Shown: piece by piece, positions 1 through 64,000 of the stretch | Layout: every line of letters begins with the position of its first letter | Numbering within the stretch: the stretch's first letter is position 1 | Assembly: GCA_025451835.1 (NCBI GenBank) | Contig: JANWJR010000046.1 | Span: 5,173-69,172 of the forward strand | Source of the DNA: Candidatus Acidiferrales bacterium | Lineage (GTDB): Bacteria; Acidobacteriota; Terriglobia; Acidiferrales; UBA7541 | DNA length: 64,000 nt | Reading direction: 5' to 3' | Notes under the pieces: model-generated | The model's database searches: none | Seen by the model: the letters and a program-made list of their open reading frames with translations, nothing else | Told to the model about the DNA's origin: nothing | Made by a program: the position numbers and the translations under genes

Positions 1-141
1 CGTATGCGCCGCTTCGAAATTACCTTCGAAGGCGATCGAAATCACCAGCTCCTTGATGTCGTGACGATCCTTCTCGCGAAACACCCGCAGCAACCGGACG
101 CGCGACTTCCCGTAACTATTTTCCACGAGCTTGATCGTCAA
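1..141 (-). CDS. pucL: urate oxidase (uricase), first 47 codons; gene runs off the window start
   Basis: Absent from ORF track because truncated. Minus-strand translation from TTG at 141 gives LTIKLVENSYGKSRVRLLRVFREKDRHDIKELVISIAFEGNFEAAHT, which fits the conserved uricase N-terminus (YGK..VRL..V and G.FEAAHT). GGGAG lies 7 nt upstream. Starts 3 nt after the uraH stop. Confidence 0.8.
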   Translation of the reverse strand, partial: MTIKLVENSYGKSRVRLLRVFREKDRHDIKELVISIAFEGNFEAAHT

Positions 142-144
142 GAG

Positions 145-486
145 TCAACTCCCGCGATACGTCGTGTAGCCAAACGGGCTCAAAAGCAGAGGGATGTGGT
201 AATTGTCCTTCGCGTTTCGCACCGAAAATGTCACCGAAACTTCCGGGTACAATCCTTTGATTTTCCGGGAATCGAAATACGCGCGCGTTCCAAATCGTAG
301 CCGGTATGTGCCTTCTACGAGCGATCCCGGTGCGAGCAGGTGCCGCACCCGCCCATCGCCGTCCGTGGCGCCCCGGCTCAGTTCTTTCCAGCCGCTGTCA
401 GTTGTTTCGATTTCGAGAGTTACGGAAATGCCGGCCGCCGGCTGTCCAATCGATACATCCAGCACATGCGTTGTGATTTGGCTCAT
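145..486 (-). CDS. uraH: 5-hydroxyisourate hydrolase (transthyretin-like)
   Basis: 113 aa. N-terminal ITTHVLD and C-terminal HIPLLLSPFGYTTYRGS are HIUase hallmarks. ATGA overlap with the upstream gene at 483-486. Confidence 0.9.
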   Translation of the reverse strand: MSQITTHVLDVSIGQPAAGISVTLEIETTDSGWKELSRGATDGDGRVRHLLAPGSLVEGTYRLRFGTRAYFDSRKIKGLYPEVSVTFSVRNAKDNYHIPLLLSPFGYTTYRGS

Positions 487-2003
487 GATTCCAGAAGCTT
501 TTCCAGCCGAAGGTGCGTGATCTTGCGCTGCTCTTCGGTGGCGATCCGCAATTCAGCCTCCGCATCGTTCGAGAGCCGCCGCTGCAAAGCCCTTAGTATT
601 TCCTCACTTGTCTTTCCGGCTGCGCAGATCAAGAAAACGTATCCGAACTTTGCTTTGTACGCGCGGTTCGCAGCCGCAAGGGCCTTCATCGTTTCCCGCT
701 TCCCTCTCAGGGCCACCGACTGCTCGTTCGCCGACCAGCGGCGTGCCGCCCCGGACCGCTTCGTGCTGGCCTTCTTGCCCCCTATCGGCGGATGGTGACG
801 GAAGGCCGCGAGCCAGTCTTCGCAGTCGAGATTCGCCCACGCAGAATCTGCGGTTTGCAGCAATTCCTCGGCGGTCGAGAATGGGCGTTCCGCGAGCACG
901 CGTTGCGCCCAGGGACTTGACGCGCAGCAATCGAGCAACGCTCGTTTCGCCTCCGCGTCCAAAAGCGCGTTCAAACGAGCGATGTTGGAAGGTCGAGCGT
1001 TACGTTCTCCGGGCCGGCCAAGAATTCGCAAACGGCTTACACCGCCGTCTGGAAAAATATTCAAGCGAACATGCGTCGTAACGCCCACATCCTGGAGTTG
1101 CTGCCGGAAAATGTGACGCCGGTTCGCCAGCAGCTTTGTGCGCGGCAGGGCTTGTTTCCATGCGGCCGGCTGCGGAAATGATTCCGTCGTCCTTCCCGCT
1201 GCACAGCACGCTTCCACCGAACAGCTTTCGGGAAAATTACCCTTGAAATGAGATGTGTCCACTTCGATCGCAGTAATCGTTCCTGGGACGCCGAGCTTCA
1301 CAATCACCCAATCGTGTCCCGGACCTCGCCGCCTGCGTGTCTCCCATCCATCGCCCATATTCTTTCCGCGCCCCGGCATCAGCAAGTTCAGCGGCTCGCT
1401 GAAGAACTGATCGCTCGACGCAATCGCCATGCCTCCGTTTACCACGCCGGCCAGATCGACCTCCGCGCGACCGATTCGTTCTAAATCCGGCACGACTTCG
1501 CCATGAATACGCAGCCGGGCAACGCCGCCATCGGGATAAATCTTCAAGCGCACGTGTGTAAACCGCAATGAGTTCGTTACGGGAAAAGAATTTTGAGAAT
1601 CGCCCTTCAGCGCTCTCTCCGGCAGAAGCCCATGCCAGCGTGTAGACGTCGTTTTCAGTCGCCTGCGTTCGTCGCGGTACGGCGGCGTTCCCAGGTGGCA
1701 AGCCTCCAGGGAACAACGCTCGGGATAATTTCCCAGAAAAAAACTGGTGTCCACGGTAACGCGGTGAATCACGCCCGGAAGTCCAAGCCGGACGATGCAC
1801 CAATCGTGTCCGGGAGCACGCCGCCGCCGCGTCTCCCAGCCATCCATCCATTTTCCGCGGCTGGTGTACTTCCCGTCGGCAAAAATGGGCTTGGAAACCT
1901 TCAGCAGATTCTCTTTAGACGCGAAGAACTCGTCGTTAGCAACGATCACCGTGCCGCCAAGTCTTTCGGAAGCAAGATCCACCATGTGGATGAAATCGCT
2001 CAC
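483..2003 (-). CDS. alc: bifunctional allantoicase / OHCU decarboxylase (fusion)
   Basis: 506 aa. Residues 1 to about 335 contain two allantoicase repeats (GWETRRRR occurs twice). From about residue 340 there are OHCU decarboxylase motifs (HPPIGG, FGYVFLICAAGKTSEEIL, EEQRKITHLRLEKLL). GTG at 2003 overlaps the allB stop as GTGA; an alternative ATG lies at 1985. Confidence 0.85.
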   Translation of the reverse strand: MSDFIHMVDLASERLGGTVIVANDEFFASKENLLKVSKPIFADGKYTSRGKWMDGWETRRRRAPGHDWCIVRLGLPGVIHRVTVDTSFFLGNYPERCSLEACHLGTPPYRDERRRLKTTSTRWHGLLPERALKGDSQNSFPVTNSLRFTHVRLKIYPDGGVARLRIHGEVVPDLERIGRAEVDLAGVVNGGMAIASSDQFFSEPLNLLMPGRGKNMGDGWETRRRRGPGHDWVIVKLGVPGTITAIEVDTSHFKGNFPESCSVEACCAAGRTTESFPQPAAWKQALPRTKLLANRRHIFRQQLQDVGVTTHVRLNIFPDGGVSRLRILGRPGERNARPSNIARLNALLDAEAKRALLDCCASSPWAQRVLAERPFSTAEELLQTADSAWANLDCEDWLAAFRHHPPIGGKKASTKRSGAARRWSANEQSVALRGKRETMKALAAANRAYKAKFGYVFLICAAGKTSEEILRALQRRLSNDAEAELRIATEEQRKITHLRLEKLLES

Positions 2004-3397
2004 GCAGCGCCCCGGCGAAGCACTTGGCCGATCGGTCCCGTCGGAAAGTCCCCGTGCTGAAAGATGATTCGGCCCCGCAAGAAGGTAGCTTCAACAACGC
2101 CCGCAAGTTCTCGCCCTGCATATGGCGTGATTCTATGGCGGTGAAAAAGCTGGGCTGGATCGACGCGGAACTTTGCATCGGGATTCCAAATCACCAGATC
2201 GGCATCCAGGCCCGGCGCAATGGCGCCCTTCCTCCTTTCAAGCCCCGCAACCCGCGCCGGACCGCCGCACATCCAACCGGCAACCCGTCCCACATCGTAG
2301 CTACGGGAACGAGCCTCCGTCCAGGTAGCCGGCAGACTCAATTGCAAGGACGCAATTCCGCCCCAAGCACGAAGGAAGTCTCCCTCGTCAGACAGTTTCA
2401 TCGCGGGTGGGCAAGGCGAATGATCGCTCGCAATCATATCGATCGTTCCATCACCCAGCGCCGCCCAGAGTTTCTCTCGATTCTCCCCTTCGCGGATCGG
2501 GGGTGCACACTTGTACTCTGTCGCGCCATCGGGAACATCTTCACCGGCAAACGTCAGGTAATGAGGACAAGTTTCGATGCTGAATGGCATCGAATCCGCT
2601 TTCGCTTGACGCAGTTGCGGAGCCGCATCAGCCGACGACAAATGCACGACGTGGACACGTAATCTGAATTCCTGGCACAGGCTCAGCAGGAAATCGATCG
2701 CTTCGTTTTCGGCTTCGCGCGGCCGCGCCGCGAGCCACGTTGCATATTGTCGCGGAGGCAATTTTGCAGCTTTCGTCTCGGCGCGCTCGAGGACCGCTGG
2801 AGATTCGGCATGAACCAGCAAAGGCGCCCCCATCGCAACAAGTTCCGGAAGTGCTGTCCTCAACTCCGCGTTCGTAATGTGCTGAAAGTCATCCACGCCG
2901 CTCGGTACCAGAAAGGATTTGAAGCCAAATACGCCTCCATCCCAGAGGGCGCGCAGTTCCGATGTGTTGCCTGGTACGACGCCGCCCCAGAATCCTGTAT
3001 CGACCCATAACTTTCCAGCGGCAGCGGCGATCTTCTCGCGAAGCGCCGCTGCCGTTGTGGTAGTTGGAACGCTGTTTAGTGGCATGTCGATTAAAGTAGT
3101 CACGCCACCCGCCGCGGCGGCATGTGTTGCCGTGGAAAACCCTTCCCACTCAGCGCGACCGGGCTCGTTGATGTGCACGTGAGTATCAACGATCCCCGGC
3201 ATCACGATCGATTCGCCTACTTCATGGATCGGGCATCCGCTCGCGACCTCCCCAAATTCGGTGACGCCTGTAATCGTACCGCCGCGAATGTGAATTGCAG
3301 CGGCGCGCTCTCCTTCTGGAGAGATCACGCGTTTGCCGCGCACGATCAGGTCGGGCGCGGTCGCAGGATTGATTGGCAGGTTGGGAGGATTCTGCAT
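2000..3397 (-). CDS. allB: allantoinase
   Basis: 465 aa cyclic amidohydrolase. Contains VDTHVHINEPGRAEWEGFSTATHAAAAGGVTTLIDMPLNS. Sits inside a purine catabolic operon. Confidence 0.9.
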   Translation of the reverse strand: MQNPPNLPINPATAPDLIVRGKRVISPEGERAAAIHIRGGTITGVTEFGEVASGCPIHEVGESIVMPGIVDTHVHINEPGRAEWEGFSTATHAAAAGGVTTLIDMPLNSVPTTTTAAALREKIAAAAGKLWVDTGFWGGVVPGNTSELRALWDGGVFGFKSFLVPSGVDDFQHITNAELRTALPELVAMGAPLLVHAESPAVLERAETKAAKLPPRQYATWLAARPREAENEAIDFLLSLCQEFRLRVHVVHLSSADAAPQLRQAKADSMPFSIETCPHYLTFAGEDVPDGATEYKCAPPIREGENREKLWAALGDGTIDMIASDHSPCPPAMKLSDEGDFLRAWGGIASLQLSLPATWTEARSRSYDVGRVAGWMCGGPARVAGLERRKGAIAPGLDADLVIWNPDAKFRVDPAQLFHRHRITPYAGRELAGVVEATFLRGRIIFQHGDFPTGPIGQVLRRGAA

Positions 3398-3403
3398 AAT
3401 TGC

Positions 3404-4267
3404 CTAAGTTGCAAGCATCTCGAGAAATTCCACAAGTAAATTCTGGGCCACCCGCTGGCGGTATCGCGCGGTCGAACGAATATCATCGATCGGTGTAATT
3501 TCGCGTGCAAGCATTTCCTGCGCTGCCTGTCGCACCGCAGGGGATGGTTTTTCCCCTGTAAGCATTTTTTCCGTTTCAGTGGCGCGCAGCACGATCGGCG
3601 CTATGCTGCCGAGCGCTATGCGCACATCCGCAATGCGTCCCTGCTGCATTCGAGCCGCGCCCGCGAAGCACACTTTCGATACGGCTTGCGCCCGGCGTGT
3701 ACCCACCTTCCGGTAGTGCTGCTTCCAATCGCGCTTGGACCGCAGCAGCCGAATCCGATTGATCAATTCATCGGCGACCAAGTCCATCGCCTTATAACCG
3801 ACATGGAAGCCGGAATAGGCCTTCCACCGGTTTCCCCTGGACGACACGATCTCAACTTCCGCGTCGTAAGCAAGCAGCGCCGGGGGCGAATCGGCTGCCG
3901 GCGATGCGTTCGCGATATTTCCCCCCAGGGTTCCGCGATTCTGTGTCGCCACGCTTCCAGTTTCGCTCGCGGCCCTGCAAAGCAGCGGAAATTCCCGCGC
4001 CAGAACCTCGCTGCTCCGGACCTCCGTGTAAGTCGTCAGCGCGCCCAGAATAACGTGCGAGGACGTAATTTCAATACCCTTCAGCTCCGGCAATTTCCAA
4101 ATATTCAGAAATCTTCGCTCCACGAGTTTTCCGGCCTCGAGTAAAACCATCAAGTCCGTCCCCCCGGCAAACGGTTTCCAGGCGCCCGGCTCGTTCGCCA
4201 TCCGGTCGAGTGCCGCACCAAGATCCTTTGGTGTTTCAATTTCGTACGATGGGACGTGCGATCTCAC
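3404..4267 (-). CDS. xanthine dehydrogenase family, FAD-binding subunit
   Basis: CoxM/XdhB-like FAD-binding fold (FAGGTDLMVLLEAGK, GTLGGNIANASPAADS). The ORF track start at 4561 runs 294 nt into the 2Fe-2S gene. GTG at 4267 forms a GTGA overlap with that gene's stop, so it is the likely true start. Confidence 0.8.
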   Translation of the reverse strand: MRSHVPSYEIETPKDLGAALDRMANEPGAWKPFAGGTDLMVLLEAGKLVERRFLNIWKLPELKGIEITSSHVILGALTTYTEVRSSEVLAREFPLLCRAASETGSVATQNRGTLGGNIANASPAADSPPALLAYDAEVEIVSSRGNRWKAYSGFHVGYKAMDLVADELINRIRLLRSKRDWKQHYRKVGTRRAQAVSKVCFAGAARMQQGRIADVRIALGSIAPIVLRATETEKMLTGEKPSPAVRQAAQEMLAREITPIDDIRSTARYRQRVAQNLLVEFLEMLAT

Positions 4268-4755
4268 GCGTCCCGCTCCGATTCGCCGCACGCCGCGACC
4301 ACCGATTCGAAAATCTTTGTATAGCCCGTGCAGCGGCAGAGATTTCCGGAAAGTCCTTCGCGAATCTGAACCTCGGTAGGTTCGGGAAAACGCCGCAGGA
4401 GGTTCACCGCGGCAAGAATCATTCCCGGAGTGCAAATTCCGCATTGCGCTCCGCCATTGGTGATGAATGCTTGCTGGACTGCGTGCAATCGTTCGCCGCT
4501 GGCAACGCCCTCGATTGTGAGAATCTTCGTCGCTTCCACTTGCGCCGCCGGCACAAGGCAACTATTCACGAGTGCGCCATCCATCTCTACGGTGCATGCA
4601 CCACACTCCCCCTCCCCGCATCCTTCTTTCGTACCGGTGAGCCGCAATTCCTCGCGCAGCGCGTCCAGCAGCCGGGCCATAGGGTACGCTTCGAATGTCA
4701 CGGCCTTATTATTCACAGTGCATCGCACCTGAATTTTGCCCGAACCCTCAGGCAT
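4264..4755 (-). CDS. xanthine dehydrogenase family, (2Fe-2S)-binding subunit
   Basis: 163 aa. Carries both cysteine clusters (CGEGECGACTV and CGICTPGM ... CRCTGY). Confidence 0.9.
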   Translation of the reverse strand: MPEGSGKIQVRCTVNNKAVTFEAYPMARLLDALREELRLTGTKEGCGEGECGACTVEMDGALVNSCLVPAAQVEATKILTIEGVASGERLHAVQQAFITNGGAQCGICTPGMILAAVNLLRRFPEPTEVQIREGLSGNLCRCTGYTKIFESVVAACGESERDA

Positions 4756-6976
4756 GCGCCTTCTCCAACGTTTCCATCAGCAATTCAGGCGTCAACGGAA
4801 TGCGCCGAATGTCCGCGCCTGTCGCGTGCGCTACCGCGTTCGCGATAGCCGGTGCAGTCCCGTCGAGCGGGAGTTCGCCGATGCCTTTCGCGCCCGCGGG
4901 CCCGCGTCCCTGCGCGATCTCGTCGAAGAACACGCGGATCCGCGGAACGTCCATGGAAGTCGGCATGATGTAGTTCGTCATTTGTGCGTTCACCATCCGG
5001 CCCTCGTGCCACACGATGTTCTCGTAAAGCGCGAGGCCGATACCCTGTGCGATGCCTCCTTCGATCTGTCCTGCCGCGAGCACCGGATGAATTACTCTGC
5101 CCACTTCCTGCACGGCGGTGAAATTCTCGACGCGCATTTCGGCCGTTCGCGTGTCCACCGAAACTTCGGCAACGTAGACAGCCCAGGCGTACGCGCCGTA
5201 GGCGTCCCCTTCGTATCTCTCGTCGTTCCAGTGAAGTTCCGCCGGGTGCTGGTACTTGATCAGGGATTCCAGCGCTCCGAATCGCCCGATGTACTCGCCG
5301 CAGGCTTTGGCGAAAGTGGCCGCGTCGTAGCCCTGTTCAAGCAAGCCGCTCTGGAAAAGTTTAGTTTGAATTTCGCGTGCGGCCGATTCCACTAATTTTC
5401 CGACAATCATCGATGTGCGCGACGCAACGGTAGGCCCACTGTTCGGCACGTTCGCTGTATCCGGCTGCGCGATATCGATTTTTTCGTAATCAAGGCCCAG
5501 AGTTTCCGCCGCGATCTGCGAGAAGATCGTGTTTGTTCCCTGTCCCATCTCCGTGCTTCCGGCGCGAATGCGCACGCGTCCTTCAACCGTGGCCTCTGCC
5601 GCAACCTCCGACGCTAGGTACTCCTCGCCCGATCCCGTAAACCCCGCGCCGTGCAAAAAACAGGCGAAGCCGATGCCCTTCTTGATCGCAGCGCCAGGGT
5701 TTTCGGTGCTGTATTGCTTCCGCTTCACGTGGTAATCGCTCGCTTCGAAGGCCTGGTCCATGAGCCGCCCCATCTCCACTCTTTCATGCACCACCTGGTT
5801 CACCGCCAGCGTCTGTCCTTCGCGGATAAAATTTCGGCGGCGCAGCTCATCCGGAGCCAGCCCGACCGCTGCGGCCACCCGATCGAGATGGCGCTCGAGC
5901 GCAAAGACACTTTGCGGCGCGCCAAACCCTCGAAAAGCGCCATGCGGCGGCGCGTTTGTTGCCACCGCGCGACCGCGAATGCGCACGTTCGGACAATCGT
6001 AAGGGCCAGCGGCGTGAATCGTGCCACGGGATAGCACGACGGGGGACAAGGTCTCGTACGCGCCGCCATCGATCGTGAAATCGATGTCCATCGCGAGCAA
6101 TTTGCCGTCGCTCGATACGGCCGTGCGGTGGCGCGTTTTCGAGGGATGCCGCTTCGTAGTCGCCGCCATATCCTCCGCGCGGTCATAGATAATCTTGACG
6201 GGGCGCCCCGATTTCCACGCCAGCAGCGCGGCATGCGCAGCTATCATCGACGGATATTCTTCCTTCCCTCCGAACCCACCGCCGGTTTCCGTTTGCACCA
6301 CGCGAATGCGATCCTTTGGCAAACCGAACAGCGATACCAGCGCTTTGTGAACGTAATGCGGACACTGCAAAGAGCCCCACACGGTCACGCCGTCCGCCGG
6401 GCTTGCGCGCGCGATCATTCCCTGTGGCTCGATGTAGAGTTGTTCTTGCGCCCCGGTCTCGTACTCGCCTTCGACAATGCAATCGGCGACGCTCCAGGCG
6501 CTCTCCACATCGCCTTTCTCCACACGAACGGATTTAAAAGTATTATCTTCGCCCCAGATAATTTCTTTTCGTGCGAGCGAGTCCTCGATCGTGAAAATCG
6601 CGGGAAGCGGCTCAATCTCTATGCGCACCGCTCGCCGCGCCTCCCCCAGGAGATACGCATCCTGATGCGCAAGGAGCACGACGGGCTCTTCTTTGTGGTT
6701 TACCAATCCATCGGCAAGGCAAGGTTGGTCTTCTATCAGTAGAAGAATGCAATTGTTTCCGGGAATGTCCTTCGCGGTGACAATCGTGATCTCCTTCCAC
6801 GGAATATCGCCTTCGAAGAAAATTCCGCGGATACGTCCACGCGCCGTGGGGCCGCGTACCGTCACGCCATGCAGCATTCCGGGAAAAGCGAGGTCGTCCA
6901 CATAGCGGGCTCGGCCAGTCACCTTCTCGCGGCCCTCTTTGCGGGGAACTGATTTTCCGATTACGCGCGTTTCCAT
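4748..6976 (-). CDS. xanthine dehydrogenase family, molybdopterin-binding large subunit
   Basis: 742 aa aldehyde oxidase/xanthine dehydrogenase a/b-hammerhead and MoCo-binding architecture (GGGFGGKE, AFRGFGAPQ). Xanthine as substrate is inferred from operon context only. Confidence 0.85.
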   Translation of the reverse strand: METRVIGKSVPRKEGREKVTGRARYVDDLAFPGMLHGVTVRGPTARGRIRGIFFEGDIPWKEITIVTAKDIPGNNCILLLIEDQPCLADGLVNHKEEPVVLLAHQDAYLLGEARRAVRIEIEPLPAIFTIEDSLARKEIIWGEDNTFKSVRVEKGDVESAWSVADCIVEGEYETGAQEQLYIEPQGMIARASPADGVTVWGSLQCPHYVHKALVSLFGLPKDRIRVVQTETGGGFGGKEEYPSMIAAHAALLAWKSGRPVKIIYDRAEDMAATTKRHPSKTRHRTAVSSDGKLLAMDIDFTIDGGAYETLSPVVLSRGTIHAAGPYDCPNVRIRGRAVATNAPPHGAFRGFGAPQSVFALERHLDRVAAAVGLAPDELRRRNFIREGQTLAVNQVVHERVEMGRLMDQAFEASDYHVKRKQYSTENPGAAIKKGIGFACFLHGAGFTGSGEEYLASEVAAEATVEGRVRIRAGSTEMGQGTNTIFSQIAAETLGLDYEKIDIAQPDTANVPNSGPTVASRTSMIVGKLVESAAREIQTKLFQSGLLEQGYDAATFAKACGEYIGRFGALESLIKYQHPAELHWNDERYEGDAYGAYAWAVYVAEVSVDTRTAEMRVENFTAVQEVGRVIHPVLAAGQIEGGIAQGIGLALYENIVWHEGRMVNAQMTNYIMPTSMDVPRIRVFFDEIAQGRGPAGAKGIGELPLDGTAPAIANAVAHATGADIRRIPLTPELLMETLEKAHA

Positions 6977-6987
6977 GGCTGGTGAAC

Positions 6988-7455
6988 TCAGTACGAAACC
7001 TTATTCGGGCTTGCTTCCCACACGCGAAATGCCTCGACCGCCTCCTCACGCATCAGGGAGATTGCTGGAATCGCGCGCTCCGCATGAGGCCGAACAATTT
7101 CTTTGTAAATGAACGCATCGTCGAATCCTGCCTGAGACGCATCGCTTGCCGTACACCCAAAGTACACCCGCGCCGGCCGCGCCCAATAGATTGCGCCCAG
7201 GCACATCGGACACGGCTCGCAACTCGTGTAGATTTCGCAATCGCGCAATTCGAAAGCGCCAAGCTTGCGGCAGGCGTTCCGAATGGCAGTAATTTCCGCG
7301 TGCGCCGTCGGATCGTCCGTCGCAGTAACGCCGTTCGCGCCTTCCGCCAATATCCGCCCGTCGCGGACGACCACGGCGGCAAACGGCCCGCCTCGTCCTG
7401 AGCGTACATTCTCGATCGCGAGCTCGATGGCTCGCGCCATGAATTCGTTCCGCAT
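6988..7455 (-). CDS. guaD: guanine deaminase, CDA-fold (B. subtilis GuaD type)
   Basis: 155 aa. Zinc motifs HAE and TSCEPCPMCLGAIYWAR, plus GFDDAFIYKEI, resemble B. subtilis GuaD along the whole length. Confidence 0.8.
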   Translation of the reverse strand: MRNEFMARAIELAIENVRSGRGGPFAAVVVRDGRILAEGANGVTATDDPTAHAEITAIRNACRKLGAFELRDCEIYTSCEPCPMCLGAIYWARPARVYFGCTASDASQAGFDDAFIYKEIVRPHAERAIPAISLMREEAVEAFRVWEASPNKVSY

Positions 7456-7548
7456 CGATCATCAGATTGTAGCTTAGCAGCCGCGCATCGGCTGCGGAAT
7501 GTGCCATTGATCGCGAAAACAGCGCCGCTCGCCTCCCCAACAAAGGTA

Positions 7549-9135
7549 CTAATGTGCCGCCATGCCGCTCGATTTCTGGGGCTTGATTTTCTTCATCAGG
7601 AACATCAGCGGGATCACCGCGAGGCAGATCATGGCCATCAGCCAGAAATTGTCCACGAAGGACTGCATCATGGCTTGGCGCTGCAATTGCCCGTACAGCA
7701 TTGCCCGCGCCTGAATCATCGCATGCACCGCGTCCATGCCGCGCGACGTCAGTAGGTGTTCGAGGTTGTGGAGCGCCGACAGATAATCGTGATTTCCCGG
7801 CTGAAAATTGCCGATAAGCCTGTCCTGGTGGAATTGCGCGCGGCGATCGAGCATCGTGGTGACGAATGAGATTCCCATGCTGCCGCCAATGTTTCGCGCC
7901 AGATTGATGAGCCCGGTTGCGTTATTCGTCTTCTCCTTGGGCACAAAATAGAACGCCATCACGTTAATCGGCACAAACAGAAACGCCACACCCGCGCGCG
8001 AGACCATCCAATCGTACACGGGCGTCCGCATGGCAACGTCGAGCGTGAAATGCGAAAGTTGGAACAGCCCAACCGCCGCCATCACCATCCCAAACACCAC
8101 CAGCCACCGCGGTTCCACCCGTCCGAGGAGCCACCCCACAGCCGGTAAAATCAGTATGAGGATCGCCCCTCCCGGCAGAAGCACTAGGCCGCTCTGCATC
8201 GCCGTGTATCCCATCAGGGTCTGCAGCAAAATCGGAAGCAGGACCGTCGTGCCGTAGAGCACCACGCCCAGCACGTACATCATCAGCGTCGAGATCACGA
8301 AATTGCGGTCTTTGAAAAGTCGCAGATCGATCACCGGCTGGTCCGTCGTAAGCTCCCACCACACCGTGCCGATCAACGCGCCGATGCCGATAATCGTTGC
8401 CAATAAAATAAAATGTGAACCGAACCAATCGTCGCGCTCCCCCTTGTCCAACACGATTTGCAGGAAGCCCAGCCCCACCGTGAGCAGCCCCAGGCCGATG
8501 AAATCGATTTTCAAGCCTTGCTTCAGAGTTTTTCGAATAATATGCGGCGGATCGAAAATCAGCAGTGTCGTCATGATTACCGACAAAACACCGATCGGAA
8601 CGTTCAGGAAAAAAATCCAGCGCCAGGAAAAACTGTCGGTAATCCATCCGCCGAGCGTGGGGCCGATGGTTGGAGCGACCACGACTCCCATCCCATAGAC
8701 CGCCATCGCCATGCCCTGCTTCTCGCGTGGAAAACTGTCCACGAGAATCGCCTGCGAGATCGGCTGCAGGCCGCCGCCGCCCGCTCCCTGAATTACACGA
8801 AAAATCACGAGCAGCGGGAGCGAAGGCGCGAGCCCGCATGCGAATGAACTGACCGTAAAAAGAATCACGCAGCCGATGTAGAAACGTTTGCGGCCAAACA
8901 GGGTCGAGAACCATCCGGTTAGTGGAAGAACGATCGCGTTCGACACCAGATACGACGTCAGCACCCACGTGCTTTCGTCCACGCCGGCGGACAAGCTTCC
9001 GGCGATGTGCGGCAGCGCAACGTTGGCGACGCTCGTGTCCAGCACTTCCATAAACGTGGCGAGCATCACCGTCACGGCAATGAGCCACGGATTTACTTCC
9101 GGCAGGAATGTGTCGCGATCGGCGGCGATTTCCAT
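7549..9135 (-). CDS. MFS transporter, DHA2 (EmrB/QacA) family
   Basis: 528 aa polytopic protein with an EmrB-like N-terminus (MEVLDTSVANVALPHIAGSL) and about 14 predicted TM segments. Confidence 0.85.
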   Translation of the reverse strand: MEIAADRDTFLPEVNPWLIAVTVMLATFMEVLDTSVANVALPHIAGSLSAGVDESTWVLTSYLVSNAIVLPLTGWFSTLFGRKRFYIGCVILFTVSSFACGLAPSLPLLVIFRVIQGAGGGGLQPISQAILVDSFPREKQGMAMAVYGMGVVVAPTIGPTLGGWITDSFSWRWIFFLNVPIGVLSVIMTTLLIFDPPHIIRKTLKQGLKIDFIGLGLLTVGLGFLQIVLDKGERDDWFGSHFILLATIIGIGALIGTVWWELTTDQPVIDLRLFKDRNFVISTLMMYVLGVVLYGTTVLLPILLQTLMGYTAMQSGLVLLPGGAILILILPAVGWLLGRVEPRWLVVFGMVMAAVGLFQLSHFTLDVAMRTPVYDWMVSRAGVAFLFVPINVMAFYFVPKEKTNNATGLINLARNIGGSMGISFVTTMLDRRAQFHQDRLIGNFQPGNHDYLSALHNLEHLLTSRGMDAVHAMIQARAMLYGQLQRQAMMQSFVDNFWLMAMICLAVIPLMFLMKKIKPQKSSGMAAH

Positions 9136-9273
9136 CGTCTCTTAGCGAAAAGTTAGCCCTTCAAGTGGCGTCGCAAATAGGCCTTTCGATATTCGATGTT
9201 GATCGCCCCAGAAGGTGGCAAGATATCGGAATTTTTTCTCCTTCGTTTCAAGCACATTTACGGCTTGAATCGC

Positions 9274-10659
9274 TCAGGAGGCCGCCGTAACGGCAACCAC
9301 ACTCGCAGCGAACGACCGCTCTTTTCTGCGCCACACCACGAGCAATGCACTCCCGATCAGGATCAGCGCCACGCAGAGCCCCGCCCACAATCCTTTTGCG
9401 CCCCAGCCTTGCCGGAAGCAAAGGTACGCGCCCAGCGGCAATCCGATCAACCAGTAGCAGATGAGGTGGCACAGCATCGGCGTCCGCGTGTCTCCCGCTC
9501 CGCGCAGCGCGCCCGTCGCCACCGTCTGCAATCCGTCGAAAAGCTGAAAGAACGCGCCCACGAACAGCAGGCCGCTCGCCGCTGGAATCAGGCTCGGGTC
9601 TGGGGAATAAACTCGTACGATGTACGCAGGCGCAACGAAGAATGCCACGCCCATGCAGGCCATGAACACCGCGCCCAAAAGCATCGCCGTCCATCCGGCG
9701 CGACTCGCCGCGTGCGCGTCATTTCTCCCCAAGGCCTGCGCCACGCGGACCGCCGCTGCGGAGGAAATCCCGAGCGGTACCATATACGTGAAGCTCACTG
9801 TGTTCAGCGCCACCTGGTGGCTCGCTAGAGGTATCGCCCCAAGCTTCCCAATCAGCGTGGTCGCAACCGCAAACACGGCTACTTCCATCCCAAATTGGGT
9901 CGCCGCCGGCAACCCAAGTCGCACGAGCTGCCACACCCGAAAAAAGTTTGGAAGCCGCTGTGTCTGCATCAAACCGGTCTTGTATCTGCGGTCGTAGTAA
10001 ACCGCGTAAATAAGCAACACCGCCATCATGTACGTTCGCGAGATGCAGGTGGACCAACCCGACCCAACGGTGCCCATTGCCGGAAGTCCCAGATGCCCGT
10101 AAATCAAGGTCCAATTCCCCGCGATGTTCACCAGGTTCGCGGAAACCAGCGCGAATACGACCGGTTTCACGAGATCCATCCCCTGCAAATACCGCCGAAA
10201 AACAAAATAAAGCAGCAGCGGCAGGGTCCCCCAGTTCAGCGCGCGCAAATACGGGATCGCCTGATTCAGCACCGATGCCTGAATACCCATCCTTCGAAGC
10301 AGCGGTTCGAACAGCCACACCACCCCCATCAATATCGGCGCCATCCCGATGCTCAAATAGATTCCATTGACCAGCGAGCGGTGGCAATCCTCCACGTTGC
10401 CTGCGCCATACGAATGCGAGACCAGCGTGTCCAGCCCCAGCATCAGCCCAGTCCCGAATATCGCCGCTGCATTGAATAAAATGCTCCCGAGGCTCACCGC
10501 TCCAATTGCTTCCGCGCTGTGTGCCTGTCGGCCGACCATCATCGTGTCTACAATCGCCATCGTCATCCAGCCAAGCTCCGCCATGACCAGCGGAATCGCC
10601 AGCCGCACCATCGGCCCCACTTCTTCCGCAATGTAGTGCGCGAAGAGCCGTTTCAGCAT
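9274..10659 (-). CDS. MATE family efflux transporter
   Basis: 461 aa, about 12 TM segments. NorM-like N-terminus (LAIPLVMAELGWMTMAIVDTMMVGR). Confidence 0.85.
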   Translation of the reverse strand: MLKRLFAHYIAEEVGPMVRLAIPLVMAELGWMTMAIVDTMMVGRQAHSAEAIGAVSLGSILFNAAAIFGTGLMLGLDTLVSHSYGAGNVEDCHRSLVNGIYLSIGMAPILMGVVWLFEPLLRRMGIQASVLNQAIPYLRALNWGTLPLLLYFVFRRYLQGMDLVKPVVFALVSANLVNIAGNWTLIYGHLGLPAMGTVGSGWSTCISRTYMMAVLLIYAVYYDRRYKTGLMQTQRLPNFFRVWQLVRLGLPAATQFGMEVAVFAVATTLIGKLGAIPLASHQVALNTVSFTYMVPLGISSAAAVRVAQALGRNDAHAASRAGWTAMLLGAVFMACMGVAFFVAPAYIVRVYSPDPSLIPAASGLLFVGAFFQLFDGLQTVATGALRGAGDTRTPMLCHLICYWLIGLPLGAYLCFRQGWGAKGLWAGLCVALILIGSALLVVWRRKERSFAASVVAVTAAS

Positions 10660-10878
10660 CAGCCGCCGTTCTCATCCACAGGCGCAAATTTACAAAAAAC
10701 GATTGCCTTACAGTGTATAAGCAACTTCACGCGGAAAAAACTCACAAGTGACGGGCTGGCGCAAATGCGCTCCTGGGTTATGCTCGGCCTCAAGATCAGC
10801 AGCTCCCGCCATCACACATTTCTCGCTTCTACTGACGCACTCCATTGGTATAACCTCTGCTCTTTCGGGAGGACATAA

Positions 10879-13800
10879 ATGCAATTCTTTCGGCGTGTTG
10901 TTTCTCTGAATTTAGCCGTGATTTTGTTCGCGACGCTCGCATCGCTCATGGTTGCTCCGAATGTGGCGGCACAACAATTCAATCCTCGGCTCTATCAAGA
11001 CATGCATTGGCGGATGATCGGACCGTTTCGCGGCGGGCGCACGCGCGCGGCCACGGGCGTCCCGGGACAGCCGAATGTTTTTTACGTCGGCCAGGTAAAT
11101 GGCGGCGTCTGGAAATCGGATGACTATGGCCGGACCTGGAATCCCATCTTCGACGCGGAACCTAGCCAGTCCATCGGCGCGATCGCCGTCGCGCATTCCG
11201 ATCCGAATATCATCTACGTCGCGAGCGGCGAAGGCCTTGCTCGCCCCGATCTTTCCGTCGGCGATGGAATCTACAAATCCACGGACGCCGGCAAAACATG
11301 GACTCATCTCGGGCTTCGCGGGGGCCAGCAAATCCCCGCGCTCGTCGTCGATCCGCGCGATTCCAATAAATTATTCGCCGCGGTTCTCGGCCATCCCTAC
11401 GGGCCTAGCGAAGAGCGCGGTATCTTTCGCTCGAACGATGGCGGCCAGACTTGGCAGAAAGTTCTCTACAAAGGCGAAAACACTGGTGGCTCCGACGTCG
11501 AAATCGATCTTTCGCATCCGGACGTTCTCTACGCATCTTTATGGAAAACGCGCCAAGGCCCTTGGGAAGATGGCAATCAATACAGCGGGACTGAAGGCGG
11601 CCTTTTCAAGTCAACGGACGGCGGCAGCACATGGCATCAGTTGACCAACGGCCTGCCAAAAGACCTCACGCAAATTTACGTCGCTATCGCCCAGAGCAAT
11701 CCAAATCGCCTCTACGCAACGCTCTCCACAACTGAACGGGGCGACTACGGCTCCGGCAAAGGCCTTGGAATTTATCGCTCCGACGATGCCGGCGAAAACT
11801 GGCGTCGCGCCACCGAAGATCCGCGTCCTGCGATGAAAATCGGCGGTGGCGATCTTCCAGTCCCGAAGGTTGATCCGAAAAATCCCGACATCGTTTACAG
11901 CACCAGCATCGTCACGTTTCGTTCGACCGACGGCGCGAAAACGTGGATCGGCATTCGCGGTGCGCCAGGCGGAGATGACTACCAGAATATCTGGATCAAT
12001 CCCGATGACCCGAACATCATTCTTCTGGTCAGCGATCAAGGCGCTATCGTCAGCGTCAACAACGGGCAGACGTGGAGTTCCTGGTACAACCAGCCCACCG
12101 CCCAGCTTTACCACGTCGAGGCCAGCAATACGTTCCCATATCGCGTTTGCGGCGGACAGCAGGAGAGCGGTTCCGTCTGTATTTCCACCCGCGGTAACGA
12201 TGGCGAAATCACGTTTCGCGACTGGCATCCGGTCGGTGCCATCGAGTACGGCTACGTCGCGCCCGATCCTCTCCATCCCGATCTCATTTATGGCGCCGGG
12301 CGCAGCGAGGTTTCTCGCTTTCACTGGGAAACCGGCCAAGTGGAAAACGTCACCCCGATTCCATTTCCCGGCGATAAATACCGCGCCGATCGCACGCAGC
12401 CGATTCTGTTTTCGCCCGTTGATCCGCACATCCTCTATTACGCCGCGAACTTCCTTTTTAAAACCACGGACGGAGGCGGAACGTGGCAAACCATCAGCCC
12501 CGATCTTTCGCGTCCGCACGCTGGCGTCCCCGCTAGTCTCGGCGAACTTGCTGCTAAAGATCCTAAGGCGGATAAGCAGCGCGGCGTGATTTATTCGCTC
12601 GCGCCTTCCTTCAAAAGTGTGGATACCCTGTGGGCGGGCACCGATGACGGTCTTATCTGGCGCACAGGCGACGCCGGAAAAAACTGGACCAACATCACGC
12701 CGCCGGAATTAACTCCTTGGAGCAAAATCACTCAGCTCGCAGCCTCGCATTTCGACGACGAAACGGCTTACGCCTCCGTCAGCCGCTTCCGCATCGACGA
12801 TCTCCGGCCGTATATCTATCGCACGCACGATGGCGGCACGACCTGGCAGAAAATCACAGCCGGCTTGCCTGACGATTCGCCGGTTGATACTGTGCGCGAG
12901 GATTCCATACGCAAGGGCTTGCTTTTCGCCGGCACGGAAAATGGCGTTTGGGTTTCATTTGATGATGGCAGCCACTGGCAATCCCTTCAGATCAACCTCC
13001 CGCACACTTCCATGCGCGACCTCTGGCTCCACGATGATGACTTGATCGTGGCCACGCACGGCCGTTCGTTCTGGATTCTCGACGACATCTCGCCTCTGCG
13101 CCAGATCAGCGAAGCCATCACGAACTCAGAAGCTCATCTCTTCAAGCCCGCGCTCGCCTATCGCATCCGTCGAGATGCCAACACCGACACGCCAATCCCT
13201 CCGGATGAGCCGGCTGGGGAAAATCCTCCCACTGGGGTGATCTTCGATTACTACCTGAAATCGGCCGCAGCCGGACCTGTCACGCTCGAGATCCACAATT
13301 CGGCGGGCAAACTCGTCCGCAAGTTTTCGAGCAACGATAAGCCTAAGCTCACGCAGGAAGAGCTCGAGAAGCAATTGATTCCTCTCTATTGGATTCGGCC
13401 GCCGCAAATCCTTTCCACCGAAGCCGGCATGCACCGCTTCGTCTGGGATCTGCGAACGCCTTCTCCCAATTCTCTCACGCAGCAGTATCCGATCGCCGCC
13501 GTTCCGCACGACACGCCGCGCGAGCCGGTCGGCCCCGCCGTCGTCCCCGGTGTCTATACGGTGAAGCTCACCGCGGGAGATCAGGCTTTGTCCCAAACTT
13601 TCGAAGTGAAAATGGATCCCCGCGTCCATACTTCCGCCATGGGCCTCGCAGCGCAGTTCAAACTCGCCTCCGAAATTTGTGAAGGGATGGACGCGAGCTA
13701 TGCCGCGCTTCAAGAAGTGCGCTCGGTAAAATCGCAGTTGGAAAAACTCGCGGGGCAATCCCAGAAGGGACCTCTTGGCGATGCCATTACGTCGCTTGAC

Positions 13801-14121
13801 GCCAAAGTTGCCGCGTTTGAAGGTTCATCACCGGCAGGCGCGCCACGGACCAAGCGAGATAGCTTCGCGAAGCTCAATGGCCAACTCCTTCAATTGCTGG
13901 GAATTGTGGACCGCGCAGACCACGCACCGACGGAAGCTGCTAGCCAGGCTGCCAGAAAAGTACAAGACTCGCTGGATGCCGCTGGCAAAGGTTGGAACGA
14001 AGTGAAATCTCGCGACGTCTCGGCGCTTAACACGCAGCTTCGCGCCGCACAATTGCCTGAAATTAATCCATCGGCGGCAATCGAAGTCCCCGCCGACACT
14101 GGCGGCGGAGACGAGCCCTAG
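10879..14121 (+). CDS. secreted BNR/Asp-box (sortilin/VPS10-like) repeat protein
   Basis: 1080 aa with a signal peptide. About 11 S-x-D-x-G-x-T-W boxes (SDDYGRTW, STDAGKTW, SNDGGQTW, STDGGSTW and others). GGGAGG RBS at 10867-10872. Confidence 0.8.
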   Translation: MQFFRRVVSLNLAVILFATLASLMVAPNVAAQQFNPRLYQDMHWRMIGPFRGGRTRAATGVPGQPNVFYVGQVNGGVWKSDDYGRTWNPIFDAEPSQSIGAIAVAHSDPNIIYVASGEGLARPDLSVGDGIYKSTDAGKTWTHLGLRGGQQIPALVVDPRDSNKLFAAVLGHPYGPSEERGIFRSNDGGQTWQKVLYKGENTGGSDVEIDLSHPDVLYASLWKTRQGPWEDGNQYSGTEGGLFKSTDGGSTWHQLTNGLPKDLTQIYVAIAQSNPNRLYATLSTTERGDYGSGKGLGIYRSDDAGENWRRATEDPRPAMKIGGGDLPVPKVDPKNPDIVYSTSIVTFRSTDGAKTWIGIRGAPGGDDYQNIWINPDDPNIILLVSDQGAIVSVNNGQTWSSWYNQPTAQLYHVEASNTFPYRVCGGQQESGSVCISTRGNDGEITFRDWHPVGAIEYGYVAPDPLHPDLIYGAGRSEVSRFHWETGQVENVTPIPFPGDKYRADRTQPILFSPVDPHILYYAANFLFKTTDGGGTWQTISPDLSRPHAGVPASLGELAAKDPKADKQRGVIYSLAPSFKSVDTLWAGTDDGLIWRTGDAGKNWTNITPPELTPWSKITQLAASHFDDETAYASVSRFRIDDLRPYIYRTHDGGTTWQKITAGLPDDSPVDTVREDSIRKGLLFAGTENGVWVSFDDGSHWQSLQINLPHTSMRDLWLHDDDLIVATHGRSFWILDDISPLRQISEAITNSEAHLFKPALAYRIRRDANTDTPIPPDEPAGENPPTGVIFDYYLKSAAAGPVTLEIHNSAGKLVRKFSSNDKPKLTQEELEKQLIPLYWIRPPQILSTEAGMHRFVWDLRTPSPNSLTQQYPIAAVPHDTPREPVGPAVVPGVYTVKLTAGDQALSQTFEVKMDPRVHTSAMGLAAQFKLASEICEGMDASYAALQEVRSVKSQLEKLAGQSQKGPLGDAITSLDAKVAAFEGSSPAGAPRTKRDSFAKLNGQLLQLLGIVDRADHAPTEAASQAARKVQDSLDAAGKGWNEVKSRDVSALNTQLRAAQLPEINPSAAIEVPADTGGGDEP

Positions 14122-14493
14122 CCGATCGCAACGGTTTATTCGTCGGTCCGCTGCATCGGCCTGAGCGATTTCTGCGGGCTTCGCCCGTTCCAGGTGCTTT
14201 GCTACGCTGGCGTCGCTCAGTGCACACCCTGTATTGCATGCGCCTTGGCTCGAAAAGTCTCCACAGGTCCGCACACTTGGGCCTTTCGCGCGGCGTGCTA
14301 GCTTTATTTGCGCCATGAGGCAAAAAAACGAACGGGGAAACGACGGTCGAACGGAACGCCAGCGAAATCGGCCGTTTCTAATCGCAACCAAGTTATTAGA
14401 AATGGGCGTAACCCGCTAAAAACAAAAGACAGGCGTGATGCCCAATCACAACCAAATCAAGAATCGAACTCCCGCAAGCGATCCATCCGCGGG

Positions 14494-14817
14494 CTACAAC
14501 TTGTCGATCTTGGCTGCCAGGATGAAATCGCTTTCGGTGAGCCCATTAATCTTGTGCGTCCACGTGGTCACATCCGCCTTGCCCCACGCGAGGAAAATAT
14601 CGGGGTGATGCCCTTGCTCCTCCGCCACCACCCCAACTTTGTTGACGAACGCCAGCGCCTGCGTGAAATCCGGAAACGAAAATGAACGCGTAATGTGATG
14701 TCCGTCCACGACCTTCCATGCAGGCACCTGTTTCGTCAATTCACCAAGTTCCTTCCCCGCCAATGGCGGAATTCCGCCCTTGCATGGAACGCACGTCTTG
14801 CTTGCTAGTTCGCTCAT
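14494..14817 (-). CDS. phhB: 4a-hydroxytetrahydrobiopterin dehydratase
   Basis: 107 aa. PCD motifs: FxFxDF-like FSFPDFTQALAFVNKV, and EEQGHHPD. Confidence 0.9.
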   Translation of the reverse strand: MSELASKTCVPCKGGIPPLAGKELGELTKQVPAWKVVDGHHITRSFSFPDFTQALAFVNKVGVVAEEQGHHPDIFLAWGKADVTTWTHKINGLTESDFILAAKIDKL

Positions 14818-14888
14818 TACTTTCCTCCTGGACCGAACCTCTCTTCCATTCTATCGAAATTCACGGTGAAAGCACTTCGTACATGGCA

Positions 14889-15635
14889 TCACCGAAGGGT
14901 TTCCTGCCGATACAGCACGATGGTGTGCCAGACGGATGCAACGACCAGCATCGCGGCCAAGCCAATGGCGGCAATCAGCCCGCCGAAGTCGAATAGCCGC
15001 CATGACAATCCCGCCACTCTGGCCTGTGGACGCAGCCATAAAACGATGTTTCCGATACCAAGAAGAATTCGTATTTCCGTCGGTCCAAACTTCGCGAACG
15101 ACAAGCGAAAAACTCCGATCGTATACGTCGCGAGATAGGTTTCGATCGAAAGCAGGAGAAAGGCGACGAGCATGGCCATCGCGATTCGCCAATCGATAAA
15201 CCCAGATATCGCCAAACCGCCCATGAGAAAAAGCGCGCCAAAGGAGTCGATCATGTGGTCAACATAAAAGCCATACCGAGGACGTTGACGATTTCGAACG
15301 CGAGCCAAAGTGCCGTCGAGGCTGTCGCCGAACCAATTCAACGCGAGAAACAGGGTAGCCAGGAGCAACCCGGCGGGATGCCAGCGCGCCCAGGCGTAGC
15401 TGGCGCCTGCGAAGAACATCGATACGAATCCGAGAAGCGTAAGGTGGTCGGAGTTAATCCACGAGGGCAGGTGCGCAGCCAGCCAAAGCAAAATGACGCG
15501 TTCGAACTTCGAGGTGATGCTCTCTTGAATGCGCGTGGCGTTGCGGAAGGATGGATTACCTCCTTTGCGATGTTCGGAAGCCGAGGGGGTGCCGGACGAT
15601 GCTGGAAGTTCGGGGGGCGTTTGGCGCAAGTTCAT
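14889..15635 (-). CDS. CDP-alcohol phosphatidyltransferase family protein
   Basis: 248 aa membrane protein. Exact D-G-x2-A-R-x8-G-x3-D-x3-D motif (DGTLARVRNRQRPRYGFYVDHMID). Confidence 0.8.
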   Translation of the reverse strand: MNLRQTPPELPASSGTPSASEHRKGGNPSFRNATRIQESITSKFERVILLWLAAHLPSWINSDHLTLLGFVSMFFAGASYAWARWHPAGLLLATLFLALNWFGDSLDGTLARVRNRQRPRYGFYVDHMIDSFGALFLMGGLAISGFIDWRIAMAMLVAFLLLSIETYLATYTIGVFRLSFAKFGPTEIRILLGIGNIVLWLRPQARVAGLSWRLFDFGGLIAAIGLAAMLVVASVWHTIVLYRQETLR

Positions 15636-15652
15636 CGGCTCCCGCTGAGACT

Positions 15653-16528
15653 TCAGGCCCGTGCACCAGAGCTGGCGCGCAGTGAAACGTACTCCCGAAT
15701 ACAGGCTTCAAAGGCATTCTCAAGCTTTTTCGTAACCGGACCGTCCACGGCGGCAATGTTGCGCCCGTTGATTTCGCTCACCGGCAGCAGATTGCGGTTC
15801 GTAGAGGAAATAAAAACCTCATCCGCCGCATACAGATCTTCCCGCAACAATTTCCGTTCGCCAACCGGCACTCCCGCCTGCTCGCCAATTTTGAGCAGGA
15901 TACTCCGCGTGATTCCTTCGAGGCACCCGGAATCAAGCGGCGGGGTGCTCACGCACCCGTCACGCACGCAAAAAACATTTGCGGCAGTACATTCGGCCAC
16001 CTCGCCGCGCTCGTTTAAGAGCACGACTTCATCGAACCCTTGTTGCTGAACTTCGTGCAGGTTCCACACATTGACGAGCCACGATGTGGTCTTCACGCCC
16101 GCAAGCGGCGACGCCGCGTGCCGCCCGTGCTCGCGCAGCGCTAGGCGCGCCGTTCCGCGGTACGCCGGCAGATCGGCCGAATAGATAATCAGATCCACCT
16201 GCGGAAAACCCTCGTCGCTGCACCAGAAACCGACCTGGTTATAGACCGCGTAGATACGCGCGCACCCTTCGCGCACCTGGTTGGCGTCCAACACTCGTCC
16301 CAGCTTCTCCCGCAGCAATTCCTCGGTGAAAGGAAACGGGCAGTGCGTGCGCGCGGCGTCGCGCGCGAGCCTCTTGCAGTGGCGTTCGAACGCGAACGGC
16401 ACGCCTTCGACTATACGAACGGTGGTGAACAAACCCCAGCCGTTCAGCAACCCGGCTTGTCCAGGCGACAACCGGACGTCTTCAATAGAAAGCAACTGGT
16501 CGTTGTGATAAATGGCTCGATGGATCAT
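15653..16528 (-). CDS. class IV (branched-chain/D-amino acid) aminotransferase family protein
   Basis: Fold-type IV PLP enzyme pattern (GWGLFTT, VKTTSW, EGITR). An internal ATG at 16528 (MIHRAIYH) is preferred over the Arg-rich extension in the track. Confidence 0.75.
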   Translation of the reverse strand: MIHRAIYHNDQLLSIEDVRLSPGQAGLLNGWGLFTTVRIVEGVPFAFERHCKRLARDAARTHCPFPFTEELLREKLGRVLDANQVREGCARIYAVYNQVGFWCSDEGFPQVDLIIYSADLPAYRGTARLALREHGRHAASPLAGVKTTSWLVNVWNLHEVQQQGFDEVVLLNERGEVAECTAANVFCVRDGCVSTPPLDSGCLEGITRSILLKIGEQAGVPVGERKLLREDLYAADEVFISSTNRNLLPVSEINGRNIAAVDGPVTKKLENAFEACIREYVSLRASSGARA

Positions 16529-16652
16529 TCCGCGCACCCTCGCATGATTTCGCCCTATTCTAGCGCAGAATCCCCTTCCGCGACCGCGATGGCCCAAAAC
16601 AGCGTCGTCCGAAGCGGAGATAAAATGGATCCGTCTAAATGACGCGAGTGAT

Positions 16653-17019
16653 ATGCTCTTGGCGGTGACGCTACCCGATTACAACTCCGATGAGATTCGG
16701 AATGCCATCGTGCGTTCCGACTACGAGTTCGCGCTAAAGAATACTTTGCCTTACGCTCTCGCTGGAAATGCTGATGCTCAATGTACCATTGCCCTGCGCT
16801 AGAGACCGGGTGGGGAGAGGCCAAAAGGATGTTCTTGAGGCGGAACGCCGGTTGCTGAGAGCCAAGTCACAGAATAGCCCCTTGGCATGGCATAACCTGG
16901 GCACACTGTATGTTGCGAAACATGCTGGCCTCGAACGCCGCTGGGGCGACGCCCATAAATGTTATGACCGGGCCAAGGAACTGGGCTTTGATTGTGCGAA
17001 CCCGTACCCACCGTGTTAG
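16653..17019 (+). pseudogene. possible frameshifted Sel1/TPR-like repeat gene
   Basis: A 49-codon ORF from ATG 16653 ends at TAG 16800-16802 with LAGNADAQCTIALR. The +1 frame (ORF 16768-17019) continues with GRGQKDVLEAERRLLRA...AWHNLGTLYV...CYDRAKELG. Both halves look like Sel1-type repeats. Confidence 0.25.
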
Positions 17020-17056
17020 CCAGCGGGAAGATGCGCATCAGCAGCGTTCGCCTCGC

Positions 17057-17848
17057 ATGAGTCCCGACTCCTCGCGCGAACCCGTTATCGAGTTTCGCGA
17101 CGTCACCTACGAACTGCCCCAGACAAACGCGTCCACGCACGGCCGGTTGTTGCGTGATCTGAACTTCAGCGTGCTGCGTGGAGAGACGATGGTTCTTCTC
17201 GGCCGCAGCGGCTCGGGAAAAACAACTGCCCTAAAACTCATCAACCGATTACGCGAGCCGAGTCACGGAGAAGTTCGCGTGGAAGGCCGGTCGACTATCG
17301 AATGGGATCCGATAGCGTTGCGTCGACGCATCGGCTACGTGATCCAGGAAATCGGACTGTTCCCGCATTTCACAATCGAGCGGAACGTCTCGCTTGTCCC
17401 ACGCCTGGAGGCATGGCCCACGGATCGTACGCGAGCTCGTGTCAAGGAGTTACTGAACCTCGTTGGGCTCGCTCCGGAAAGTTTTCTAGAGCGTTATCCT
17501 CACCAACTGTCGGGCGGACAGCGCCAGCGCGTCGGGCTGGCGCGAGCACTTGCGGCCGACCCGGCCATCCTGCTGATGGACGAACCCTTCGGTGCGCTCG
17601 ACCCGCTGACGCGAGATGAAGTTCGTCGCGAGTTTCACGCCCTCCAACAACGACTCGGAAAAACCATCGTGATCGTGACGCATGACGTGAGCGAGGCGCT
17701 GATCCTCGGAACGCGTATTGGATTGCTCGAAGCAGGCACGCTTGCCGGCGTGTATTCGCCGCAAGAATTTCTGCAGTCCGCCGATCCGCGCTCAAAAGCG
17801 TACGTCGATCATCTGCCAACCCGATCGCGACTCGAGGAGTCTTTATGA
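17057..17848 (+). CDS. ABC transporter ATP-binding protein (osmoprotectant/quaternary amine uptake type, no CBS domains)
   Basis: Walker A GRSGSGKTT, signature LSGGQRQRV, Walker B LLMDEP. ATG 17057 (MSPDSSREPVIEFRDV) is preferred to the track start at 16910. Confidence 0.85.
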   Translation: MSPDSSREPVIEFRDVTYELPQTNASTHGRLLRDLNFSVLRGETMVLLGRSGSGKTTALKLINRLREPSHGEVRVEGRSTIEWDPIALRRRIGYVIQEIGLFPHFTIERNVSLVPRLEAWPTDRTRARVKELLNLVGLAPESFLERYPHQLSGGQRQRVGLARALAADPAILLMDEPFGALDPLTRDEVRREFHALQQRLGKTIVIVTHDVSEALILGTRIGLLEAGTLAGVYSPQEFLQSADPRSKAYVDHLPTRSRLEESL

Positions 17849-18483
17849 ATCTTGCGACCTTCTTTCTCCGGCACAGGGACGAGATCTTTCGGGCGACGCT
17901 CGAACACATCTGGCTAGTGGGTGCGGCGATGCTGCTCGCCGTCGTAATTGGCGTCCCACTTGGGATACTCGTGACCCGGCGTCGTTGGCTCTCGAATTCG
18001 ATCTTGGGAAGCGCGAACGTTGCTGAGACCATACCTAGTCTCGCGCTGTTTGGGTTTCTACTGCCGGTTCCCTGGCTGGGCGAGCGCGCGGATCGCCTCG
18101 CGATTCTGGCTCTGACTCTGTACGCGCTGCTTCCGATTATTCGAAATACCGTTGCCGGCATCGACGGAATCGATCCTGCAGTACGGGAGTCCGCAAAGGC
18201 GATGGGCATGACCGACCGACAAATTCTTTTTCAAGTGGAACTGCCGCTTTCCCTTTCGACGGTGCTTGCAGGCGTGCGCGTGGCAACGGTCTTGACAATT
18301 GGAATCGCAACCATCGCTGCCGCTGTGGGAGCCGGCGGACTGGGAGAATTTATCTTTCGCGGCCTTGCGATGGTAAACGATCAACTGATTTTGGCTGGAG
18401 CCATTCCGGCTGCTGTTCTGGCGCTCACTGCCGATCTGCTTCTTGGTCTACTCGAACGGAGGCTGCGGCCAGTAAAAGCATGA
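17845..18483 (+). CDS. ABC transporter permease (OpuB/OpuC-type)
   Basis: 212 aa, BPD_transp_1-like. ATGA overlaps at both ends. Confidence 0.85.
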   Translation: MNLATFFLRHRDEIFRATLEHIWLVGAAMLLAVVIGVPLGILVTRRRWLSNSILGSANVAETIPSLALFGFLLPVPWLGERADRLAILALTLYALLPIIRNTVAGIDGIDPAVRESAKAMGMTDRQILFQVELPLSLSTVLAGVRVATVLTIGIATIAAAVGAGGLGEFIFRGLAMVNDQLILAGAIPAAVLALTADLLLGLLERRLRPVKA

Positions 18484-19508
18484 GATTCATGGCGACGCGA
18501 GACGGAACTCTCAATCTGGTTATAGGTCTTTGCCTGCTTGCATTGTTTGTGATATCTCCGGCCGGATGTAGCGGGAATCTTCGCAATACAGTCGTGGTCG
18601 GCTCGAAAAATTTTTCGGAGTCGGCTCTTTTAGGCGAGATCCTCGCACAACACATCGAGGCCCGCACACATTTACATGTGGTGCGAAGATTTTATCTCGC
18701 GGGATCTTACATCTGCCAGCAGGCGCTCCTGGCCGGACGGATCGACACCTACGTTGAATACACCGGAACGGCGTTAACAGCGATCCTTAAGGACCCAATT
18801 CAGAGCGATTCATCAGATGTATTCAAGCGCGTTCAAAGCGAATACAAGCGCCGCTTTGGGCTGGATGTTTTCCCATCGCTCGGATTCAACAATACGTTTG
18901 CGATTGTGATTCGAGGCCAAGACGCGCGCCATCTCGGTCTGAAAACTTTGTCGGACGCGGCGCGGTACGCTCCGCAGTGGCGTGCTGGATTCGGATATGA
19001 ATTCATGGAGCGCCCGGATGGTTATCAGGGCTTGGCGCGCACGTACGGACTGAAATTCGCCGGGGCTCCGCGGATCCTCGATCTCGGGCTTCTCTACAAG
19101 GCATTGCTCGACAAGCAGGTGGATCTGGTCGCAGGAAATTCGACGGACGGTTTATTGTCCGCACGGGATCTTGTGATTTTGGAGGACGACAAACACTACT
19201 TCCCTCCCTACCAGGCCGTGCCTATAGTCCGTCAAGAGACGCTCTCGCTCCATCCGGAAGTAGGGGCGGCTATCCAGGAACTTTCAGGCAATATCTCGGA
19301 TGAAGAAATGAGAGAGATGAATTATGAAGTGGTTGGAGAGCATCGAGATCCCAGCGAGGTCGCTCGTGAGTTTCTCCGCGCGAAGGGGCTAGATGAGCCT
19401 GCAACAAACCAGGAAGGCTTCATAGTGCCTAGTCGGAGCCTACCGAACTCGCGTCCCGCGGTGATGCTGGATCATCGCGGAAGGAATACTCTCGTTTCAA
19501 ATCGTTGA
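18480..19508 (+). CDS. glycine betaine/choline-type ABC substrate-binding lipoprotein
   Basis: 342 aa. Lipobox PAGC. OpuAC-family pattern (VVVGSKNFSESALLGEI, YVEYTGTA, FGYEFMERPDGY). Confidence 0.8.
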   Translation: MRFMATRDGTLNLVIGLCLLALFVISPAGCSGNLRNTVVVGSKNFSESALLGEILAQHIEARTHLHVVRRFYLAGSYICQQALLAGRIDTYVEYTGTALTAILKDPIQSDSSDVFKRVQSEYKRRFGLDVFPSLGFNNTFAIVIRGQDARHLGLKTLSDAARYAPQWRAGFGYEFMERPDGYQGLARTYGLKFAGAPRILDLGLLYKALLDKQVDLVAGNSTDGLLSARDLVILEDDKHYFPPYQAVPIVRQETLSLHPEVGAAIQELSGNISDEEMREMNYEVVGEHRDPSEVAREFLRAKGLDEPATNQEGFIVPSRSLPNSRPAVMLDHRGRNTLVSNR

Positions 19509-20472
19509 ATGGCTTGCCGTCAAGTTCGGCGTAGGGATAAACGAAGTAGTTCAGGAGATCGCCTTTCTGCGATGGGTTGAGACGAATGTCCCGGCCCATC
19601 GAGAACATGACGCGATTTGTATCGAGCGCGCCGAAGAAATAGTCTTTCTGCTCCTTGTGATTCCAGGCGTCGGAAGCATCCACTGGAATCCAGCCGATTC
19701 CCTGGATGTAAAATTGCGCCCAGCAATGGTATCCGGGAATGCTTCCTTCGTGCACGTTTCGGGGCAATGGAAATCCAATCTCGAACCGGGCCGGGATGCC
19801 TTGCGCACGCGCCATGCCGATGAAAAGCGAATGAAAATCGGTGCAATTGCCGTGATGCGAGTCGCACGCCCAAACGGCGTCTCCTCGCCCCCAGCCGGTT
19901 CCATAATGATCGTAATGCATCGTCGCGATCACGTAGTCGTAGAGCTTACGGGCCTTCGCGCGCGGCGCGCTAATTCCCGTAACCTCCTGGGCCGAGAGTT
20001 GAGCGATCTCGCCGTCGATTGGGACCAGATGATCGGGTTGCAGAAAGCGGGACGTCGAGGCAGAGAATGGCGCTGCGGTGTTCTTTGAAGGGGCCAACGT
20101 TACGCGGTGTTCGAATCGCTTCACATGAAAGGAAATCTTGATGTCGAATGGTGTTGTCGCTTTTCTTGCATCGATAGCCAGGTAGGCATACCGGTTCCCA
20201 TAGGCAGGTTCGCTATCAATTTTATACGGTACGGGGCTTTCGATCCTCAAGCCTGAGATGGATTGATACCGCTCCTCATACGGTAAAGGAATCCAAAGCC
20301 GCAACTCGCGCCTTCCGGCAGGCAGGGCGGGCACCCGGATGATCGACGTAAATTCCAAACTCCGCGATCGCACCCCGGCCAAACTCAACACGGATTGAGC
20401 ATGCGAGTTTCTGTCAATCGCGGCCACGCTCACAAGCAAAGCAGCAAGACCAAGACATGCCAATCGTTTCAT
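19429..20472 (-). CDS. secreted transglutaminase-like cysteine protease domain protein
   Basis: Signal peptide. Catalytic Cys-His-Asp context (GNCTDFHSLFIGMARAQGIPAR, GYHCWAQFY, WIPVDASD). Confidence 0.8.
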   Translation of the reverse strand: MKRLACLGLAALLVSVAAIDRNSHAQSVLSLAGVRSRSLEFTSIIRVPALPAGRRELRLWIPLPYEERYQSISGLRIESPVPYKIDSEPAYGNRYAYLAIDARKATTPFDIKISFHVKRFEHRVTLAPSKNTAAPFSASTSRFLQPDHLVPIDGEIAQLSAQEVTGISAPRAKARKLYDYVIATMHYDHYGTGWGRGDAVWACDSHHGNCTDFHSLFIGMARAQGIPARFEIGFPLPRNVHEGSIPGYHCWAQFYIQGIGWIPVDASDAWNHKEQKDYFFGALDTNRVMFSMGRDIRLNPSQKGDLLNYFVYPYAELDGKPFNDLKREYSFRDDPASPRDASSVGSD

Positions 20473-20685
20473 GCGTCATTCTCGTCGGGCTTTTCTAAAT
20501 CGGCAGCCCCGCCTGTCGCTCGCCGCATAAATGCAAAAGAATCTTGCCATCATTTGATTGCAAAAGCCAAGCGGGAGGAGCGAATGCGAAGGGTCTGCGC
20601 CGAGCACAACAGAAGATCGGCCTTCACAACGGCGGGCTTCTTGAGTATGCGGAAGAGTTCAGCTGGTGGTTAACCGTGCTGCGAG

Positions 20686-21432
20686 TTATTCGGATTCCTG
20701 CATCGCTTTGAAGTGAGCTTCGAGTGCAGCACAATACTGGTGCTCCGCTTCAAGTTCCGCCTGCAGCTTCTTTACAAACAATTCGAGACGGCGGAGTTCG
20801 TTTCGTAATTTTTGAATCTCTGCAGCCGGATTCGTTCCGGCGCTTCGCGCGGATGGAACTGCTGCAGAACTGACGGACACTGCGGGCGTCGCGGGACGGG
20901 CCACTCCCGCCGCAGCAGGCACGCCTGGCGAGAATAAGCCCGTCAGTGGATTCGATGAAGGGTTTCCCGATGGGATTTTGACCACCGTTGCCGGCCGCGA
21001 GGAATCCGCCGCCTGTGATTGATTCACAACATTTTTCGGATTCAGAAGATTCTTCACCCGGAGGATCAGGTCCTGTGGCTGAAAAGGCTTGCGGATTAGT
21101 TCGTCCGCTCGAACAGACATGGCCTTCTCGGCCACGGTGCGATTCACAACACCGGACATGAGCAGAACGGGCGTCTTGCCAAATCGTTCGTGCTGCTTGA
21201 TAAATTCGCATACTTCGTAGCCATCTTTATCAGGCATGATCACGTCGGTGATCACGGCATCGGGCGCAGTCTCGCCGAATTGTGCCAGGGCGGAAGCCGC
21301 GTCGGCGCAAGTGATCACATGAATATTTTCCTTGCGGAATGCAATCTTGATAACTTCGCGCATGGTTGCGCTATCGTCGATAAAATACACCGTAGGAGTT
21401 CGTTCGGCTGTGAGGGTGGGCGTTTCACTCAT
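20686..21432 (-). CDS. response regulator: canonical REC, Pro/Ala/Ser-rich linker, C-terminal coiled coil
   Basis: REC carries DD, VITDVIMPDKDG, MSG and RKPF. The tail reads EIQKLRNELRRLELFVKKLQAELEAEHQ. Confidence 0.8.
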   Translation of the reverse strand: MSETPTLTAERTPTVYFIDDSATMREVIKIAFRKENIHVITCADAASALAQFGETAPDAVITDVIMPDKDGYEVCEFIKQHERFGKTPVLLMSGVVNRTVAEKAMSVRADELIRKPFQPQDLILRVKNLLNPKNVVNQSQAADSSRPATVVKIPSGNPSSNPLTGLFSPGVPAAAGVARPATPAVSVSSAAVPSARSAGTNPAAEIQKLRNELRRLELFVKKLQAELEAEHQYCAALEAHFKAMQESE

Positions 21433-22214
21433 GCGGACTCCTTCTCTACTTCGTCACGCTGGACGTCATCACGCTGAACTTCATCAAACTCGCGAAGCGC
21501 ATCGAGCAGCAAATCCGTTGCCGAACGGAGCACGGTGCGCTGTGTTGAGGCGGCGCCGTACACAAATTTGTAGACACCCTTCGCGGATTCCTGGCATGCT
21601 TTGACGATTTGCGTGACTGCCTCATCACCGAAGAACGTGCCGCACTCGGCGTGAACGATCTCGCCTCCTTCGAAGAAGATAATTCCATCCGTGTCCGACG
21701 CGTTGATGTGCAGCGCACCCGTCTGTCGCGCCTGACCCAGCATCTGTATCACGCCTGGAAGGTCCAGATGCGAAAGGCTGCCGCTCAAATCGGTATCGGC
21801 GCTCGAAAGCATTTGCGTGGGCTGAAAGCCATCCTGGCGGCTCAAGAGAAAGCGGCGCACGTGCGCGGCGATTTCCACCGGCCCGCGCGCCCTGTCGACG
21901 TAATCGTCGCAGCCCGCTCGATAGGCCTCGAGGAGAGCCTGGCCACCGCCCACTCCCAGCGCTATCAACGGAATGGTTGCCGTCTTTGGATCGGCACGCA
22001 GGATTGGCGCGATTTCGTACGCGCCCATCTCCCGTAAATTCGTGGCGCAGATGATCGCGGCAGGTACGTTCCTTTCGAGCATCGTGAGCGCGTACGCTCC
22101 CTGGGGGCTCGGTATGACTTCGAATCCGGCTTGTTTCAGCGCGTCACCAAGTCGCTTGGCGAAATACACGTTGCTGTCGATCAAAAGAATCCGCGGAAGT
22201 CCCGGGGCCGTCAT
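21429..22214 (-). CDS. pseudo-receiver domain protein with C-terminal DUF4388 (PATAN-like) domain
   Basis: REC-like fold, but the phospho-acceptor position reads AAIICATNL (no Asp). The C-terminus LSHLDLPGVIQMLGQARQTGALHI...GGEIVHAE is DUF4388-like. ATG 22214 makes an ATGA overlap with the upstream cheW. Confidence 0.7.
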   Translation of the reverse strand: MTAPGLPRILLIDSNVYFAKRLGDALKQAGFEVIPSPQGAYALTMLERNVPAAIICATNLREMGAYEIAPILRADPKTATIPLIALGVGGGQALLEAYRAGCDDYVDRARGPVEIAAHVRRFLLSRQDGFQPTQMLSSADTDLSGSLSHLDLPGVIQMLGQARQTGALHINASDTDGIIFFEGGEIVHAECGTFFGDEAVTQIVKACQESAKGVYKFVYGAASTQRTVLRSATDLLLDALREFDEVQRDDVQRDEVEKESA

Positions 22215-22693
22215 GGCTGCACCTGCGCGCCAACGGACGCACGTTCGGGGCCAGGTGCCGGAACGGCCGGCATCGCGAGGAGCAACTCGAGATCCAACAC
22301 AGGAATTTGCTCGCTTTCCACGTCCAGCTTTCCGCACATATACGCCGGATCATCCGAATTGGGAGGCTGCACTTTGCTGGTGACGAGCTCGCACTCGCCG
22401 TTCACCGGTATTGCAATCGGCTCGCTGGCATCTACGAAATTTCGGTCGGCAATCAAGTAGAACCGGTGCATCGGCGATTCGCGTCCAATCAAAATTTCCG
22501 CGGCATCGTAGACGGGCACAATGCGTCCGCGCCGAACGATAACACCAGCAACGAGAGGTGAGTTGTGCGGAAACGTATGCAAGTGCACGGGAGGAGCGAG
22601 TTCCATCACCGAGCCTGCCGGCAACGCAAAACGGCGGCTCCCGACCTGAAGCAGCACGAACGAGCAGAGATCTGGGATTCCCTTGGCGCTCAT
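22211..22693 (-). CDS. cheW: CheW-like coupling protein
   Basis: 160 aa. Contains FALPAGSVMEL ... VAGVIVRRGRIVPVYD. ATGA overlaps on both sides. Confidence 0.7.
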   Translation of the reverse strand: MSAKGIPDLCSFVLLQVGSRRFALPAGSVMELAPPVHLHTFPHNSPLVAGVIVRRGRIVPVYDAAEILIGRESPMHRFYLIADRNFVDASEPIAIPVNGECELVTSKVQPPNSDDPAYMCGKLDVESEQIPVLDLELLLAMPAVPAPGPERASVGAQVQP

Positions 22694-23223
22694 GCCTGCA
22701 CGGTTCCTTGCATTTTGTGCTGCGCGCCGAAAACTTCCGATATCCGGTCCAGGCGCTCGAATTCTTCCGGCGTCAAAAATCCGGACGGCTGCAGAACGGG
22801 AATCACATGATCGTCGACATATGCGAGGCCGCGGTACCAGCGCCTCTCATCAGAGGCAAATGCTCGCGGCAGCGGATGGATTGCAGAAACCTCCACCATC
22901 CGCTCGATTCGATCCACGAGAACAGCGACCCGCATCTGCCGGAGAATCAGAACAAGAGTGGGGCGAGTGACCGGCAAGCGGAAATGCGCGCAGGCATTCA
23001 CCACGTAGTACGTCCGGTGGTTCCGGCGGATCGTGTGGCGTATTTCTGGCAAATCCGATTGCTGCATTTCGAATGCCGCTCCTGCAAGGCTGTCCGTACT
23101 GCGAATTTCTTGCACCGAATCCGCCGCGATGGCGAACGTCTGCCTGCCTGCCGAAAACAGAATGATCGCTTCGGCACGATGTGCGCGTTTGGGCTTCACG
23201 GTATCGTGGCTGGCGAACCTCAT
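22690..23223 (-). CDS. cheW: CheW-like coupling protein (divergent)
   Basis: Contains FAIAADSVQEI ... GLAYVDDHVIPVL. ATG 23223 overlaps the cheB stop as ATGA. Confidence 0.65.
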   Translation of the reverse strand: MRFASHDTVKPKRAHRAEAIILFSAGRQTFAIAADSVQEIRSTDSLAGAAFEMQQSDLPEIRHTIRRNHRTYYVVNACAHFRLPVTRPTLVLILRQMRVAVLVDRIERMVEVSAIHPLPRAFASDERRWYRGLAYVDDHVIPVLQPSGFLTPEEFERLDRISEVFGAQHKMQGTVQA

Positions 23224-24341
23224 CGAACTCCCACCGGCACAGGGCGGCAAATTTGTGCGATGCGTTTCTCTATCGCAGCACCGATTTCGTCAAGGCCTAG
23301 CACTTCGTCAACGGCGCCAGTCTTGATCGCCTCCGCCGGCATGCCGAAAATCACGGAAGTTGCTTCGTCCTGCGCGATGACGTAACCGCCCGCCGCCTTC
23401 ACCGCCTTTACTCCCTTGGCGGCGTCGCCGCCCATTCCCGTGAGCACGACAGAAAGCGTCAGAGGGCGAGCAAATGCAGCGATCGATTCGAGCGCAACAT
23501 CAGCACACGGCCGGTAGCCATCAATGCGAGCTCCTGAGTCGAGCGCGATCTTGCCCATCGGTGTAAGCCGCAGATGATGCGAACCTGGACAGAGGTAAAT
23601 CATTCCTGGCTGTGCGAGGTCGTTCGTCTCCGCTTCTTTCACGGGCAACTGGGCGATCTCGGCGAGTTGCACCGTGAATTGCTTTGTAAATGCCGCGGGC
23701 ATGTGCAGCACCAGAAAAACAGCCGCGGCAAGATTCCGCGGTAATCCCGCGACGACGCGCATTACTGCCGCGGGACCGCCTGTGGACGCGGCAATTACGA
23801 CCATCGGGAATTTCCCGCCATTCTGCGACGCAAACGCGGAGCCCTGTGCGCCACTCGATCGAGATGGAGGGGGCACCGGTGCATGCGGCACTGGAAGTTT
23901 CGAGCGGGTGGCCGTGCGCACAACGCGAACTTTTGCGGCCATCTTCAGTTTTCGCGCCAGTTCTTCGCGAACTTTTCGCATGTCCAAGTCGATTCCGCTT
24001 GAGGGCTTCGGAACAAAATCGATCGCGCCCAACTCGAGCGCGCGCAGCGTGCTTGCCGCGCCTTCGCGCGATTCCGAGCTCACGATCACGATCGGCCGTG
24101 GATGCTGCGACATAATCAACTCTGTCGCCTGCAGCCCGTCGAGATGCGGCATGTTGATGTCCATGGTGATCACGTCGGGACGCAGCGATTCCGCCAGCGC
24201 GACCGCTTCGCGCCCATCGCGGCCTACACCCGCAACTTCGAGCTGCGGGTCCGCAGTGATGATCTCCTGGAGGACTTTGCACATGAATGCGGAGTCATCC
24301 ACCACGAGCACGCGAATTTTCTTTTCGGGAATCTTCATCAT
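23220..24341 (-). CDS. cheB: protein-glutamate methylesterase CheB (REC + methylesterase)
   Basis: IRVLVVDDSAFM, DVITMDINMP, VVIAASTGGP, LVLHMP, GMGGDAAKG. Confidence 0.9.
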   Translation of the reverse strand: MMKIPEKKIRVLVVDDSAFMCKVLQEIITADPQLEVAGVGRDGREAVALAESLRPDVITMDINMPHLDGLQATELIMSQHPRPIVIVSSESREGAASTLRALELGAIDFVPKPSSGIDLDMRKVREELARKLKMAAKVRVVRTATRSKLPVPHAPVPPPSRSSGAQGSAFASQNGGKFPMVVIAASTGGPAAVMRVVAGLPRNLAAAVFLVLHMPAAFTKQFTVQLAEIAQLPVKEAETNDLAQPGMIYLCPGSHHLRLTPMGKIALDSGARIDGYRPCADVALESIAAFARPLTLSVVLTGMGGDAAKGVKAVKAAGGYVIAQDEATSVIFGMPAEAIKTGAVDEVLGLDEIGAAIEKRIAQICRPVPVGVR

Positions 24342-24342
24342 C

Positions 24343-27309
24343 TTAGTCCTGCCGCACCTGCACTCCCGTATGCCGGCCTTGCGGCGCCTCGGAACCGACC
24401 AAGCTCTCCACGGTCGAGACCAACTGATCTTCCTGCACAGGCTTGGTCAAGAATCCTGACGCGCCTTCTTTCATCGCGCGATCGCGATGCTTCGCACCGG
24501 CTCGCGAGGTGACCACCAGCACTGGAATTTTTCGGGTGACCGGATCCTGCCGCAGATGAGCCATCAGTTCGTACCCGTTCATCCTGGGCATTTCCAGGTC
24601 CGTGATGACCAGATGGCATCCGGAGTGCGAAACAATTTCAGAGGCCTCTAGGCCGTCCGAGGCCAGCTTGACGCGATAGCCGGCTTTCTCGAGCATTCGG
24701 CCGACGAATTTCCGCACGCTGATCGAATCATCGGCAACGACTATGACGCGCTCGCTCTCGATCGCGTCAACTGCCTCGGCAGGGATCGCACCGGCAGCGA
24801 CAGCCTCCGCTCCCGGGGCGAACACGCGTGCCGCTGGTGAGGATGCAGGCAGGGCGTGCTGCTCGGCCATATCGCTGGCGGCCAAACGGTTCAGATCGAT
24901 CAACAGAATCAGGCTGCCGTCCGATGCAATCGTCGTACCGGGGAAGAGTTTGACGCGACGCAGATAGTCGCCCAGATTCTTGATAACGATTTCGTCTTTG
25001 CCGAGCACTTCGTCGACGACGACGCCAACATGTTTTCCCGCAACCTTGACGACAACCATGTGAAAGTAGCCATTGGTTGGCTCGAGCGGGGGCAGTGCGA
25101 GATGCACATCGAGGCGCACGACTTCGGTGACCACATCGCGCACGCGCGTCAACAACTTTCCGCCCACGTCCTCAATTTCTTCGGGCCGCAGCCTGCGGAT
25201 TTCTTCAATTACAGCTAGAGGTAACGCAAATTTCGACGTTCCGCAACGCACGAAGAGCGCCTGCGAAATGATTAGCGTAAGCGGGACCTTGACGGTGAAG
25301 CACGCGCCGCGCCCAATCTCGGAGCGAACTTCAATCTCGCCGTTCAGCGCGTGAACGTTCGCGCGCACGACGTCCAGACCAACGCCGCGGCCCGCAAGCT
25401 CCGTCATTGCCGATGCTGTGGTAAACCCAGGGCGGAAGATGAATTCGCGCATCTCGCGTTCCGTAAGCTCCGCCGCGGCAATTGGCGACATCTCACCGGA
25501 ATCGATGACGCTCTGTCGCACCAACTCGTAGTCAATTCCGCGCCCGTCATCTTCCACTTCGATGAAGATGTGATTGCCGCGATGATAGGCGCGCACCGCG
25601 ACGTGGCCGGTTTCGGTCTTGTCCGTTTGGCGTCGGGCCGAGACATCCTCGATTCCATGAGCGACCGCATTTCGCACGAGATGAATCAAGGGGTCGGAGA
25701 TATGTTGAATGATATTGTTGTCGAGTTCCGTGTCGGAACCTTCGAGTGAAAGCTCCACGGGCTTTCCGGTAGCATTTGAGGCATCGCGCGCCGTCCGTGA
25801 AAGCCTCGTGTACAGATTTCCAATAGGCACCATGCGGGCCGCCGTGATCTCATCTTGCAGGTGATGCGCGAGTTTGGTGAACTCGTCGATGTCGCTGTCC
25901 ACCCGGCCCATGAAGCCTTCGAGCTGGGTAAGGACTTCCGTAACATCCGCGGAAATTTCCGTAAGCGACCGCGACAAAATATTGAAATCATCGTACCGAT
26001 CCATCTCGAGTTCGCTGAATTCCAGGAGGCCGTCCGACGTGAGCGCGGACATGGACCCGAAATTCGGACGGAAAGTATCCATCTGCGGCGGATGGCTGCC
26101 AGGCACGAGCGAAGTCTGTAGCCGGCTGAATTCATGTTTCTCCTGAAAGTCGGAAATCTTCCCGCCGAGGCGCCCCTTTGAAAAAGTCAGGACCTCGACG
26201 AGTTTGGCGAGTTCGGAGAGCCGGCCAAGCATACGCGTGCGGTTGATCACCAGTTCGCCGACGGCGTTCATCATCCGGTCCAGCCGCTCAAGCGAAATGC
26301 GAACAGATTTTGCCTGTGGCAGCGCTTGCGATGCGGCTCGCCGCGAGTTCCCCGATGAAAGCATTGGTTCCGACGCCGCGCCCTGCTTTCCAGGTGCCGT
26401 TCCGGCGCCTTCAGCGAGATCTTCTTCCGGTGCCAGTTCAGAGATTCGAGCGAGGAACGGCCCAACGGCGGCGTGTATTTCTGCATCGCTCGCCCACTGA
26501 CGGTGTAAGAACTTTTTCAATACGTCCACGGACTCGAGGCATAGGTCCACGATCTCGGCGCTTGGCTGCAAAGCGCCATCTCGCATCCGCCCAATCAAAT
26601 CTTCCACGCGGTGGGCAACGGCTGCTAGCCGATGCAAGCCCACCTGTGCCGCGGAGCCCTTCACTGTGTGCATTGAGCGGAAAAGCCGGTGGATGTCTTC
26701 CGGGTTCGGGTTTCCCTCGAGCGCGAGCAGGCACTCGGTGACCGCCTGCAAATGCTCCTCAGCTTCGGGAATGAAGAATTCGAGAACCTCGGCGGGAACC
26801 TCACCATCTTCCGGCAAACTCACCGAGAATCCATTCGCATCGAATCCGCCTAGAACTGATTCGGCTTCCCTGGCATCGGCACTTGTTTCGCTGTCCGCGG
26901 TGCCGGTCGCTGGAGCCGTCGGGAACGCGAAAGAATATCGTTGCTTGAACGCAACGATATCGCCGGCTGTCTCCGCTCCCGTCGAACTAATCTGCAAGAG
27001 ATCGAATTCAAGGACGGAGATAGCATCGGAGATGAATTCGGTCAGCGGGCCGTGCATTTCCGGCGTGAGCGCGGCATTCATGGCGTAATGAAAAATGTGC
27101 GCCGTCTTGGCCGCTACCTCCGAAAAGAGCGGAAAGCCATAACTAGCAGACGTTCCGGTGAGGGTATGCGCTGCGATGTAAAGCTTTTCGAGATCCTCCG
27201 GCCGCGTGTGCGATTCTTGCAACAGACCGGAGTACTCGCGCAGATACTGGAGATGGTCCGAAGCCTCTTGAAGGAAGAGTTCGACCGATTCTTGATTTGG
27301 CCCGTTCAC
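24343..27309 (-). CDS. cheA: hybrid chemotaxis histidine kinase CheA: Hpt-Hpt-dimerisation-HATPase-CheW-REC
   Basis: Two Hpt boxes (AAHTLTGTSASYGF and SMHTVKGSAAQVGL). HLVRNAVAHGIE, DDGRGID, GRGVGLDVV, a P5 CheW-like domain, and a C-terminal REC (VVADDS, VITDLEMPRMNG, TKP). GTG 27309 forms GTGA with the cheR stop. The track ATG at 27378 would overlap cheR by 73 nt. Confidence 0.9.
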   Translation of the reverse strand: MNGPNQESVELFLQEASDHLQYLREYSGLLQESHTRPEDLEKLYIAAHTLTGTSASYGFPLFSEVAAKTAHIFHYAMNAALTPEMHGPLTEFISDAISVLEFDLLQISSTGAETAGDIVAFKQRYSFAFPTAPATGTADSETSADAREAESVLGGFDANGFSVSLPEDGEVPAEVLEFFIPEAEEHLQAVTECLLALEGNPNPEDIHRLFRSMHTVKGSAAQVGLHRLAAVAHRVEDLIGRMRDGALQPSAEIVDLCLESVDVLKKFLHRQWASDAEIHAAVGPFLARISELAPEEDLAEGAGTAPGKQGAASEPMLSSGNSRRAASQALPQAKSVRISLERLDRMMNAVGELVINRTRMLGRLSELAKLVEVLTFSKGRLGGKISDFQEKHEFSRLQTSLVPGSHPPQMDTFRPNFGSMSALTSDGLLEFSELEMDRYDDFNILSRSLTEISADVTEVLTQLEGFMGRVDSDIDEFTKLAHHLQDEITAARMVPIGNLYTRLSRTARDASNATGKPVELSLEGSDTELDNNIIQHISDPLIHLVRNAVAHGIEDVSARRQTDKTETGHVAVRAYHRGNHIFIEVEDDGRGIDYELVRQSVIDSGEMSPIAAAELTEREMREFIFRPGFTTASAMTELAGRGVGLDVVRANVHALNGEIEVRSEIGRGACFTVKVPLTLIISQALFVRCGTSKFALPLAVIEEIRRLRPEEIEDVGGKLLTRVRDVVTEVVRLDVHLALPPLEPTNGYFHMVVVKVAGKHVGVVVDEVLGKDEIVIKNLGDYLRRVKLFPGTTIASDGSLILLIDLNRLAASDMAEQHALPASSPAARVFAPGAEAVAAGAIPAEAVDAIESERVIVVADDSISVRKFVGRMLEKAGYRVKLASDGLEASEIVSHSGCHLVITDLEMPRMNGYELMAHLRQDPVTRKIPVLVVTSRAGAKHRDRAMKEGASGFLTKPVQEDQLVSTVESLVGSEAPQGRHTGVQVRQD

Positions 27310-28199
27310 AGGCTGCCCTCCATCATCAGGGCCGCTCTGCGGCTTTCCGCCAGAGCGATTTTGCGGTAAATCCGGCAACCGCCAACAACGACCGGCTCGA
27401 ATTTCACCGGAACGTTTGTAAGAGTCTCGGAATGGCCCAGGAAAAAATAACCGCCCGGCTCGAGCGCGTCGTAAAACCTGCGAAGAATCGCGAGCCGTCG
27501 TTCGTCGGAAAAATACATCAGGACGTTCATGCAGAAAATGCAGTCGAGCTTGCCGACGTACACCGATTCGGAGAGGTTCATTTGCGCGAAAGAAATCATT
27601 CGCCGAATCCGGGGCTTCACCTGGAAACCATGCTTCGTGTCTGAAAAATAAGTTTCGGCCTGTGGCAGCGAAAGATTCTGGATGCTGCGCTTGGAATAGA
27701 GGCCCCGTTCCGCATGGCGAAGCGCGCGGCGGCTGATGTCAGTGGCCAGGATTTCGATCTCCCAGGCCTCGGCGAATTTCAGCGATTCGCAAACCGTGAT
27801 GGCGATCGAATACGGCTCTTCGCCAGTCGAGCAACCGGCGCTCCAGATACGCAACGACCGCGGATTTTCCCAGAATTTTCGCTCCTGCACTTCCGGCAGA
27901 ATCTTTTTATCCAGTGCGTCGAATACGGCGGGATAGCGAACGAAGGACGTCTCCTGGGTGAGCAATCGTTCAAGCAACGCTTCATACTCGATGCTTGAAC
28001 CGCGAATCTGCCGCAACAGTGCCGTCCCGCTTGCGAGCCCTCGTTCCTCAAGATGTTCGCGCACACGAGTGGAGAAAAAACGTTCGCGCGAGGCATCGAA
28101 CAAGATTGCAGACCGCTGCTCGATCAGTCCGCGAATTTCGCCCAGCTCGGTGTCGCTGAGATTAACCGCTGTAATTGTCTGCTGTTTCATGTTCGGCAC
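27306..28199 (-). CDS. cheR: chemotaxis protein methyltransferase CheR
   Basis: 297 aa. CheR N-domain plus SAM-binding domain (IWSAGCSTGEEPYSIA, IFCMNVLMYF). Confidence 0.9.
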   Translation of the reverse strand: MPNMKQQTITAVNLSDTELGEIRGLIEQRSAILFDASRERFFSTRVREHLEERGLASGTALLRQIRGSSIEYEALLERLLTQETSFVRYPAVFDALDKKILPEVQERKFWENPRSLRIWSAGCSTGEEPYSIAITVCESLKFAEAWEIEILATDISRRALRHAERGLYSKRSIQNLSLPQAETYFSDTKHGFQVKPRIRRMISFAQMNLSESVYVGKLDCIFCMNVLMYFSDERRLAILRRFYDALEPGGYFFLGHSETLTNVPVKFEPVVVGGCRIYRKIALAESRRAALMMEGSL

Positions 28200-28234
28200 G
28201 CGTCAGGACCTGGGTTTTATGGCCGCCGCTTTGC

Positions 28235-29677
28235 TTAACGGCTTGCGCCCACAGGTGCTGGCGGTCGCGCCTCTTCCGCCTCGCCCGACCGCGATGACTG
28301 TGAACGGAATTGCGCCAGCGCTTCGTTGAGCTGCTCGGACAGCTTCACCATGTGCCCGACCGTGGAAGCTGTCTGCCGCGCGCCCTGCGTGGTTTGCCGG
28401 GTGATCCCGGAGATGATTTGCATGGCGTTGGCCACACCCTCCGTGCCGCGCACCTGCTGCTTCGACGCGAGCGAAATTTCCTGAACCAGTTCGGCCGATT
28501 GGCGCACAACGCTGGAAATCGCTTCGAGCGCTTTCCCGGCTTGGTCGGCAAGTCCCGCGCCTGCCTCCACTTCGCGTGTGCCCTCTTCCATCACGACGAC
28601 CGCTTCGTTCGTCTCCGCCTGAATTGCCTTGATGAGTGCCGCGATGTCTTTCGTCGCGCTGCGCGAGTGCTCGGCGAGCTTGCGAACTTCGTCGGCGACG
28701 ACCGCAAATCCGCGGCCGGCATCACCCGCGCGAGCCGCTTCGATGGCCGCGTTCAGTGCGAGCAGGTTGGTCTGCTCCGTGATGTCGTTAATGACGTTGA
28801 TGATCTCCGAAATTTCGAGCGAGCGATCGCCGAGGGATTTGATCTTCTTCGCTGACGCCTGCACCGATGCTCGAATGCGCTGCATTCCATCGAGCGTGTC
28901 GCGCACCGCGCGGTTACCCTGTTCGGCCGCATCGAGAGCGCGACGGGCCGCTTCGGCGCTGGCTTCCGCGTTGTTGGACACCTGTTTCATCGAAACCGTC
29001 AGCTCTTCGACAGCCGAAGAAGTATTGGTAATTTCCTGATCTTGCTGCGTGGCGCCCGCTGTCATGTCGTCGGTGGCTTCGAGAATCTGGTTGGCGCTTC
29101 CGCTGACATCGATGGCAGCTTTGCGAACACGTTCCAGAACCTTCACGAAGTTGTCCAGCATGAAGTTCACGGAGTCAACCACGTTACCAAGCGCGTCGTT
29201 AGTCACCTTGCCGCGAATGGTCAGGTCGCCGCGAGCGACCTGATTGATGGTGGTAAGCAGGTCAGTGATGCTCCGCTGCAGCGATTCTTGGGCCTGCTGA
29301 CTAGTGATCGCGTGTGCCACTTTTGCGGCGCTGCGGTTGAAGTTTTCCGCAATGAAGCCGAACTCATCATTCGACTCGACCTCTGCGCGGGCGCGCGCAT
29401 CGCCAGCGACAAGCCGTTCGGAAAATTTTGCAAGCTCGCCCACGGGTTCCAGCACGCGCTTGCTCAGCACATAAATGAGCGAAAGGGCACCAAGCACCGC
29501 TAGCGCGGCAGCTCCAAGCAAAGCTCCGCTGGCGCTTCCCGGCAAGGAAGATATGTCGAGCAGCGATAATCCACCCGAGTGCGCGCCGGCGTAGTAGGCA
29601 AGGCCTAGGACGCCGAATAACGCCACGCTGGTCCAGAAGGCCAGCAACCAGATTGTGGAACTCAAACGAGCTTTCAT
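28235..29677 (-). CDS. methyl-accepting chemotaxis protein with two TM segments, a minimal outer loop and HAMP
   Basis: Conserved signalling tip ([36 protein letters not shown]). Only about 15 residues separate TM1 and TM2. Confidence 0.9.
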
Positions 29678-29759
29678 GACATCCTCCAGGAACTTTTCCG
29701 CTTATCTGGCCAAACCCCAAATTTTTGGTGCGACATCGATAAATCAATGGGAACGTCGT

Positions 29760-30287
29760 TCATATCACCGGCACGGCAAACACTTCGGTTAAACGCCGCA
29801 GGTCAACCAAAAGCGCTAGGCGATCTTCATGGCGTAACATGCCGCGGCAATGCGGCACATCGTGCGGCGCCTGATCGAGCAGCGCGTCCTCTGTCGCCGA
29901 ATACGTCCCGATCACTTCATCCGTCGCGATGCCCACGCGCAGATCGTCACGATTTGCGTCACCTAAAATGGCGGCGACCACCACGTGTTTAGGCAACAAG
30001 CCCGGGCGACGTCCCTCCGTAAATGCGATGTCGATCAGAGGCACGATCGTTCCCCGCAGATTGAAGACTCCCATCAGGAATGCCGGAGCCAGTGGAACCC
30101 GCGTTACTAAAGGCCAGTCCACCACTTCTTCGACTTCCAGCACCGAGAGGCAAAACCGCTCCCGCCCTGCGCGAAAAACGCAGTACTGGCGCTCCGGAAG
30201 CCGCTCCTCGGAGGACGGGTCGCCTTCGAGAAATGCCCCATCGTCGAGCTCGCCGGGCAGTTGCGAGTTTTCCTGTTCCTTAGCCAT
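29760..30287 (-). CDS. cheW: CheW coupling protein
   Basis: 175 aa. Contains FCLSVLEVEEV ... LMGVFNLRGTIVPLID. TAATG junction with cheY. Confidence 0.85.
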   Translation of the reverse strand: MAKEQENSQLPGELDDGAFLEGDPSSEERLPERQYCVFRAGRERFCLSVLEVEEVVDWPLVTRVPLAPAFLMGVFNLRGTIVPLIDIAFTEGRRPGLLPKHVVVAAILGDANRDDLRVGIATDEVIGTYSATEDALLDQAPHDVPHCRGMLRHEDRLALLVDLRRLTEVFAVPVI

Positions 30288-30655
30288 TATGCGAACCTTT
30301 TCACCGCTCCGATAAGTTCCTCGGGTGTAAAAGGCTTGGCAACGAATCCGTTTGCGCCTTGCTGCTCGCCCCAGTACCGGTCGCTCGGCGCCGTCTTCGA
30401 TGTGACCAGGATCACGGGAATCTGGGAATAATTAGCCTGGTTCTTCAGATCGCGGCACACTTGAAAGCCGTTCCTGGCTGGCATCACGACGTCCAGCAGA
30501 ATCAGATTCGGACGTTCTTCCTCGATCGCTTCTTCGACTTTGGTCGGATCGGAAATTCCAACCGAATGAAATCCGCCTTGCTGCAAGAATGATTGGATAA
30601 GATGAACCTCGGCGGGCGAGTCATCGACGATCAATATTTTCTTCACCACAGCCAT
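30287..30655 (-). CDS. cheY: CheY-like single-domain response regulator
   Basis: KILIVDDS, LILLDVVMPARNG, VTSK, AKPF. The start is ATG 30655 or one of the GTG codons just downstream. The track start at 30697 is upstream of the putative promoter. Confidence 0.85.
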   Translation of the reverse strand: MAVVKKILIVDDSPAEVHLIQSFLQQGGFHSVGISDPTKVEEAIEEERPNLILLDVVMPARNGFQVCRDLKNQANYSQIPVILVTSKTAPSDRYWGEQQGANGFVAKPFTPEELIGAVKRFA

Positions 30656-30684
30656 GCCTCCACACTGATATCCGGTGAGAGAAA

Positions 30685-30700
30685 TGCAAGTCCGCAACCA
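30685..30700 (-). promoter_or_regulatory. candidate sigma54 (-24/-12) promoter in front of cheY-cheW-mcp...
   Basis: The minus strand reads TGGTTG-CGGAC-TTGCA. GG and GC have the exact consensus spacing (TGGCAC-N5-TTGCW) and the -12 box is perfect. It lies 30 nt upstream of ATG 30655 in an 87-nt intergenic gap. Confidence 0.4.
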
Positions 30701-30782
30701 CCAGCGCAGCTCTTTCGCGCTGTGCGATCACTTTCTAAACTTCCGTGTTTTGTTTGTCTTACGTGCCCCGCGCTAATCGTTG

Positions 30783-31481
30783 CTAGCCAGCATCAACCCG
30801 CAGAGACACTACTTCCGTCTCAGCTTGAGAATCTTTCTCACCAGCACGCATTTCCGCCGCCAGCGATGAGAATCGTTGCATGATTTCGTTGAGCCGCAGC
30901 GCCATCGTGTGAATCGTCTCGATTTGGTCGCGGCTTTCCGCAGACATGTAGCCGGGCTCAAGCAAAAGCAAGTCGGCGTTTCCGAGCACCGAGGTAAGCG
31001 CGTTATTCACGCTCGGCCGCATTTCAAGCATGTATTTGCCAAGCGTGGCTTGGCCTTGGCTTTCCAGAGCAAGCTTCTCAGCGCGCTGAGCGCGACCGGC
31101 CGCTTCTGTCCGTCGAAGTGCTTCACTGGAAATGAGGATCAAGGTCCCCGCCCAACCATCGTGACGGGGCACGACAAGTACGTATGGATGTTCGGCCCGA
31201 AACAGTGCAACGTCCGTTTGATCCTCGGCAACGTAGATGACCACAGAAGATGAAGAAATCCTCAAGAACGCGAGAATCGTAGCGGGACTGCCCGTGCGGA
31301 CAGGCCCCAGAATGACGATCTGATATCCGGCAGCGCTGCCTGCATGGCAAACGCCGCTGGCAATCAGTGTGATTTCGGGTACGTGGCGCTCCGTCTGCCA
31401 GCGGGCGACAACGGAACGCGAAAATTCCGTGTCGTCCGATACAATCAGGACGCTGGATTGGTTCAAGTGAGACGACCTCAT
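30783..31481 (-). CDS. pseudo-receiver + His-less DHp-like coiled-coil protein (no ATPase domain)
   Basis: 232 aa. REC-like strand pattern (VLIVSDD, QIVILGP, VVIYVAE, VLVVPR) without an acceptor Asp. A HisKA-like helix LEMRPSVNNALTSVLGNADLLLLEP has Leu at the phospho-His position. Confidence 0.5.
   Translation of the reverse strand: MRSSHLNQSSVLIVSDDTEFSRSVVARWQTERHVPEITLIASGVCHAGSAAGYQIVILGPVRTGSPATILAFLRISSSSVVIYVAEDQTDVALFRAEHPYVLVVPRHDGWAGTLILISSEALRRTEAAGRAQRAEKLALESQGQATLGKYMLEMRPSVNNALTSVLGNADLLLLEPGYMSAESRDQIETIHTMALRLNEIMQRFSSLAAEMRAGEKDSQAETEVVSLRVDAG
30816..30822 (-). promoter_or_regulatory. TGAGACG heptamer, candidate activator-binding element
   Basis: The plus strand reads CGTCTCA. 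The element is about 120 nt upstream of the 30700 -24 element. It pairs with AGAGAC on the other strand at 30802-30807 (GAGAC/GTCTC inverted, 9-nt spacer). Confidence 0.3.
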
Positions 31482-31490
31482 CCCATTGCC

Positions 31491-33068
31491 TTAGGGTTGG
31501 AGCTTTTCTGCTTCCTCGATAACGGAAAGCAGACGCTTGGTGCTGATTCCGAGATTTACAGCAGCTTCCGTGTTTTTCGCGCGCTTTGCCGTTTCGACGC
31601 GCCCTTGGAAATAGGAAACTTCGCCGCGAGCAAGCGCTAAGGCAGACCCCAACCGAGTCAGGTCTCCCGAGCGCTTTCGCACATCCATGGCAACAGCAAG
31701 GAGAGCACGGGCCACGACGGCGCGGCGCAAATCTTCCGCCTCCTGATCTCCTTCCGTCACAAAGGCAGCCACTTCCCACGATGAGAGCAGCACTTTCGTA
31801 TCTTGCAGCACGACCGTGGACATCGAACGTCCTCGGGATGGCGGCGCGGCTATCAATTGCTCCCAAATCGAATCCAGACACTTTTCTGCATCGATTGGCG
31901 GAGCAGCGGAAGTCGCGTCAGTTCCGGGTTTCGCGGCCTTGATTGCTCCAGCAGAAGGTGCTTCGTTCGGAACAGGGGCTGCCTGATCTGCATGCATCTC
32001 TTCCGGCTTTGCGGCCGCAAGTAATGGCGGCAAATCGTCCGAACGAACATTCGCGGATGCGGAAACCTGATCGCCCCGAGTTTCTTCATTTTCATGAGCT
32101 TCTATCGCAAAAAACTGCTGCGTAGCCGCGGAATGAACGCGCACCAGCGCCTCTTCGAGATCGGCCCGCAATGCAAAGAGCTGGTCGAAAGCACGGGTAA
32201 CCGAATTTTCGGTGTAGTCCTTATGAAAAGGCTGACGCCAGTTCTCGCAATAATACCGGAGTTGCGTAGTTGTCTCTGCCGCGGAGAACCCGGCGCGCCG
32301 GCAGTCCACTGTTTTTACACCGCTCGCATCCAGGTGCTCGACGGCCGCCTTCATCGCGTTCAAATCCGCATGAAGCATGCGGATGAAAGCTCGCCGGAGC
32401 CGAAAGTTAAAGCGGCAGAAAGCAACGAGAGCGGCCGGATCGTAAAACATCTGACCCGCCGAATCCTTCAACAGACGCCCCTGTTCAAGGACACCATGCT
32501 CCATCATGTCGCGAAGGCTCTGGCAGTTTTCGAGCGTGTTGAGGATTTCATCGAGTGGCGCGCACCACTCGACGGGCGTGGAATCCGCTGCGCCAAGCAC
32601 CGGCTGGAGAACTCGCGCGACATCCGCCAGGCTGAACTCGCTGCGATAAAGCTCCTCGGGAGCGCACAAAGCGAAGTACTGGACCAGTAGCAGGTCGATC
32701 TTGTCCCGATCGGCTGAAGCTTTCTCCGGCTTCTTCAACTGACGCTGCAGAAACGCGCGAAGGCTGGCTTCGCTTGCATTCAGGATCTCGGGAGGAAGCT
32801 GCCGAATCTGAAAGGCACGGACCTTTTCGTCGATCGTATTGAGCCATTCCAAATCGCGATCGAATATCTCACGCGTCGGGCGTGCCGGCGGCAGCTCCCC
32901 GGCAGCGTAAAGCAACGCTACCAAATCGAATTGTGCGGCAAGCGCCGCATAGAGTGGGTACGCAAGGCGCGCCTCGTTCCACATGGTAGCCGGGTCGACA
33001 GTAACACTCGATTTTGATTTGTTCGTGCCGGCCAGAGAATTTATCGGAATCGGAGTTTTTATCGTCAT
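31491..33068 (-). CDS. hypothetical protein, 525 aa, no recognisable domain
   Basis: Long ORF with ordinary coding composition and no TM segments. Central Ala/Pro/Asp-rich low-complexity stretch. ATG 33068 forms an ATGA overlap with the upstream small ORF. Confidence 0.6.
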   Translation of the reverse strand: MTIKTPIPINSLAGTNKSKSSVTVDPATMWNEARLAYPLYAALAAQFDLVALLYAAGELPPARPTREIFDRDLEWLNTIDEKVRAFQIRQLPPEILNASEASLRAFLQRQLKKPEKASADRDKIDLLLVQYFALCAPEELYRSEFSLADVARVLQPVLGAADSTPVEWCAPLDEILNTLENCQSLRDMMEHGVLEQGRLLKDSAGQMFYDPAALVAFCRFNFRLRRAFIRMLHADLNAMKAAVEHLDASGVKTVDCRRAGFSAAETTTQLRYYCENWRQPFHKDYTENSVTRAFDQLFALRADLEEALVRVHSAATQQFFAIEAHENEETRGDQVSASANVRSDDLPPLLAAAKPEEMHADQAAPVPNEAPSAGAIKAAKPGTDATSAAPPIDAEKCLDSIWEQLIAAPPSRGRSMSTVVLQDTKVLLSSWEVAAFVTEGDQEAEDLRRAVVARALLAVAMDVRKRSGDLTRLGSALALARGEVSYFQGRVETAKRAKNTEAAVNLGISTKRLLSVIEEAEKLQP

Positions 33069-33436
33069 GGTTTGATAATCCAATTGCCCACTTCGCTCAC
33101 AAAGCGAGCTGCCACAGCTTTCCGGCCATCGTGATATCTCACGGCGACCACCGTCGCATTCGCATCGAGCGACCCATCGGAATTCACTAGCCGCAACCGG
33201 TCTTCGAATTCGAGCGGCAACACAGAAGGAAACAGCACCTCCTGCGCCGTGCCAAACTCGATCACCGTCTGCTCCTGCAATCGCCTACTGGAACCCAGCG
33301 CCACGACGCGCACCGGAATGTGAATTGCCGATACGTTCAAGAAAAGCTGAGCGAGTTTTTCAACGCAGCTTTGCCCGAGAGAAATAGTTGCTGTTTCCAA
33401 TTCGCGTGGCACAGAGGCCCCCGTCCGCCACCTCAT
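33065..33436 (-). CDS. small hypothetical protein, possibly a degenerate PilZ-like beta-barrel
   Basis: ATG 33436 is preferred: the track start at 33529 is a TTG upstream of the putative promoter. The stop is coupled (ATGA) to the next gene. The beta-rich segment IPVRVVALGSS...LRLVNSDGSLDANATVVAV lacks a canonical RxxxR. Confidence 0.4.
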   Translation of the reverse strand: MRWRTGASVPRELETATISLGQSCVEKLAQLFLNVSAIHIPVRVVALGSSRRLQEQTVIEFGTAQEVLFPSVLPLEFEDRLRLVNSDGSLDANATVVAVRYHDGRKAVAARFVSEVGNWIIKP

Positions 33437-33512
33437 CAAACCCGCCAGCCGTGTGTTGGCGGCAAGGACAGAACGACGTAGATGGGCACGGCGTTTCTTC
33501 GAGCAGAGAGAT

Positions 33513-33528
33513 TGCACGAGCAAGGCCA
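33513..33528 (-). promoter_or_regulatory. candidate sigma54 (-24/-12) promoter in front of the orphan trio
   Basis: The minus strand reads TGGCCT-TGCTC-GTGCA, the same pattern as the 37776 site (TGGCAT-GGCCC-GTGCA). An overlapping alternative register CGGCTT-N5-TTGCT lies at 33519-33534. Confidence 0.4.
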
Positions 33529-33609
33529 AAGCCGTGCGCGCGGCTAGGTTGGCAACCGCTTGAAATCAAATGGATTACGCAGAGGCCGATGAGGGCTTAC
33601 GGCGGTGGC

Positions 33610-33637
33610 GTCTCAGCCTGATACGAATTCGTCTCAC
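33610..33637 (-). promoter_or_regulatory. two TGAGACG heptamers 21 nt apart, one inside a near-palindrome GAGACGAATTCGTATC
   Basis: The plus strand reads CGTCTCA at 33610-33616 and 33631-33637. ACGAATTCGT (33624-33633) is a perfect 10-nt palindrome. The elements are 88-109 nt upstream of the 33528 -24 element. Confidence 0.35.
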
Positions 33638-33684
33638 GTCCCCGAGAGGCGGGGCAATCGCTGCGGCGAACCTGGCAGCCGAAA

Positions 33685-33708
33685 TAGCGTCGTCTCAAAG
33701 ACGAGCTA
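33685..33708 (-). terminator. hairpin overlapping the EBP stop codon; weak intrinsic terminator or palindromic protein-binding site
   Basis: The RNA would read UAGCUCGUCU-UUG-AGACGA(C)GCUA followed by UUUCGG: 10 bp with one bulge and only 3 U. It also contains a third TGAGACG copy (33691-33697 on the plus strand as CGTCTCA). Confidence 0.3.
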
Positions 33709-35112
33709 CGGGAGGACTTTGACTTCCAAAGTTTCTGCGTGCGGCGACTGCGCGGGAATCTGGTAGCGCTTCAGCTTTCGATAGAGTGTGGCGCGGCTGA
33801 TACCGAGCATTTTCCCTGCGAGGGCTTTGTCCCCGCCCGCTTGCTCGAAAACGCGCAGGATCGTCATGCGTTCGAGATCCGCAAGGGCTGTTGTGGATAG
33901 CTCAGCCGTTTCAGCAGCTACCGGGCCGTCGTCTGGAGTTGCACGGACATTGGGAGGGAGATCGCCCAGATCAATAACACGGTGGTCGCCCAGAGCGACT
34001 GCCCGCGCGATGCAATTTTCGAGCTCCCGGACGTTTCCCGGCCAATCGTATTGGAGAAAGCTCTTCATGGTCGCCGGGGTGACTTGAATGTTCTCTCCCG
34101 GCGCGTAGCGGTCCAGAAAACAATGAACGAGCTGCGGAATATCGGAGCGCCGCTCGCGCAACCCCGGAAGGTGCACTGTTACAACGTTCAGCCGGAAATA
34201 CAGGTCCTTGCGGAAGGTGCCAGCGCGATACGCGGCCTCGAGGTCGCGATTCGTGGCGGCGATAACGCGGACGTCCACAGGGATTTTTTGATTGCTGCCA
34301 ACGGGCCGCACTTCTTTTTCCTGCAGGACCCGCAGTAGCTTCGCCTGCATCTCGAGCGGCAGTTCGCCGATTTCGTCAAGAAAGATGGTTCCGCCATTCG
34401 CGGCGTAAAAGAGTCCAGCTTTTGATTTGAGCGCGCCGGTGAACGAGCCTTTTTCGTGGCCGAACAGCTCGCTTTCCATCAGCGTAGGGACCAGAGCGCC
34501 ACAATCGACTGCGATGAACGGCATCTGTGCCAGCGGCCCGCGGAAGTGAATCGCCCGGGCCACTAGCTCTTTTCCCGTCCCGCTCTCGCCACTAATGAGC
34601 ACCGGCGTGCGCGTTTCCTTCAGGCGCGAGACCATCCGCATCACATCTTGAACTTTGGCGGACGTGCCTGCGATTCCATCGAGTTGCGCATCCGTCTCGA
34701 TGCGCTCGCGCAGAAACTGATTTTCCGTCACCAGCCGGACTTTCTCGGCCATGCGCTGCAGGAGTTGCCGCAATTTCTCGACGCGGAACGGCTTTTCAAT
34801 GTAATCGTAAGCGCCCTGACGCATCGCATCGACGGCAGATTCGATCGAGCCGTGTCCCGTCATTATCGCAATTTCCGTGCGCGGGAGATTCTCTTTCACC
34901 TTTCGGAGCAAGTCCGTGCCGGAAAGGCTGGGTAACTTCAGGTCCGTCACCACCAGATCCGGTGGAGACGTTTCCAACATCTCCAGCGCCGTTTCCGCGT
35001 TTTCGGCCTCCGCGCACACATACCCAAGGCCCTGCCCGACAGTCATGCAAAGCCGGCGGATGCTTTGCTCGTCGTCCACAATTAGAAAGCGCAGGTGTAT
35101 TTCGTCCCTCAT
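33706..35112 (-). CDS. sigma54-dependent NtrC-family response regulator (REC-AAA+-Fis HTH)
   Basis: [43 protein letters not shown], and C-terminal [16 protein letters not shown] 35112 overlaps the upstream stop as ATGA. Confidence 0.9.
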
Positions 35113-35516
35113 GGCTGGCCAATCGTTTTTTCGACCGCGCTCAGGAGTTGTTGAACGCGGAAGGGCTTTTCGACGCACGGCGTGCCTGCCTGCGCGAGCA
35201 GCGCGATCGTCTCATCGCTGGCCGTGTCGCCCGTGATGAAGACGATTCGCGAGGCCAGTTCCGGGCGATGCCGGCGAATCCAGTCATGCACATCCGTTCC
35301 GGTGATTCCTCCTGGTGTTCGGAAATCTGAAATCACGCCGTTGAACTTCTCAGCGGCAAGCAATCGCAGCCCTTCGGCCGCCGAGCATGACGGAACCACT
35401 TCGTAACCACGCCGCTCGAGAGCAATTCGCAGAAACGCCGCCACCGATGCCTCATCCTCAATCACCAGAATGCGGCTGCGGCCGGCGGCAGCTACCGTGT
35501 CGCGCCCGCCCCTCAT
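35109..35516 (-). CDS. single-domain response regulator (canonical REC)
   Basis: ILVIEDE, VISDFRTPGG, FITGD, EKPF. ATG 35516 overlaps the kinase stop as ATGA. Confidence 0.8.
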   Translation of the reverse strand: MRGGRDTVAAAGRSRILVIEDEASVAAFLRIALERRGYEVVPSCSAAEGLRLLAAEKFNGVISDFRTPGGITGTDVHDWIRRHRPELASRIVFITGDTASDETIALLAQAGTPCVEKPFRVQQLLSAVEKTIGQP

Positions 35517-37501
35517 TGCGCCATCTCGGCTGAGAGAGATTGCATCGCGTCGTTCGCTGCGGGCAGGCGAACCAGGAACGTGCAGCCAGGTCCATTGGAA
35601 TTGTTCTGGGCAAGAATTTCGCCGTGATGCGCCTGCACGATTCCGTAGCAAATGCTCAGGCCGAGCCCGGTGCCTTTTCCCACTTCTTTTGTGGTGAAAA
35701 AAGGATCGAAGATACGATCGGGCTGCGCAATGCCGGGACCGTTGTCGCGGAAAAGAATTTCAAGATGGCCCCCACGCCGCAACGTCTCGATTTCGATTTT
35801 TCCGGATCGCCGCGTTTCATGCACGGCGTCGTACGCATTATTCAGTATGTTCAAGAACACCTGCTGCAATTGATGCGGATCGCCGACGGCAAGCGGCAGG
35901 TCCTCATCGTACCGCTCCACCACCTCCACGCCGTGATTCGAAAAATCGTAAGCGCGCAACTTCATCGTCTGCCGCAGAACAGAATTCACTTGCAAGGGCT
36001 CGCGCTGCGCCGGCATCTGGCGTGCAAAGCTTAGAAGATTTTGGACGATCACGCGAGTGCGCTGCGCTTCTTGCAAAATCACGCGCAGTTCCTCCTTGGC
36101 CTCTTCCGGTATCCCAGGATTCTCCAGAAGCAAATCCGTGAAGCCGACAATCGCGGCCAGCGGATTGTTCACTTCGTGCGCCACGCCGGACACGAGTTGG
36201 CCCAGCGCCGCCATTTTTTCAGTATGCATAAGCTTCGCCTGCAGGTCGGCGGCATCCGTAATATCCGTCATCACCACAACGATGCTGTTGATATCTCCCT
36301 GCTCGTCTTTCATCGGGCTGAGGCTGATGGAGAACTGCCCGGCCGTGCCATTCGCGCGCAGCAAAGGAATTTCGATATTGCCGCCCGCAGTTCCGTCCAG
36401 CGTTCGGCGCAGTGCTTCAGCGAGCAGCGGCCGTCTGGCGACCGGGACTCGTTCGACCAGTGGACGCCCTAACAGATCCTGTTCCTTATATCCCGCTTCG
36501 AAGCAGCGGCGATTCGCATAGCTGACGAGCCCCGCCGTGTCCAGCACGAGAATCATGCTTTCGGTGTTGTTCAGAATGTTCTTGTTAAAGTCGCGTTCGC
36601 GACGGTACCGCCGCTCGGCCTCGCGGCGGTCCGTAATGTCCTTCAGAACGTGGATCGTTCGCAATTCGTCATCGAGCCCGTTGTGGATGCGCGCGGAAGA
36701 AACCAAATAGAGTTTTTCGGCGGCTTCGTGAACAAATTCTTCACGGCCGGCTTTCACATCGCGACAGAACGGACAGCGGGCCGATTGTGCTGGCGTCCCA
36801 AGGATGCCGAGTTTGCCGATGTCCCGGCCCACGGCCTCGGGGGGCCGCACCGCAAGGAGTTCGGCGAGTGAGTGATTTAGACGCAGGACTCGATTGGCTG
36901 CGTCATGAACGACGATGTAGTCCGAAATAGCATCGAAGTCTTCCACCCATTGTTTTCGTGATTGCTCGATCCGCGAGAATAGCCGGACGTTCTCGAGCGC
37001 GACGGAAGCGTGGCTCACGAGAGCCTCAAGTAACTGTGCCTCGGCATCCGGCAGTTCGCGTGTCAGATCCACAAGGCATAGGACACCCAGCAAAGCGCCA
37101 TCGCTCCCTATCAATCTCGCTAGAACCAGGGCGTGCCATCCGAGAGCTTCGGCCAGTTCGATTCCCAGAGCTTTGGCGGCTGATACCGGCCGCAAGTCCA
37201 CTCCCGGAATCGCACAGAGTTGTCCCAGCAGGCCCGCCAGCCTGCGTTGCACTGAGGTATCCCAATGCTGCGCAGGACCGCTCAAAGCCCCCATATCCCA
37301 GTCGGCGCCGCGCGTCAGCACTAGCACCGAAGCACGTGCGCCCAGGATTTCGGCGGCTCGCATCGTCAACCTGCGCGCAAACTCCTGCGTGCCAACGGAT
37401 GGGTTCAGCTCAAGTGTTGTCGCGGAGAATTGCCCTAGCAGCGTCTCAAATGACCCATCGAGGCGCGAGGGTGCTTCCCGGGTTCGTTTTAGCGCACGCA
37501 T
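35513..37501 (-). CDS. cytoplasmic sensor histidine kinase (GAF-PAS-PAS-HisKA-HATPase)
   Basis: 662 aa, no TM segments. H-box HEVNNPLAAIVGFTDLL, N-box LNILNNAYDA, G-boxes RDNGPGI and GTGLGLSI. Confidence 0.9.
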   Translation of the reverse strand: MRALKRTREAPSRLDGSFETLLGQFSATTLELNPSVGTQEFARRLTMRAAEILGARASVLVLTRGADWDMGALSGPAQHWDTSVQRRLAGLLGQLCAIPGVDLRPVSAAKALGIELAEALGWHALVLARLIGSDGALLGVLCLVDLTRELPDAEAQLLEALVSHASVALENVRLFSRIEQSRKQWVEDFDAISDYIVVHDAANRVLRLNHSLAELLAVRPPEAVGRDIGKLGILGTPAQSARCPFCRDVKAGREEFVHEAAEKLYLVSSARIHNGLDDELRTIHVLKDITDRREAERRYRRERDFNKNILNNTESMILVLDTAGLVSYANRRCFEAGYKEQDLLGRPLVERVPVARRPLLAEALRRTLDGTAGGNIEIPLLRANGTAGQFSISLSPMKDEQGDINSIVVVMTDITDAADLQAKLMHTEKMAALGQLVSGVAHEVNNPLAAIVGFTDLLLENPGIPEEAKEELRVILQEAQRTRVIVQNLLSFARQMPAQREPLQVNSVLRQTMKLRAYDFSNHGVEVVERYDEDLPLAVGDPHQLQQVFLNILNNAYDAVHETRRSGKIEIETLRRGGHLEILFRDNGPGIAQPDRIFDPFFTTKEVGKGTGLGLSICYGIVQAHHGEILAQNNSNGPGCTFLVRLPAANDAMQSLSAEMAQ

Positions 37502-37620
37502 AGATCGGGGTCTACCTTAAAGGGCGGTCAGAAAAAGAGGTTACGGCTCAATCTCAATTTGAGTCAAGCAGCTGGGCATCCCCTGTTGCCCTAACGGGCA
37601 AGTAGAGACAGGTCGCAACA

Positions 37621-37658
37621 TGAGACTCCGAAGGGTAAGCTGGGGGGTAATTGAGACG
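37621..37658 (+). promoter_or_regulatory. TGAGACT / TGAGACG repeat pair 31 nt apart, candidate activator-binding elements
   Basis: TGAGACT at 37621-37627 and TGAGACG at 37652-37658; a related AGAGAC lies at 37604-37609. They are 124-155 nt upstream of the 37776 -24 element. The 9-mer TGAGACGAA is shared with the 33629-33637 site. Confidence 0.35.
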
Positions 37659-37775
37659 AAACAACCAGGCACATCGCGCTGAGCCCCATCTATCGACTTC
37701 CAATATCCACAATAGAATCAGCATCTTGTAGCAAGAAATCAGAAATCCTTCCTCATTCTTGATAATCCGTATCCA

Positions 37776-37791
37776 TGGCATGGCCCGTGCA
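37776..37791 (+). promoter_or_regulatory. candidate sigma54 (-24/-12) promoter of the second che operon
   Basis: TGGCAT-GGCCC-GTGCA against the consensus TGGCAC-N5-TTGCW, with exact spacing. It lies 48 nt upstream of ATG 37839, whose GGAGGGG RBS is at 37827-37833. Confidence 0.45.
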
Positions 37792-37838
37792 ATTTGTACT
37801 GCAGGAGAGTTTGTCCTCATTCAATGGAGGGGTATGTA

Positions 37839-38189
37839 ATGAAACGGAGACTGCGAGTGCTGGGATTGGGGCTTTCGTTACTGCTTGGGGCAACGGCGGT
37901 CGCGCCTCCCAAGCTGGCGGCTCAGGATGACTCCTTGGCATCCGCGAAGCGGAAGGTGCGAACCCGCGTAACGCCGGATTATCCCTTGCTGGCAAAACAA
38001 ATGAACGTCGCCGGCAAGGTCAAGATTGAAACTACAATTTCGGCGGACGGCCATGTGACGAACACGAAAGTAGTGGGCGGCAGCCCGCTGCTTGTAAACG
38101 CTGCCATGGAAGCTGTGAAGAAATGGCGGTTTGAGCCGGCGGCGAAAGAGTCCACCGAAATCGTCGAATTCGACTTTGGCGGCAATTAG
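37839..38189 (+). CDS. secreted TonB C-terminal domain protein
   Basis: 116 aa. Signal peptide MKRRLRVLGLGLSLLLGATAVA. TonB_C pattern (PDYPLLAKQMNVAGKVKIETTISADGHV...AVKKWRFEP). No TM anchor or Pro-rich spacer. Confidence 0.7.
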   Translation: MKRRLRVLGLGLSLLLGATAVAPPKLAAQDDSLASAKRKVRTRVTPDYPLLAKQMNVAGKVKIETTISADGHVTNTKVVGGSPLLVNAAMEAVKKWRFEPAAKESTEIVEFDFGGN

Positions 38190-38244
38190 AACTTCTTGAA
38201 TGCGCTGGGGCGTTCCTGCGGGGCAAGGAGTGGAGGCGTTGCAC

Positions 38245-40245
38245 ATGACAATTGGCAAGAAATTATATTTCGGGTTTGGCGCCATCCTGGTGGCGATGCT
38301 GATTCTGTTCATCATCAACATTTTCACCGTGACGCGCGAATACAACGCACGCTCGGCCGCCGCGGCGACTCTGTCCGACGTTCAGTCGATCGAAGACATT
38401 CGCTTCGAGATGATGGAGAACCGACTGAACTTGGGCAACTATCTTCTTAGCGGCGATCTGCGCGATGAGGACAAGACCAACCATGGCATCAACCATCTGC
38501 TCGATCTTGTAAAGCAGGAGGAGACCAAGGCTAGTGATCCAACTCTGCGATCTTCACTTTCGCAAGTGGAGGAGAACGAGCGAAGCTGGTCGGACAATTT
38601 TGCGAAACAGATGATCGCCAAGCGTCATCAGGTGGATGCGGGCGACATTACCGTGTCGGACCTGCAGATTTTTTATTTGCAGCACGATCCCGCCTCCTGG
38701 ACCACGAAATCCTCCGGCGTGCTTGACGACGCAAATCAATCCGTACGCAAGGCTTTGGATGATTCCAATGCGTCGGCGGCGGCCGCAACGCGGTGGAGCA
38801 CAATCATCACGACTCTCGGCACCTTCCTCGCCATGGTTTTCGGCTGGTTCATAGCGTTCCGCACGGCCAAGTCCATCAAGGATCCGATCTATCACCTAAT
38901 TGATGTCGCGCACCGCATCGGGGAGACCGGCGATCTCGATCAATCCATCGATATCCACCGCGATGATGAGGTCGGCATTCTCGCGGCAAATTTCAACAAG
39001 ATGATCACGCACCTGAAAGATATGGCCGGAGTCTCGGCTGCAATCGCTGAAGGCCAGTTGCAGGTCACGATCCAGCCCCGCTCGGCGCAGGACACAATGG
39101 CGCGCGCGTTCGCACGAATGACGCAGGGGCTTCGCGACATCGTGCGCCAGGTTCGAGATAGCGCGTCGCAGGTGGCAAGCGGCGCAGGCCAAATGGCCAG
39201 CGCTTCGGATGAATCGGCAAAGGTTAGCGTGCAAGCAGCCTCCGCCATCGATGAAGTTACGAGCACGATGCATGAAATGAGCATCAACGTGCAGAACGTG
39301 GTGAAGAACACTCAGGTGCAGGCTTCCAGCGTCGCGGAAACTTCGGCGTCCATCGATCAGATGGTGACATCGATTCAGCGCGTCGCGGACACAGCGAAAC
39401 TTCTCGTCGATATCTCTCATCGCTCGCGCGAAGAAGTGCAAACCGGCATGGGAACGATGGAGAAAGCCACCGAGGGCCTGAATCGCACCAGCACCGCGAT
39501 TCAATCATCCGCGGAAATTATCGATGTGCTGGGGCGGCGTGCCGACGACATTGGCAAGATTATCGAAGTGATCGATGATCTTGCCGAACAGACCAATCTG
39601 TTAGCCCTCAACGCAGCCATAGAAGCGGCTCGGGCGGGCGAGCATGGACTTGGGTTTGCCGTGGTCGCCGAGGAAGTTCGCAAGCTGGCGGAAAAGTCCA
39701 CGCAATCCACAAAGGAAATTTCGGAACTGATCCAGGGCATTCAAAAGGAAGCCCGCGAAGCCGTCGAGAACATGGACAAGAGCACCAGCATGGTCCAGGA
39801 AGGGCTGGTGCTCAATAAGGATCTCAGCTTCGCGCTTGAGAAAATCTCGAACGTGGTTGCGGAGGTCTATAAATTTTCCCAGGAGATCGGCGCGGCTACC
39901 ATGGAACAATCCAGCGGCTCGTCGCAAATCGCCAAAGCAACCAACCGTCTTACGGAAATCACGCAAGAGATCAACTCATCGGTCGAAGAGCAGGCTTCCG
40001 GCGCGCAGGCCGTGGTTCGCGCAATGGAAAAGATGCGCGAACTTGTCCAGCAATCTACTTCCAGCTCGACGGAGCTCGCGGCAGCCGCCGAGCAGATGTC
40101 GAAGCTTTCGCGGGCGCTGCTTGAATCGATGGACCGGTTTATTCTCGATGATGGTCACGCAGATTCGAGACGCTATCCAAGCAAGCGAACGTTCGGAAAC
40201 GAACGTCCGGCTCCAGTTGAATACGCTGAGGTTGCCCGCTCGTGA
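38245..40245 (+). CDS. methyl-accepting chemotaxis protein (periplasmic helical sensor, HAMP)
   Basis: TM1 (FGAILVAMLILFIINIF), a periplasmic region of about 170 aa, TM2, HAMP, and the signalling tip [36 protein letters not shown]. Confidence 0.9.
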   Translation: MTIGKKLYFGFGAILVAMLILFIINIFTVTREYNARSAAAATLSDVQSIEDIRFEMMENRLNLGNYLLSGDLRDEDKTNHGINHLLDLVKQEETKASDPTLRSSLSQVEENERSWSDNFAKQMIAKRHQVDAGDITVSDLQIFYLQHDPASWTTKSSGVLDDANQSVRKALDDSNASAAAATRWSTIITTLGTFLAMVFGWFIAFRTAKSIKDPIYHLIDVAHRIGETGDLDQSIDIHRDDEVGILAANFNKMITHLKDMAGVSAAIAEGQLQVTIQPRSAQDTMARAFARMTQGLRDIVRQVRDSASQVASGAGQMASASDESAKVSVQAASAIDEVTSTMHEMSINVQNVVKNTQVQASSVAETSASIDQMVTSIQRVADTAKLLVDISHRSREEVQTGMGTMEKATEGLNRTSTAIQSSAEIIDVLGRRADDIGKIIEVIDDLAEQTNLLALNAAIEAARAGEHGLGFAVVAEEVRKLAEKSTQSTKEISELIQGIQKEAREAVENMDKSTSMVQEGLVLNKDLSFALEKISNVVAEVYKFSQEIGAATMEQSSGSSQIAKATNRLTEITQEINSSVEEQASGAQAVVRAMEKMRELVQQSTSSSTELAAAAEQMSKLSRALLESMDRFILDDGHADSRRYPSKRTFGNERPAPVEYAEVARS

Positions 40246-40760
40246 GGACGCCAATGCCACTCATGGATAAGGACATCCAGATCGTCGGGTTTCGAATCGG
40301 ACGTGAAACCTTCGGACTCCCCATTTCCCTAGTTCGGGAGATCGTTCGCGTTCCGGAGATTACGTCCGTTCCAAATGCCCCCGATTACATCGAAGGCGTA
40401 ATCAACCTTCGCGGGCGCATCATTCCGGTAGTCGATCTACGCAAGCGTTTCGGCGAAATGATCGAGGCAAGCACGAAGAACCGGATCGTGGTGGTGGAGA
40501 TGGAAAGCCGCTTCATCGGCTTGATGGTGAATTCTGCTTCAGAAGTGCTCCGCCTGCCGCCTTCGGAAATCGAAGCGCCGCACAGTGTCTTTCAGGACGG
40601 TGAACTGAACTTCATTACCGGAGTCGGAAAGTTAAAGGGCCGCCTTGTGATTCTGCTGGATTTGAACCGAGTTCTTCAGCGTGGCGAACTGCGTAGCCTC
40701 GACGACTTGGCCGAGTCCGCAGCGATGGTTCCTGCTGGCGGCGTGGCGCGAAATCGTTAG
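40242..40760 (+). CDS. cheW: CheW coupling protein
   Basis: Contains FGLPISLVREI ... IEGVINLRGRIIPVVDL. GTG 40242 forms a GTGA overlap; an alternative ATG lies at 40254. Confidence 0.85.
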   Translation: MRTPMPLMDKDIQIVGFRIGRETFGLPISLVREIVRVPEITSVPNAPDYIEGVINLRGRIIPVVDLRKRFGEMIEASTKNRIVVVEMESRFIGLMVNSASEVLRLPPSEIEAPHSVFQDGELNFITGVGKLKGRLVILLDLNRVLQRGELRSLDDLAESAAMVPAGGVARNR

Positions 40761-40793
40761 AAGAAATCCGAGAACGCACATGACGGGGGACGA

Positions 40794-41702
40794 ATGTCCA
40801 CACTGATGACGCAGGTCCCGCTCACGGAGCCTGAGCTGAAATTGTTGCAGACGCTCGTATACCAGGAATGCGGGATGTATTTCGATGAACGCCGCACGCA
40901 TTTTCTCCGCGACCGGCTGCAGCGGCGGTTGAAAGCATGCCAGATGGATTCTTTCTACAGCTATTACCGCCTGCTTACCAGCCGAGAGGGAAAGCAGGAA
41001 CTGGTGGCGCTTCTCGAAAATCTCACGGTGAACGAGACGAGCTTTTTCCGGATCCGGCCGCAGCTCGAGCTATTTCAAAAATTTGTGCTCGAAGATCTAC
41101 TGAAGCGGAAACAGGAGCGCCGCGATTGGACGCTGCGCATCTGGAGCGCGGGCTGCTCCACGGGGCAGGAGCCGTACACCCTCGCGATCCTGATATGCGA
41201 TGCGCTTGCCTACTACTACTTGCGCAACCCCCTGCCTTTCGAAATGCCCACGCCGAAGCCGCTGATACCGCCGCCATGGAAAGTGGAGATCCTCGCATCG
41301 GACATCAACTATTCGGCTCTGCTAACGGCGCAGCAAGGCGTCTACACCGAATCGCAGATGGAAACCGTGGATTACACCTGCCGGCTCCGCTACTTCGATA
41401 AAGTGGGCGACAAGTACGCCGTTAAGGCCACCCTGAAGAGCCTGGTGCAGTTCGACTTCCACAACCTCAAGACAGAATACCTACCGCAGCGCAACGACGC
41501 CATCTTCTGCCGCAACGTCATGATCTATTTCGATGAAGCCGAGCAAAAACGCCTGGTCGGAAAGTTCCATAACTGTCTCAATTCGGACGGCTATCTATTT
41601 GTCGGCCACGCCGAAAGCCTTTTCGGATTGACGACCAAGTACCACATGGTCCATCAGAACAACGCGACCGTGTACCAGAAACTCGATGGAGCGCAGCAGT
41701 GA
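40794..41702 (+). CDS. cheR: chemotaxis protein methyltransferase CheR
   Basis: 302 aa. Contains IWSAGCSTGQEPYTLA and IFCRNVMIYF. Confidence 0.9.
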   Translation: MSTLMTQVPLTEPELKLLQTLVYQECGMYFDERRTHFLRDRLQRRLKACQMDSFYSYYRLLTSREGKQELVALLENLTVNETSFFRIRPQLELFQKFVLEDLLKRKQERRDWTLRIWSAGCSTGQEPYTLAILICDALAYYYLRNPLPFEMPTPKPLIPPPWKVEILASDINYSALLTAQQGVYTESQMETVDYTCRLRYFDKVGDKYAVKATLKSLVQFDFHNLKTEYLPQRNDAIFCRNVMIYFDEAEQKRLVGKFHNCLNSDGYLFVGHAESLFGLTTKYHMVHQNNATVYQKLDGAQQ

Positions 41703-43789
41703 CTTTTTTCCCTGACGATCGGGCCTCGGAACTCCGCGACCTTTTCTTTGAGAGTTCGGCGGAAATTGTTCAGGCCATGAATGAAGCGGGGCTTGTGCTC
41801 GAAGAGCATCCCGGCGATGAAGAAAGCCTGCGCCGCGTGCGGCGCGCCGTGCACACGCTCAAAGGCGATTCCGCGGCCTGCGGTTTCCGTGAACTCAGTG
41901 AGCTGGCGCACGACCTGGAAGACGTTCTCACCCCGGAATCAGCCAGGGAGAATTCGGGACTCGTCCCTGAAGTTGTGCTGGCAGCCGCCGACACGTTCCA
42001 TGAAATGCTCACAGCCTACTGCAGTAAGTTGCAACCGCCGGCCGGCGGCGCGTTGCGTGAGCACATCCAGCGCCTGCTTCACAAGCCAGGCCCTCTAGGG
42101 CACAAAACCTCGCGAGAGGCCAAGTTCGAATGGACTGAATACGAACGCCTGATAATCGCCGAGGCGTTTCAGTGCGGCGAAGTGGTCTATCACGTCGCCC
42201 TGCATCTGGACCCTGAATCGCTGCTGCCAGCCGCCGCGTTTGCGCTGGTTCGCAAAGCTCTTGAAGGCGCCGGAAAAATCCTGGCTCTGCACCCCGAGAG
42301 CGGTGCGACGCTGGATCAGGCTGGCCTGATTGAAACGGCGCTTTCGAGCGAAAAATCGGCGGACTGGATTCGGCAGCGCTGTCGCGTACCGTTGGTAGTT
42401 ACAAATATTTCTGTCGACAAAGTCCCCCAGCCGTCATCCGCTCCGCGCGATCTTCTCGAGATACTTCTCGAATCCGAAGCCGCCGCAGTGGCCGCCGGAA
42501 TCGGGAAAAGTACCACGGATGCCGCAACCCCGCACGGGAACGACAAATCTGGCGCAAACGGGACCGCTAATCTTGCACACGCCGCTGAAAACACGCTGCG
42601 CGTGGACGCTGGCCGCATCGACACCGTCATGAATTTGGTGGGCGAACTGATAATCGGAAAATCCATGCTTCATCGCACCATCGCGGAGTTCGAGCGGCGC
42701 TTCGCAAAGGATCCTCTGCGCGGCAAGTTTTCCGACGCGTTGGCGTTTCAATCGCGCGTGCTTGGCGAATTGCAAAAGTCCGTGATGAAGATCCGCATGG
42801 TGCCGGTCGAGCAGCTCTTCCGGCGCTTCCCGCGGATTGTGCGCGATGTCGCCAGGCAGCGCAATAAGGACGTCGTTCTCGAGATCGCAGGCCAGAACAC
42901 GGACCTCGACAAGAGCATCCTTGACGCTCTCGCCGAACCTCTGGCGCATCTGGTGCGTAACGCCGCGGATCACGGAATCGAATCTGCCGAAGAGCGGCAG
43001 AAACTCGGCAAGCCGGCGCGTGGCACGATTCGACTGGATGCGTACCATGAAGGCGATCAAGTGGTAATCGAAATTTCGGACGATGGTCGCGGTCTTGATC
43101 GCGAAAAGATCGTGCGCCGCGCTATCGAGCGCGGGATACTTACCAGCGAAGAAGCGACCCGTTTGAATGAGTCCGAAGCTCTTCATTTGATTTTCACGCC
43201 AGGCCTTAGCACCGCTGACGAAGTGACTGAGATATCAGGGCGCGGCGTAGGGTTGGATGTAGTTCACTCCGCGGTCGAAAGCCTCAAGGGCAGCATCGAT
43301 CTCGATAGCGAGCCGAGTAAAGGCGCCACGTTCCGACTGCTGGTTCCGCTGACGCTGGCCAGCATCCAGGCTCTCCTCTTTCATGCGGCCGGCAGACTCT
43401 ATGCCGTCCCACTTGGCTCGGTCGTCGAGATCACTCGGATTCACGAGAACGAGATTCACCGCGTCAGCGATCACGAGGTGTTTCAGTTGCGCAAGCAGGT
43501 CTTGACCCTAATTCGCCTCGACCGACTGGGATTCAAAGAAACGCGCGAAAAGTCGAAGCGCGTCTTCGTGGTGGTGATCGGCGCGGGAAACCGGCAATTC
43601 GGACTGGCAGTCGACAGCCTAATGGGCGAGGAAGAACTGGTGATCAAAGCTCTTGAGGATGAGCTAATCACTTCGCCACTGGTAAGCGGCGCTTCGATTC
43701 TGGGAGATGGCACCGTCGTTCTGATTTTGAACGTGCCCGCTGTCGTCTCACACCTTGCGCGGATTCCCGCTGTGGGGGCCATTGCATGA
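41699..43789 (+). CDS. cheA: chemotaxis histidine kinase CheA (single Hpt, no REC)
   Basis: Hpt AVHTLKGDSAACGF, HLVRNAADHGIE, DDGRGLD, GRGVGLDVV, and a P5 CheW-like domain. GTGA overlap with cheR. Confidence 0.9.
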   Translation: MTFFPDDRASELRDLFFESSAEIVQAMNEAGLVLEEHPGDEESLRRVRRAVHTLKGDSAACGFRELSELAHDLEDVLTPESARENSGLVPEVVLAAADTFHEMLTAYCSKLQPPAGGALREHIQRLLHKPGPLGHKTSREAKFEWTEYERLIIAEAFQCGEVVYHVALHLDPESLLPAAAFALVRKALEGAGKILALHPESGATLDQAGLIETALSSEKSADWIRQRCRVPLVVTNISVDKVPQPSSAPRDLLEILLESEAAAVAAGIGKSTTDAATPHGNDKSGANGTANLAHAAENTLRVDAGRIDTVMNLVGELIIGKSMLHRTIAEFERRFAKDPLRGKFSDALAFQSRVLGELQKSVMKIRMVPVEQLFRRFPRIVRDVARQRNKDVVLEIAGQNTDLDKSILDALAEPLAHLVRNAADHGIESAEERQKLGKPARGTIRLDAYHEGDQVVIEISDDGRGLDREKIVRRAIERGILTSEEATRLNESEALHLIFTPGLSTADEVTEISGRGVGLDVVHSAVESLKGSIDLDSEPSKGATFRLLVPLTLASIQALLFHAAGRLYAVPLGSVVEITRIHENEIHRVSDHEVFQLRKQVLTLIRLDRLGFKETREKSKRVFVVVIGAGNRQFGLAVDSLMGEEELVIKALEDELITSPLVSGASILGDGTVVLILNVPAVVSHLARIPAVGAIA

Positions 43790-44919
43790 GCGAAAAGCTT
43801 CGCGTCCTTGTAGTGGATGATTCGGCGCTTATGCGAAAGCTGATTCCGCAGGTTTTGCAGCGTGATCCGTCCATCGAGGTCGTTGGCACGGCAATGGATG
43901 GTTCCATAGGCTTAAAAAAGATTGAAGAATTGCGGCCGCACGTCGTGACGCTGGATCTGGATATGCCGCGGATGGATGGAATCGAGATGCTGCGCCAGAT
44001 CACGAGAAAACATCACGTGCCCGTGATTGTGTTCAGCGCGCTTTCCGAGCGCGGAGCTTCAGTCACCCTAAAAGCGCTCGCGCTAGGAGCCTTCGACTTC
44101 GTGACCAAGCCACAGGATGCTGCCTCGGGTAGGCTCGAGCACATCGCTGCGGAGCTCGCCATCAAGATCAAAGTCGCGGCTGCCTCCGGCGCACCAAAAA
44201 TGATCATCACGGTTCCGGCACCGAGGATAAAGCCGAATCGCAGGCCCGGTCTACCGCATACGCCCTCGCGGATCGTGGCCATCGGCGTGTCCACAGGCGG
44301 TCCTAATGCACTTCAGTATGTGTTTTCGCAACTTCCTGATGACTTTGCCGGGTGCCTGCTTGTCGTCCAACACATGCCAGAAGGATTCACGGAAATGTTC
44401 GCGCGGCGTCTGCATGAGTCTTCGGCCATAGAGGTAAAGGAAGCGCAGTCCGGCGATTTACTCCTCGCCGGTCGCGCGCTCATCTGCCCCGGTAACCGCC
44501 ACATGAAAGTGCGCCGGCTCGCGCACGGGGACATAGCAGTGCTGGTGGATCAGCCGCGCGTCAACGGACACCGGCCCTCGGTGGATGTGCTCTTTCAATC
44601 CGTAGCTCAGGAATTCGGTGATCGCGCGATCGCAGTACTGATGACCGGCATGGGCGACGATGGGGCCGAAGGCCTCGGCGCGGTGCAAGCTGCCGGGGGC
44701 TTCACGCTCGCGCAAAGCGCGGATAGTTGCGTGGTGGATAGCATGCCGCGCGCGGCTGTCGAGCGCGGTTTCGCCAGTCGAGTGGTTTCGCTTTCAGGCA
44801 TTGCAAGTGTTCTACAGGCTAAGTGCATCCCGGAAAAGTCACAAACCGAACCGGCAGAGATCGCGCAATCCGAAGGAGCAATTCCGGGTGATCGGTTTTC
44901 TCGAAGGAGAGGATCATGA
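43786..44919 (+). CDS. cheB: protein-glutamate methylesterase CheB
   Basis: LRVLVVDDSALM, VVTLDLDMP, VAIGVSTGGP, LVVQHMP, GMGDDGAEG. Confidence 0.9.
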   Translation: MSEKLRVLVVDDSALMRKLIPQVLQRDPSIEVVGTAMDGSIGLKKIEELRPHVVTLDLDMPRMDGIEMLRQITRKHHVPVIVFSALSERGASVTLKALALGAFDFVTKPQDAASGRLEHIAAELAIKIKVAAASGAPKMIITVPAPRIKPNRRPGLPHTPSRIVAIGVSTGGPNALQYVFSQLPDDFAGCLLVVQHMPEGFTEMFARRLHESSAIEVKEAQSGDLLLAGRALICPGNRHMKVRRLAHGDIAVLVDQPRVNGHRPSVDVLFQSVAQEFGDRAIAVLMTGMGDDGAEGLGAVQAAGGFTLAQSADSCVVDSMPRAAVERGFASRVVSLSGIASVLQAKCIPEKSQTEPAEIAQSEGAIPGDRFSRRRGS

Positions 44920-45365
44920 AACAGTTTGAACCATTGACGCGAAAAAAGGACAGTCAGCCTGTTCGCTACCTCGTGGTGGACGATTCAGTGTTCGCGCGGA
45001 AGAGTCTGGCAAAAATGATCGAGTCGTTCGGCGGTCACGTGGTCGGCGAAGCGGGCGATGGTTGCACGGCCATCACGGAGTATACCCGCGTGAACCCCGA
45101 CCTCGTGCTGATGGATATTACGATGCCGCAGATGGAAGGAATTGAAGCGGTAGAGCGCATCGTCCATGAGCACCCGGACGCTCGCATCGTAATGGTCTCC
45201 TCCGTCGGCTATCAGGACAACATCCTCGCCGCGCTGCAGAAGGGCGCCCGGCATTTCGTCCAGAAGCCCGTAAAGCCGGATGCTCTCTACGAAATCATTC
45301 GCTACGTGCTCAACGACGACGGTGTGACGGCAACTGTCGGCGCCGCACAGGAGACCTCGCGATGA
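44916..45365 (+). CDS. cheY: CheY response regulator
   Basis: YLVVDDS, LVLMDITMPQMEG, VSSVG, QKPV. Confidence 0.85.
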   Translation: MKQFEPLTRKKDSQPVRYLVVDDSVFARKSLAKMIESFGGHVVGEAGDGCTAITEYTRVNPDLVLMDITMPQMEGIEAVERIVHEHPDARIVMVSSVGYQDNILAALQKGARHFVQKPVKPDALYEIIRYVLNDDGVTATVGAAQETSR

Positions 45366-45859
45366 GAATGGACCTGATCCAGCCGTTCATTGGCTCTCTC
45401 GATGCTGTTCTGGCCGAAATGATGAGGGCGCCCGCAAAGATTGTCGACCTGAACATGGAAGAAGAAGGCTATCGTCGCAAGGGCCTTGCCGCTGCGGTGG
45501 AATTCCGCGGACAGATCGAAGGGCGCGTAATCCTCGACATGGAACCATCCGCGGCCGCGCACGTGGCCAGTTTTCTAGCTGGAGCGGATGTCGACCCATC
45601 GGAACCAATCGTGCCTGAAACGGTGTGCGAGCTGGCAAACATGGTAATTGGCAACGCTGTCACTCAATTAAACGATGGCGGGTTTCAGTTCAAGGTGTTG
45701 CCACCTGAGACAATCACGGCCCAACAGGTCGACAAGGCGGGCATGGATTCCGAAGCCACGATCCTATGTTTCGAAACACCCAGGGGAAAAGTTCATCTGA
45801 ATATCTCGATGCGTTATCAAAAACGGCGCGCTCGCGAACGCGCGCCCGCACTGACTTAG
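45362..45859 (+). CDS. cheX: CheX/CheC-family CheY-P phosphatase
   Basis: 165 aa. The E-x2-N-x22-P active-site motif is present (CELANMVIGNAVTQLNDGGFQFKVLPP). Confidence 0.7.
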   Translation: MRMDLIQPFIGSLDAVLAEMMRAPAKIVDLNMEEEGYRRKGLAAAVEFRGQIEGRVILDMEPSAAAHVASFLAGADVDPSEPIVPETVCELANMVIGNAVTQLNDGGFQFKVLPPETITAQQVDKAGMDSEATILCFETPRGKVHLNISMRYQKRRARERAPALT

Positions 45860-45916
45860 AATTACCGCGTTTATCTCGGGATGGCGCCGTCCGCAATGGA
45901 CACAAAGCCGGATCAG

Positions 45917-46783
45917 CTAAGCTCGCGGCCCCACTTTTCGATATTCCGTCCCATGACGGAACAGACCCGCTTTGGGCATTTCCTCCGAATAAATTACCCG
46001 CGCCGGCAGAAAAATATTCGCGGCATTGGGCGCATACGGAACCGCTACCTGAATACGTGCGTCCGAATCGTAACGCCGCTTGCTTCGAAAGCACATGCCC
46101 ACCGGGGAGATGTCTTCGCATACAGCAAGCTCATCGTCCGCGCCCGCTTGGCGAATGCATGCCGTTAAGCGCGTCTTGATTCGAACTCGATGCCTCTCCC
46201 GTTGTTCGTCCTGCGGCGACACTTCGTCTTGCGGATCCTTGGCACGCCCGCCTCGTGGTCCACGGGAAGCTAGCTTCTTTTCATCCTCGTGCGGAGCCTG
46301 CACCCAGATGCTTGGAACACCGCAGACCTTGCAATGCCGCGCGATACCCCGGTTGGTTTCAAAGCCACGAAGCTCGAGTTCGTTAAGATAAATCACCTCA
46401 CGGCTGCGGCAGTAGCTGCATTCCAGGAGCATCCGGGCGATGGCTTCATCGGATTCGGCGACGGCGGGAAACTCGATGCCCCAAAGATCCTTTTCTGCAT
46501 CGCCTATTTCGATGCCGTACAGATAGCCGTCTTTTTCACGGCCGAACTGCCCTACCACCCGGACTGTGCTTTCGCGATGCGCCTCCTGCGACGCTTGTCG
46601 CCGGACATGAACCTGCTGATCGGTCTTTAATTCCCTGTCCAATACGATCACCGCACCGGAGCGATTGATCAGAAGCGTTCGGGAAGTCTGCTTAAATTCA
46701 CGGCCGTGGATGTCGGTCCCAGAAACTTCAAGCAGCAGAGTTAGCGAAACGCGGTCAGTACGACGGAGCGACAGCGATGACAT
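45917..46783 (-). CDS. PilZ - zinc ribbon - PilZ protein
   Basis: N-terminal PilZ has RRTDR plus a degenerate NRSGA. A central CSYC...CKVC ribbon follows. The C-terminal PilZ has canonical RERHRVR and DISPVG (RxxxR / DxSxxG). Confidence 0.7.
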   Translation of the reverse strand: MSSLSLRRTDRVSLTLLLEVSGTDIHGREFKQTSRTLLINRSGAVIVLDRELKTDQQVHVRRQASQEAHRESTVRVVGQFGREKDGYLYGIEIGDAEKDLWGIEFPAVAESDEAIARMLLECSYCRSREVIYLNELELRGFETNRGIARHCKVCGVPSIWVQAPHEDEKKLASRGPRGGRAKDPQDEVSPQDEQRERHRVRIKTRLTACIRQAGADDELAVCEDISPVGMCFRSKRRYDSDARIQVAVPYAPNAANIFLPARVIYSEEMPKAGLFRHGTEYRKVGPRA

Positions 46784-46912
46784 CCGAACGCCTCCTCGAG
46801 AACTTGGGCTTCCCCGCCCGCCACGATAGCATACGCGGGATAACGTTGGTTTTCGGGAACAAGCGATAGTTCAATCTATCACTTTCCTGCCGCCGCGATA
46901 TGATGGACGGGC

Positions 46913-49291
46913 ATGCGCGCCGAATACAATGAATTAATGCCAAGCCGGTGTCCGGGTCCACCGCGTGCCGGTCGTGGATCGGCATTCTCGGGATTTCTCC
47001 CGCGACTTGCTTGGGCCGTCCTGCCGCTAGCGCTGGCTGCCTTCGCTATTCCCGTAGCCCGTGCCCAGAATATCCGCATTGAAGGAACCGTGCGCGATTC
47101 GAGCGGAGCTGTTGTTTCTGGGGCGCGAGTCGAACTACGCACGAAATTCTATTCCGCGAGCGTAGCCACCGGTGTCTCCGGGCAATTTGTGTTTGAGAAT
47201 GTGCCAGAATCTTCCGGTACGCTGGTGGTAACTGCTAGCGGCTTCCGCCAGGAAACGCGCGTTTGTGCATTCAGGCCAGGGCAATCCTCCCCGCTCGAAA
47301 TCACTGTCGAGCCCGCAACTGTGACTCAGAGTGTCGTCGTCACAGCCGCACGCATCCCAATCAGTCTCGGCGACTCCCCCTCGAGCGATCTTCAGCTCGA
47401 CCGCAACGGCTTGCTGTCAACGCCTGCGCTGACGGTTCCGGATCAACTGAAGCAAGTTCCCGGATTCAGCCTTTTTCGTCGATCGAGCAGCCGCACGGCA
47501 AACCCCACCACGCAGGGCGTCTCGTTACGCGGCCTAGGTGCCAGCGGCACCAGCCGCGCTCTCGTACTGGAAGACGGCATCCCGCTCAATGATCCCTTCG
47601 GCGGATGGGTCTATTGGGGCCGCGTTCCCAACGAGTCGATTTCGAGTGTGGAAATCGTGCAGGAAGGAGCGTCGAGCCTTTACGGCAGCGATGCTCTGGC
47701 GGGGGTCGTTCAATTCCTCACCCGTCCGGCATCGCCGGGAGGGATTTCTCTCGGAGCATCCTACGGTAATCAAAACTCGCCTGACCTTTCGGTGTCGGCT
47801 GGTGGGGAAAAGGGTCGTTGGGAAGCGACATTTGGCGGCGGGGTATTCCACACGGATGGTTACATCCTCACGCCCGAAGCAGATCGCGGCAGTGTGGATA
47901 CGAAGGCAGGAGTCTCCGACTCGATCGCAGACTTAATGGTGGGCCGCAAAATCGGCGCACAGAGTGAACTTTTCGCACGAGGCTGGTATTTCGACGAATC
48001 GCGAAACAACGGTACTGTACTCCAGACCAATGATACGCGTCTTGGCCAAGGGGCGCTCGGCGCGAATCTCGAACTTGGCACGGTCGGTTCGCTCACCCTG
48101 CGTTTCTACGGTGACGCGCAAACGTACCACCAGAGTTTTTCGGCAATCTCGCCAGGCCGCAACAGCGAGAGTCTCACAGACCTGCAGACTGTGCCTGCGC
48201 AGTCAGTAGGAGGCGGCGCCGTTTGGTCGCGCTCCGCTGGAAAGCGGCAGACGCTGGTGGCTGGATTCGACGAGCAGGAAGTGATTGGCGTCAGCCAGGA
48301 CGCTCTGTTTTCCAATGGTGTACCTTCAAGGGACGTCTTTGCAGGGGGGCGTCAGCGAACGGTCGGGGTATTCGGCGAAGACCTGATTCAAATTGCGCCG
48401 CGATGGCTGCTAACCGCGAGCGCGCGATTTGACGATTGGCGCAATTTCGATTCATCGTCCTTGCGCGATCCAATCGAGCCGCCCGGGCCGCCCGCCAATA
48501 CGCCTTTCGCGAACCGTTCTCAAAATGCGTTCAGTCCACGGCTCGGTCTGCAACATCAGTGGAACTCGCATATTTCATCGTCAGCATCCGTGTATCGCGC
48601 GTTTCGCGCGCCGACGTTGAACGAGCTGTACCGGCAATTTCGGCAGGGCAACGTGCTCACGGAAGCAAATGCGAATTTGAACGCCGAGCGCCTGACCGGC
48701 GGAGAATCTGGCGTTTCCGTGAATGCGCTTGAAAACAAAGTCATCGTGCGCGGTACATTTTTCTTCAACGAGATTATCGATCCGGTTGCCAACGTCACGC
48801 TGAACGTGACACCCACCCTGATCACGCGGCAGCGGCAGAACCTCGGCCGGACGCGCTCCCCGGGATTCGAAATAGATGCCACCACTCACATCACAAATCG
48901 CTTCGAAATCTCAACCGGCTACGAATATGTCGATGCGACCGTCGACAGTTTTCCTGCAAATACCACTCTGGTCGGCCTGTGGGTACCGCAGGTGCCCCAT
49001 AGCGTCTTTACCTTTCAGGCTCGCTACGCCAATCCATCGCGATTGTCGTTTTCGGTCGGTGGCCGGATGATCGGCAAGCAATTTGACGACGATCAAAACG
49101 AATTCCCGCTGGGCCGCTTCTTCACGCTCGATGCAATGGCTTCGCGTACCGTGGGACACGGAGTGGAACTCTTCAGCGCGGTCGAAAACTTGCTGAATGC
49201 GAAGTACGCAACCGCCGCCACGCCTGTGCTTCAGCTTGGACTTCCCATAACCGCCCGCTTCGGCTTCCGCTTCGAGTTCCCGTCGCGTTAG
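46913..49291 (+). CDS. TonB-dependent receptor with N-terminal carboxypeptidase-regulatory-like domain
   Basis: Signal peptide. CarboxypepD_reg-like IRIEGTVRDSSGAVVSGARVEL, a plug (RGLGASGTSRALVLEDGIPLND), a beta-barrel, and a C-terminal aromatic-rich strand ARFGFRFEF. Confidence 0.85.
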   Translation: MRAEYNELMPSRCPGPPRAGRGSAFSGFLPRLAWAVLPLALAAFAIPVARAQNIRIEGTVRDSSGAVVSGARVELRTKFYSASVATGVSGQFVFENVPESSGTLVVTASGFRQETRVCAFRPGQSSPLEITVEPATVTQSVVVTAARIPISLGDSPSSDLQLDRNGLLSTPALTVPDQLKQVPGFSLFRRSSSRTANPTTQGVSLRGLGASGTSRALVLEDGIPLNDPFGGWVYWGRVPNESISSVEIVQEGASSLYGSDALAGVVQFLTRPASPGGISLGASYGNQNSPDLSVSAGGEKGRWEATFGGGVFHTDGYILTPEADRGSVDTKAGVSDSIADLMVGRKIGAQSELFARGWYFDESRNNGTVLQTNDTRLGQGALGANLELGTVGSLTLRFYGDAQTYHQSFSAISPGRNSESLTDLQTVPAQSVGGGAVWSRSAGKRQTLVAGFDEQEVIGVSQDALFSNGVPSRDVFAGGRQRTVGVFGEDLIQIAPRWLLTASARFDDWRNFDSSSLRDPIEPPGPPANTPFANRSQNAFSPRLGLQHQWNSHISSSASVYRAFRAPTLNELYRQFRQGNVLTEANANLNAERLTGGESGVSVNALENKVIVRGTFFFNEIIDPVANVTLNVTPTLITRQRQNLGRTRSPGFEIDATTHITNRFEISTGYEYVDATVDSFPANTTLVGLWVPQVPHSVFTFQARYANPSRLSFSVGGRMIGKQFDDDQNEFPLGRFFTLDAMASRTVGHGVELFSAVENLLNAKYATAATPVLQLGLPITARFGFRFEFPSR

Positions 49292-49400
49292 ACTTCTGTC
49301 TACTGAGCTTCGCTGCGATTCGTTTTTCGCGGGGAGAGCCTCAGGCGTCGCCAGCGAATGCCACCTGTGATAGCCTCCGTCGCATCGAGGTCTATCTATC

Positions 49401-51506
49401 ATGAAAGTACCGATTCGACTTTCCAGCGCGATCGTGATTGCAATCACGGCGGCTTTCGTGCTGCATTCGTCGGTTCAAGCTCGCAAACGGGTTCCGAGGC
49501 GGCAGCAATCTTCTTCCCGCCCTCCGGCCTATCACACCATGGAGAAAGTCCAAGCGTGGATTCCCATGAACGACGGAGTGCGGCTCGCAGTGAATCTCTA
49601 CATGCCCAAAGGAGCAAAGCCCGGCGACAAATTCCCCGCGATTCTGGAATATCTTCCCTATCGTAAAGACGACTGGAGCCTCGCACGCGATTGGGACCTG
49701 CATTCGTATTTCGTCGAGCGCGGTTACGTCTCGGCTCGGGTGGATATTCGCGGTACCGGAGCCAGCGACGGGGTGCCGCCCGATCGCGAATATTCAGATC
49801 AAGAATTGCAGGACGGCGTTCAGGTGATTGACTGGCTTTCAAAGCAGAAATGGTCCAACGGCAACGTCGGCATGATGGGAATTTCCTGGGGTGGCTTCAA
49901 CTCGATTCAAATGGCGGGCCTGATGCATCCCCCGGCGCTGAAGGCGATCATAGCGATGTGCGCCACAGAGGACCTTTTTCACGATGATATTCATTACATT
50001 GACGGCCTGATGCATGCGGACGAATATGAGCTCGCGATGGACTTGGAGCTGGGAATTACGCGTGCGCCCGATTTCCCCATCGACGAGAAATCCCTCGCGT
50101 CGCGTTTCGATAGTTCGCCATGGTTTCTCCTTTACCTTCGCGAGCAGCGCGATGGTCCATTCTGGAAGCGCGCATCTGTGTCGCCGCATTACGCGGATTA
50201 CACCGTTCCGACATTCATGATTGGCGGCTTTCTCGACGGGTATCGCGACAGCATTCCCCGCTTCTTCCAGCACGTGCAGGCGCCGCTGAAGGCGCTGCTC
50301 GGACCCTGGAACCATGCGTTTCCCCACAACGCCGATCCCGGCCCCTCGATCGAATGGCGCGATGAAGCAACACGCTGGTGGGATCACTGGCTGAAGGGCG
50401 AGCAGAACGGAATCATGGAGGAGCCGCGCTTCGAGGTCTACATGCGCCATTGGTACCCACCCGATCCTAATATCCACGAGATCCCCGGAGAATGGCGGGC
50501 GGAGAAGACATGGCCTCCGGCAAACACCCGGATCGAGACGCTGTACCTAAAACCGAATCACACGCTGGACATCTCCGATTCAAGTGCGGCGACGCATATG
50601 CTGACATACAGTCCTTCGATGGGAGTCGAAGCGGGCTTCTGGTGGGGTGATTTCACCACGGACCAGCGGCCGAGCGACGCCTACAGCCTGGTCTACGATT
50701 CCGCGCCTCTCGATAAAAATACTGCCCTGCTCGGCCGACCAACGGCATCGCTGGAGGTTTCATCGAGTGCGCCGCTCGCGGATTGGTTCGCGCGACTTTC
50801 GGACGTCGCGCCTGACGGAACCGTCACGATGATCACAGGCGCAGGACAGTCCGGCGCGCAGCGCGTCTCAGACACGAATCCCACCGATCTCGATCCTGGC
50901 AAGATCTATTCGATTCCCATCGATCTGCATGTGACGAGTTGGCTTTTTCAGCGCGGACACAAGATCCGTCTAGCGGTCTCGAACGCCCTGTGGCCAATGA
51001 TCTGGCCGACTCCCTATTCGATGACGACATCCCTGTATCTCGGCGGGATGCAGCCTTCGCGACTTGAATTACCTCTCGTGCCAATCGGACCTCCTGCGCG
51101 GCCACATTTCCCGCCACCAGCAGAGGCCCCGCCTCTCCACGGTGCTACTTGGACTGGTGAGGCGTGGCCTCCGCAAGACTGGCAAGTCACTCACAATTTA
51201 ATAACGGGAACCACGGGTGTTTCATGGAGCGGAAATGACGAGGGTCAGTTTTTGTGGGGAAAGATGAGAGACCACGAGCAGATGAGCTACGAAGTAGCTG
51301 ACGCAACGCCCGCCGTAAGCAAAGTACATGGAGAGGCGTCAACAACAGTCGAATTGCAAAATCGTACGCTTGTTTGGAGCGTAGTGCTTGATCTCACGAG
51401 CGACACGAAGGATTTCGATTATCATTTTGAGCGCCGGCTCACGCAGAATGGGATCCTCGTGCGCCGGAAACAGTGGAACGAGAAGATTCCACGCGATCAT
51501 CAGTAG
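49401..51506 (+). CDS. CocE/NonD family hydrolase (S15 X-Pro dipeptidyl-peptidase-like)
   Basis: Signal peptide. YLPYRKDD, nucleophile elbow GISWGG, and a C-terminal PepX_C-like beta domain. Confidence 0.8.
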   Translation: MKVPIRLSSAIVIAITAAFVLHSSVQARKRVPRRQQSSSRPPAYHTMEKVQAWIPMNDGVRLAVNLYMPKGAKPGDKFPAILEYLPYRKDDWSLARDWDLHSYFVERGYVSARVDIRGTGASDGVPPDREYSDQELQDGVQVIDWLSKQKWSNGNVGMMGISWGGFNSIQMAGLMHPPALKAIIAMCATEDLFHDDIHYIDGLMHADEYELAMDLELGITRAPDFPIDEKSLASRFDSSPWFLLYLREQRDGPFWKRASVSPHYADYTVPTFMIGGFLDGYRDSIPRFFQHVQAPLKALLGPWNHAFPHNADPGPSIEWRDEATRWWDHWLKGEQNGIMEEPRFEVYMRHWYPPDPNIHEIPGEWRAEKTWPPANTRIETLYLKPNHTLDISDSSAATHMLTYSPSMGVEAGFWWGDFTTDQRPSDAYSLVYDSAPLDKNTALLGRPTASLEVSSSAPLADWFARLSDVAPDGTVTMITGAGQSGAQRVSDTNPTDLDPGKIYSIPIDLHVTSWLFQRGHKIRLAVSNALWPMIWPTPYSMTTSLYLGGMQPSRLELPLVPIGPPARPHFPPPAEAPPLHGATWTGEAWPPQDWQVTHNLITGTTGVSWSGNDEGQFLWGKMRDHEQMSYEVADATPAVSKVHGEASTTVELQNRTLVWSVVLDLTSDTKDFDYHFERRLTQNGILVRRKQWNEKIPRDHQ

Positions 51507-51564
51507 CGCCCAAGCTTATTGTGGCAGAAATTTGCCGAACGATTGAGTTGCACCGGAGAGAAGT

Positions 51565-52422
51565 TTGAAAAACAGCGCCATCCTGCTGATTAGCTGTCCC
51601 GACCAGAAGGGGCTGAACGCAGCGATTCACGATTTCATTTATCGCGCGAACGGCAATATCTTGCACGCCGACGAACATCTCGATCCAGATCGAAATCTAT
51701 TCTTAATGCGTGTCGAATGGGACCTAGCCAGTTTCGCCATCGATATGCGTGAGTTCGGCAAACATTTCCAGCCCGTTGCCGAGAGGCTGCATATGCATTG
51801 GCGGGTCGCGCTCTCCAGCGCACGGCCCCGAATCGCGATTTTTGTCTCGAAATACGATCACTGCCTCGCCGATTTACTCTATCGCCGCCAGACGGGAGAG
51901 CTGGCCTGCGAGATACCTCTGATTATCAGCAATCATGCGAATGCTGAGCGCTGGGCCACTTTTTACAATATTCCCCTACACGTGATTCCTGTAACCAAGG
52001 AAACAAAAGCAGAGGCCGAACAGAGACAACTCGATCTTTTGCGCCCGCATGAAATTGACCTCATCGTGCTGGCTCGCTATATGCAGGTGCTGTCCACCGA
52101 TTTTATCCGCCAGTATCCTCCGCATCACATTATCAACATCCATCATTCATTCTTGCCGGCGTTCATCGGCGCGCGGCCACACCAGCAGGCATTCGATCGC
52201 GGTGTGAAGCTGATTGGTGCGACAAGCCACTACGTCACCGAAGTTCTCGACGACGGCCCGATCATCGAGCAGGACGTCGTTCGAATATCCCACCGCGATA
52301 CGGTGGAAGATCTAATTCAGAAGGGACGCGATCTCGAAACGATCGTGCTCTCTCGCGCAGTCCGCTGGCACATCCAGAACCGCATCCTGCTCTACGGCAA
52401 TAAGACAGTCATTTTCGACTGA
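51565..52422 (+). CDS. purU: formyltetrahydrofolate deformylase
   Basis: N-terminal ACT domain (ILLISCPDQKGL) plus a formyltransferase core (IINIHHSFLPAFIGARP, GATSHYVTEVLDDGPII). TTG start at 51565. Confidence 0.9.
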   Translation: MKNSAILLISCPDQKGLNAAIHDFIYRANGNILHADEHLDPDRNLFLMRVEWDLASFAIDMREFGKHFQPVAERLHMHWRVALSSARPRIAIFVSKYDHCLADLLYRRQTGELACEIPLIISNHANAERWATFYNIPLHVIPVTKETKAEAEQRQLDLLRPHEIDLIVLARYMQVLSTDFIRQYPPHHIINIHHSFLPAFIGARPHQQAFDRGVKLIGATSHYVTEVLDDGPIIEQDVVRISHRDTVEDLIQKGRDLETIVLSRAVRWHIQNRILLYGNKTVIFD

Positions 52423-52500
52423 AGGCCGGCTCGTTCTCCCGGATAAATCGCGAAGCACCAGCCTCGCATTCGTCGTATTCACGTTTCAAAGCACAACCTC

Positions 52501-53625
52501 CTACGGGGCGGAAACCGCGCGGATATCTTTCAGGTCAGCGGCGAGCAGACGATGGAACAAATGTTCGCCGGCTTCGCGCCGAACGGAGAGCCGCCCGGCT
52601 CGATAGGCGCGCGAACTTAGCCCTCGCTGCACGCCCGCGCAGATCGCGATGTCTTCCTGCTGAACTTGTTCACTGACGCCGATACTCTTCATAATGTAAG
52701 GCATTTGCGATTCGCTCGTGTCGCCGAAAAAAAAGTCGAAAATCACCTCGCAACGGTCCACGCCAAGAGGAATCACTAGGTTCGTGTCTAGGTAGCCTTC
52801 GTACCAGTTGAGCATGAAATTTGGATATTGCCAGAAGTAGTAAGCACGGTCGCCTTTCCGTGTCGCGGCGGCGCTGGCTTCGGATTTGTCATCAATCGAG
52901 ATCGGGCTCGACTGTACACAGCAGCGGTCAACGTTTTCGATGGTGTAATTCGTGTAATCGAGGACGCTGTTCAGCCCCTTGTGCATGTGCGGCACGTGGT
53001 ACCCGCCATCGAGGAAATTGTCCACGTACACCTTCCAGTTGCAGTCCAGCGTGTAGCTGCGGCGTTCGACGAATTTCAAATCGCCGAATCCAAGCGGCTG
53101 TGCCAGCCGGACCAGCGCGCCAAGAAAATCAACCAGTGGCTCAGCGTGAGGATCAAGGTTCACGAAAACGGAGTTCTCCCACGTTTCGACCCGCACCGGA
53201 ACCAATCCATTCTGCGCGCGGTCGAAATGGCAGACGCCTTCAAATTCTGTCATGCCGCGAAGCTCGCCTTCGAGATTGTAGGTCCAGCCGTGATAAGGGC
53301 AGCGCATGTGTTGCGCATGGCCGGCGGGTTCATTCATCACCGTCATCGCGTGGTGGTGGCAGACGTTGAAAAATGCGCGCAGCACACTATCGCTGCCGCG
53401 CATGACGACGATGGGTTCGCTCGCGACCGTTGTCGTGATGTATTGTCCCGGTCTTGCCACTTGCTCCGCGCGCCCAACTTGCTGCCAGGTGCGCGAGAAT
53501 ACGTTCTGCCGCTCAAGCTCTGCGATGCGATTGTCCGTGTACCACGGGGCGGGAATCGTGTACGCCTCCGCCAGCGATGACGAAGCGCTGTACGAAGCGA
53601 GAATGTCTTGCACTGTTCGTTCCAT
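52501..53625 (-). CDS. Rieske [2Fe-2S] non-haem iron oxygenase alpha subunit, choline-monooxygenase-like
   Basis: Rieske motif CHHHAM...CPYHGWTY. Catalytic motif DNFLDGGYHVPHMHKGL resembles CMO and quaternary-amine oxygenases. Confidence 0.8.
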   Translation of the reverse strand: MERTVQDILASYSASSSLAEAYTIPAPWYTDNRIAELERQNVFSRTWQQVGRAEQVARPGQYITTTVASEPIVVMRGSDSVLRAFFNVCHHHAMTVMNEPAGHAQHMRCPYHGWTYNLEGELRGMTEFEGVCHFDRAQNGLVPVRVETWENSVFVNLDPHAEPLVDFLGALVRLAQPLGFGDLKFVERRSYTLDCNWKVYVDNFLDGGYHVPHMHKGLNSVLDYTNYTIENVDRCCVQSSPISIDDKSEASAAATRKGDRAYYFWQYPNFMLNWYEGYLDTNLVIPLGVDRCEVIFDFFFGDTSESQMPYIMKSIGVSEQVQQEDIAICAGVQRGLSSRAYRAGRLSVRREAGEHLFHRLLAADLKDIRAVSAP

Positions 53626-53677
53626 AAGGCGTCCTCTCGCAGAAGGATGTCACTCCAACGATGCAAAGCAGCGTTTT

Positions 53678-54382
53678 TCAAACGCCGATCGCACCGCCCA
53701 ACACGAGCAAGAACTGATCGATTCGTTTCTGATTCTTTTCGGGGTCGGCCGGATGCGGGAAAAGCCCTGGATCGAGCTCTTCGGTTAGAAGCGCGTCCTG
53801 AAATCGCTCCATCGTCCAATCGAGAATCGATACGATTAGCGCCGGATCAATGTCCGAGCGAACCTCGCCACGCGCGATTCCAAGCCGAACGAAGGCCGAA
53901 CTACCGTATGGGTCGTCGGTTAGCAGAAACCGATTGATCTCCCGTTTCAGCGCGAGATCGACTCCATAATTTCCAAGAAGAGAAACGCGATAAGGAACCC
54001 AGTCTTCGCGCACCAATCGCTCCGTGCGCGTCAGCCAGTAGCGCAGGATTTCAAAGAATCCCTTCGCCCGAATATTGGCGGGACAGGCTAGATAGGACGG
54101 AAAGGAATTGATCGCCTTCTTATACGCCTCAAGAAACAGGCCGGCCTTGCTGCCAAAATATTGGAAGATTGAACCCTTCGCGACTCCTAGCTCGGTGGCG
54201 AGATCTTCAACGCGCGTGGCGTGATACCCGTGCTCTGCAAAATGGCGCAGTGCCGCATCCACGATGCGCGCGCGCTTCGCTTCAAGGCGAGTTCCCGGCC
54301 CGGGATGCTTCCTTACCGCAAGCGCGGGTTCGACGACCGCAATTCTGCTTCGCGCGAGTTCATATGACCGCGAGTCATTCAT
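53678..54382 (-). CDS. TetR/AcrR family transcriptional regulator
   Basis: N-terminal HTH (IVDAALRHFAEHGYHATRVEDLATELGVAKGSIFQYFGSK). Confidence 0.85.
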   Translation of the reverse strand: MNDSRSYELARSRIAVVEPALAVRKHPGPGTRLEAKRARIVDAALRHFAEHGYHATRVEDLATELGVAKGSIFQYFGSKAGLFLEAYKKAINSFPSYLACPANIRAKGFFEILRYWLTRTERLVREDWVPYRVSLLGNYGVDLALKREINRFLLTDDPYGSSAFVRLGIARGEVRSDIDPALIVSILDWTMERFQDALLTEELDPGLFPHPADPEKNQKRIDQFLLVLGGAIGV

Positions 54383-54440
54383 AAAACCTTCCGCTTGAAT
54401 TTATCTATAACTATGCTATCAAATACAAGAACAAACTCAG

Positions 54441-54457
54441 TATGACCAGCGGTCATA
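54441..54457. promoter_or_regulatory. perfect 7-3-7 palindrome TATGACC-AGC-GGTCATA, candidate TetR operator
   Basis: Seen directly. It lies in the 85-nt divergent gap between the TetR gene (start 54382) and the oxidoreductase gene (start 54468), 11 nt from the latter's ATG. Confidence 0.45.
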
Positions 54458-54467
54458 GTAATCCAAT

Positions 54468-56078
54468 ATGCCTTCGCTGTGCAAGTCGTACGATGCAATT
54501 ATTGTCGGTGCTGGACACAACGGCCTGACAGCCGCCGCGTATTTAGCCCGGGCCGGATTTTCGACGCTCGTACTGGAAAGACGGGAAATTGTCGGGGGCT
54601 GTTGTGTCACCGAAGAAATCGCGCCCGGCTGTCGCGCTTCCACGACTTCGTACATCGCGAGCATGCTCCGCCCGACGATCATTCGCGATCTCAATCTCGG
54701 CGCGCACGGCTTGCGAATGGTTCCCTGCGATCCCTCGTTGCTTGTCCCATTTCGCGATGGGCAACTGGTCCCTTGGTGGGCCGATCACGAACGAGCGGTT
54801 GCCGAGTTCCGGAAGATTTCTCCGCGCGATGCGGAAACGTTCGTTCGAGTAGACGGCAAGCTAAAAAAGCTCGCTCGCTACCTTCAACCCTTTTTTCTCG
54901 AGCCGCCGCCTGATCCGGCCGTTCAAGGCGTCACAGGCTGGCGGGAATTGCTGCGCGTTGGAAAACGGTTCCGCGGAATCGACGGCGGAGAGATTGCGGA
55001 ACTCGTCTCATTTCTCACGGGCAGCCTCGGTGACTTTCTCGATCGCAATTATGAATCCGACAAGGTCAAAATGATGTTTCTGGCGAACAACGTTTACGGC
55101 AAGCACGGTGGCCCGTATGATCCGGGCTCGGCACTGGGCTTACTTTTTCATTTACTGAGTGGCGGCGACGGCGAAATCCAAGGATTCTACGGTCACGTGA
55201 TCGGAGGAATGGGGTCGATCACGCAGGCGCTAGCTTCTGCGGGGCGCAGACTGGGAGTGGAGATTCAGACGTCCGCTCCTGTGGCTAGGATTGATTCTCG
55301 AGATGGCAGGGCGCGCGGCGTAATCCTTGAAGATGGCACGGAAATTACGAGTCGCGCTGTTCTCTCAAATGCGGATCCCAAGAGGACGTTTTTGGGCTTG
55401 GTAGATCCGAACGAGTTGCCATCAGATTTTCGACACGCGATCCTGGGAATCAAGATGGACGGCCCTTGCGCGAAAATGAATTTCGTTCTCAGCGAAGAAC
55501 CTCGCCTGATCGGGATGCCGCGCGACTGGACGGCTTCGCAGCGCGCGCTCTTCACGCTCGTGCCATCGCTGGAATTTGCCGAGCGTTGCTACGACATCGC
55601 CAAATTCGGTGAAATTCCCGAGGAGTTGTGGGTCGACTGCGTGGTTGCCTCGAACGCCGACTCGACTCTCGTCCCCCAAGGCATGCATGTGATGACCACA
55701 TTCATCCAATACGTGCCGTACAAGCTGCGGCAGGGAACTTGGGATGAAAAGCGCGAGTTTCTTGGCGACCGCGTGGTGAAAAAAATCGCCGAATATGCAC
55801 CGAATGTCCCGAATTCAATCGTCGCGCGGCAGGTGCTGACACCGCTCGATCTCGAGCGGACTTATGGGCTCACCGAAGGCAACATTTTTCACGGCGATCT
55901 TTCCCTCGATCAGCTTTTCTTCATGCGTCCTGTTCCCGGATGGTCGCAGTACCGCACCCCGGTGAGCGGGCTTTATCTGTGCGGCGCTGGCGCACATCCG
56001 GGAGGCGGAGTGACGGGCGCACCCGGATACAACGCGGCTCGTCAGGTTCTACGAGATTTGAAGCGAGGGCGCTTGTAG
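54468..56078 (+). CDS. FAD/NAD(P)-dependent oxidoreductase, phytoene-desaturase/amine-oxidase superfamily
   Basis: 536 aa. N-terminal dinucleotide fold YDAIIVGAGHNGLTAAAYLARAG. C-terminal GLYLCGAGAHPGGGVTG. Confidence 0.8.
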   Translation: MPSLCKSYDAIIVGAGHNGLTAAAYLARAGFSTLVLERREIVGGCCVTEEIAPGCRASTTSYIASMLRPTIIRDLNLGAHGLRMVPCDPSLLVPFRDGQLVPWWADHERAVAEFRKISPRDAETFVRVDGKLKKLARYLQPFFLEPPPDPAVQGVTGWRELLRVGKRFRGIDGGEIAELVSFLTGSLGDFLDRNYESDKVKMMFLANNVYGKHGGPYDPGSALGLLFHLLSGGDGEIQGFYGHVIGGMGSITQALASAGRRLGVEIQTSAPVARIDSRDGRARGVILEDGTEITSRAVLSNADPKRTFLGLVDPNELPSDFRHAILGIKMDGPCAKMNFVLSEEPRLIGMPRDWTASQRALFTLVPSLEFAERCYDIAKFGEIPEELWVDCVVASNADSTLVPQGMHVMTTFIQYVPYKLRQGTWDEKREFLGDRVVKKIAEYAPNVPNSIVARQVLTPLDLERTYGLTEGNIFHGDLSLDQLFFMRPVPGWSQYRTPVSGLYLCGAGAHPGGGVTGAPGYNAARQVLRDLKRGRL

Positions 56079-56147
56079 AGAGCAGTTGTCTGAATTTTCC
56101 GCGCCGCGGACCTGCGGCGCATGAATCGCAATCAAGAAGGAGCGGAC

Positions 56148-57143
56148 ATGAAAAAGAAAAGCATTCTTGAAAAGCTCGCGGAAGGTCCGGTGCTTGGCGA
56201 TGGCGGTTATCTTCTTGAACTTGAAAAGCGCGGCCGCGTGCGAGCGGGACCGTTCACGCCGGAAGTGGCGCTCGATCATCCCGAATCCTTGCTCGAGCTG
56301 CACCGCGAATTTCGTGACGCAGGCGCGGAAGTGCTTCAATCTCTGACGTTTTACGCGAGCCGCGACAAGTTGGCGACTGTTGGCATGGGCGATCGCGTCG
56401 CGGAGTTGAATCGCGCGGCGGTCCGGCTGGCCAAGCAAGCCGCCGGAGATAAGTGTCTCGTCGCCGGAAATCTCAGTCTCACGTGGATGTATGAGCCTAG
56501 CAACAAAAAGTCAGACGATCGTGTCCGCAAGACTTTCGACGAGCAGCTCGACGTGCAGACGTCGGAAGGTGTGGACTTCATCATCGGCGAGACGTTTTCG
56601 TGGCTCGGCGAGGCGTTGCTTTGCGTTGAGCGCGCAAAACGCACGGGACTGCCCGTGATGGTGACGGTCTGCTTCGAGAACGAAGATGTGACGCCGGACG
56701 GCAAGAAGGCCGGGGACGTTGCCAAGGCGCTGGCCGACGCCGGAGCGGACATCGTTGGAATCAATTGCCTTCGCGGCCCGGAACACACGTTGCCGCTGAT
56801 GGCCCAGATGCGCAAGAGTGTGAAGGGCTACATCGGCTGCCAGCCTGTGGCTTACCGCACACCTCACGATCACCGCGATTTCACGAGTCTGCCCGCTTTT
56901 CCGGACCAACTCGATCCATATCAGCTTACGCGACGCGAAATGGGAGAATATGCGATGAAGGCGCGCGAAATGGGCGTGAATTACATCGGCGCGTGTTGCG
57001 GCGCGGTCGCGTCGCATATCCGCGAAATGGCGCGCGTTCTGGGCAAGGTGTCGGCCGATGATCGCGTGTGGAATAAAGGCGGAGACAAGCCGATGTCGGC
57101 CTATGAGTATTACGGCCACGACAAAGCGAAGGCTCAGTCCTAG
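56148..57143 (+). CDS. betaine-homocysteine S-methyltransferase-like (Pfam S-methyl_trans)
   Basis: Resembles animal BHMT along its length (ELEKRGRVRAGPFTPEVALDHPESLLELHREFRDAGAEVLQSLTFYAS). Zinc ligands are present: INC and GACCG. AAGGAG RBS lies before ATG 56148. Confidence 0.8.
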   Translation: MKKKSILEKLAEGPVLGDGGYLLELEKRGRVRAGPFTPEVALDHPESLLELHREFRDAGAEVLQSLTFYASRDKLATVGMGDRVAELNRAAVRLAKQAAGDKCLVAGNLSLTWMYEPSNKKSDDRVRKTFDEQLDVQTSEGVDFIIGETFSWLGEALLCVERAKRTGLPVMVTVCFENEDVTPDGKKAGDVAKALADAGADIVGINCLRGPEHTLPLMAQMRKSVKGYIGCQPVAYRTPHDHRDFTSLPAFPDQLDPYQLTRREMGEYAMKAREMGVNYIGACCGAVASHIREMARVLGKVSADDRVWNKGGDKPMSAYEYYGHDKAKAQS

Positions 57144-57226
57144 TTAATTCTGAAGTCGCTCGATTTTCGCACTGGGCGGGGGCATGATGTGCGACACGTG
57201 TCCATGCTTCGCAGAGAATTTCGTTG

Positions 57227-58657
57227 ATGGCTGAAGCCGGAAGTCCTACCCGGCCGCGCCGGGCGATGGGTTTTCGGGATCTGGTGTTGTTTTACATCGT
57301 CACCGGAATCAGCCTGCGCTGGATTGCAACAGCGGCGACGCTTGGCGCGAGTGCCGTCGTCGTATGGCTGATCGCGTGGTGCGCGTTCTACCTTCCGCTC
57401 GCGTTCTCCGTGATGGAGCTATCGTCCCGTTATCCGCAAGAGGGCGGGCTTTACGTATGGTCGAAGCACGCGTTCGGCGAATTCCCCGGGTTCATTACCG
57501 GCTGGACATATTGGGCGAGCAATCTTCCTTATTATCCTGCGATACTTTATTTCACGGCGGGCAATGCGCTGTACATCGGTCCGGCGCACTGGCAATCGCT
57601 GGCCAATAACCGAACGTACTTTCTTCTTTTCGCTCTGTGCGGTCTGGCACTCGCGACATTCCTGAACCTGATCGGGCTCTCCGTGGGGAAATGGCTGCAC
57701 AATCTTGGCGCAATTGGCACCTGGCTTCCGATCGCTATATTGATTGGCATTGCCTTTATTGCCTGGCATCGATTCGGGTCCGCGACGCATTTCTTCACGG
57801 CCACGATGATTCCGCGCACCCACTTTCGCGACATTCTCTTCTGGGCGACGATCGTTTTCGCGCTCGGTGGCTCCGAGTCCGCATCGTTTCTCGGGGGTGA
57901 AGTTCACAACGCGAGAAAGAATCTTCCGCGTGGACTTCTGGCCGGCGGCGTGTTCGTCACAGTCGGTTATATTGCGGGCACGATCGCGGTGCTCGTGTCG
58001 CTGCCGGCCAGCCAAATGAATGGTCTCGAAGGAATTATGCAAGCGATCACAAGATCAGCCGACCGGATCGGCCTCGTCGGAATCGGCGCAACGGCCGCTC
58101 TGCTGATCACCGTGAGCAACCTCGGAGCCTTGGGCGCATGGCTGGCGGTTTCCGCCCGGCTTCCATTCGTTGCCGGCCTTGATCGGTATCTTCCTGCCGT
58201 CTTTGCCCGCATACATCCGAAGTGGGGCACGCCATACGTGGCGCTTCTCGTGCAAGCGGCGATGGGCGCAGTGTTTATCGTCCTCGGCCAAGCCGGCACC
58301 AGCGTCTACGGGGCGTATGAAGTTCTCGTCAGCATGGGAATTATTTCGTACTTCATACCGTATCTGTTCGTCTTCGGTGCGTTGATCCGATTGCAGCGCG
58401 AGCCTGCCGGGCCGGGCGTCATCCGAATTCCCGGCGGAAAGCCGGCCGCGACCGCGTTGGGCGTGCTTGGTTTTACGACCACGCTCATCACTATCGGATT
58501 TTCGGTTCTTCCGGCGCCCGATGACCCACACCAATTGCTGGCGGTGGTGAAGATTGTGGGCCTCACCGCGCTTCTGCTTGCGCTCGGCGTTGTCACGTTT
58601 GTTTGGGGCAAATCGCGCGCTGCCCGCGAAGCCGCACCTCCAGACTTCGAAACCTGA
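57227..58657 (+). CDS. APC superfamily amino acid/amine permease
   Basis: About 476 aa with roughly 12 TM segments. ATG 57227 is adjacent to the track's TTG at 57224. Confidence 0.8.
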   Translation: MAEAGSPTRPRRAMGFRDLVLFYIVTGISLRWIATAATLGASAVVVWLIAWCAFYLPLAFSVMELSSRYPQEGGLYVWSKHAFGEFPGFITGWTYWASNLPYYPAILYFTAGNALYIGPAHWQSLANNRTYFLLFALCGLALATFLNLIGLSVGKWLHNLGAIGTWLPIAILIGIAFIAWHRFGSATHFFTATMIPRTHFRDILFWATIVFALGGSESASFLGGEVHNARKNLPRGLLAGGVFVTVGYIAGTIAVLVSLPASQMNGLEGIMQAITRSADRIGLVGIGATAALLITVSNLGALGAWLAVSARLPFVAGLDRYLPAVFARIHPKWGTPYVALLVQAAMGAVFIVLGQAGTSVYGAYEVLVSMGIISYFIPYLFVFGALIRLQREPAGPGVIRIPGGKPAATALGVLGFTTTLITIGFSVLPAPDDPHQLLAVVKIVGLTALLLALGVVTFVWGKSRAAREAAPPDFET

Positions 58658-58805
58658 TCATCCCCCAATCGTTCTGTTCAAGGAAGTAACGCTTTCAACA
58701 TGCCTCTACTTACTCGCCGGCGGACGATATCGCTCTGTCGCTAGACTTGGGTTTCACGGGAACGCCGGGCGCGCGGTCGTGCGCCCGCGATGAAAGTTCC
58801 AGAAC

Positions 58806-61040
58806 TTGGAAGGCGAGGGTCAGGCTGTGGGCGCGAAAGCTGAAGCTATTCCTGTAACTCACATTGCCGCGTCGCCAACGGGGCCTTGGATTTATAGGCC
58901 ATGGCTCGATCTGCTCGTTGGATGTGGCGCGTGGTCCGCTCCCCTGCTAGCAATTGCACTATGGATCAAGCCCTCGCAGGGTCACGGCTGGGCGGTCTCC
59001 TTTTATCTGCTTGCACTGGTATTCAACTATCCGCATTTCATGGCCACGGTGTATCGCGCCTACCGAACTCGCGAGGATTTCGAAAAATACAAATTCTTTA
59101 CCTTGCACCTCACGTTGCTGCTCGTGCTCACGGGCGTTGTCGTTCACATTTCGCCCAGCCTGTTTCCATGGCTCTTCACTCTGTATATTTGCTGGAGTCC
59201 CTGGCATTACAGCGGTCAGAACTACGGGCTAATGATGATGTTCGCACGGCGCGGTGGCGCGACGATTACGCCACTCGAGCGGCGCTGGCTGCATGCGGCG
59301 TTTATCGCGTCTTACACCATGCTTCTCGCGAGTTTTGAGACCGGCGGTTCGTCCGACCCGCTGATCCTTTCTCTCGGTCTCTCGCTCAAATTCACGCTGC
59401 CCGCTCGTTTCTTACTTGGAGGGGTTTTTGCCACCTGCGCGTTCTTCGGTTTCGAGCGGCTCGTTCGGAGGCACGGAGTGCGCCTGATGGCCGCGCCGCT
59501 GACGCTGGTTTTGACCCAATTCCTCTGGTTCGTTCTGCCGACGATCCTAGAATTGAACTCAGCGTATCAGGTACCGCAAACGCGCTACAGCAGCGGGATT
59601 CTTGCCGTGATGCACTCAGCGCAATATCTATGGATCACAAGTTACTATCAAAGGCGTGAAGCCCGGGCCGCTGGCCAATCGAGCTGGCGCATGGCGGGAT
59701 ATTTTCTGACACTGGTGGCAGGCGGTATTGCCTTGTTTATTCCCGGCCCTTGGCTCGTAAGCAAAATCTTCCGATTCGATTTCACGACGAGTTTTCTCAT
59801 CTTCACGGCAATCGTCAACATCCACCATTTCATACTCGATGGTGCTCTCTGGAAGTTGCGAGACTCGCGAGTCTCCTCCCTGCTGATCACTCACGATGCC
59901 AAGGGCCCCGCCGGTCGCAATGCGCCGGACCTTAAGCTCGCCGCGACTTTATCCCGGTTAGGGAGACGCATGTTCACCCACCCCGCAGTTCGGATGAGCC
60001 TCGTGGGCCTGCTGTTTTTCTGTGGTGGAATGGATCAAGTCCACTTCGCTCTCGGTACCAACCCCGAGAATTTGTCGTCTCTGTTGCGAGCGGCTCACAT
60101 GGAGCCCTATGACAGCGCGATACAGGCGCGCATCGCCTCGGCGGAGGAAAGGGCAGGCCGGGGAAAAGAAGCAGTCGAGGCATGGAAGCGTGCGGTAACT
60201 ATGAACCCGGAAAACCTCGGTCTGCAGCACTCGTATGCCCACGCGCTTATTGAAGAGGGCCGCTACGATGAGGCCTACGAACTGTATGGCAAAATGCTCA
60301 AATTGTTCCCGCGCGATTCCGAGGCATTCGTAAACTACGGGTTGCTTGCGGCACGTATGGGCAATGCGGACGCGGCGATGGATTCCTGGCAGCGCGCCGT
60401 TGATGCAAATGCGGGCGAGCGAAATGCCCATCTCTATCTTGCGGAAGGTTTCGACAAGCGGGACAATCCGGCTGCTGCTGCCCCCCATTGGGAAGCGTTC
60501 TTGCGTCTTTCATCCCCAAGCGCGGACGGCTCCGCGGTTTCGCCCGAAGAGATGATTTCAGCAGCCATCCAGTTGGCGGATGACGACACGAGCATCAACC
60601 GCAATAATACCGCCCTTTCCGCCTATCATGCGGCGGTCACACTTTCCCAACGAACGAACGATGCAAAATTGGAAAGCGTTGCTTTGAGTCATCTGGCCGC
60701 CCTACAAGACAGAAGTGGAAATGCAAAATCTGCCGCAGCCTCGTATCAGCAGGGTCTCGCACTCGACGCCAAGACAAATGACTCGCAGGGCGCGGCCATT
60801 GACTGGTTTAATTACGGACAGTTCCTGCGGAGCCGCGCGGTCTCGACTGAACTGGCCTACGCCTGCTTGCTGCACGCGGAAGACTTATTGGTGCCGGCGA
60901 GTGGCAAAGAACTGAAAACCGTCCGGGACGCGCGAAAACAAATGGAAAGCAGTCTCGGAAAGAAAGAAACTGCTGCCGCCCGAAAGATGCTTCCGGAACT
61001 GCTGTCTCGTGCCGCAGTGCTCCCTGCAACGTCGTTCTAG
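58806..61040 (+). CDS. polytopic membrane protein (about 11 TM, conserved His motifs) fused to a C-terminal TPR domain
   Basis: 744 aa. His-containing motifs lie in or next to TM segments (NYPHF, SPWHYSGQNYG, MHSAQYLW, VNIHHFILDGALWKLR). About 330 aa of TPR-like repeats follow (AWKRAVTMNPEN, SWQRAVDANAGE). Start codon uncertain (TTG). Confidence 0.65.
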   Translation: MEGEGQAVGAKAEAIPVTHIAASPTGPWIYRPWLDLLVGCGAWSAPLLAIALWIKPSQGHGWAVSFYLLALVFNYPHFMATVYRAYRTREDFEKYKFFTLHLTLLLVLTGVVVHISPSLFPWLFTLYICWSPWHYSGQNYGLMMMFARRGGATITPLERRWLHAAFIASYTMLLASFETGGSSDPLILSLGLSLKFTLPARFLLGGVFATCAFFGFERLVRRHGVRLMAAPLTLVLTQFLWFVLPTILELNSAYQVPQTRYSSGILAVMHSAQYLWITSYYQRREARAAGQSSWRMAGYFLTLVAGGIALFIPGPWLVSKIFRFDFTTSFLIFTAIVNIHHFILDGALWKLRDSRVSSLLITHDAKGPAGRNAPDLKLAATLSRLGRRMFTHPAVRMSLVGLLFFCGGMDQVHFALGTNPENLSSLLRAAHMEPYDSAIQARIASAEERAGRGKEAVEAWKRAVTMNPENLGLQHSYAHALIEEGRYDEAYELYGKMLKLFPRDSEAFVNYGLLAARMGNADAAMDSWQRAVDANAGERNAHLYLAEGFDKRDNPAAAAPHWEAFLRLSSPSADGSAVSPEEMISAAIQLADDDTSINRNNTALSAYHAAVTLSQRTNDAKLESVALSHLAALQDRSGNAKSAAASYQQGLALDAKTNDSQGAAIDWFNYGQFLRSRAVSTELAYACLLHAEDLLVPASGKELKTVRDARKQMESSLGKKETAAARKMLPELLSRAAVLPATSF

Positions 61041-61277
61041 ATCTTAACCTCTCGAGTGTTTTCTGCTTCGTTCCACTTCCCTTGCGTGGCGGTTTGGTTT
61101 ATAGCGGTCAAACGATTTATATGTACGCTGGCGGTTCCTGTGGAAACGATTTGTGCCAGGCCGGTTCCAATTATTTCTTCTATCGATGGGGTATACTCGG
61201 ACGATTTCTTGTGCTGGAGTGCGCGGAATTCAATTGGAAGGGCGTCCGAGGCCGCACCGGACGCTGGAAAAGAGCCT

Positions 61278-62030
61278 ATGCGAGGCCTCAAAGATAAACG
61301 TGTTCTGGTGACCGGGGGGGCAAGTGGCATCGGCGCGGCGACGGCCGCGCGATTTCTCGAGGAAGGCTCACGCGTGTGTGTGCTCGACCGAGATGCACGA
61401 GGCCGCGAACAGATCGCTCGTGACTTGCCGGCGCTATCGGGCGTGATTGCAACCGATGTGGCGCGACTGACTGAAGTGAAAGCGGGTTTTGCCGAAGCGA
61501 TCGGGCAAATGGGCGGCGTTGATATTGTCATCAATAATGCGGGCGTCAGCATCCGTCACAACTTTCTCGATATAACGGCGGAGGAATGGGATCGCCTGAT
61601 GGCGGTGAATCTCACGGGCGTATTCTATGTAGCTCAAACCGCTGCGCGCCACATGTTCGACCGCGGAAACGGCGTGATATTGAACATGGGTTCGACCAAT
61701 GGCCTCGTCGGTCATCCGCACTACGCCGATTACAACGCAACGAAGGCGGGCGTCATTCAGTTGACGCGCTCGATGGCGATTGAGCTTGCGCCGAAAGTGC
61801 GCGTCAACGCTGTCGCGCCAGGTTACGTTCTTACGCCGATGCAGCGAGCCGAATACACCAACGAAATGTTGGATGAAGTTAATCGGAAGATTCCGTTGCG
61901 CCGCCACGCCAGGCCCGAAGAGATCGCGGCCCTGTTCGCGTTCCTTGCATCCGACGATGCGAGCTACATCACCGGGAACGTCTACACAATCGACGGCGGC
62001 GAGACCGCAGGAGGAATGGCTAGCCGCTAA
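61278..62030 (+). CDS. SDR family oxidoreductase
   Basis: TGGASGIGAA, NNAG, YADYNATK. ATG 61278 is preferred to the track start at 61056. Confidence 0.85.
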   Translation: MRGLKDKRVLVTGGASGIGAATAARFLEEGSRVCVLDRDARGREQIARDLPALSGVIATDVARLTEVKAGFAEAIGQMGGVDIVINNAGVSIRHNFLDITAEEWDRLMAVNLTGVFYVAQTAARHMFDRGNGVILNMGSTNGLVGHPHYADYNATKAGVIQLTRSMAIELAPKVRVNAVAPGYVLTPMQRAEYTNEMLDEVNRKIPLRRHARPEEIAALFAFLASDDASYITGNVYTIDGGETAGGMASR

Positions 62031-62824
62031 TGGACAGCGATTTCAGGGAGAAACCCGCGGATGGCGGAGCGCTGCGTGGGAAAGTGGTGCTGATCAGCGG
62101 CGGCGCCTCCGGAATCGGCCGGGCAACCGCGCTACTTTTCGCGCGCGAAGGGGCCTCCGTTGGAATTGCCGACACAAATCGTGCCAGCGGGCGAGCGGTC
62201 GCGGCTGAAATCAATGCCAGCGGCGGCCTCGCGATCTTCGAACCTTGCGATGCAGCCCGCGCTGACGATTGCAAACGCGCAGTCGATCGCACCGTTCGTG
62301 AATTCAGCGGGCTACATGTTCTTTTCAATAATGCGGGGATCATCCGGAGGGGCAGCGTGGTGGAACTGGCCGAAGAAGACTGGACGCGCGTGATGGACGT
62401 CAACCTGAAGTCCATGTTTCTGCTTTCAAGATTTGCGATCCCAGCGATGATGAAATCGGGAGGCGGTTCGATTATCCACATGGGATCAGGGTGGGGGCTG
62501 GCGGGAGGGCCGAGGGCCGCGGTCTATTGCGCATCGAAAGGAGCCGTCGTGCAGTTGACTCGCGCGATGGCGATCGACCACGGGCCGCAAAATATCCGCG
62601 TGAATTGCCTGTGTCCGGGCGATACGGACACTCCCTTACTGCAGGGTGAAGCGCGACAACTCGGTGAGTCGAGGGTTCACTTTTTCGCAAATGCTGCCAA
62701 GCGGCCGCTTGGCCGGATCGGAACGCCGGAAGAAATTGCCAGGGCTGCTCTTTATCTCGCGCAGGATGCATCGTCATTCGTCACCGGCACGATGTTGGTG
62801 ATCGATGGCGGTGGCCTGGCCTGA
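62030..62824 (+). CDS. SDR family oxidoreductase
   Basis: SGGASGIGRA, NNAG, YCASK. Its start overlaps the previous stop by 1 nt. Confidence 0.85.
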   Translation: MDSDFREKPADGGALRGKVVLISGGASGIGRATALLFAREGASVGIADTNRASGRAVAAEINASGGLAIFEPCDAARADDCKRAVDRTVREFSGLHVLFNNAGIIRRGSVVELAEEDWTRVMDVNLKSMFLLSRFAIPAMMKSGGGSIIHMGSGWGLAGGPRAAVYCASKGAVVQLTRAMAIDHGPQNIRVNCLCPGDTDTPLLQGEARQLGESRVHFFANAAKRPLGRIGTPEEIARAALYLAQDASSFVTGTMLVIDGGGLA

Positions 62825-62856
62825 TTTCACTTGGATGAGTGGGAGAATCCTTGAAG

Positions 62857-64000
62857 GTGGACACAAACATTCGCAGCCGAACACGCTCCGACGAATTATT
62901 TGATCACGCACAGAAATATCTGATCGAAGGTGTCAATTCGCCATCCCGCGGTCGGACCGTGTTTGAGCCGGGGCCCATTTTTATCGAGCGCGGGGAAGGT
63001 TGCCGAATATGGGATGCCGACGGCAACGAATACATTGACTTCATGATGTCGTTTGGGGCGCTGATTCATGGTCACGCCCACCCGGCGATTGTGTCCGCTG
63101 TTTCGCAGGCGATCGCCGGAGGCTCGCACTTCGCGTCGGCCACGTCCGCCGAAGTCGACGTGGCTGAACGCTTCTGCCGGATGGTTCCGTCCGCGGAAGC
63201 CATCCGCTTCACGAACAGCGGTACGGAAGCAACGATGCTCGCTCTGCGTCTCGCTCGCGCCGCAACAGGACACACGAAATTTGTGAAGTTCGAAGGCCAT
63301 TACCACGGGTGGTACGATCCGTATCTTTTGAATGCACACGCGCATCCGCCCAGAAAACTTGGCGCTCCTGAGAATCCTGCTCGCATCCCGGATTCAGCGG
63401 GTGTTCCGCCGGCGACGTTCAATGATGTTGTGCTAGCGCCGTGGAATGACGCCGCCAGGCTCGAAGCGATCTTGCAAAAGCATGCGCATGAACTCGCAGC
63501 CATCATCACGGAACCAATCATGGCGAACATGGGATGCATACCGCCGCGCGATGGGTATCTCGCGCAGCTTCGAGAATTAGCGACAAAATATGGCGTGCTG
63601 CTCATCTTCGACGAAGTTGTCACGGGATTTCGCTACGCGCCGGGCGGATGCCAGGAATTCTATGGAGTGCGACCCGACCTCAGCACGTTTGGCAAAGCGC
63701 TGGGCGCGGGGTTTCCGATCGGAGCGATAGCAGGCCCGCGTTCGATTCTCAACCGGATGAAGTGGGGTGAGGACATGGTGCTGCACTACGGCACGTTCAA
63801 CGGCCACCGTCTCACGATGAAAGTGGTCACAACGAGTCTCGATCTGCTGATGGCCGAGAACAAAGCGGCGTATCGCAAGCTGCATCATCTTGGCGATCAG
63901 GCAATCGCCGGTCTGCGCAGTATCTTTGAACGTCGCAAGATCGGAGCGGTCGTACAGGGCTTTGGCCCGATGTTTCAAATTTACTTCACGGACCGAACGG
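62857..64000 (+). CDS. class III aminotransferase (glutamate-1-semialdehyde aminomutase-like), 3' end outside window
   Basis: Absent from ORF track (open at the window end). My translation gives GVNSPSRG..., FTNSGTEATMLALRLARA, LIFDEVVTGFR, and the PLP lysine in TFGKALGAGFPIGA. The start is GTG 62857, TTG 62851 or GTG 62839, after GGAG at 62842. Confidence 0.85.
   Translation, partial: MDTNIRSRTRSDELFDHAQKYLIEGVNSPSRGRTVFEPGPIFIERGEGCRIWDADGNEYIDFMMSFGALIHGHAHPAIVSAVSQAIAGGSHFASATSAEVDVAERFCRMVPSAEAIRFTNSGTEATMLALRLARAATGHTKFVKFEGHYHGWYDPYLLNAHAHPPRKLGAPENPARIPDSAGVPPATFNDVVLAPWNDAARLEAILQKHAHELAAIITEPIMANMGCIPPRDGYLAQLRELATKYGVLLIFDEVVTGFRYAPGGCQEFYGVRPDLSTFGKALGAGFPIGAIAGPRSILNRMKWGEDMVLHYGTFNGHRLTMKVVTTSLDLLMAENKAAYRKLHHLGDQAIAGLRSIFERRKIGAVVQGFGPMFQIYFTDRT

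Follow-up and report, generated by a model that had tools for sequence, protein, structure and literature searches.

A conserved chemosensory gene set with putative sigma-54-dependent promoters in uncultured soil Acidobacteria

Our analysis indicates that sixteen co-directional signalling genes of Candidatus Acidiferrales (Acidobacteriota), together with a divergent eight-gene che operon, probably constitute one conserved sigma-54-dependent chemosensory regulon that operates by the mechanism outlined below. The gene set is conserved in uncultured soil Acidobacteria. New here are three sigma-54-type promoters, each with TGAGAC repeats upstream. The features are listed in Table 1, where positions refer to the window, i.e. 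the whole 64-kb stretch of DNA that was analysed.

Table 1. Genes, promoter-type elements and upstream elements in the window.
Feature	Position	Strand	Basis or remark
REC-linker-helix protein (REC-CC), 248 aa	20686..21432	-	Pfam REC; last gene of operon
Pseudo-receiver + PATAN (PF14332) protein, 261 aa	21429..22214	-	Pfam: weak REC, DUF4388/PatA_N
CheW3, divergent	22211..22693	-	Pfam CheW 2e-15
CheW2, divergent	22690..23223	-	Pfam CheW 2e-10
CheB methylesterase with REC	23220..24341	-	Pfam
CheA1, 988 aa	24343..27309	-	Pfam: 2 Hpt, dimerisation domain, HATPase, CheW, C-terminal REC
CheR methyltransferase	27306..28190	-	Pfam
MCP, 480 aa	28235..29677	-	Pfam HAMP, MCPsignal
CheW1	29760..30287	-	Pfam CheW 7e-23
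CheY-like single-domain response regulator, 122 aa	30287..30655	-	Pfam; canonical residues
P2, sigma-54-type element TGGTTGCGGACTTGCA	30685..30700	-	30 nt upstream of cheY ATG
P2 upstream TGAGAC	30817..30822	-	within 3' end of preceding gene
Pseudo-receiver + His-less DHp-like helix protein, 232 aa	30783..31481	-	weak HisKA match, residues 159-207
525-aa two-domain protein	31491..33068	-	alignment of homologues; AF2
Small conserved protein, 115 aa	33065..33412	-	conserved GTG start, RBS; predicted PilZ-like beta-barrel
P1, -24/-12 element TGGCCTTGCTCGTGCA	33513..33528	-	101 nt before the GTG of the small gene
P1 upstream element, TGAGAC(G) copies	33610..33697	-	33631-33636, 33610-33615, third at 33692-33697
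NtrC-type sigma-54 enhancer-binding protein (EBP), 468 aa	33706..35112	-	Pfam: REC, Sigma54_activat, HTH_8
REC1, single-domain response regulator, 135 aa	35109..35516	-	Pfam; active-site alignment
Sensor histidine kinase, cytoplasmic, 662 aa	35513..37501	-	Pfam: GAF, two PAS, HisKA, HATPase_c
P3 upstream elements	37552..37657	+	palindrome TCTCAATTTGAGTCAAG 37552-37568; TGAGAC 37621-37626, 37652-37657
P3, sigma-54-type element TGGCATGGCCCGTGCA	37776..37791	+	48 nt upstream of TonB_C-like gene
Second che operon, 8 genes	37839..45859	+	Pfam

All 16 open reading frames described in an earlier, sequence-only reading of this DNA are present on the minus strand between 20686 and 37501, and every one of its domain calls was borne out by Pfam. 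The nine start/stop overlaps that it listed were reproduced as well: seven ATGA (at 35513, 35109, 33065, 23220, 22690, 22211 and 21429), one GTGA (27306) and one TAATG (30287). Between the three blocks lie gaps of 176 nt and 127 nt. The arrangement is not due to chance, since gene order is identical in all of the approximately 56 species-level genome loci and REC-CC directly follows the PATAN protein in every metagenome locus that reaches far enough (68/68). The order is also kept in 68 metagenome loci, and synteny is still present where identity of the 525-aa protein falls to 37-41%. Conserved synteny, common sigma-54-type promoters and TGAGAC upstream elements agree with the earlier view that the blocks belong together.

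The promoters follow the sigma-54-type pattern TGG-N8-[T/G]TGCA. P1 occupies the same position in 53 of 56 relatives, with TGG and TGCA invariant and the spacer variable, and two TGAGAC copies lie at about -108 and -87 from its -24 TGG in 53 of 54 loci. P2 is found at a fixed offset in all 57 relatives, and in each of them TGAGAC or GTCTCA occurs at least once between -200 and -60 relative to the -24 element. P3 was found in 54/54 relatives; its upstream elements fall in columns at least 90% conserved in a 55-locus alignment, and all 49 loci carry at least two upstream sites. For TGAGAC at -200 to -60, the tally was 54/54 loci for P1, 57/57 for P2 and 49/49 for P3, with a background expectation of 0.07 per 140 nt. 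The same cis design is retained in the distant loci L059 and L062. Elsewhere, sigma-54-type matches numbered 34 in 2.3 Mb (0.015 per kb); within the window alone there were 5, compared with 4.0 +/- 2.0 by chance. What speaks for these putative promoters is where they lie, how well they are conserved and the upstream element paired with them. Given that the sigma-54-type and TGAGAC elements are conserved, the trio behind P1 and both che clusters are most likely controlled as one regulon by the NtrC-type activator whose gene lies between the promoters. We infer that this local EBP, not another activator, binds the TGAGAC repeats; against this, L062 has an Ada-like gene rather than an EBP upstream of the trio. 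The coupling to transcription proposed earlier survives in a particular form: with sigma-54-type promoters ahead of the trio, of cheY and of the divergent che operon, the link that is visible leads from the EBP to the che genes.

The EBP has a strong Sigma54_activat match (Pfam, 2e-69), an AAA+ domain with the GSFTGA loop and canonical receiver residues by active-site alignment. Its identity is 79-86% in all relatives, including those without the histidine kinase, and it stays beside the promoters even in loci that have lost that kinase. One subclade (L043-L048) is without both the kinase and REC1. The top NCBIfam similarity of the kinase is AtoS-like, under the cutoff, and REC1 has canonical E-D-D-T-K residues and an ATGA overlap at either end.

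In the P2 operon, the MCP has two transmembrane helices joined by a loop of ~20 aa, two HAMP-like segments and no sensor domain. Its signalling domain is of the 40H type: it aligns with PcaY without gaps and carries two insertions of 14 residues each compared with Tsr (36H). The identity of the MCP across relatives is 84-92%. CheA1 is without P2, and both of its Hpt domains keep the His (hhalign probability 95% for Hpt1/Hpt2); its extended dimerisation domain spans residues ~334-497, and the PDB alignment of the core starts at residue 470. The phospho-acceptor residues of CheY are invariant in a residue alignment. Read from domain architecture, the 40H receptor and gene order, the core looks ACF/Tfp-type; approximately 93% of multi-Hpt CheAs fall in these classes (PMC10782961). 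The multi-Hpt CheA without P2, the 40H MCP and the PATAN output protein favour the earlier proposal of a likely non-flagellar CheA-REC core, and the pathway probably steers something other than flagella. No flagellar, type IV pilus or rpoN genes were found in the window, and the output is therefore not anchored by context.

The candidate outputs are CheY, the phosphorylatable REC-CC and the PATAN protein. In the latter, which is 73-85% identical across relatives, a pseudo-receiver lies N-terminal to the PATAN domain, with Asp57 replaced by Ala and Lys109 by Arg; Ala stands at the phospho-Asp position in 75 of 76 sequences. REC-CC has D19, D20, D63, S93 and K115 invariant in 71 sequences, followed by a variable Pro/Ala/Ser linker and a conserved C-terminal helix of ~45 aa. 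In Synechocystis, PATAN is an output domain that binds PilB1/PilC (bioRxiv 10.1101/2021.06.11.447907). By analogy, the presence of PATAN hints at type IV pili as the target here, and the type IV pilus motor, as for cyanobacterial PATAN proteins, is tentatively put forward as the leading candidate; the reversed domain order and dead receiver, compared with characterised PatA-type regulators, weigh against this.

The second che operon is apparently part of the same regulon, a point overlooked in the sequence-only reading, and it accompanies the sixteen genes as their divergent neighbour in every genome locus. It encodes a TonB_C-like secreted protein, MCP2, CheW, CheR, CheA2, CheB2, CheY2 (ORF at 44916-45365) and CheX. 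CheA2 has the domains Hpt, P2, dimerisation, HATPase and CheW. MCP2 carries 4HB and HAMP domains and aligns to TM1143 without gaps; its signalling domain is probably 44H.

We propose that the cytoplasmic GAF-PAS kinase controls the NtrC-type activator, with REC1 as a side branch, and that the activator, bound to TGAGAC repeats, would open the three sigma-54 promoters. P3 would then drive a classical che operon, probably flagellar F1-like; P1 an accessory module of three genes for PilZ-like, 525-aa two-domain helical and pseudo-receiver/His-less DHp proteins; and P2 the ten-gene ACF/Tfp-type pathway. In that pathway, the membrane-anchored, sensor-less MCP (40H, two HAMPs) would form arrays with the three CheWs and CheA1, while CheR and CheB would supply adaptation. 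CheA1 is predicted to phosphorylate CheY and REC-CC, and the PATAN protein may serve as an effector or adaptor that cannot be phosphorylated.

In line with the Che3/CrdA parallel drawn in the sequence-only reading, signals could also flow in the other direction, as in the Che3/CrdS/CrdA system of M. xanthus, with CheA1 setting EBP phosphorylation, transcription as the output and the GAF-PAS kinase as a second input. The kinase, EBP and CheA-REC che cluster are indeed neighbours, as they are in M. xanthus, in which CrdA is phosphorylated by CrdS and dephosphorylated by CheA3 (PMC3147164). The L043-L048 loci keep the EBP with its receiver and no adjacent kinase, so some other kinase must act on it there, and the two Hpt domains of CheA1 could serve different receivers. 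We nevertheless consider this reading unlikely. It fits less well than control of the che genes by the EBP because the cluster owns a canonical CheY, and also a second phosphorylatable receiver protein, whereas Che3 has no CheY (PMC3147164); moreover, the sole link visible in the sequence, from EBP-type promoters to che genes, runs the opposite way. The two readings are not exclusive, as CheA1 control of the EBP would add a feedback loop to the regulon.

It is less probable still that this is an ordinary motility hierarchy, in which the kinase and EBP would be of FleS/FleR or FlgS/FlgR type and both che clusters flagellar paralogues in a flagellar regulon. In many bacteria, flagellar and che genes do depend on sigma-54 and an NtrC-type activator, and for Geobacter che clusters upstream promoters of the sigma-54 kind have been predicted (PMC2577667). 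The EBP matches the NCBIfam models FlbD and FlgR, with scores below AtoC, NtrC and all cutoffs, and the second operon looks classical, with P2 in its CheA, CheX and a probable 44H MCP. However, flagellar genes are absent from the window, the architecture of CheA1 (two Hpt, REC, no P2) is mainly ACF/Tfp, and the final genes of the first cluster encode PATAN and REC-linker-helix proteins rather than flagellar components. That the blocks are functionally unrelated, a two-component system that happens to adjoin three genes for hypothetical proteins and a che operon, is disfavoured and very improbable. The gaps between the blocks would allow it, as would a distant 525-aa homologue that stands alone in L060; yet the order is identical among the species genomes and outlasts the divergence of the 525-aa protein, the trio and che operon share promoter type and upstream hexamer in distant loci, and in L061 another distant 525-aa homologue sits between cheB-like and cheW-like genes.

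Compared with described pathways, the proposed regulon appears to differ by combination, as a variant of known chemosensory systems. The Pil-Chp (Tfp class) order of P. aeruginosa is pilG/pilH-pilI-pilJ-pilK-chpA-chpB-chpC. It matches the order here (cheY, cheW, mcp, cheR, multi-Hpt cheA-REC, cheB, cheW), and common to both are a CheA without P2 and with a C-terminal REC, a 40H MCP and more than one CheW. In contrast, CheA1 has two Hpt domains rather than the eight or nine of ChpA, one upstream CheY takes the place of PilG and PilH, a periplasmic domain is missing from the MCP, and the 3' extras are a third CheW, the pseudo-REC-PATAN protein and REC-CC. No pil genes are nearby here, and a sigma-54 activator and sigma-54-type promoters adjoin. 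In cyanobacterial Tax/Pix systems, too, the operon with the CheA-REC hybrid carries genes for a simple CheY and for a protein with a PATAN domain. The PatA-type proteins are PATAN-REC with a functional Asp, whereas ours is REC-PATAN with a dead receiver; CheR and CheB are present in our cluster, and neither is known from the Synechocystis Tax operons; a second phosphorylatable REC-helix protein is also found here. The M. xanthus Che3 cluster (ACF class) shares its position beside an NtrC-type sigma-54 activator with its own NtrB-like kinase, but its output is CrdA (PMC3147164), whereas our cluster has CheY and two further receiver-type proteins, and the activator's promoter type precedes the che genes themselves. 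As with FrzS and RomR in the Frz system, receiver proteins with non-enzymatic C-terminal extensions accompany a CheA-REC pathway, and RomR homologues have been reported from Acidobacteria (PMC3441718, PMC4546325). The earlier analogy of REC-CC to FrzS fails, as FrzS is a pseudo-receiver, whereas in REC-CC all phospho-acceptor residues are canonical and invariant and the conserved C-terminal helix is just a short one. The analogy to RomR is doubtful: judged by the description of RomR only, its C-terminal region has an invariant Trp and Pro that are absent from REC-CC.

Of the trio behind P1, the small gene is real, as had been proposed, but it starts at a conserved GTG (33412) and not at the start of the longest open reading frame. 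Its product has no Pfam or NCBIfam match, even at E<=10. The AF2 model (pLDDT 66) points to a PilZ-like fold, nearly all of the best PDB matches being PilZ domains (E ~5e-3, TM ~0.5), and the c-di-GMP motifs are incomplete. The 232-aa protein, with a sub-threshold HisKA as its sole Pfam match and no catalytic domain, has Gly59 at the Asp site and Arg155-Pro156 at the DHp His site in 58 of 58 sequences; "pseudo" was thus the right label both for it and for the PATAN protein. The 525-aa protein consists of a helical N-domain (~26-325), a disordered Ala/Pro-rich linker and a conserved C-domain (~394-521), as seen from alignment and AF2. It has no Pfam or NCBIfam match, even at E<=10, and none in the PDB by sequence or fold, and by hhalign it does not resemble Hpt domains. 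It had wrongly been called an orphan: the family is large, with more than 3400 close homologues and 531 clusters at 50% identity.

Our analysis of the cluster at 20686-37501 has shown that all sixteen minus-strand ORFs proposed there by the sequence-only reading are present. Every one of its domain calls was matched by Pfam, and the nine start/stop overlaps that it had claimed were all reproduced. The only sizeable gaps lie between the gene for the NtrC-type activator (EBP) and the small gene that follows it (176 nt) and between the 232-aa gene and cheY (127 nt), with two others of 82 nt and 44 nt. Gene order was identical across 56 species-level loci when all window proteins were compared by tblastn. 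The conserved order consists of a divergent operon (a TonB_C-like gene and MCP2), then the GAF-PAS kinase (HK), a single-domain receiver (REC1), EBP, a trio encoding the small, 525-aa and 232-aa proteins, CheY, CheW, MCP, CheR, CheA, CheB, two CheWs and a pseudo-receiver protein with a PATAN domain. The last gene, which encodes a receiver with a linker and C-terminal helix (REC-CC), falls outside the 10-kb flanks of the genome loci and was scored instead in PATAN-centred metagenome loci. It directly follows the PATAN gene in 68 of these 68 loci, and the alignment covers its full length. Since the transglutaminase gene found 3′ of REC-CC is present in only some loci, we place the end of the operon at 20686.

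Features of the window
Feature	Strand	Position	Content or associated sites
Purine/urate catabolism block	minus	483-7455	Allantoicase-OHCU decarboxylase fusion; amidohydrolase; xanthine-dehydrogenase-type FAD and molybdopterin subunits; cytidine/guanine-type deaminase
3′-end genes	minus		Weak REC fused to DUF4388 (now PatA_N/PATAN); REC with C-terminal tail (Pfam)
CheA1 (core CheA)	minus		Two Hpt stretches, dimerisation domain, HATPase, CheW, C-terminal REC (Pfam)
Other core genes	minus		CheY, CheW, MCP (HAMP and MCPsignal), CheR, CheB, two further CheW (Pfam)
MCP-CheR gap	minus	28191-28234	44 nt
P2 (-24/-12 element)	minus	30685-30700	TGAGAC site 30817
TCGCA-N5-GCGAA	minus	~30705-30745	Between the TGAGAC site and -24 of P2, at about -45
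Small gene start	minus	33412	Conserved GTG
P1 (-24/-12 element)	minus	33513-33528	TGAGAC sites 33610, 33631, 33692
Activator (EBP)	minus	33706-35112	REC-Sigma54_activat-HTH_8 (Pfam)
Single-domain receiver (REC1)	minus		One REC (Pfam)
Kinase (HK)	minus	35513-37501	GAF-PAS-HisKA-HATPase (Pfam)
GTCGCA	plus	37610-37620	Directly before the distal TGAGAC of P3
P3 (-24/-12 element)	plus	37776-37791	TGAGAC sites 37621, 37652
Second che operon	plus	37839-45859	Mostly 4-nt overlaps between genes
Second operon head	plus		Secreted TonB_C-like protein, 116 aa, signal peptide
Second operon genes	plus		MCP2 (4HB, HAMP), CheW, CheR, CheA2 with P2, CheB2, CheY2 (44916-45365), CheX
PilZ-domain protein	minus	45917-46783	288 aa; convergent with cheX

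Genome loci assign the window to Candidatus Acidiferrales (Acidobacteriota), with the closest record 90% identical. At the distant locus L059, where identity of the 525-aa protein falls to 37-41%, the trio and the che genes remain linked as far as PATAN. One subclade (L043-L048) lacks HK and REC1 and retains EBP; there the EBP gene and the divergent operon are immediate neighbours, separated by a longer intergenic region (~540 nt) that keeps P3 and its TGAGAC sites. Two loci with full acidobacterial synteny and a 525-aa protein 64-67% identical carry MAG labels of Verrucomicrobiia (L024) and Candidatus Binatia (L046), probably through mis-binning of the contigs or mislabelling of the MAGs. Of ten proteins compared with NCBIfam, none reached the cutoff of an equivalog.

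The main new result is a set of three sigma-54-type promoters with a common upstream element. Alignment of the EBP-small gene intergenic regions revealed an invariant TTTGG...[G/T]TGCA with sigma-54 -24/-12 spacing and a variable spacer (P1), and two invariant TGAGAC(G) copies ~90-110 nt upstream of it. The same type of promoter is located 30 nt before cheY (P2) and 48 nt before the TonB_C-like gene heading the divergent operon (P3); promoter type and TGAGAC element are common to the second che operon and the 16-gene block. The pattern TGG-N8-[T/G]TGCA (-24 GG and -12 GC at 10-nt spacing) is present at P1 in 53 of 56 loci, at P2 in 57/57 and at P3 in 54/54, against a background of 34 matches in 2.3 Mb elsewhere (0.015 per kb). 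Every locus examined has TGAGAC or its complement between -200 and -60 relative to the -24 element (54/54, 57/57 and 49/49 for P1, P2 and P3, respectively; expectation, 0.07 per 140 nt), with two copies in most loci at P1 and P3. The sites thus lie where those of an upstream activator would be placed (~80-150 nt from the promoter). In the window, the relaxed pattern has five matches, which is the level of shuffled sequence, and the other two of the five have no TGAGAC. Because this raw count is what chance would give, it is their position, their conservation and the upstream element they share that argue for the promoters. The strict consensus TGGCAC-N5-TTGC showed no enrichment in the window: with up to two mismatches allowed, 76 matches were counted and 72 expected. 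Scans of the window for sigma-70 promoters and intrinsic terminators gave fewer matches than shuffles and none at operon borders. Rfam had no match anywhere in the window, and thus no c-di-GMP riboswitch in the P1 leader.

The EBP carries a GSFTGA loop and an HTH of the Fis type. On the simplest reading, it would bind the TGAGAC repeats and drive all three operons, and the circuit appears to activate two chemosensory pathways in concert. Che clusters have been predicted to be under sigma-54 control before (PMC2577667). The distant loci L059 and L062 retain the same cis design upstream of both the small gene and cheY; in L062 the gene upstream of the small gene does not encode an EBP. No copy of rpoN lies within the 64-kb window. 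Two further conserved sequences, TCGCA-N5-GCGAA at P2 and GTCGCA at P3, may be the site of a second factor or part of a longer activator site.

Among the proteins of the locus, the MCP shows the highest conservation (84-92% identity). It possesses a signalling domain, two HAMP-like segments and two transmembrane helices with a loop of ~20 residues between them. Compared with Tsr (36H), the signalling domain has two symmetric 14-residue insertions, and it aligns without gaps to a Pseudomonas putida receptor (6s18); together these features indicate a class 40H receptor, as judged from the alignments. CheA1 has two Hpt domains, each with its histidine, a dimerisation region of ~165 residues and a C-terminal receiver at residues 856-967, and Pfam found no P2. 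A survey of 13,673 CheAs reports that ~93% of multi-Hpt CheAs belong to the ACF or Tfp class, that receiver fusions concentrate in F3, F5, ACF and Tfp, and that Tfp CheAs have the longest dimerisation domains (PMC10782961). The multi-Hpt, REC and no-P2 architecture of CheA1 is common to the Tfp and ACF classes. Based on CheA architecture, the 40H MCP and gene order, we describe the core as putatively 'ACF/Tfp-type'. Searches of PDB sequences with CheA1, the PATAN protein and REC-CC returned generic CheA and receiver matches only, which do not discriminate between classes. The MCP-CheR gap measures ~50-70 nt in relatives once flanks are removed and often holds GC-rich inverted repeats whose sequence differs between species. 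As partial terminators or processing sites, these repeats may determine the ratio of MCP to CheA.

Eight receivers were aligned with E. coli CheY, and conservation was then scored in 58-76 homologues. A full acidic pocket with the Thr/Ser and Lys is present in REC1, EBP, CheY, the CheA receiver, CheB and REC-CC, and in REC-CC the residues D19, D20, D63, S93 and K115 are invariant among homologues. The PATAN protein carries Ser13, Ala57 and Arg109 instead, and these are kept in 75-76 of 76 sequences (Ala57 in 75/76). In the alignment of the 232-aa protein to E. coli CheY the phospho-Asp region is absent altogether; in its homologues, Gly59 occupies the Asp site and Arg155-Pro156 is invariant where the DHp histidine would be expected. 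This protein is built from a dead receiver and a DHp-like helix that lacks the His and is strongly conserved.

The small 115-aa protein of the trio gave an AF2 model (pLDDT 66) whose PDB matches are mostly PilZ domains, including the top thirteen; all are weak (E of at least 5e-3, TM ~0.5), and the Pfam PilZ HMM did not match the protein. Most homologues have an R-I-P-V-R motif, in which the window copy has His31. The c-di-GMP motif (RxxxR plus D/NxSxxG) is incomplete, with no D/NxSxxG at the canonical distance. In the 525-aa protein, a disordered linker joins a helical N-domain to a conserved C-domain. Its homologues at 64-72% identity number more than 3400, every one of them unnamed or 'hypothetical', and a full HMMER scan extended the family to 531 clusters at 50% identity, down to ~31% identity. 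No match was found in Pfam (even at E≤10) or NCBIfam, by Foldseek against the PDB (E≤1e-3) or by a profile search of PDB sequences (E≤10). Some of its homologues carry an Hpt name in JGI. This identity was rejected: the family alignment compared by hhalign with Hpt1 and Hpt2 of CheA1 gave a probability below 1%, against 95% for the Hpt1-Hpt2 control. Homologues of ~30% identity were also seen between cheB-like and cheW-like genes (L061:960-2474) and, stand-alone, between thiC and ccmE (L060:10001-11554). Since the first of these sits in another che cluster, the 525-aa protein may represent a new family of scaffold or input proteins in chemosensory systems. The trio could be a novel accessory unit of chemosensory arrays, co-regulated by the dedicated sigma-54 activator, that provides input to the sensor-less MCP or anchors it within the cell. 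We regard this as a tentative and rather unlikely reading; it is nevertheless the most interesting possibility, because the trio is predicted to be co-transcribed from P1 and is co-conserved with the sensor-less MCP.

In the PATAN protein, the PATAN domain (PF14332, E=1e-16) occupies residues 144-246 of 261 and follows the receiver, the reverse of the order in PatA. The best 120 matches of a homologue search were close relatives only (76-99% identity). In REC-CC, a variable Pro/Ala/Ser linker connects a phosphorylatable receiver to a conserved helix of 45 residues. An earlier analogy with FrzS does not hold for REC-CC, because its receiver is canonical and FrzS combines a pseudo-receiver with a long coiled coil. 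RomR has a REC domain, a Pro-rich linker and a Glu-rich C-terminus with invariant Trp and Pro (PMC3441718). Compared by feature description, the linker of REC-CC is RomR-like and its conserved C-terminal 45 aa contain neither Trp nor Pro. We propose that CheY and REC-CC would serve as phospho-acceptors, with the PATAN protein in an adaptor or effector role. The likeliest target is type IV pili, although we give this assignment somewhat less than even chances. Binding of PATAN domains to PilB/PilC is established only for Synechocystis PixE and PixG (bioRxiv 10.1101/2021.06.11.447907), and PATAN genes have also been associated with S-motility of M. xanthus and with mglA/mglB neighbourhoods.

With respect to known systems, the locus may be likened to a Tfp/ACF chemosensory system that has a PATAN output and is controlled by its own sigma-54 two-component switch. 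It partly resembles Pil-Chp, cyanobacterial Tax and Che3/CrdSA, and at least one defining feature of each is missing. The genes of P. aeruginosa are ordered pilG/H-I-J-K-chpA-B-C, which equals the core order here, and the likeness to this Tfp system extends to the 40H receptor and to a multi-Hpt CheA with a C-terminal receiver and no P2; however, the window lacks pil genes. The Che3/CrdA (ACF) comparison draws on the EBP gene, which adjoins a partner-type kinase, the GAF-PAS HK, except in L043-L048. In contrast to the M. xanthus Che3 cluster, which has no CheY and uses the activator as its output (PMC3147164), the operon here starts with a canonical CheY and ends with another phosphorylatable REC protein. 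The PATAN domain recalls PatA-type proteins, but PatA has an N-terminal PATAN and a phosphorylatable C-terminal receiver, and here a dead receiver precedes PATAN. In the literature searched, no paper describing the acidobacterial cluster was found.

Few groups of soil bacteria are as abundant as the Acidobacteria. To our knowledge, almost nothing is known of their surface sensing and movement, and Candidatus Acidiferrales is an uncultured order. The locus offers a compact, testable circuit of one activator, one hexamer repeat and three sigma-54 promoters, and it ties three strongly conserved trio proteins to a non-canonical pathway. A PATAN output domain behind a dead receiver is a new arrangement, and if the pilus link is true, PATAN-based control of type IV pili reaches beyond cyanobacteria to the Acidobacteria. 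Should the trio prove to be a module for input or scaffolding, it would reveal how signals are fed to a sensor-less receptor.

The second che operon is complete and has a classical flagellar-type gene set, and its MCP2 is probably of class 44H. Neither flagellar nor pilus genes were found within the 64-kb window. Beyond cheX lies a gene for a protein with a C-terminal PilZ domain (E=1e-11), the N-terminal ~190 aa of which have no domain match.

Follow-up and report, generated by a model that had tools for sequence, protein, structure and literature searches.

Three closely spaced genes on the minus strand, here called a, b and c, lie between the gene of an NtrC-type sigma-54 activator and a chemosensory gene cluster in the window, which is the whole stretch of 64,000 nucleotides analysed from contig JANWJR010000046.1 of Candidatus Acidiferrales bacterium. 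Gene c (30783..31481) encodes 232 amino acids and is separated by 9 nt from gene b (31491..33068, 525 amino acids), which overlaps gene a (33065..33412) in an ATGA at 33065-33068. The three reading frames, the overlap, the spacing and the location between activator and che cluster are as described in the initial annotation of this DNA, which was made from the sequence alone. The size of gene a had been given as 123 amino acids, a possible reading from an ATG at 33436, but nearly all homologues point to the GTG at 33412 and a protein of 115 amino acids belonging to an unannotated family. A frame of 154 amino acids starting at a TTG was rejected because the promoter of the trio would fall inside it. 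The genes are real, since they are under purifying selection (dN/dS about 0.05-0.2, obtained from pN/pS against eight orthologous loci) and have thousands of homologues in metagenomes.

The activator gene (33706..35178, minus strand) encodes a REC-AAA+-HTH_8 protein according to Pfam and is the most constant neighbour of the trio. At higher coordinates there are a single-domain receiver (ORF 35109-35651) and a GAF-PAS-HisKA-HATPase kinase (35513..37501, minus strand, Pfam), which together presumably form the kinase arm of the activator. Downstream of the trio is the chemosensory core (22690..30697, minus strand), recognised by Pfam and synteny, with CheY, CheW, an MCP with two TM segments and a HAMP domain, CheR, a CheA with a C-terminal receiver (CheA-REC), CheB and another CheW.

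Comparison of neighbourhoods across Acidobacteriota shows that the trio co-occurs with NtrC and CheA-REC loci. It has the same position in 56 genomes, among which the order NtrC-a-b-c-che does not vary, and in 74 of 86 further loci with diverged b homologues; the synteny with the activator and the CheA-REC cluster persists when b is only about 32-48% identical. The activator gene is upstream of the trio in 53 of 53 genome loci and 40 of 42 diverse loci (93 of 95 testable), and the che core is linked to it in 55/55 and 37/43, respectively. CheY is absent at some loci, and the kinase and single receiver are absent at others, such as L041-L046, where a, b and c are still present. The trio has remained linked despite losses of cheY, of the kinase and, with cheR retained, of the che core. 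The 4-nt overlap of a and b is retained in 111 of 119 loci. The annotation had proposed a new accessory or output module of the signalling locus, and this holds in so far as the trio is a separate and conserved accessory unit that has a sigma-54 promoter of its own.

This promoter, P1 (TGGCCTTGCTCGTGCA, 33513..33528, minus strand), is predicted to be a -24/-12 promoter of the a-b-c operon, with GG at -24 and GC at -12 at a fixed spacing (TGGCAC-N5-TTGCW-like). In the window alone the motif is not distinguishable from chance, with 4 matches against 2.1 expected, and the prediction is based on its conservation. The consensus TGG[CT]-N7-[GT]TGC[AT] is found between the NtrC gene and gene a in 54 of 54 genome loci and in 60 of 63 diverse metagenome loci, and in these 114 of 117 loci the element and its spacing are kept while the spacer sequence varies. 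The sigma-54 type promoter that had been noted at this position is therefore well supported. A second promoter of the same type, P2 (TGGTTGCGGACTTGCA, 30685..30700, minus strand), precedes cheY and the chemosensory genes; all 56 genome loci have it in the gap between c and cheY, and 45 of 54 diverse loci have it after c. Because P2 lies after c and drives cheY, the trio is a transcription unit of its own. A third sigma-54 motif, P3, belongs to a second che cluster and occurs in 53 of 53 genomes.

The most widespread hexamer in the region -180 to -40 of P1 is TGAGAC, with at least one copy in 114 of 114 loci and at least two in 108, and the repeats are positioned 80-170 nt upstream of P1. The predicted upstream activator-site region of the window (33610..33697, minus strand) has three such half-sites, at 33692-33697, 33631-33636 and 33610-33615, the middle one within TGAGAC-N6-GTATCA. 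TGAGAC is also found upstream of P2 and P3. The element CTGAGAC at 30817..30823 (minus strand), inside the 3' end of gene c, encodes part of the peptide QAETE, and its nucleotide sequence is conserved even at wobble positions; it is likely the upstream activator site of P2. The adjacent NtrC-type activator most probably switches on the trio by binding these shared sites, which would place the trio in one predicted regulon with the neighbouring chemosensory genes behind P2 and with the second che cluster behind P3.

The protein encoded by gene c has two parts. Its N-terminal part (residues about 9-110; 31152..31457, minus strand) has the (beta-alpha)5 fold of a receiver in the AF2 model (pLDDT 79.7), with strands at residues 10-14, 36-40, 55-58, 80-85 and 102-105 and helices between them. 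Pfam Response_reg gave no match to c, and the Foldseek matches are receivers including CheY, HupR, PmrA, KdpE and LvrB. Gly59 (codon 31305-31307) is located at the end of strand beta3 in the model, which is the site of the phospho-Asp, in agreement with the glycine that had been noted at the phospho-acceptor position. This column has Gly in all 47 close orthologues and in 57 of 60 distant ones (104 of 107 together), Ser or Ala in the remaining three distant ones and never Asp. The acidic pair after beta1 is kept, with Asp16 invariant and Asp or Glu at position 17 (Asp17 in the window). Past beta5 the residues read V-P-R/Q/L and a conserved Lys is absent, these positions being taken from the model and not from a structural superposition.

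The C-terminal part (residues about 146-231; 30789..31046, minus strand) is a HisKA-type DHp hairpin with helices 146-174 and 181-231, continuous with receiver helix alpha5 in the model. Pfam HisKA (PF00512) matches c with E=0.0054 and 17.2 bits, under the curated cutoff of 26.9 bits, and BLASTP aligns the DHp of c with that of the adjacent kinase at 32% identity over 75 residues (E=2e-7). HATPase_c has no match in c, which ends at residue 232 directly past DHp helix 2, and the orthologues have the same length (221-251 amino acids). Leucine had been placed at the phospho-His site. This is wrong, since Pro156 (codon 31014-31016) aligns with the His (RPSVNN in c and AHEVNN in the kinase) and the leucine is four residues upstream. 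In the clade of the window the column is Pro in 46 of 47 sequences and Ala in one, whereas all 58 orthologues beyond this clade have His, so the loss is lineage-specific. Position H+1 is Ser157; nearly all sequences have Ser, Gly or Thr here, and none has an acidic residue. Position H+4 is Asn160, which is Asn in 39 and Asp in 8 of 47 close relatives and Asn in 57 of 57 distant ones, and position H+5 is Ala where Pro is expected. The earlier description of a receiver-like fold joined to a DHp, with no ATPase domain and neither phospho-acceptor, thus holds for the protein in the window.

Mutagenesis of CrdS, HK853 and others has shown that the acidic residue at H+1 is required for kinase activity only and that Asn or Thr at H+4 is required for phosphatase activity only (PMC3510030). 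Replacement of His by Ala had a small phosphatase cost, with a CrdA~P half-life of 2.6 min compared with 0.7 min for the wild type and 53.5 min for CrdA~P alone, and a mutation of the H+5 Pro lowered the phosphatase activity of CrdS (PMC3510030). These data fit the c family, in which one large clade has lost the His while the rest of the H-box stays selected. Ser at H+1 together with Asn at H+4 might accordingly be read as a kinase-off, phosphatase-capable signature. The variants with a non-acidic H+1, such as CrdS E372A and its HK853 equivalents, have lost kinase activity by this change, and the His is mostly dispensable for phosphatase activity (PMC3510030). They are engineered full kinases with a CA domain, whereas c appears from its sequence to be a natural, CA-less counterpart without the H+5 Pro. 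The term catalytically dead, used for c in the initial annotation, is justified by the missing ATPase domain and phospho-acceptors here, but the His is lost only in this clade, and the term may be too strong because the Asn associated with HisKA phosphatase activity is retained.

Several observations count against a phosphatase or docking role: the H+5 residue of c is Ala, Asn160 is Asp in 8 of the 47 close relatives, the phosphatase activity of PleC needs its His (cited in PMC3510030), and the orthologues outside the clade, having His, could be phosphorylated there. In addition, c agrees with the adjacent kinase at only 2 of 5 DHp specificity positions in the alignment, so a target shared with that kinase is not indicated.

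The conserved His outside the clade could also mean that the c family consists of CA-less histidine phosphotransfer proteins with a DHp as in Spo0B and ChpT, which would relay phosphoryl groups from CheA-REC to the NtrC-type activator (His-Asp, then His-Asp). The His-less c of the window would then be a degenerate remnant or a dominant decoy. The C-terminal receiver on CheA and the constantly adjacent NtrC gene agree with this, and there are known Che-like pathways with an NtrC-type or REC-kinase output (PMC3147164, PMC3868531). A pure phosphotransfer protein should not outlive the loss of its His, yet the His-less clade is large and diversified, with dN/dS about 0.1-0.2 and an otherwise intact H-box. 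Moreover, H+1 is never acidic, and most genomes already carry a dedicated activator kinase at the locus. A phosphorelay is for these reasons rather unlikely, although it is the alternative that survives best.

The architecture of c has parallels in known systems. LvrB of Leptospira (PDB 8vc9), a REC-DHp-CA protein and the top structural hit for c (Foldseek E 8.6e-5), also has an N-terminal receiver fold in which alpha5 runs into a HisKA-type DHp hairpin, and CheS3 of Rhodospirillum centenum has the same receiver-DHp arrangement and acts within a Che-like cascade (PMC3868531). Unlike both, c ends past the DHp, its receiver Asp is replaced by Gly, its H+1 residue is Ser and, in this clade, its His has given way to Pro. 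The locus as a whole resembles the Che3-CrdS/CrdA system of Myxococcus xanthus, where a che-like cluster goes together with a classical kinase and with an NtrC-type sigma-54 activator whose dephosphorylation is the point of control (PMC3147164). Che3 has no CheY, its CheA3 itself destabilises CrdA~P and no homologues of a, b or c are described there (PMC3147164), whereas the present locus usually has CheY and a separate three-gene operon between the activator and the che genes.

A receiver fold that has no phospho-acceptor serves in KaiA and FrzS as a module for binding partners or ligands, combined with a helical dimerisation element. ShkA REC1 is likewise a pseudo-receiver that acts as a binding module (PMC7010744). 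None of these has a sequence match or a specific structural match to c (Foldseek), and the C-terminal part of c is genuinely homologous to HisKA rather than a generic coiled coil.

Since c is without everything that catalysis of its own needs, it might instead inhibit another kinase. RetS, a large membrane hybrid kinase, acts through its DHp and not by phosphotransfer (for DHp-acting signalling proteins of this type, see also PMC12148439). By analogy, c could form a DHp heterodimer with the adjacent GAF-PAS kinase and block or modulate phosphorylation of the activator. The resemblance between the two DHp regions is in favour of this, but it is not specific because the HEVNNPL-type HisKA subfamily is very common. 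The trio also differs from RetS in that loci without the putative partner kinase, as in L041-L046, still retain it, which makes this kind of inhibition improbable.

Protein b is a member of a family of about 600 clusters at 50% identity. Its N-terminal domain is all-helical (residues about 26-326; 32091..32993, minus strand; AF2 pLDDT 80-90), has the signature DRDK(I/L)D(L/F)LLVQYFA and is the best-conserved part of the protein across 597 clusters. Some loci have a short b of 340 amino acids (for example L132) with this domain and not the rest. The central linker that had been noted is confirmed as variable, Ala/Pro-rich and predicted to be disordered (residues about 327-391; 31896..32090, minus strand), with no conservation in the alignment, variable length and a pLDDT below 50 for residues 323-391. 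The C-terminal domain (residues about 394-522; 31503..31889, minus strand; pLDDT about 85-94) is modelled as one helix, a beta-hairpin and three long helices and is almost invariant inside the clade of the window. The initial annotation could assign no function to a or b, and no known family was found for either. Protein b has no Pfam relative, profile searches of PDB found nothing significant for it and no HPt protein, and its C-terminal domain has no Foldseek match in PDB; protein a has no match in Pfam, NCBIfam or PDB and no detectable relatives outside its own family. One source labels a few b homologues as HPt domains, a label that Pfam Hpt (PF01627) does not support: Hpt is not among the families matched by most of 47 diverse b members at E<=10, and no conserved His was found in alignments of the C-terminal helical domain.

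Solitary b homologues occur in unrelated neighbourhoods, and b is therefore not necessarily specific to Che systems. Where b stands alone, a is replaced by a canonical PilZ protein, as in L060, where b is immediately followed by a PilZ of 93 amino acids, and L066, with the order PilZ, minimal kinase, b; in L059 a REC-PilZ protein is encoded 4 kb from b. It is conceivable, then, that a is a highly diverged PilZ-like barrel on the scaffold b, the two forming an effector unit that couples c-di-GMP to the array or its output, with c as the link to receivers. Pseudo-receivers can indeed bind c-di-GMP, as in ShkA (PMC7010744). By sequence, however, a is not recognisable as a PilZ domain: Pfam PF07238 matched a single one of 56 members, at E=0.16, and none of 24 diverse members, hhalign profile comparisons to PilZ sequences gave probabilities of 0.09% and 0.57%, and by inspection the c-di-GMP-binding motifs RxxxR and D/NxSxxG are absent. 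Pfam also found no cyclase or phosphodiesterase gene in the locus, and we regard a c-di-GMP effector unit as unlikely.

That the trio is unrelated to signalling and owes its position to inherited gene order is highly improbable: the trio loci all seem to come from one phylum, so that part of the synteny is phylogenetic inertia, and b homologues are found in unrelated contexts, but the linkage has outlasted divergence to about 35-45% identity and several rearrangements, a common sigma-54 promoter type and TGAGAC sites join the trio to che operons, and c is made of two-component signalling domains.

The reading that we prefer, to which we give a little under an even chance, is that the trio is a sigma-54-dependent accessory module of non-enzymatic adaptors in which c docks, and maybe dephosphorylates, a receiver. 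The neighbouring activator would turn on the a-b-c operon from P1 through the TGAGAC sites, and c would be a dimeric pseudo-receiver-DHp protein. Autophosphorylation of c is ruled out by the missing ATPase domain, the non-acidic H+1 residue and, in this clade, the loss of the His, and the receiver of c cannot be phosphorylated because Gly59 replaces the Asp. Most likely, the DHp helices would dock a receiver domain and either shorten the lifetime of its phosphoryl group or sequester it. The NtrC-type activator is the prime candidate for this target because it is the sole receiver protein that always accompanies the trio; CheY, CheA-REC and CheB would be alternatives. The pseudo-receiver could be the regulatory handle of c. 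From their context, b, with two helical domains and a flexible linker, may be a scaffold, and a, translationally coupled to b, may be its stoichiometric partner. The putative function of c as a scaffold or decoy, which the annotation had suggested, is plausible. A more far-reaching version is speculative and in our view doubtful: a, b and c might be an undescribed device coupling the chemoreceptor array and the sigma-54 activator, in which c would be a stand-alone DHp phosphatase whose pseudo-receiver is switched by b and a, possibly in response to a second messenger, and which sets the phosphoryl lifetime of the activator (or CheY) with no kinase activity of its own.

Acidobacteriota, whose signalling has hardly been studied, are one of the most abundant groups of bacteria in soil. 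The trio is a well-delimited and deeply conserved unit of three genes, accompanied by an NtrC-type activator in 93 of 95 loci and usually by a Che-like core, with a predicted sigma-54 regulon and TGAGAC as the candidate operator. The families of a and b have no Pfam model, and b, which has no structural neighbour in PDB, may merit a new domain definition. Protein c is an example of a HisKA stalk that occurs naturally without a CA domain, with a residue pattern that mutagenesis has tied to phosphatase activity only, and because the His was given up in one clade, the family offers a direct evolutionary test of whether the His is dispensable for DHp function. If the docking or phosphatase role is true, the trio would represent a new type of auxiliary regulator for two-component and chemosensory pathways.

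The three minus-strand open reading frames that the initial annotation proposed at 30783-33529 are present as described. Gene b (31491-33068, minus strand) encodes 525 amino acids, and its ATG start overlaps the TGA stop of gene a (ATGA at 33065-33068). Gene c (30783-31481, minus strand) encodes 232 amino acids and follows b after 9 nt; overlap and gap are as first reported. The approximately 123 amino acids suggested for a are less well favoured by its homologues, whose lengths of 115-116 amino acids indicate a GTG start at 33412, although a start at ATG 33436 is still possible. A 154-amino-acid frame from a TTG codon was excluded because it would span the promoter.

The genes upstream of the trio on the same strand encode a GAF-PAS-HisKA-HATPase kinase, a single-domain receiver and an NtrC-type sigma-54 activator. 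The receiver frame (35109-35651, minus strand) shares 139 nt with the end of the kinase gene (35513-37501, minus strand), and its true start is probably internal because the receiver domain begins near residue 61. Downstream on the same strand are CheY, CheW, a chemoreceptor with two transmembrane segments and HAMP, CheR and CheA with a C-terminal receiver, followed by CheB, a second CheW, a REC-PATAN (DUF4388) protein and another receiver protein. The last two are encoded at 21429-22337 and 20686-21432 (both minus strand). The receiver is N-terminal in the REC-PATAN protein, the reverse of the order in PatA, and the C-terminal half of the following 248-amino-acid receiver protein has no Pfam match; a transglutaminase-like gene comes next, downstream of the che core. 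The opposite strand carries, from 37794, a TonB_C-like gene (37794-38189) and a second che cluster (38200-45859) encoding MCP, CheW, CheR, CheA, CheB, CheY and CheX. A 288-amino-acid protein with a C-terminal PilZ domain (45917-46783, minus strand) is encoded convergently to the end of this cluster. The remainder of the window consists of unrelated metabolism and transport genes.

The trio genes are clearly real and under purifying selection. For each, metagenomes contain homologues by the hundreds or thousands, with about 4,200 hits for c; those that carry names belong to 'Candidatus Acidiferrales' or Acidobacteriota. Nei-Gojobori counts against eight orthologous loci give dN/dS of about 0.05-0.2 for all three genes, and somewhat lower values for CheY, CheW and NtrC (0.03-0.1). 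A scan of one genome per species yielded 56 loci, all within one order, and all 56 have the order NtrC-a-b-c-CheY-CheW-MCP-CheR-CheA-CheB-CheW-REC_PATAN. The kinase and the single receiver are gone in six of them, from six species (L041-L046; L-numbers denote trio- or b-carrying loci from elsewhere), whereas NtrC, the trio and the che genes remain in place.

Searching 1.84 billion representatives with a profile of b returned 597 clusters at E<=0.001, 279 of them below 1e-30. The contexts of distant b members, together with a metagenome scan seeded with distant members, gave 86 extra loci, and b, at 32-48% identity to the b of the window, still lies beside a and/or c in 74 of these. Among the testable diverse loci an NtrC-type gene is upstream in 40 of 42, the kinase with the single receiver is present in 30 of 31, CheW or MCP is downstream in 37 of 43 and CheY adjoins c in 38 of 54. 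Synteny with signalling genes thus holds clearly, and the NtrC-type activator is the most constant partner of the trio (93 of 95 loci). The ATGA overlap of a and b is retained in 111 of 119 loci, which argues for co-production of the two proteins in stoichiometric amounts; the spacer between b and c is short and variable in length. Variants occur: L061 has no gene a, and one lineage (L069-L079 and L110) lacks cheY, with cheW directly after c. In L132 (5540-8637) the genes are a, a short b of 340 amino acids with the N-terminal domain only, c and then CheR alone, with NtrC still upstream. Variants of this type, with no adjacent CheY, CheW, MCP or CheA core, are also found in L099, L120, L124, L140 and L142.

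The sigma-54 type promoter claimed for the trio (P1, TGGCCTTGCTCGTGCA, 33513-33528, minus strand) is unremarkable if judged from one sequence alone, but the claim is supported by conservation. In the interval between NtrC and a, the pattern TGG[CT]-N7-[GT]TGC[AT] is found in 54 of 54 genomes and 60 of 63 diverse loci, and the spacer sequence varies. The loci L041-L046 have a distinct variant of P1 (TGGTCC.CTTATTGCA). A second element (P2, 30685-30700, minus strand) is located in the gap between c and cheY in 56 of 56 genome loci and 45 of 54 diverse loci. The third (P3, TGGCATGGCCCGTGCA, 37776-37791, plus strand) precedes the TonB_C-like gene and the second che cluster in 53 of 53 genome loci. 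Conservation of both P1 and P2 indicates that the trio is a separate sigma-54 unit and that the che genes have their own promoter. Scans of the region for sigma-70 promoters and terminators gave nothing over background, and since there is no convincing terminator after c, read-through is possible.

Cross-locus alignments also show conserved TGAGAC elements upstream of P1, P2 and P3. TGAGAC is the most widespread hexamer between -180 and -40 of P1, being found in 114 of 114 loci with at least two copies in 108. Before P2, a CTGAGAC element (30817-30823, minus strand) lies within the last codons of c (QAETE). Its wobble positions are conserved too, so conservation of the C-terminal tail of c may stem from a constraint on the DNA rather than on the protein. 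CTGAGAC is not over-represented in the whole window, and its weight comes from conservation across species and not from enrichment. We infer a common regulon of P1, P2 and P3 under an enhancer-binding protein, most economically the adjacent activator. P3 with its upstream TGAGAC sites points to membership of the TonB_C-like gene and of the second che cluster, with its CheX, in the regulon of the trio. The trio had been proposed as an accessory or output module of this locus. That interpretation is supported in part, in that synteny and promoters bear out the accessory and co-regulated aspects, and the trio probably serves the NtrC/Che island as a co-regulated accessory module.

Protein c was described as a receiver-like half joined to a HisKA/DHp-like half, and its predicted fold agrees with this. 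In the AF2 model (pLDDT 79.7, built on a 47-sequence alignment), the last helix (110-144) of a five-stranded receiver-like domain runs into a helical hairpin (146-174 and 181-231). Profile searches of PDB sequences with the c alignment gave no significant match, and the best PDB match of the model in Foldseek is LvrB, a receiver-DHp-ATPase 'Rec-controlled kinase', followed by many receiver domains. When the three proteins were scanned against Pfam and NCBIfam, the hairpin gave the lone match, to HisKA at a sub-threshold E=0.005. It shares 32% identity (E=2e-7) with the DHp of the neighbouring kinase and is a genuine relative of HisKA.

As initially noted, the receiver half has Gly at the phospho-acceptor position. 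Gly59 is present in 47 of 47 close orthologues and Gly in 57 of 60 diverged ones, and Asp never occurs at this site. The Leu assigned to the phospho-His position is wrong: alignment pairs the His of AHEVNNPL in the kinase with Pro156 of RPSVNNAL in c. Pro occupies this column in 46 of 47 members of the clade of the window, and the 58 orthologues outside it (from L057, L061 and L069-L142) all keep His, in the motif (R/K)-H-(S/G/T)-x-N-N-A-L-T-S. The loss is thus secondary, a clean, lineage-specific replacement of His by Pro in a family that ancestrally combined a pseudo-receiver with a His-containing DHp and had no ATPase domain. Protein c differs from a histidine kinase in missing three defining features (His, ATPase domain and an acidic residue at H+1, counted from the phospho-His position) and from a receiver in missing the defining Asp. 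It shares its parts with Rec-controlled kinases (LvrB, CheS3) and may work like them; it is a degenerate derivative and not a member.

Mutagenesis of CrdS, HK853 and others has shown that an acidic H+1 is required for kinase activity only, that Asn or Thr at H+4 is required for phosphatase activity only, and that exchange of His for Ala costs little phosphatase activity (PMC3510030). In c, H+1 is never acidic and H+4 is Asn almost everywhere. Protein c thus naturally carries a residue pattern that would be a kinase-off, phosphatase-capable signature. On the other hand, Ala replaces Pro at H+5, Asn160 (H+4) is replaced by Asp in 8 of 47 close relatives, and some kinases, PleC being the case cited in PMC3510030, do need the His for phosphatase activity. 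A specific phosphatase or docking role for c is possible but doubtful. It is unlikely that c is instead a phosphorelay intermediate that has decayed in the clade of the window; loss of the His with the rest of the H-box intact would fit docking or phosphatase activity better than phosphotransfer. That c inhibits the adjacent kinase by forming heterodimers with it, in the manner of RetS, is improbable and is weakened by loci without that kinase.

Protein b consists of three parts according to the alignment and the AF2 model. A conserved, all-helical N-terminal domain (residues ~26-326) with the signature DRDK(I/L)D(L/F)LLVQYFA is followed by the Ala/Pro-rich linker noticed at the outset (~327-391), which is variable and predicted to be disordered, and by a nearly invariant C-terminal domain (~394-522) of one helix, a beta-hairpin and three long helices. 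No relative of b was found by sequence, with no match in Pfam, NCBIfam or PDB sequences, including a PDB search with a diverse profile. Pfam scans of 47 diverse homologues at E<=10 revealed no family common to more than a few members, and Foldseek of the model against the PDB gave nothing beyond designed helical repeats and helical proteins of a generic kind (best E 0.05). No known domains are fused to b in long homologues (600-785 amino acids), distant clusters are named nothing beyond 'hypothetical protein', and no catalytic signature is seen in the sequence. An HPt identity, given by one source to a few homologues, is not supported by the Pfam scans of diverse members. A metal or Fe-S site was dropped because none of the four Cys that never vary within the clade is kept family-wide, and likewise a FimL-like identity, considered for its size, linker and Pil-Chp-like gene order, because neither sequence nor fold evidence supported it. 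One metagenome contig (L077, 5926-8887) carries two adjacent convergent b paralogues of 416 and 558 amino acids. That b is a scaffold or adaptor is suggested with low confidence.

In 12 loci b is found without a or c in unrelated surroundings. A canonical PilZ protein directly follows stand-alone b in L060 (4387-6261), where the PilZ gene translationally abuts b, and this arrangement is mirrored by the coupling of a upstream of b. L066 (1406-4324) has PilZ, a minimal HisKA-HATPase kinase and then b, a REC-PilZ protein is near b in L059, and in one JGI contig b is flanked by genes for a PAS protein and a soluble MCP. These contexts again point to signalling. A PilZ identity for a itself is not supported, as the motifs are absent and hhalign of the a profile with one PilZ and with a five-PilZ alignment was not significant. 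Pfam scans of 56 and 24 homologues of a at E<=10 gave no family common to more than a few members, and PDB profile searches, including one with a diverse a alignment, gave no relative. There is little probability that the trio is a c-di-GMP-linked effector unit. Other stand-alone b genes adjoin murJ or serA. A function of the trio unrelated to signalling is very improbable.

Our best reading, held tentatively as a whole, is that the trio is a regulated adaptor set acting through c on a receiver. The adjacent activator would turn on P1, P2 and P3, and the trio would supply a set of adaptors independent of phosphorylation. A dimer of c would dock a receiver domain on its DHp and shorten or mask the phosphorylated state, and the pseudo-receiver of c together with proteins b and a would provide regulation and scaffolding. 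The prime candidate target is the NtrC-type activator because it is the sole receiver protein always co-occurring with the trio. The whole locus can be likened to Che3-CrdS/CrdA of Myxococcus, where a Che-like system and a classical kinase are combined with an NtrC-type output that is controlled through dephosphorylation (PMC3147164), but no equivalent of a, b or c has been described there.

The trio is probably an auxiliary module that serves two-component and chemosensory signalling, and two of its proteins, a and b, represent unannotated families. For signalling specialists it is a solid lead that can be tested, and the loss of His in one clade of c offers an instructive experiment of nature on the DHp His.

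Follow-up and report, generated by a model that had tools for sequence, protein, structure and literature searches.

Copies of the heptamer TGAGACG that recur upstream of three sigma-54 type promoters in the window (the whole stretch of DNA analysed, 64 kb from a Candidatus Acidiferrales bacterium) are probably half-sites of an upstream activator sequence, a bacterial enhancer. The protein that would bind there and drive three sigma-54 operons is the NtrC-family activator encoded at 33706-35178 (minus strand), a reading to which we assign a probability of roughly 80%. An earlier note on this DNA had described the recurrence of the heptamer and proposed enhancer-binding-protein sites in front of the three promoters. 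This proposal was supported by the enrichment of the heptamer in orthologous loci, by its rank among all 7-mers and by the conserved -24/-12 elements, from which we infer binding.

Gene content of the locus

The activator is encoded in a kinase-REC-activator operon on the minus strand. The first gene encodes a sensor histidine kinase with a GAF-PAS-HisKA-HATPase architecture (35513-37501; Pfam); it occupied the same position in the orthologous loci (synteny), and its best match was AtoS. It is followed by a stand-alone receiver-domain protein (35109-35510; Pfam, synteny), the listed open reading frame of which extends into the end of the kinase gene, so that its true start is uncertain. The activator consists of REC, AAA+ sigma-54 interaction and HTH_8 domains (Pfam: Sigma54_activat, 2.5e-69; HTH_8, 1.1e-11). 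It showed an AAA+ sigma-54 domain with the Walker A motif GESGTGKE, a GAFTGA-type loop (GSFTGA, one change from the canonical sequence) and an HTH near the C-terminus. No DNA-binding domain besides that of the activator was recognised among the annotated genes around the three regions, and rpoN was not found among the annotated open reading frames of the 64-kb window.

Operon A (37839-44919, plus strand; Pfam) is divergent from the kinase gene and encodes a TonB_C-domain protein, an MCP, CheW, CheR, CheA and CheB; a gene for CheX (45362-45859, plus strand; Pfam) comes after it. Operon B (30783-33436, minus strand; synteny) comprises three genes, here called T1, T2 and T3. Operon C (20686-30655, minus strand; Pfam) encodes CheY, CheW, an MCP, CheR, a CheA-REC hybrid, CheB, a further CheW, a REC-DUF4388 protein and a REC protein. 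The most constant target of the predicted switch is the small signalling operon T1-T3, and the two che clusters are further targets.

T1 (33065-33436, minus strand), T2 (31491-33083, minus strand) and T3 (30783-31481, minus strand) had no matches in Pfam or NCBIfam, and profile searches of PDB sequences gave no significant match. The structure model of T1 (pLDDT 80.6) matched PilZ domains almost exclusively, indicating a PilZ-like fold, and the protein keeps the c-di-GMP motifs as RxxxR and a DxSxxA version. There were 675 homologs of T1, the best 120 of which were all unnamed or labelled hypothetical. T2 remained without a family assignment. In T3, a receiver-like domain seems to be joined to a degenerate DHp-like helix pair, with no ATPase domain.

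Heptamer copies in the window

Exact copies of TGAGACG were present at 37652-37658 (plus strand), 33691-33697 and 30816-30822 (both minus strand), where the earlier note had placed them. Two further minus-strand copies, given there as 33631-33637 and 33610-33616, are real and lie one position lower, at 33630-33636 and 33609-33615. The variants TGAGACT (37621-37627) and AGAGAC (37604-37609) were found at the positions reported, as was a further copy, TTGAGACGAAT, at 19577-19587. The 9-mer TGAGACGAA, described as shared between two of the regions, is indeed common to the sites at 37652 (plus) and 33630 (minus), but the extension reflects only a weak preference for A after the heptamer. The distance from the exact copies to the GG of the -24 element was 125 nt in region A, 170, 109 and 88 nt in region B and 123 nt in region C; this range of 88-170 nt agrees with the 88-169 nt claimed before. 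One copy on the opposite strand (37442-37448), within the start of the kinase gene, was absent from the earlier list; it was not conserved among relatives.

The heptamer was not enriched across the 64-kb window, with 14 copies versus 10.5 expected. Heptamers with three same-strand copies within 100 nt numbered 12 in the window versus 3.8 in Markov simulations, and therefore the TGAGACG triple is weak evidence by itself. Since there was no window-wide enrichment, the case was built on position and conservation. The copies at 7133, 19578, 31468, 35208, 37442, 43744, 50864 and 55004 were set aside as background: they had no partner half-site, and none reached the 9-bit cut-off. A copy at 63808 scored 13.8 bits but lay within an aminotransferase-like open reading frame and was likewise regarded as background. 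GAGACG is the reverse complement of CGTCTC, which we take to be a type IIS restriction site. This hexamer was not avoided (41 copies in the window) and restriction would leave the positions unexplained, so a restriction-site reading was rejected.

Conservation in orthologous loci

A scan with the activator protein, using one genome per species, yielded 80 loci (73 orthologs and seven paralogs). The orthologs were 64-85% identical, had the same gene order and were mostly labelled Acidobacteriota (Ca. Acidiferrales/Acidoferrum, Terriglobia). The paralog loci came from other phyla, and synteny was absent. The source organism is known from soil metagenomes only; a search of sequencing runs returned soil metagenome DNA and no RNA run.

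In the 73 orthologous loci, the density of TGAGACG on both strands was 4.02 per kb in the three regions versus 0.102 per kb in the rest of these loci (1.4 Mb). In the paralog loci there were 0.075 copies per kb and no match to the box matrix described below. TGAGACG or TGAGACA occurred at fixed distances from the -24 GG, at 125-127 and 156-158 nt in region A, 88-91 and 108-111 nt in region B and 123-125 and 141-142 nt in region C. The enrichment with positional bias, for which the earlier note had proposed a genome-wide count, was found in the three regions of these loci (39.5-fold, at fixed distances). Motif discovery in the orthologous intergenic regions, also proposed there, gave a concordant result. 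The window was excluded from this unbiased 7-mer count of upstream regions to remove the post-hoc element, and TGAGACG was the top 7-mer in all three regions (44 of 55 loci in A, 37 of 46 in B and 19 of 29 in C).

The promoters were conserved as well. Where a promoter was expected, the best-matching sequence was a GG-N10-GC element in 56 of 59 (A), 47 of 53 (B) and 30 of 34 (C) orthologous loci; such locus counts, like the Fisher test reported below, overstate independence because the loci are phylogenetically related. The half-sites carried 1.5-1.7 bits per column, versus 0.07-0.15 bits in the flanks, and the flanking DNA could not be aligned between clades. The observation is far above chance because it is conserved in other genomes.

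The 17-bp inverted repeat

When all copies were aligned on the heptamer, a second signal, GTC(T/G)CA, appeared exactly 3 nt upstream. The flank profile and the matrix showed that the unit is a 17-bp inverted repeat, yGTCTCA-N3-TGAGACr, with the matrix consensus nGTCTCAnnnTGAGACn. The matrix was trained without the window and without the palindrome in the kinase promoter (see below). Its three best matches in the window were the three regions (15.5-22.2 bits), and 0.33 matches of at least 14 bits were expected per window. The dyad symmetry GTCTCA-N3-TGAGAC is suited to a dimeric HTH protein, and a dimer of Fis-type helix-turn-helix domains would fit the 7-N3-7 geometry. For such a dimeric protein it is unusual that several of the conserved copies stand alone as half-sites.

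The unit is the palindrome and not the heptamer that the earlier note had seen always on the promoter strand, and reverse-strand counts showed that in other clades it is often the distal half that is perfect. In the window, the promoter-proximal half was better kept (perfect in B and C) and the distal half was degenerate in all three regions. The apparent strand rule arises because the promoter-proximal half is better preserved. Besides one full palindrome, each region had one or two conserved half-sites that were either lone or degenerate, and second full palindromes occurred in some clades only. The accessory half-sites, one or two per target, lay 17-21 or 31 bp from the promoter-proximal half. 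In the B and C loci and in part of the A loci, an extra forward half-site (H1) directly upstream of the palindrome gave an array of the form -> <- ->, with a spacing from H1 to the promoter-proximal half (H3) of 21 bp in B, 18 bp in C and 17 bp in A.

Sites and promoters of the three regions

In region A (all features on the plus strand), the main palindrome GGTCGCA-ACA-TGAGACT (37611-37627; 15.5 bits with the window-free matrix) has a conserved place about 157 nt before the -24 GG, and its right half is the TGAGACT reported before. The AGAGAC of the earlier note belongs to a degenerate distal half-site H1, AGAGACA (37604-37610), a position that reads TGAGACT or TGAGATT directly before the palindrome in the relatives L006, L008, L051 and L069. 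The exact heptamer at 37652-37658 is a lone half-site that follows the right half of the palindrome at a distance of 31 bp, or about three helical turns. It was kept 125-127 nt upstream of the -24 GG in close clades and had no conserved partner half. Promoter A, TGGCATGGCCCGTGCA (-24 GG, -12 GC), lies at 37776-37791 and had the consensus TGGCAnnggccTTGCa across the orthologous loci.

Region B lies on the minus strand. Its main palindrome, CGTATCA-GGC-TGAGACG (33609-33625; 22.2 bits), had its right half conserved 88-91 nt upstream of the -24 GG, and the distal half-site H1, TGAGACG (33630-33636), 21 bp upstream of H3, was conserved at 108-111 nt. Pairing within TGAGACGAATTCGTATCA (33619-33636) was rejected as the palindromic unit, as the ortholog stacks pair GTATCA with the downstream TGAGACG across the 3-nt spacer. 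The lone half-site at 33691-33697 lies 9 nt past the stop codon of the activator gene, and its position was not conserved; many relatives had an extra half-site in either orientation 143-191 nt upstream of the -24 element. Promoter B, TGGCCTTGCTCGTGCA, is located at 33513-33528 (consensus TTTGGCngnnntCgTGCA).

Region C, also on the minus strand, extends into the T3 gene. The main palindrome ATTCTCA-AGC-TGAGACG (30816-30832; 20.3 bits) occupies the last codons of T3 (DSQAETE), and the degenerate distal half-site H1, TGAGAAA (30834-30840), is likewise inside the coding sequence. In several relatives H1 is TGAGACG, 141-142 nt upstream of the -24 GG. Promoter C, TGGTTGCGGACTTGCA, lies at 30685-30700 and had the consensus TGGCTgcngActTGCAaTT.

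At A, B and C alike, a promoter with the exact -24 GG/-12 GC spacing was present just upstream of the predicted target. The putative activator sites lay 88-160 nt upstream, within the range of about 80-200 nt used as a guide, and their position was constrained. IHF sites between enhancer and promoter are frequent at such promoters and not obligatory. An IHF site between box and promoter was not supported, the exact WATCAANNNNTTR consensus being found in 4 of 56 (A), 4 of 47 (B) and none of 30 (C) loci. Region B carried a different conserved element, 'cacTTAg'.

A putative promoter of the kinase operon

A putative sigma-70-like promoter was recognised upstream of the kinase operon (37538-37567, minus strand), with TTGACT (37562-37567) as the -35 element, an 18-nt spacer and the -10-like TAACCT (37538-37543). 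A stricter sigma-70 scan of 37380-37860 called nothing, so this promoter rests on conservation only. Of 81 sequences, 69 contained the pattern TTGACTCA-N3-TGAGA, with TAnnnT 18 nt after TTGACT, a single time per locus and in every case on the strand of the kinase gene. The -35 element and spacer contain a conserved palindrome, AATCTCAATTTGAGTCA (37550-37566), which has the 7-N3-7 geometry and the TCTCA/TGAG core of the main box, with TCTCA-N3-TGAGT embedded. It scored about 9 bits with the matrix trained without it. A score of 20 bits obtained with a first matrix was discarded as circular, because the palindrome and the window had been part of the training set. The palindrome may tentatively be regarded as a possible autoregulatory operator.

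Co-occurrence of box, activator and targets

Of the 33 loci in which a cheY cluster comes after T3, 31 had the site inside T3, as against 2 of the 24 that lack such a cluster (Fisher test, 2e-11, calculated on related loci with kinship ignored). In five loci T1 was 0.9-5.4 kb away from the activator gene, and there the box stood before the T1 promoter and not after the activator stop codon.

Metagenome contigs were searched with the box pattern only (TGAGAC-N4-7-GTNTCA-N3-TGAGAC), which returned at least 120 stretches. Among the matches listed, the activator or T1 adjoined the box in 88 of 120, and a TGG..GC element came after the box in 83 of these 88 loci. The distances from the box to the -24 element fell into classes of 78-81, 88-91, 100-103 and 112-114 nt, about one helical turn apart, which fits a face-of-helix requirement. 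The 32 other matches of the 120 listed, outside the activator or T1 context, contained no convincing new regulon member.

Proposed mechanism

We hypothesize that the GAF-PAS kinase would phosphorylate the receiver domain of the activator. Activator dimers on the palindrome, aided by the accessory half-sites, would then assemble into an AAA+ ring that could reach the sigma-54 polymerase via DNA looping. Opening of promoter A would yield the TonB_C-MCP-CheW-CheR-CheA-CheB transcript, promoter B that of PilZ-like T1, T2 and T3, and promoter C that of CheY-CheW-MCP-CheR-CheA-CheB and the following genes. The related palindrome in the sigma-70-like promoter of the kinase-REC-activator operon may add autoregulation.

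A bolder version, speculative and in our judgement unlikely to hold in full, starts from the arrangement of the half-sites, which alternate (-> <- ->), are odd in number and follow one another at intervals of about one helical turn, the promoter-proximal half being almost invariant. The array might be a polar template that orients the assembly of the AAA+ ring, and not two symmetric dimer sites. Through the switch, a single kinase might link the two chemosensory arrays to a c-di-GMP-type PilZ module (T1-T3). Soil Acidobacteria would in that case have a lifestyle circuit that has not been described before, and T3 or the che pathways might feed back onto the kinase and the activator.

Alternative explanations

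The boxes could be genuine protein sites of another factor encoded elsewhere, either a different sigma-54 activator or a co-regulating repressor. Binding by the adjacent activator is deduced from sequence, the lone half-sites and the odd layout of three half-sites are unlike a textbook NtrC-type dimer, and the palindrome in the kinase promoter fits the box only weakly, all of which would suit such a factor. Yet the box co-occurred with activator orthologs in about 70 genomes and adjoined the activator or T1 in most of the listed metagenome matches (88 of 120), and the paralog loci were without it. Its distance from the promoters is the canonical one for an enhancer, and sigma-54 promoters depend on an activator; the adjacent activator is the sole DNA-binding protein recognised at the locus. 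We therefore consider another factor quite improbable. A narrower alternative concerns region C, where the copy might be conserved only as the code for the C-terminal peptide SQAETE of T3, given that the site is inside the coding sequence and its upstream flank is conserved as protein (1.30 bits per column). The codons speak against this: in nearly all loci with the site the Ser codon was TCT, and the Glu codon was GAG in most, and these are the codons that the DNA box demands. Moreover, the loci without a downstream cheY cluster had a QQAENE-like T3 tail and had lost the box, which leaves very little probability for a purely coding constraint.

As inverted repeats, the palindromes might instead act as nucleic-acid structures (RNA hairpins or terminators, cruciforms) or be remnants of small repeats, and the region B sites lie just past the activator gene, where a terminator might be expected. 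However, the stem would have 7 bp and the loop 3 nt, with no T-run; the half sequences were conserved and not covarying, degenerate halves were uncompensated, and lone half-sites were conserved too. Boxes also occurred upstream of promoters A and C, where such an RNA is not expected, and there were no Rfam family matches in 30000-38500 or in five related loci. The copies shared 7-17 nt only, with no element body and flanks of about 0.1 bit per column, and the three top matrix matches in 64 kb all fell in the three regions, contrary to a dispersed REP- or MITE-like element. We regard a structural or repeat origin as scarcely credible. Lastly, the recurrence might be due to chance or base composition in a search made post hoc, as the modest window-wide count (14 versus 10.5) and the 3.8 heptamer triples within 100 nt per simulated window would allow. 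This reading was refuted by the identical heptamer at identical distances amid unrelated flanks in independent genomes, by its top rank with the window excluded and by the 39.5-fold enrichment; its probability is practically nil. Enhancer half-sites of the adjacent activator thus remain our preferred reading.

Significance and comparison with known systems

Acidobacteria are among the most abundant soil bacteria. To our knowledge, their gene regulation is almost unstudied, little being known because few have been cultured. The locus offers a well-defined operator, three sigma-54 promoters that are conserved and the prediction of a regulon in which two chemosensory clusters and a PilZ-like operon are tied to one kinase-activator pair. 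The circuit can therefore be tested directly, in vitro or in a heterologous host. With the box matrix, the many genomes that are available could be scanned to chart the whole regulon. T3 also illustrates how a regulatory box within the last codons of a gene can dictate codon choice.

In enteric bacteria, NtrC (NRI) binds an enhancer at glnAp2 and operators at glnAp1 and glnLp, with the box TGCACCA-N3-TGGTGCA. The system described here resembles it in the REC-AAA+-HTH_8 activator, in the 7-N3-7 dyad, in several sites about 2-3 helical turns apart and in their location, the textbook position being about 100-140 nt upstream of GG-N10-GC. A similar site overlapping the sigma-70 promoter of the regulator's own operon would be a further likeness, tentative here. 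The box differs (GTCTCA-N3-TGAGAC), as do the targets, which are chemosensory and PilZ-like and not nitrogen genes, and one full palindrome with lone half-sites takes the place of the two full palindromes of NtrC. The activator is not NtrC, because its score against the NtrC equivalog TIGR01818 (420.3 bits) is below the cut-off of 558.6. Its best full-length NCBIfam match was AtoC (NF008469; 433.8 bits, cut-off 714), and it was below every NCBIfam equivalog cut-off. It scored far below those of AtoC, ZraR and other named NtrC-family regulators, and its gene context is unrelated to theirs. Judged by these scores, the activator is a member of the NtrC family and not an ortholog of any named regulator.

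In the FleQ, FlrA-FlrC and FlgR hierarchies, sigma-54 and an AAA+ activator control genes that include those for chemotaxis. The predicted activation of che genes by sigma-54 and an AAA+ activator is the shared trait. In contrast to these hierarchies, the annotated genes near the three regions included no flagellar ones. The GAF-PAS kinase and the activator encoded between the two che clusters form a dedicated pair, and among the targets the PilZ-like T1-T3 operon is the most constant.

Of NtrC-like two-component pairs with links to a chemosensory cluster, the closest example by description is CrdS-CrdA/Che3. We know of no CrdA box. In Myxococcus xanthus, the Che3 pathway modulates the phosphorylation of CrdA, so that the signal runs from Che to the activator (PMC3147164). 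Both systems have an NtrC-like regulator and a kinase with functional ties to a chemosensory cluster whose role includes gene regulation and is not limited to motility; the evidence here points in the opposite direction, with the activator predicted to drive transcription of the che clusters. Our literature searches returned no description of a yGTCTCA-N3-TGAGACr box. The predicted switch is of the ordinary NtrC-enhancer type; the sequence of the box and its targets differ, and the activator stands outside the named regulators.

Conserved elements around promoter B and the kinase operon

Promoter B, the sigma-54 type promoter of the operon encoding T1, T2 and T3, is preceded by a conserved element resembling a(t/c)cacTTAg, located approximately 35 nt before the promoter's -24 element. 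This element lies on the minus strand at about 33545–33565 in the window and at the same place in relatives. It fitted the IHF consensus poorly; of 47 loci, only 4 had an exact IHF match.

In relatives of the Terriglobia clade, a hairpin is conserved in the leader that separates promoter B from T1; its loop is CUAACCGG, and one example reads GGCTCCCCaagCTCTTCCtaaccGGGAAGAGGGGAGCC. In coordinates of the orthologous loci, the hairpin was situated at about 12000–12300 (L029, L034, L038, L041 and L046), 15400–15650 (L047), 10300–10490 (L048), 17000–17260 (L051) and 13250–13480 (L073). It was not present in the window, and no match to it was found in Rfam. A different leader feature was observed in one clade (L013, L016–L018, L020–L024, L042 and L064), where the kinase operon has an extra conserved half-site of the palindromic box (aatTTGAGACGC) in what is presumed to be its 5' leader. 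The half-site follows the -10-like hexamer of the kinase-operon promoter at a distance of approximately 30–35 nt.

Other features of the window

The box matrix scored CGTCTCACGATGAAAGT (63808–63824) at 13.8 bits. This match is situated within an aminotransferase-like ORF, itself truncated by the window end, and was therefore counted as background rather than as a box. A k-mer cluster scan of the window detected two short direct repeats, each with three copies in approximately 90 nt: CGCGAAATGG (56934–57024, inside ORF 56121–57143) and CGCGTTC (57382–57469, inside ORF 57224–58657). A purine-degradation gene set at 483–6976 (-), encoding an allantoicase/OHCU decarboxylase fusion, an amidohydrolase and xanthine-dehydrogenase-type FAD and molybdopterin subunits, is ordinary context with no relation to the sigma-54 activator-box finding.

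T3 and the PilZ-like proteins

T3 (30783–31481, (-)) looks like an N-terminal receiver-like domain followed by a degenerate HisKA/DHp-like helix pair, without an ATPase domain. Its H-box carries a histidine in many orthologs (MRHS..NN), whereas a proline takes this position in the window (MRPSVNN).

At 45362–46783, operon A's che cluster is followed by a gene for a CheX phosphatase (+) and, convergent with it, one for a PilZ-domain protein (-). The latter gene is a second PilZ link at the locus, in addition to T1 (33065–33436, (-)), the gene nearest to promoter B on its downstream side. A Pfam search of T1 gave no match. Nearly all structural matches of its AlphaFold model (pLDDT 80.6) were PilZ domains, including those of Alg44, MotI/DgrA, VCA0042, YcgR and BcsA (E ~2e-3, TM ~0.5). 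The residues R39xxxR43 and D87-G-S-L-D-A92 were close to invariant, the latter being a version of DxSxxG in which the G is replaced by A. T1 probably serves as a c-di-GMP receptor.
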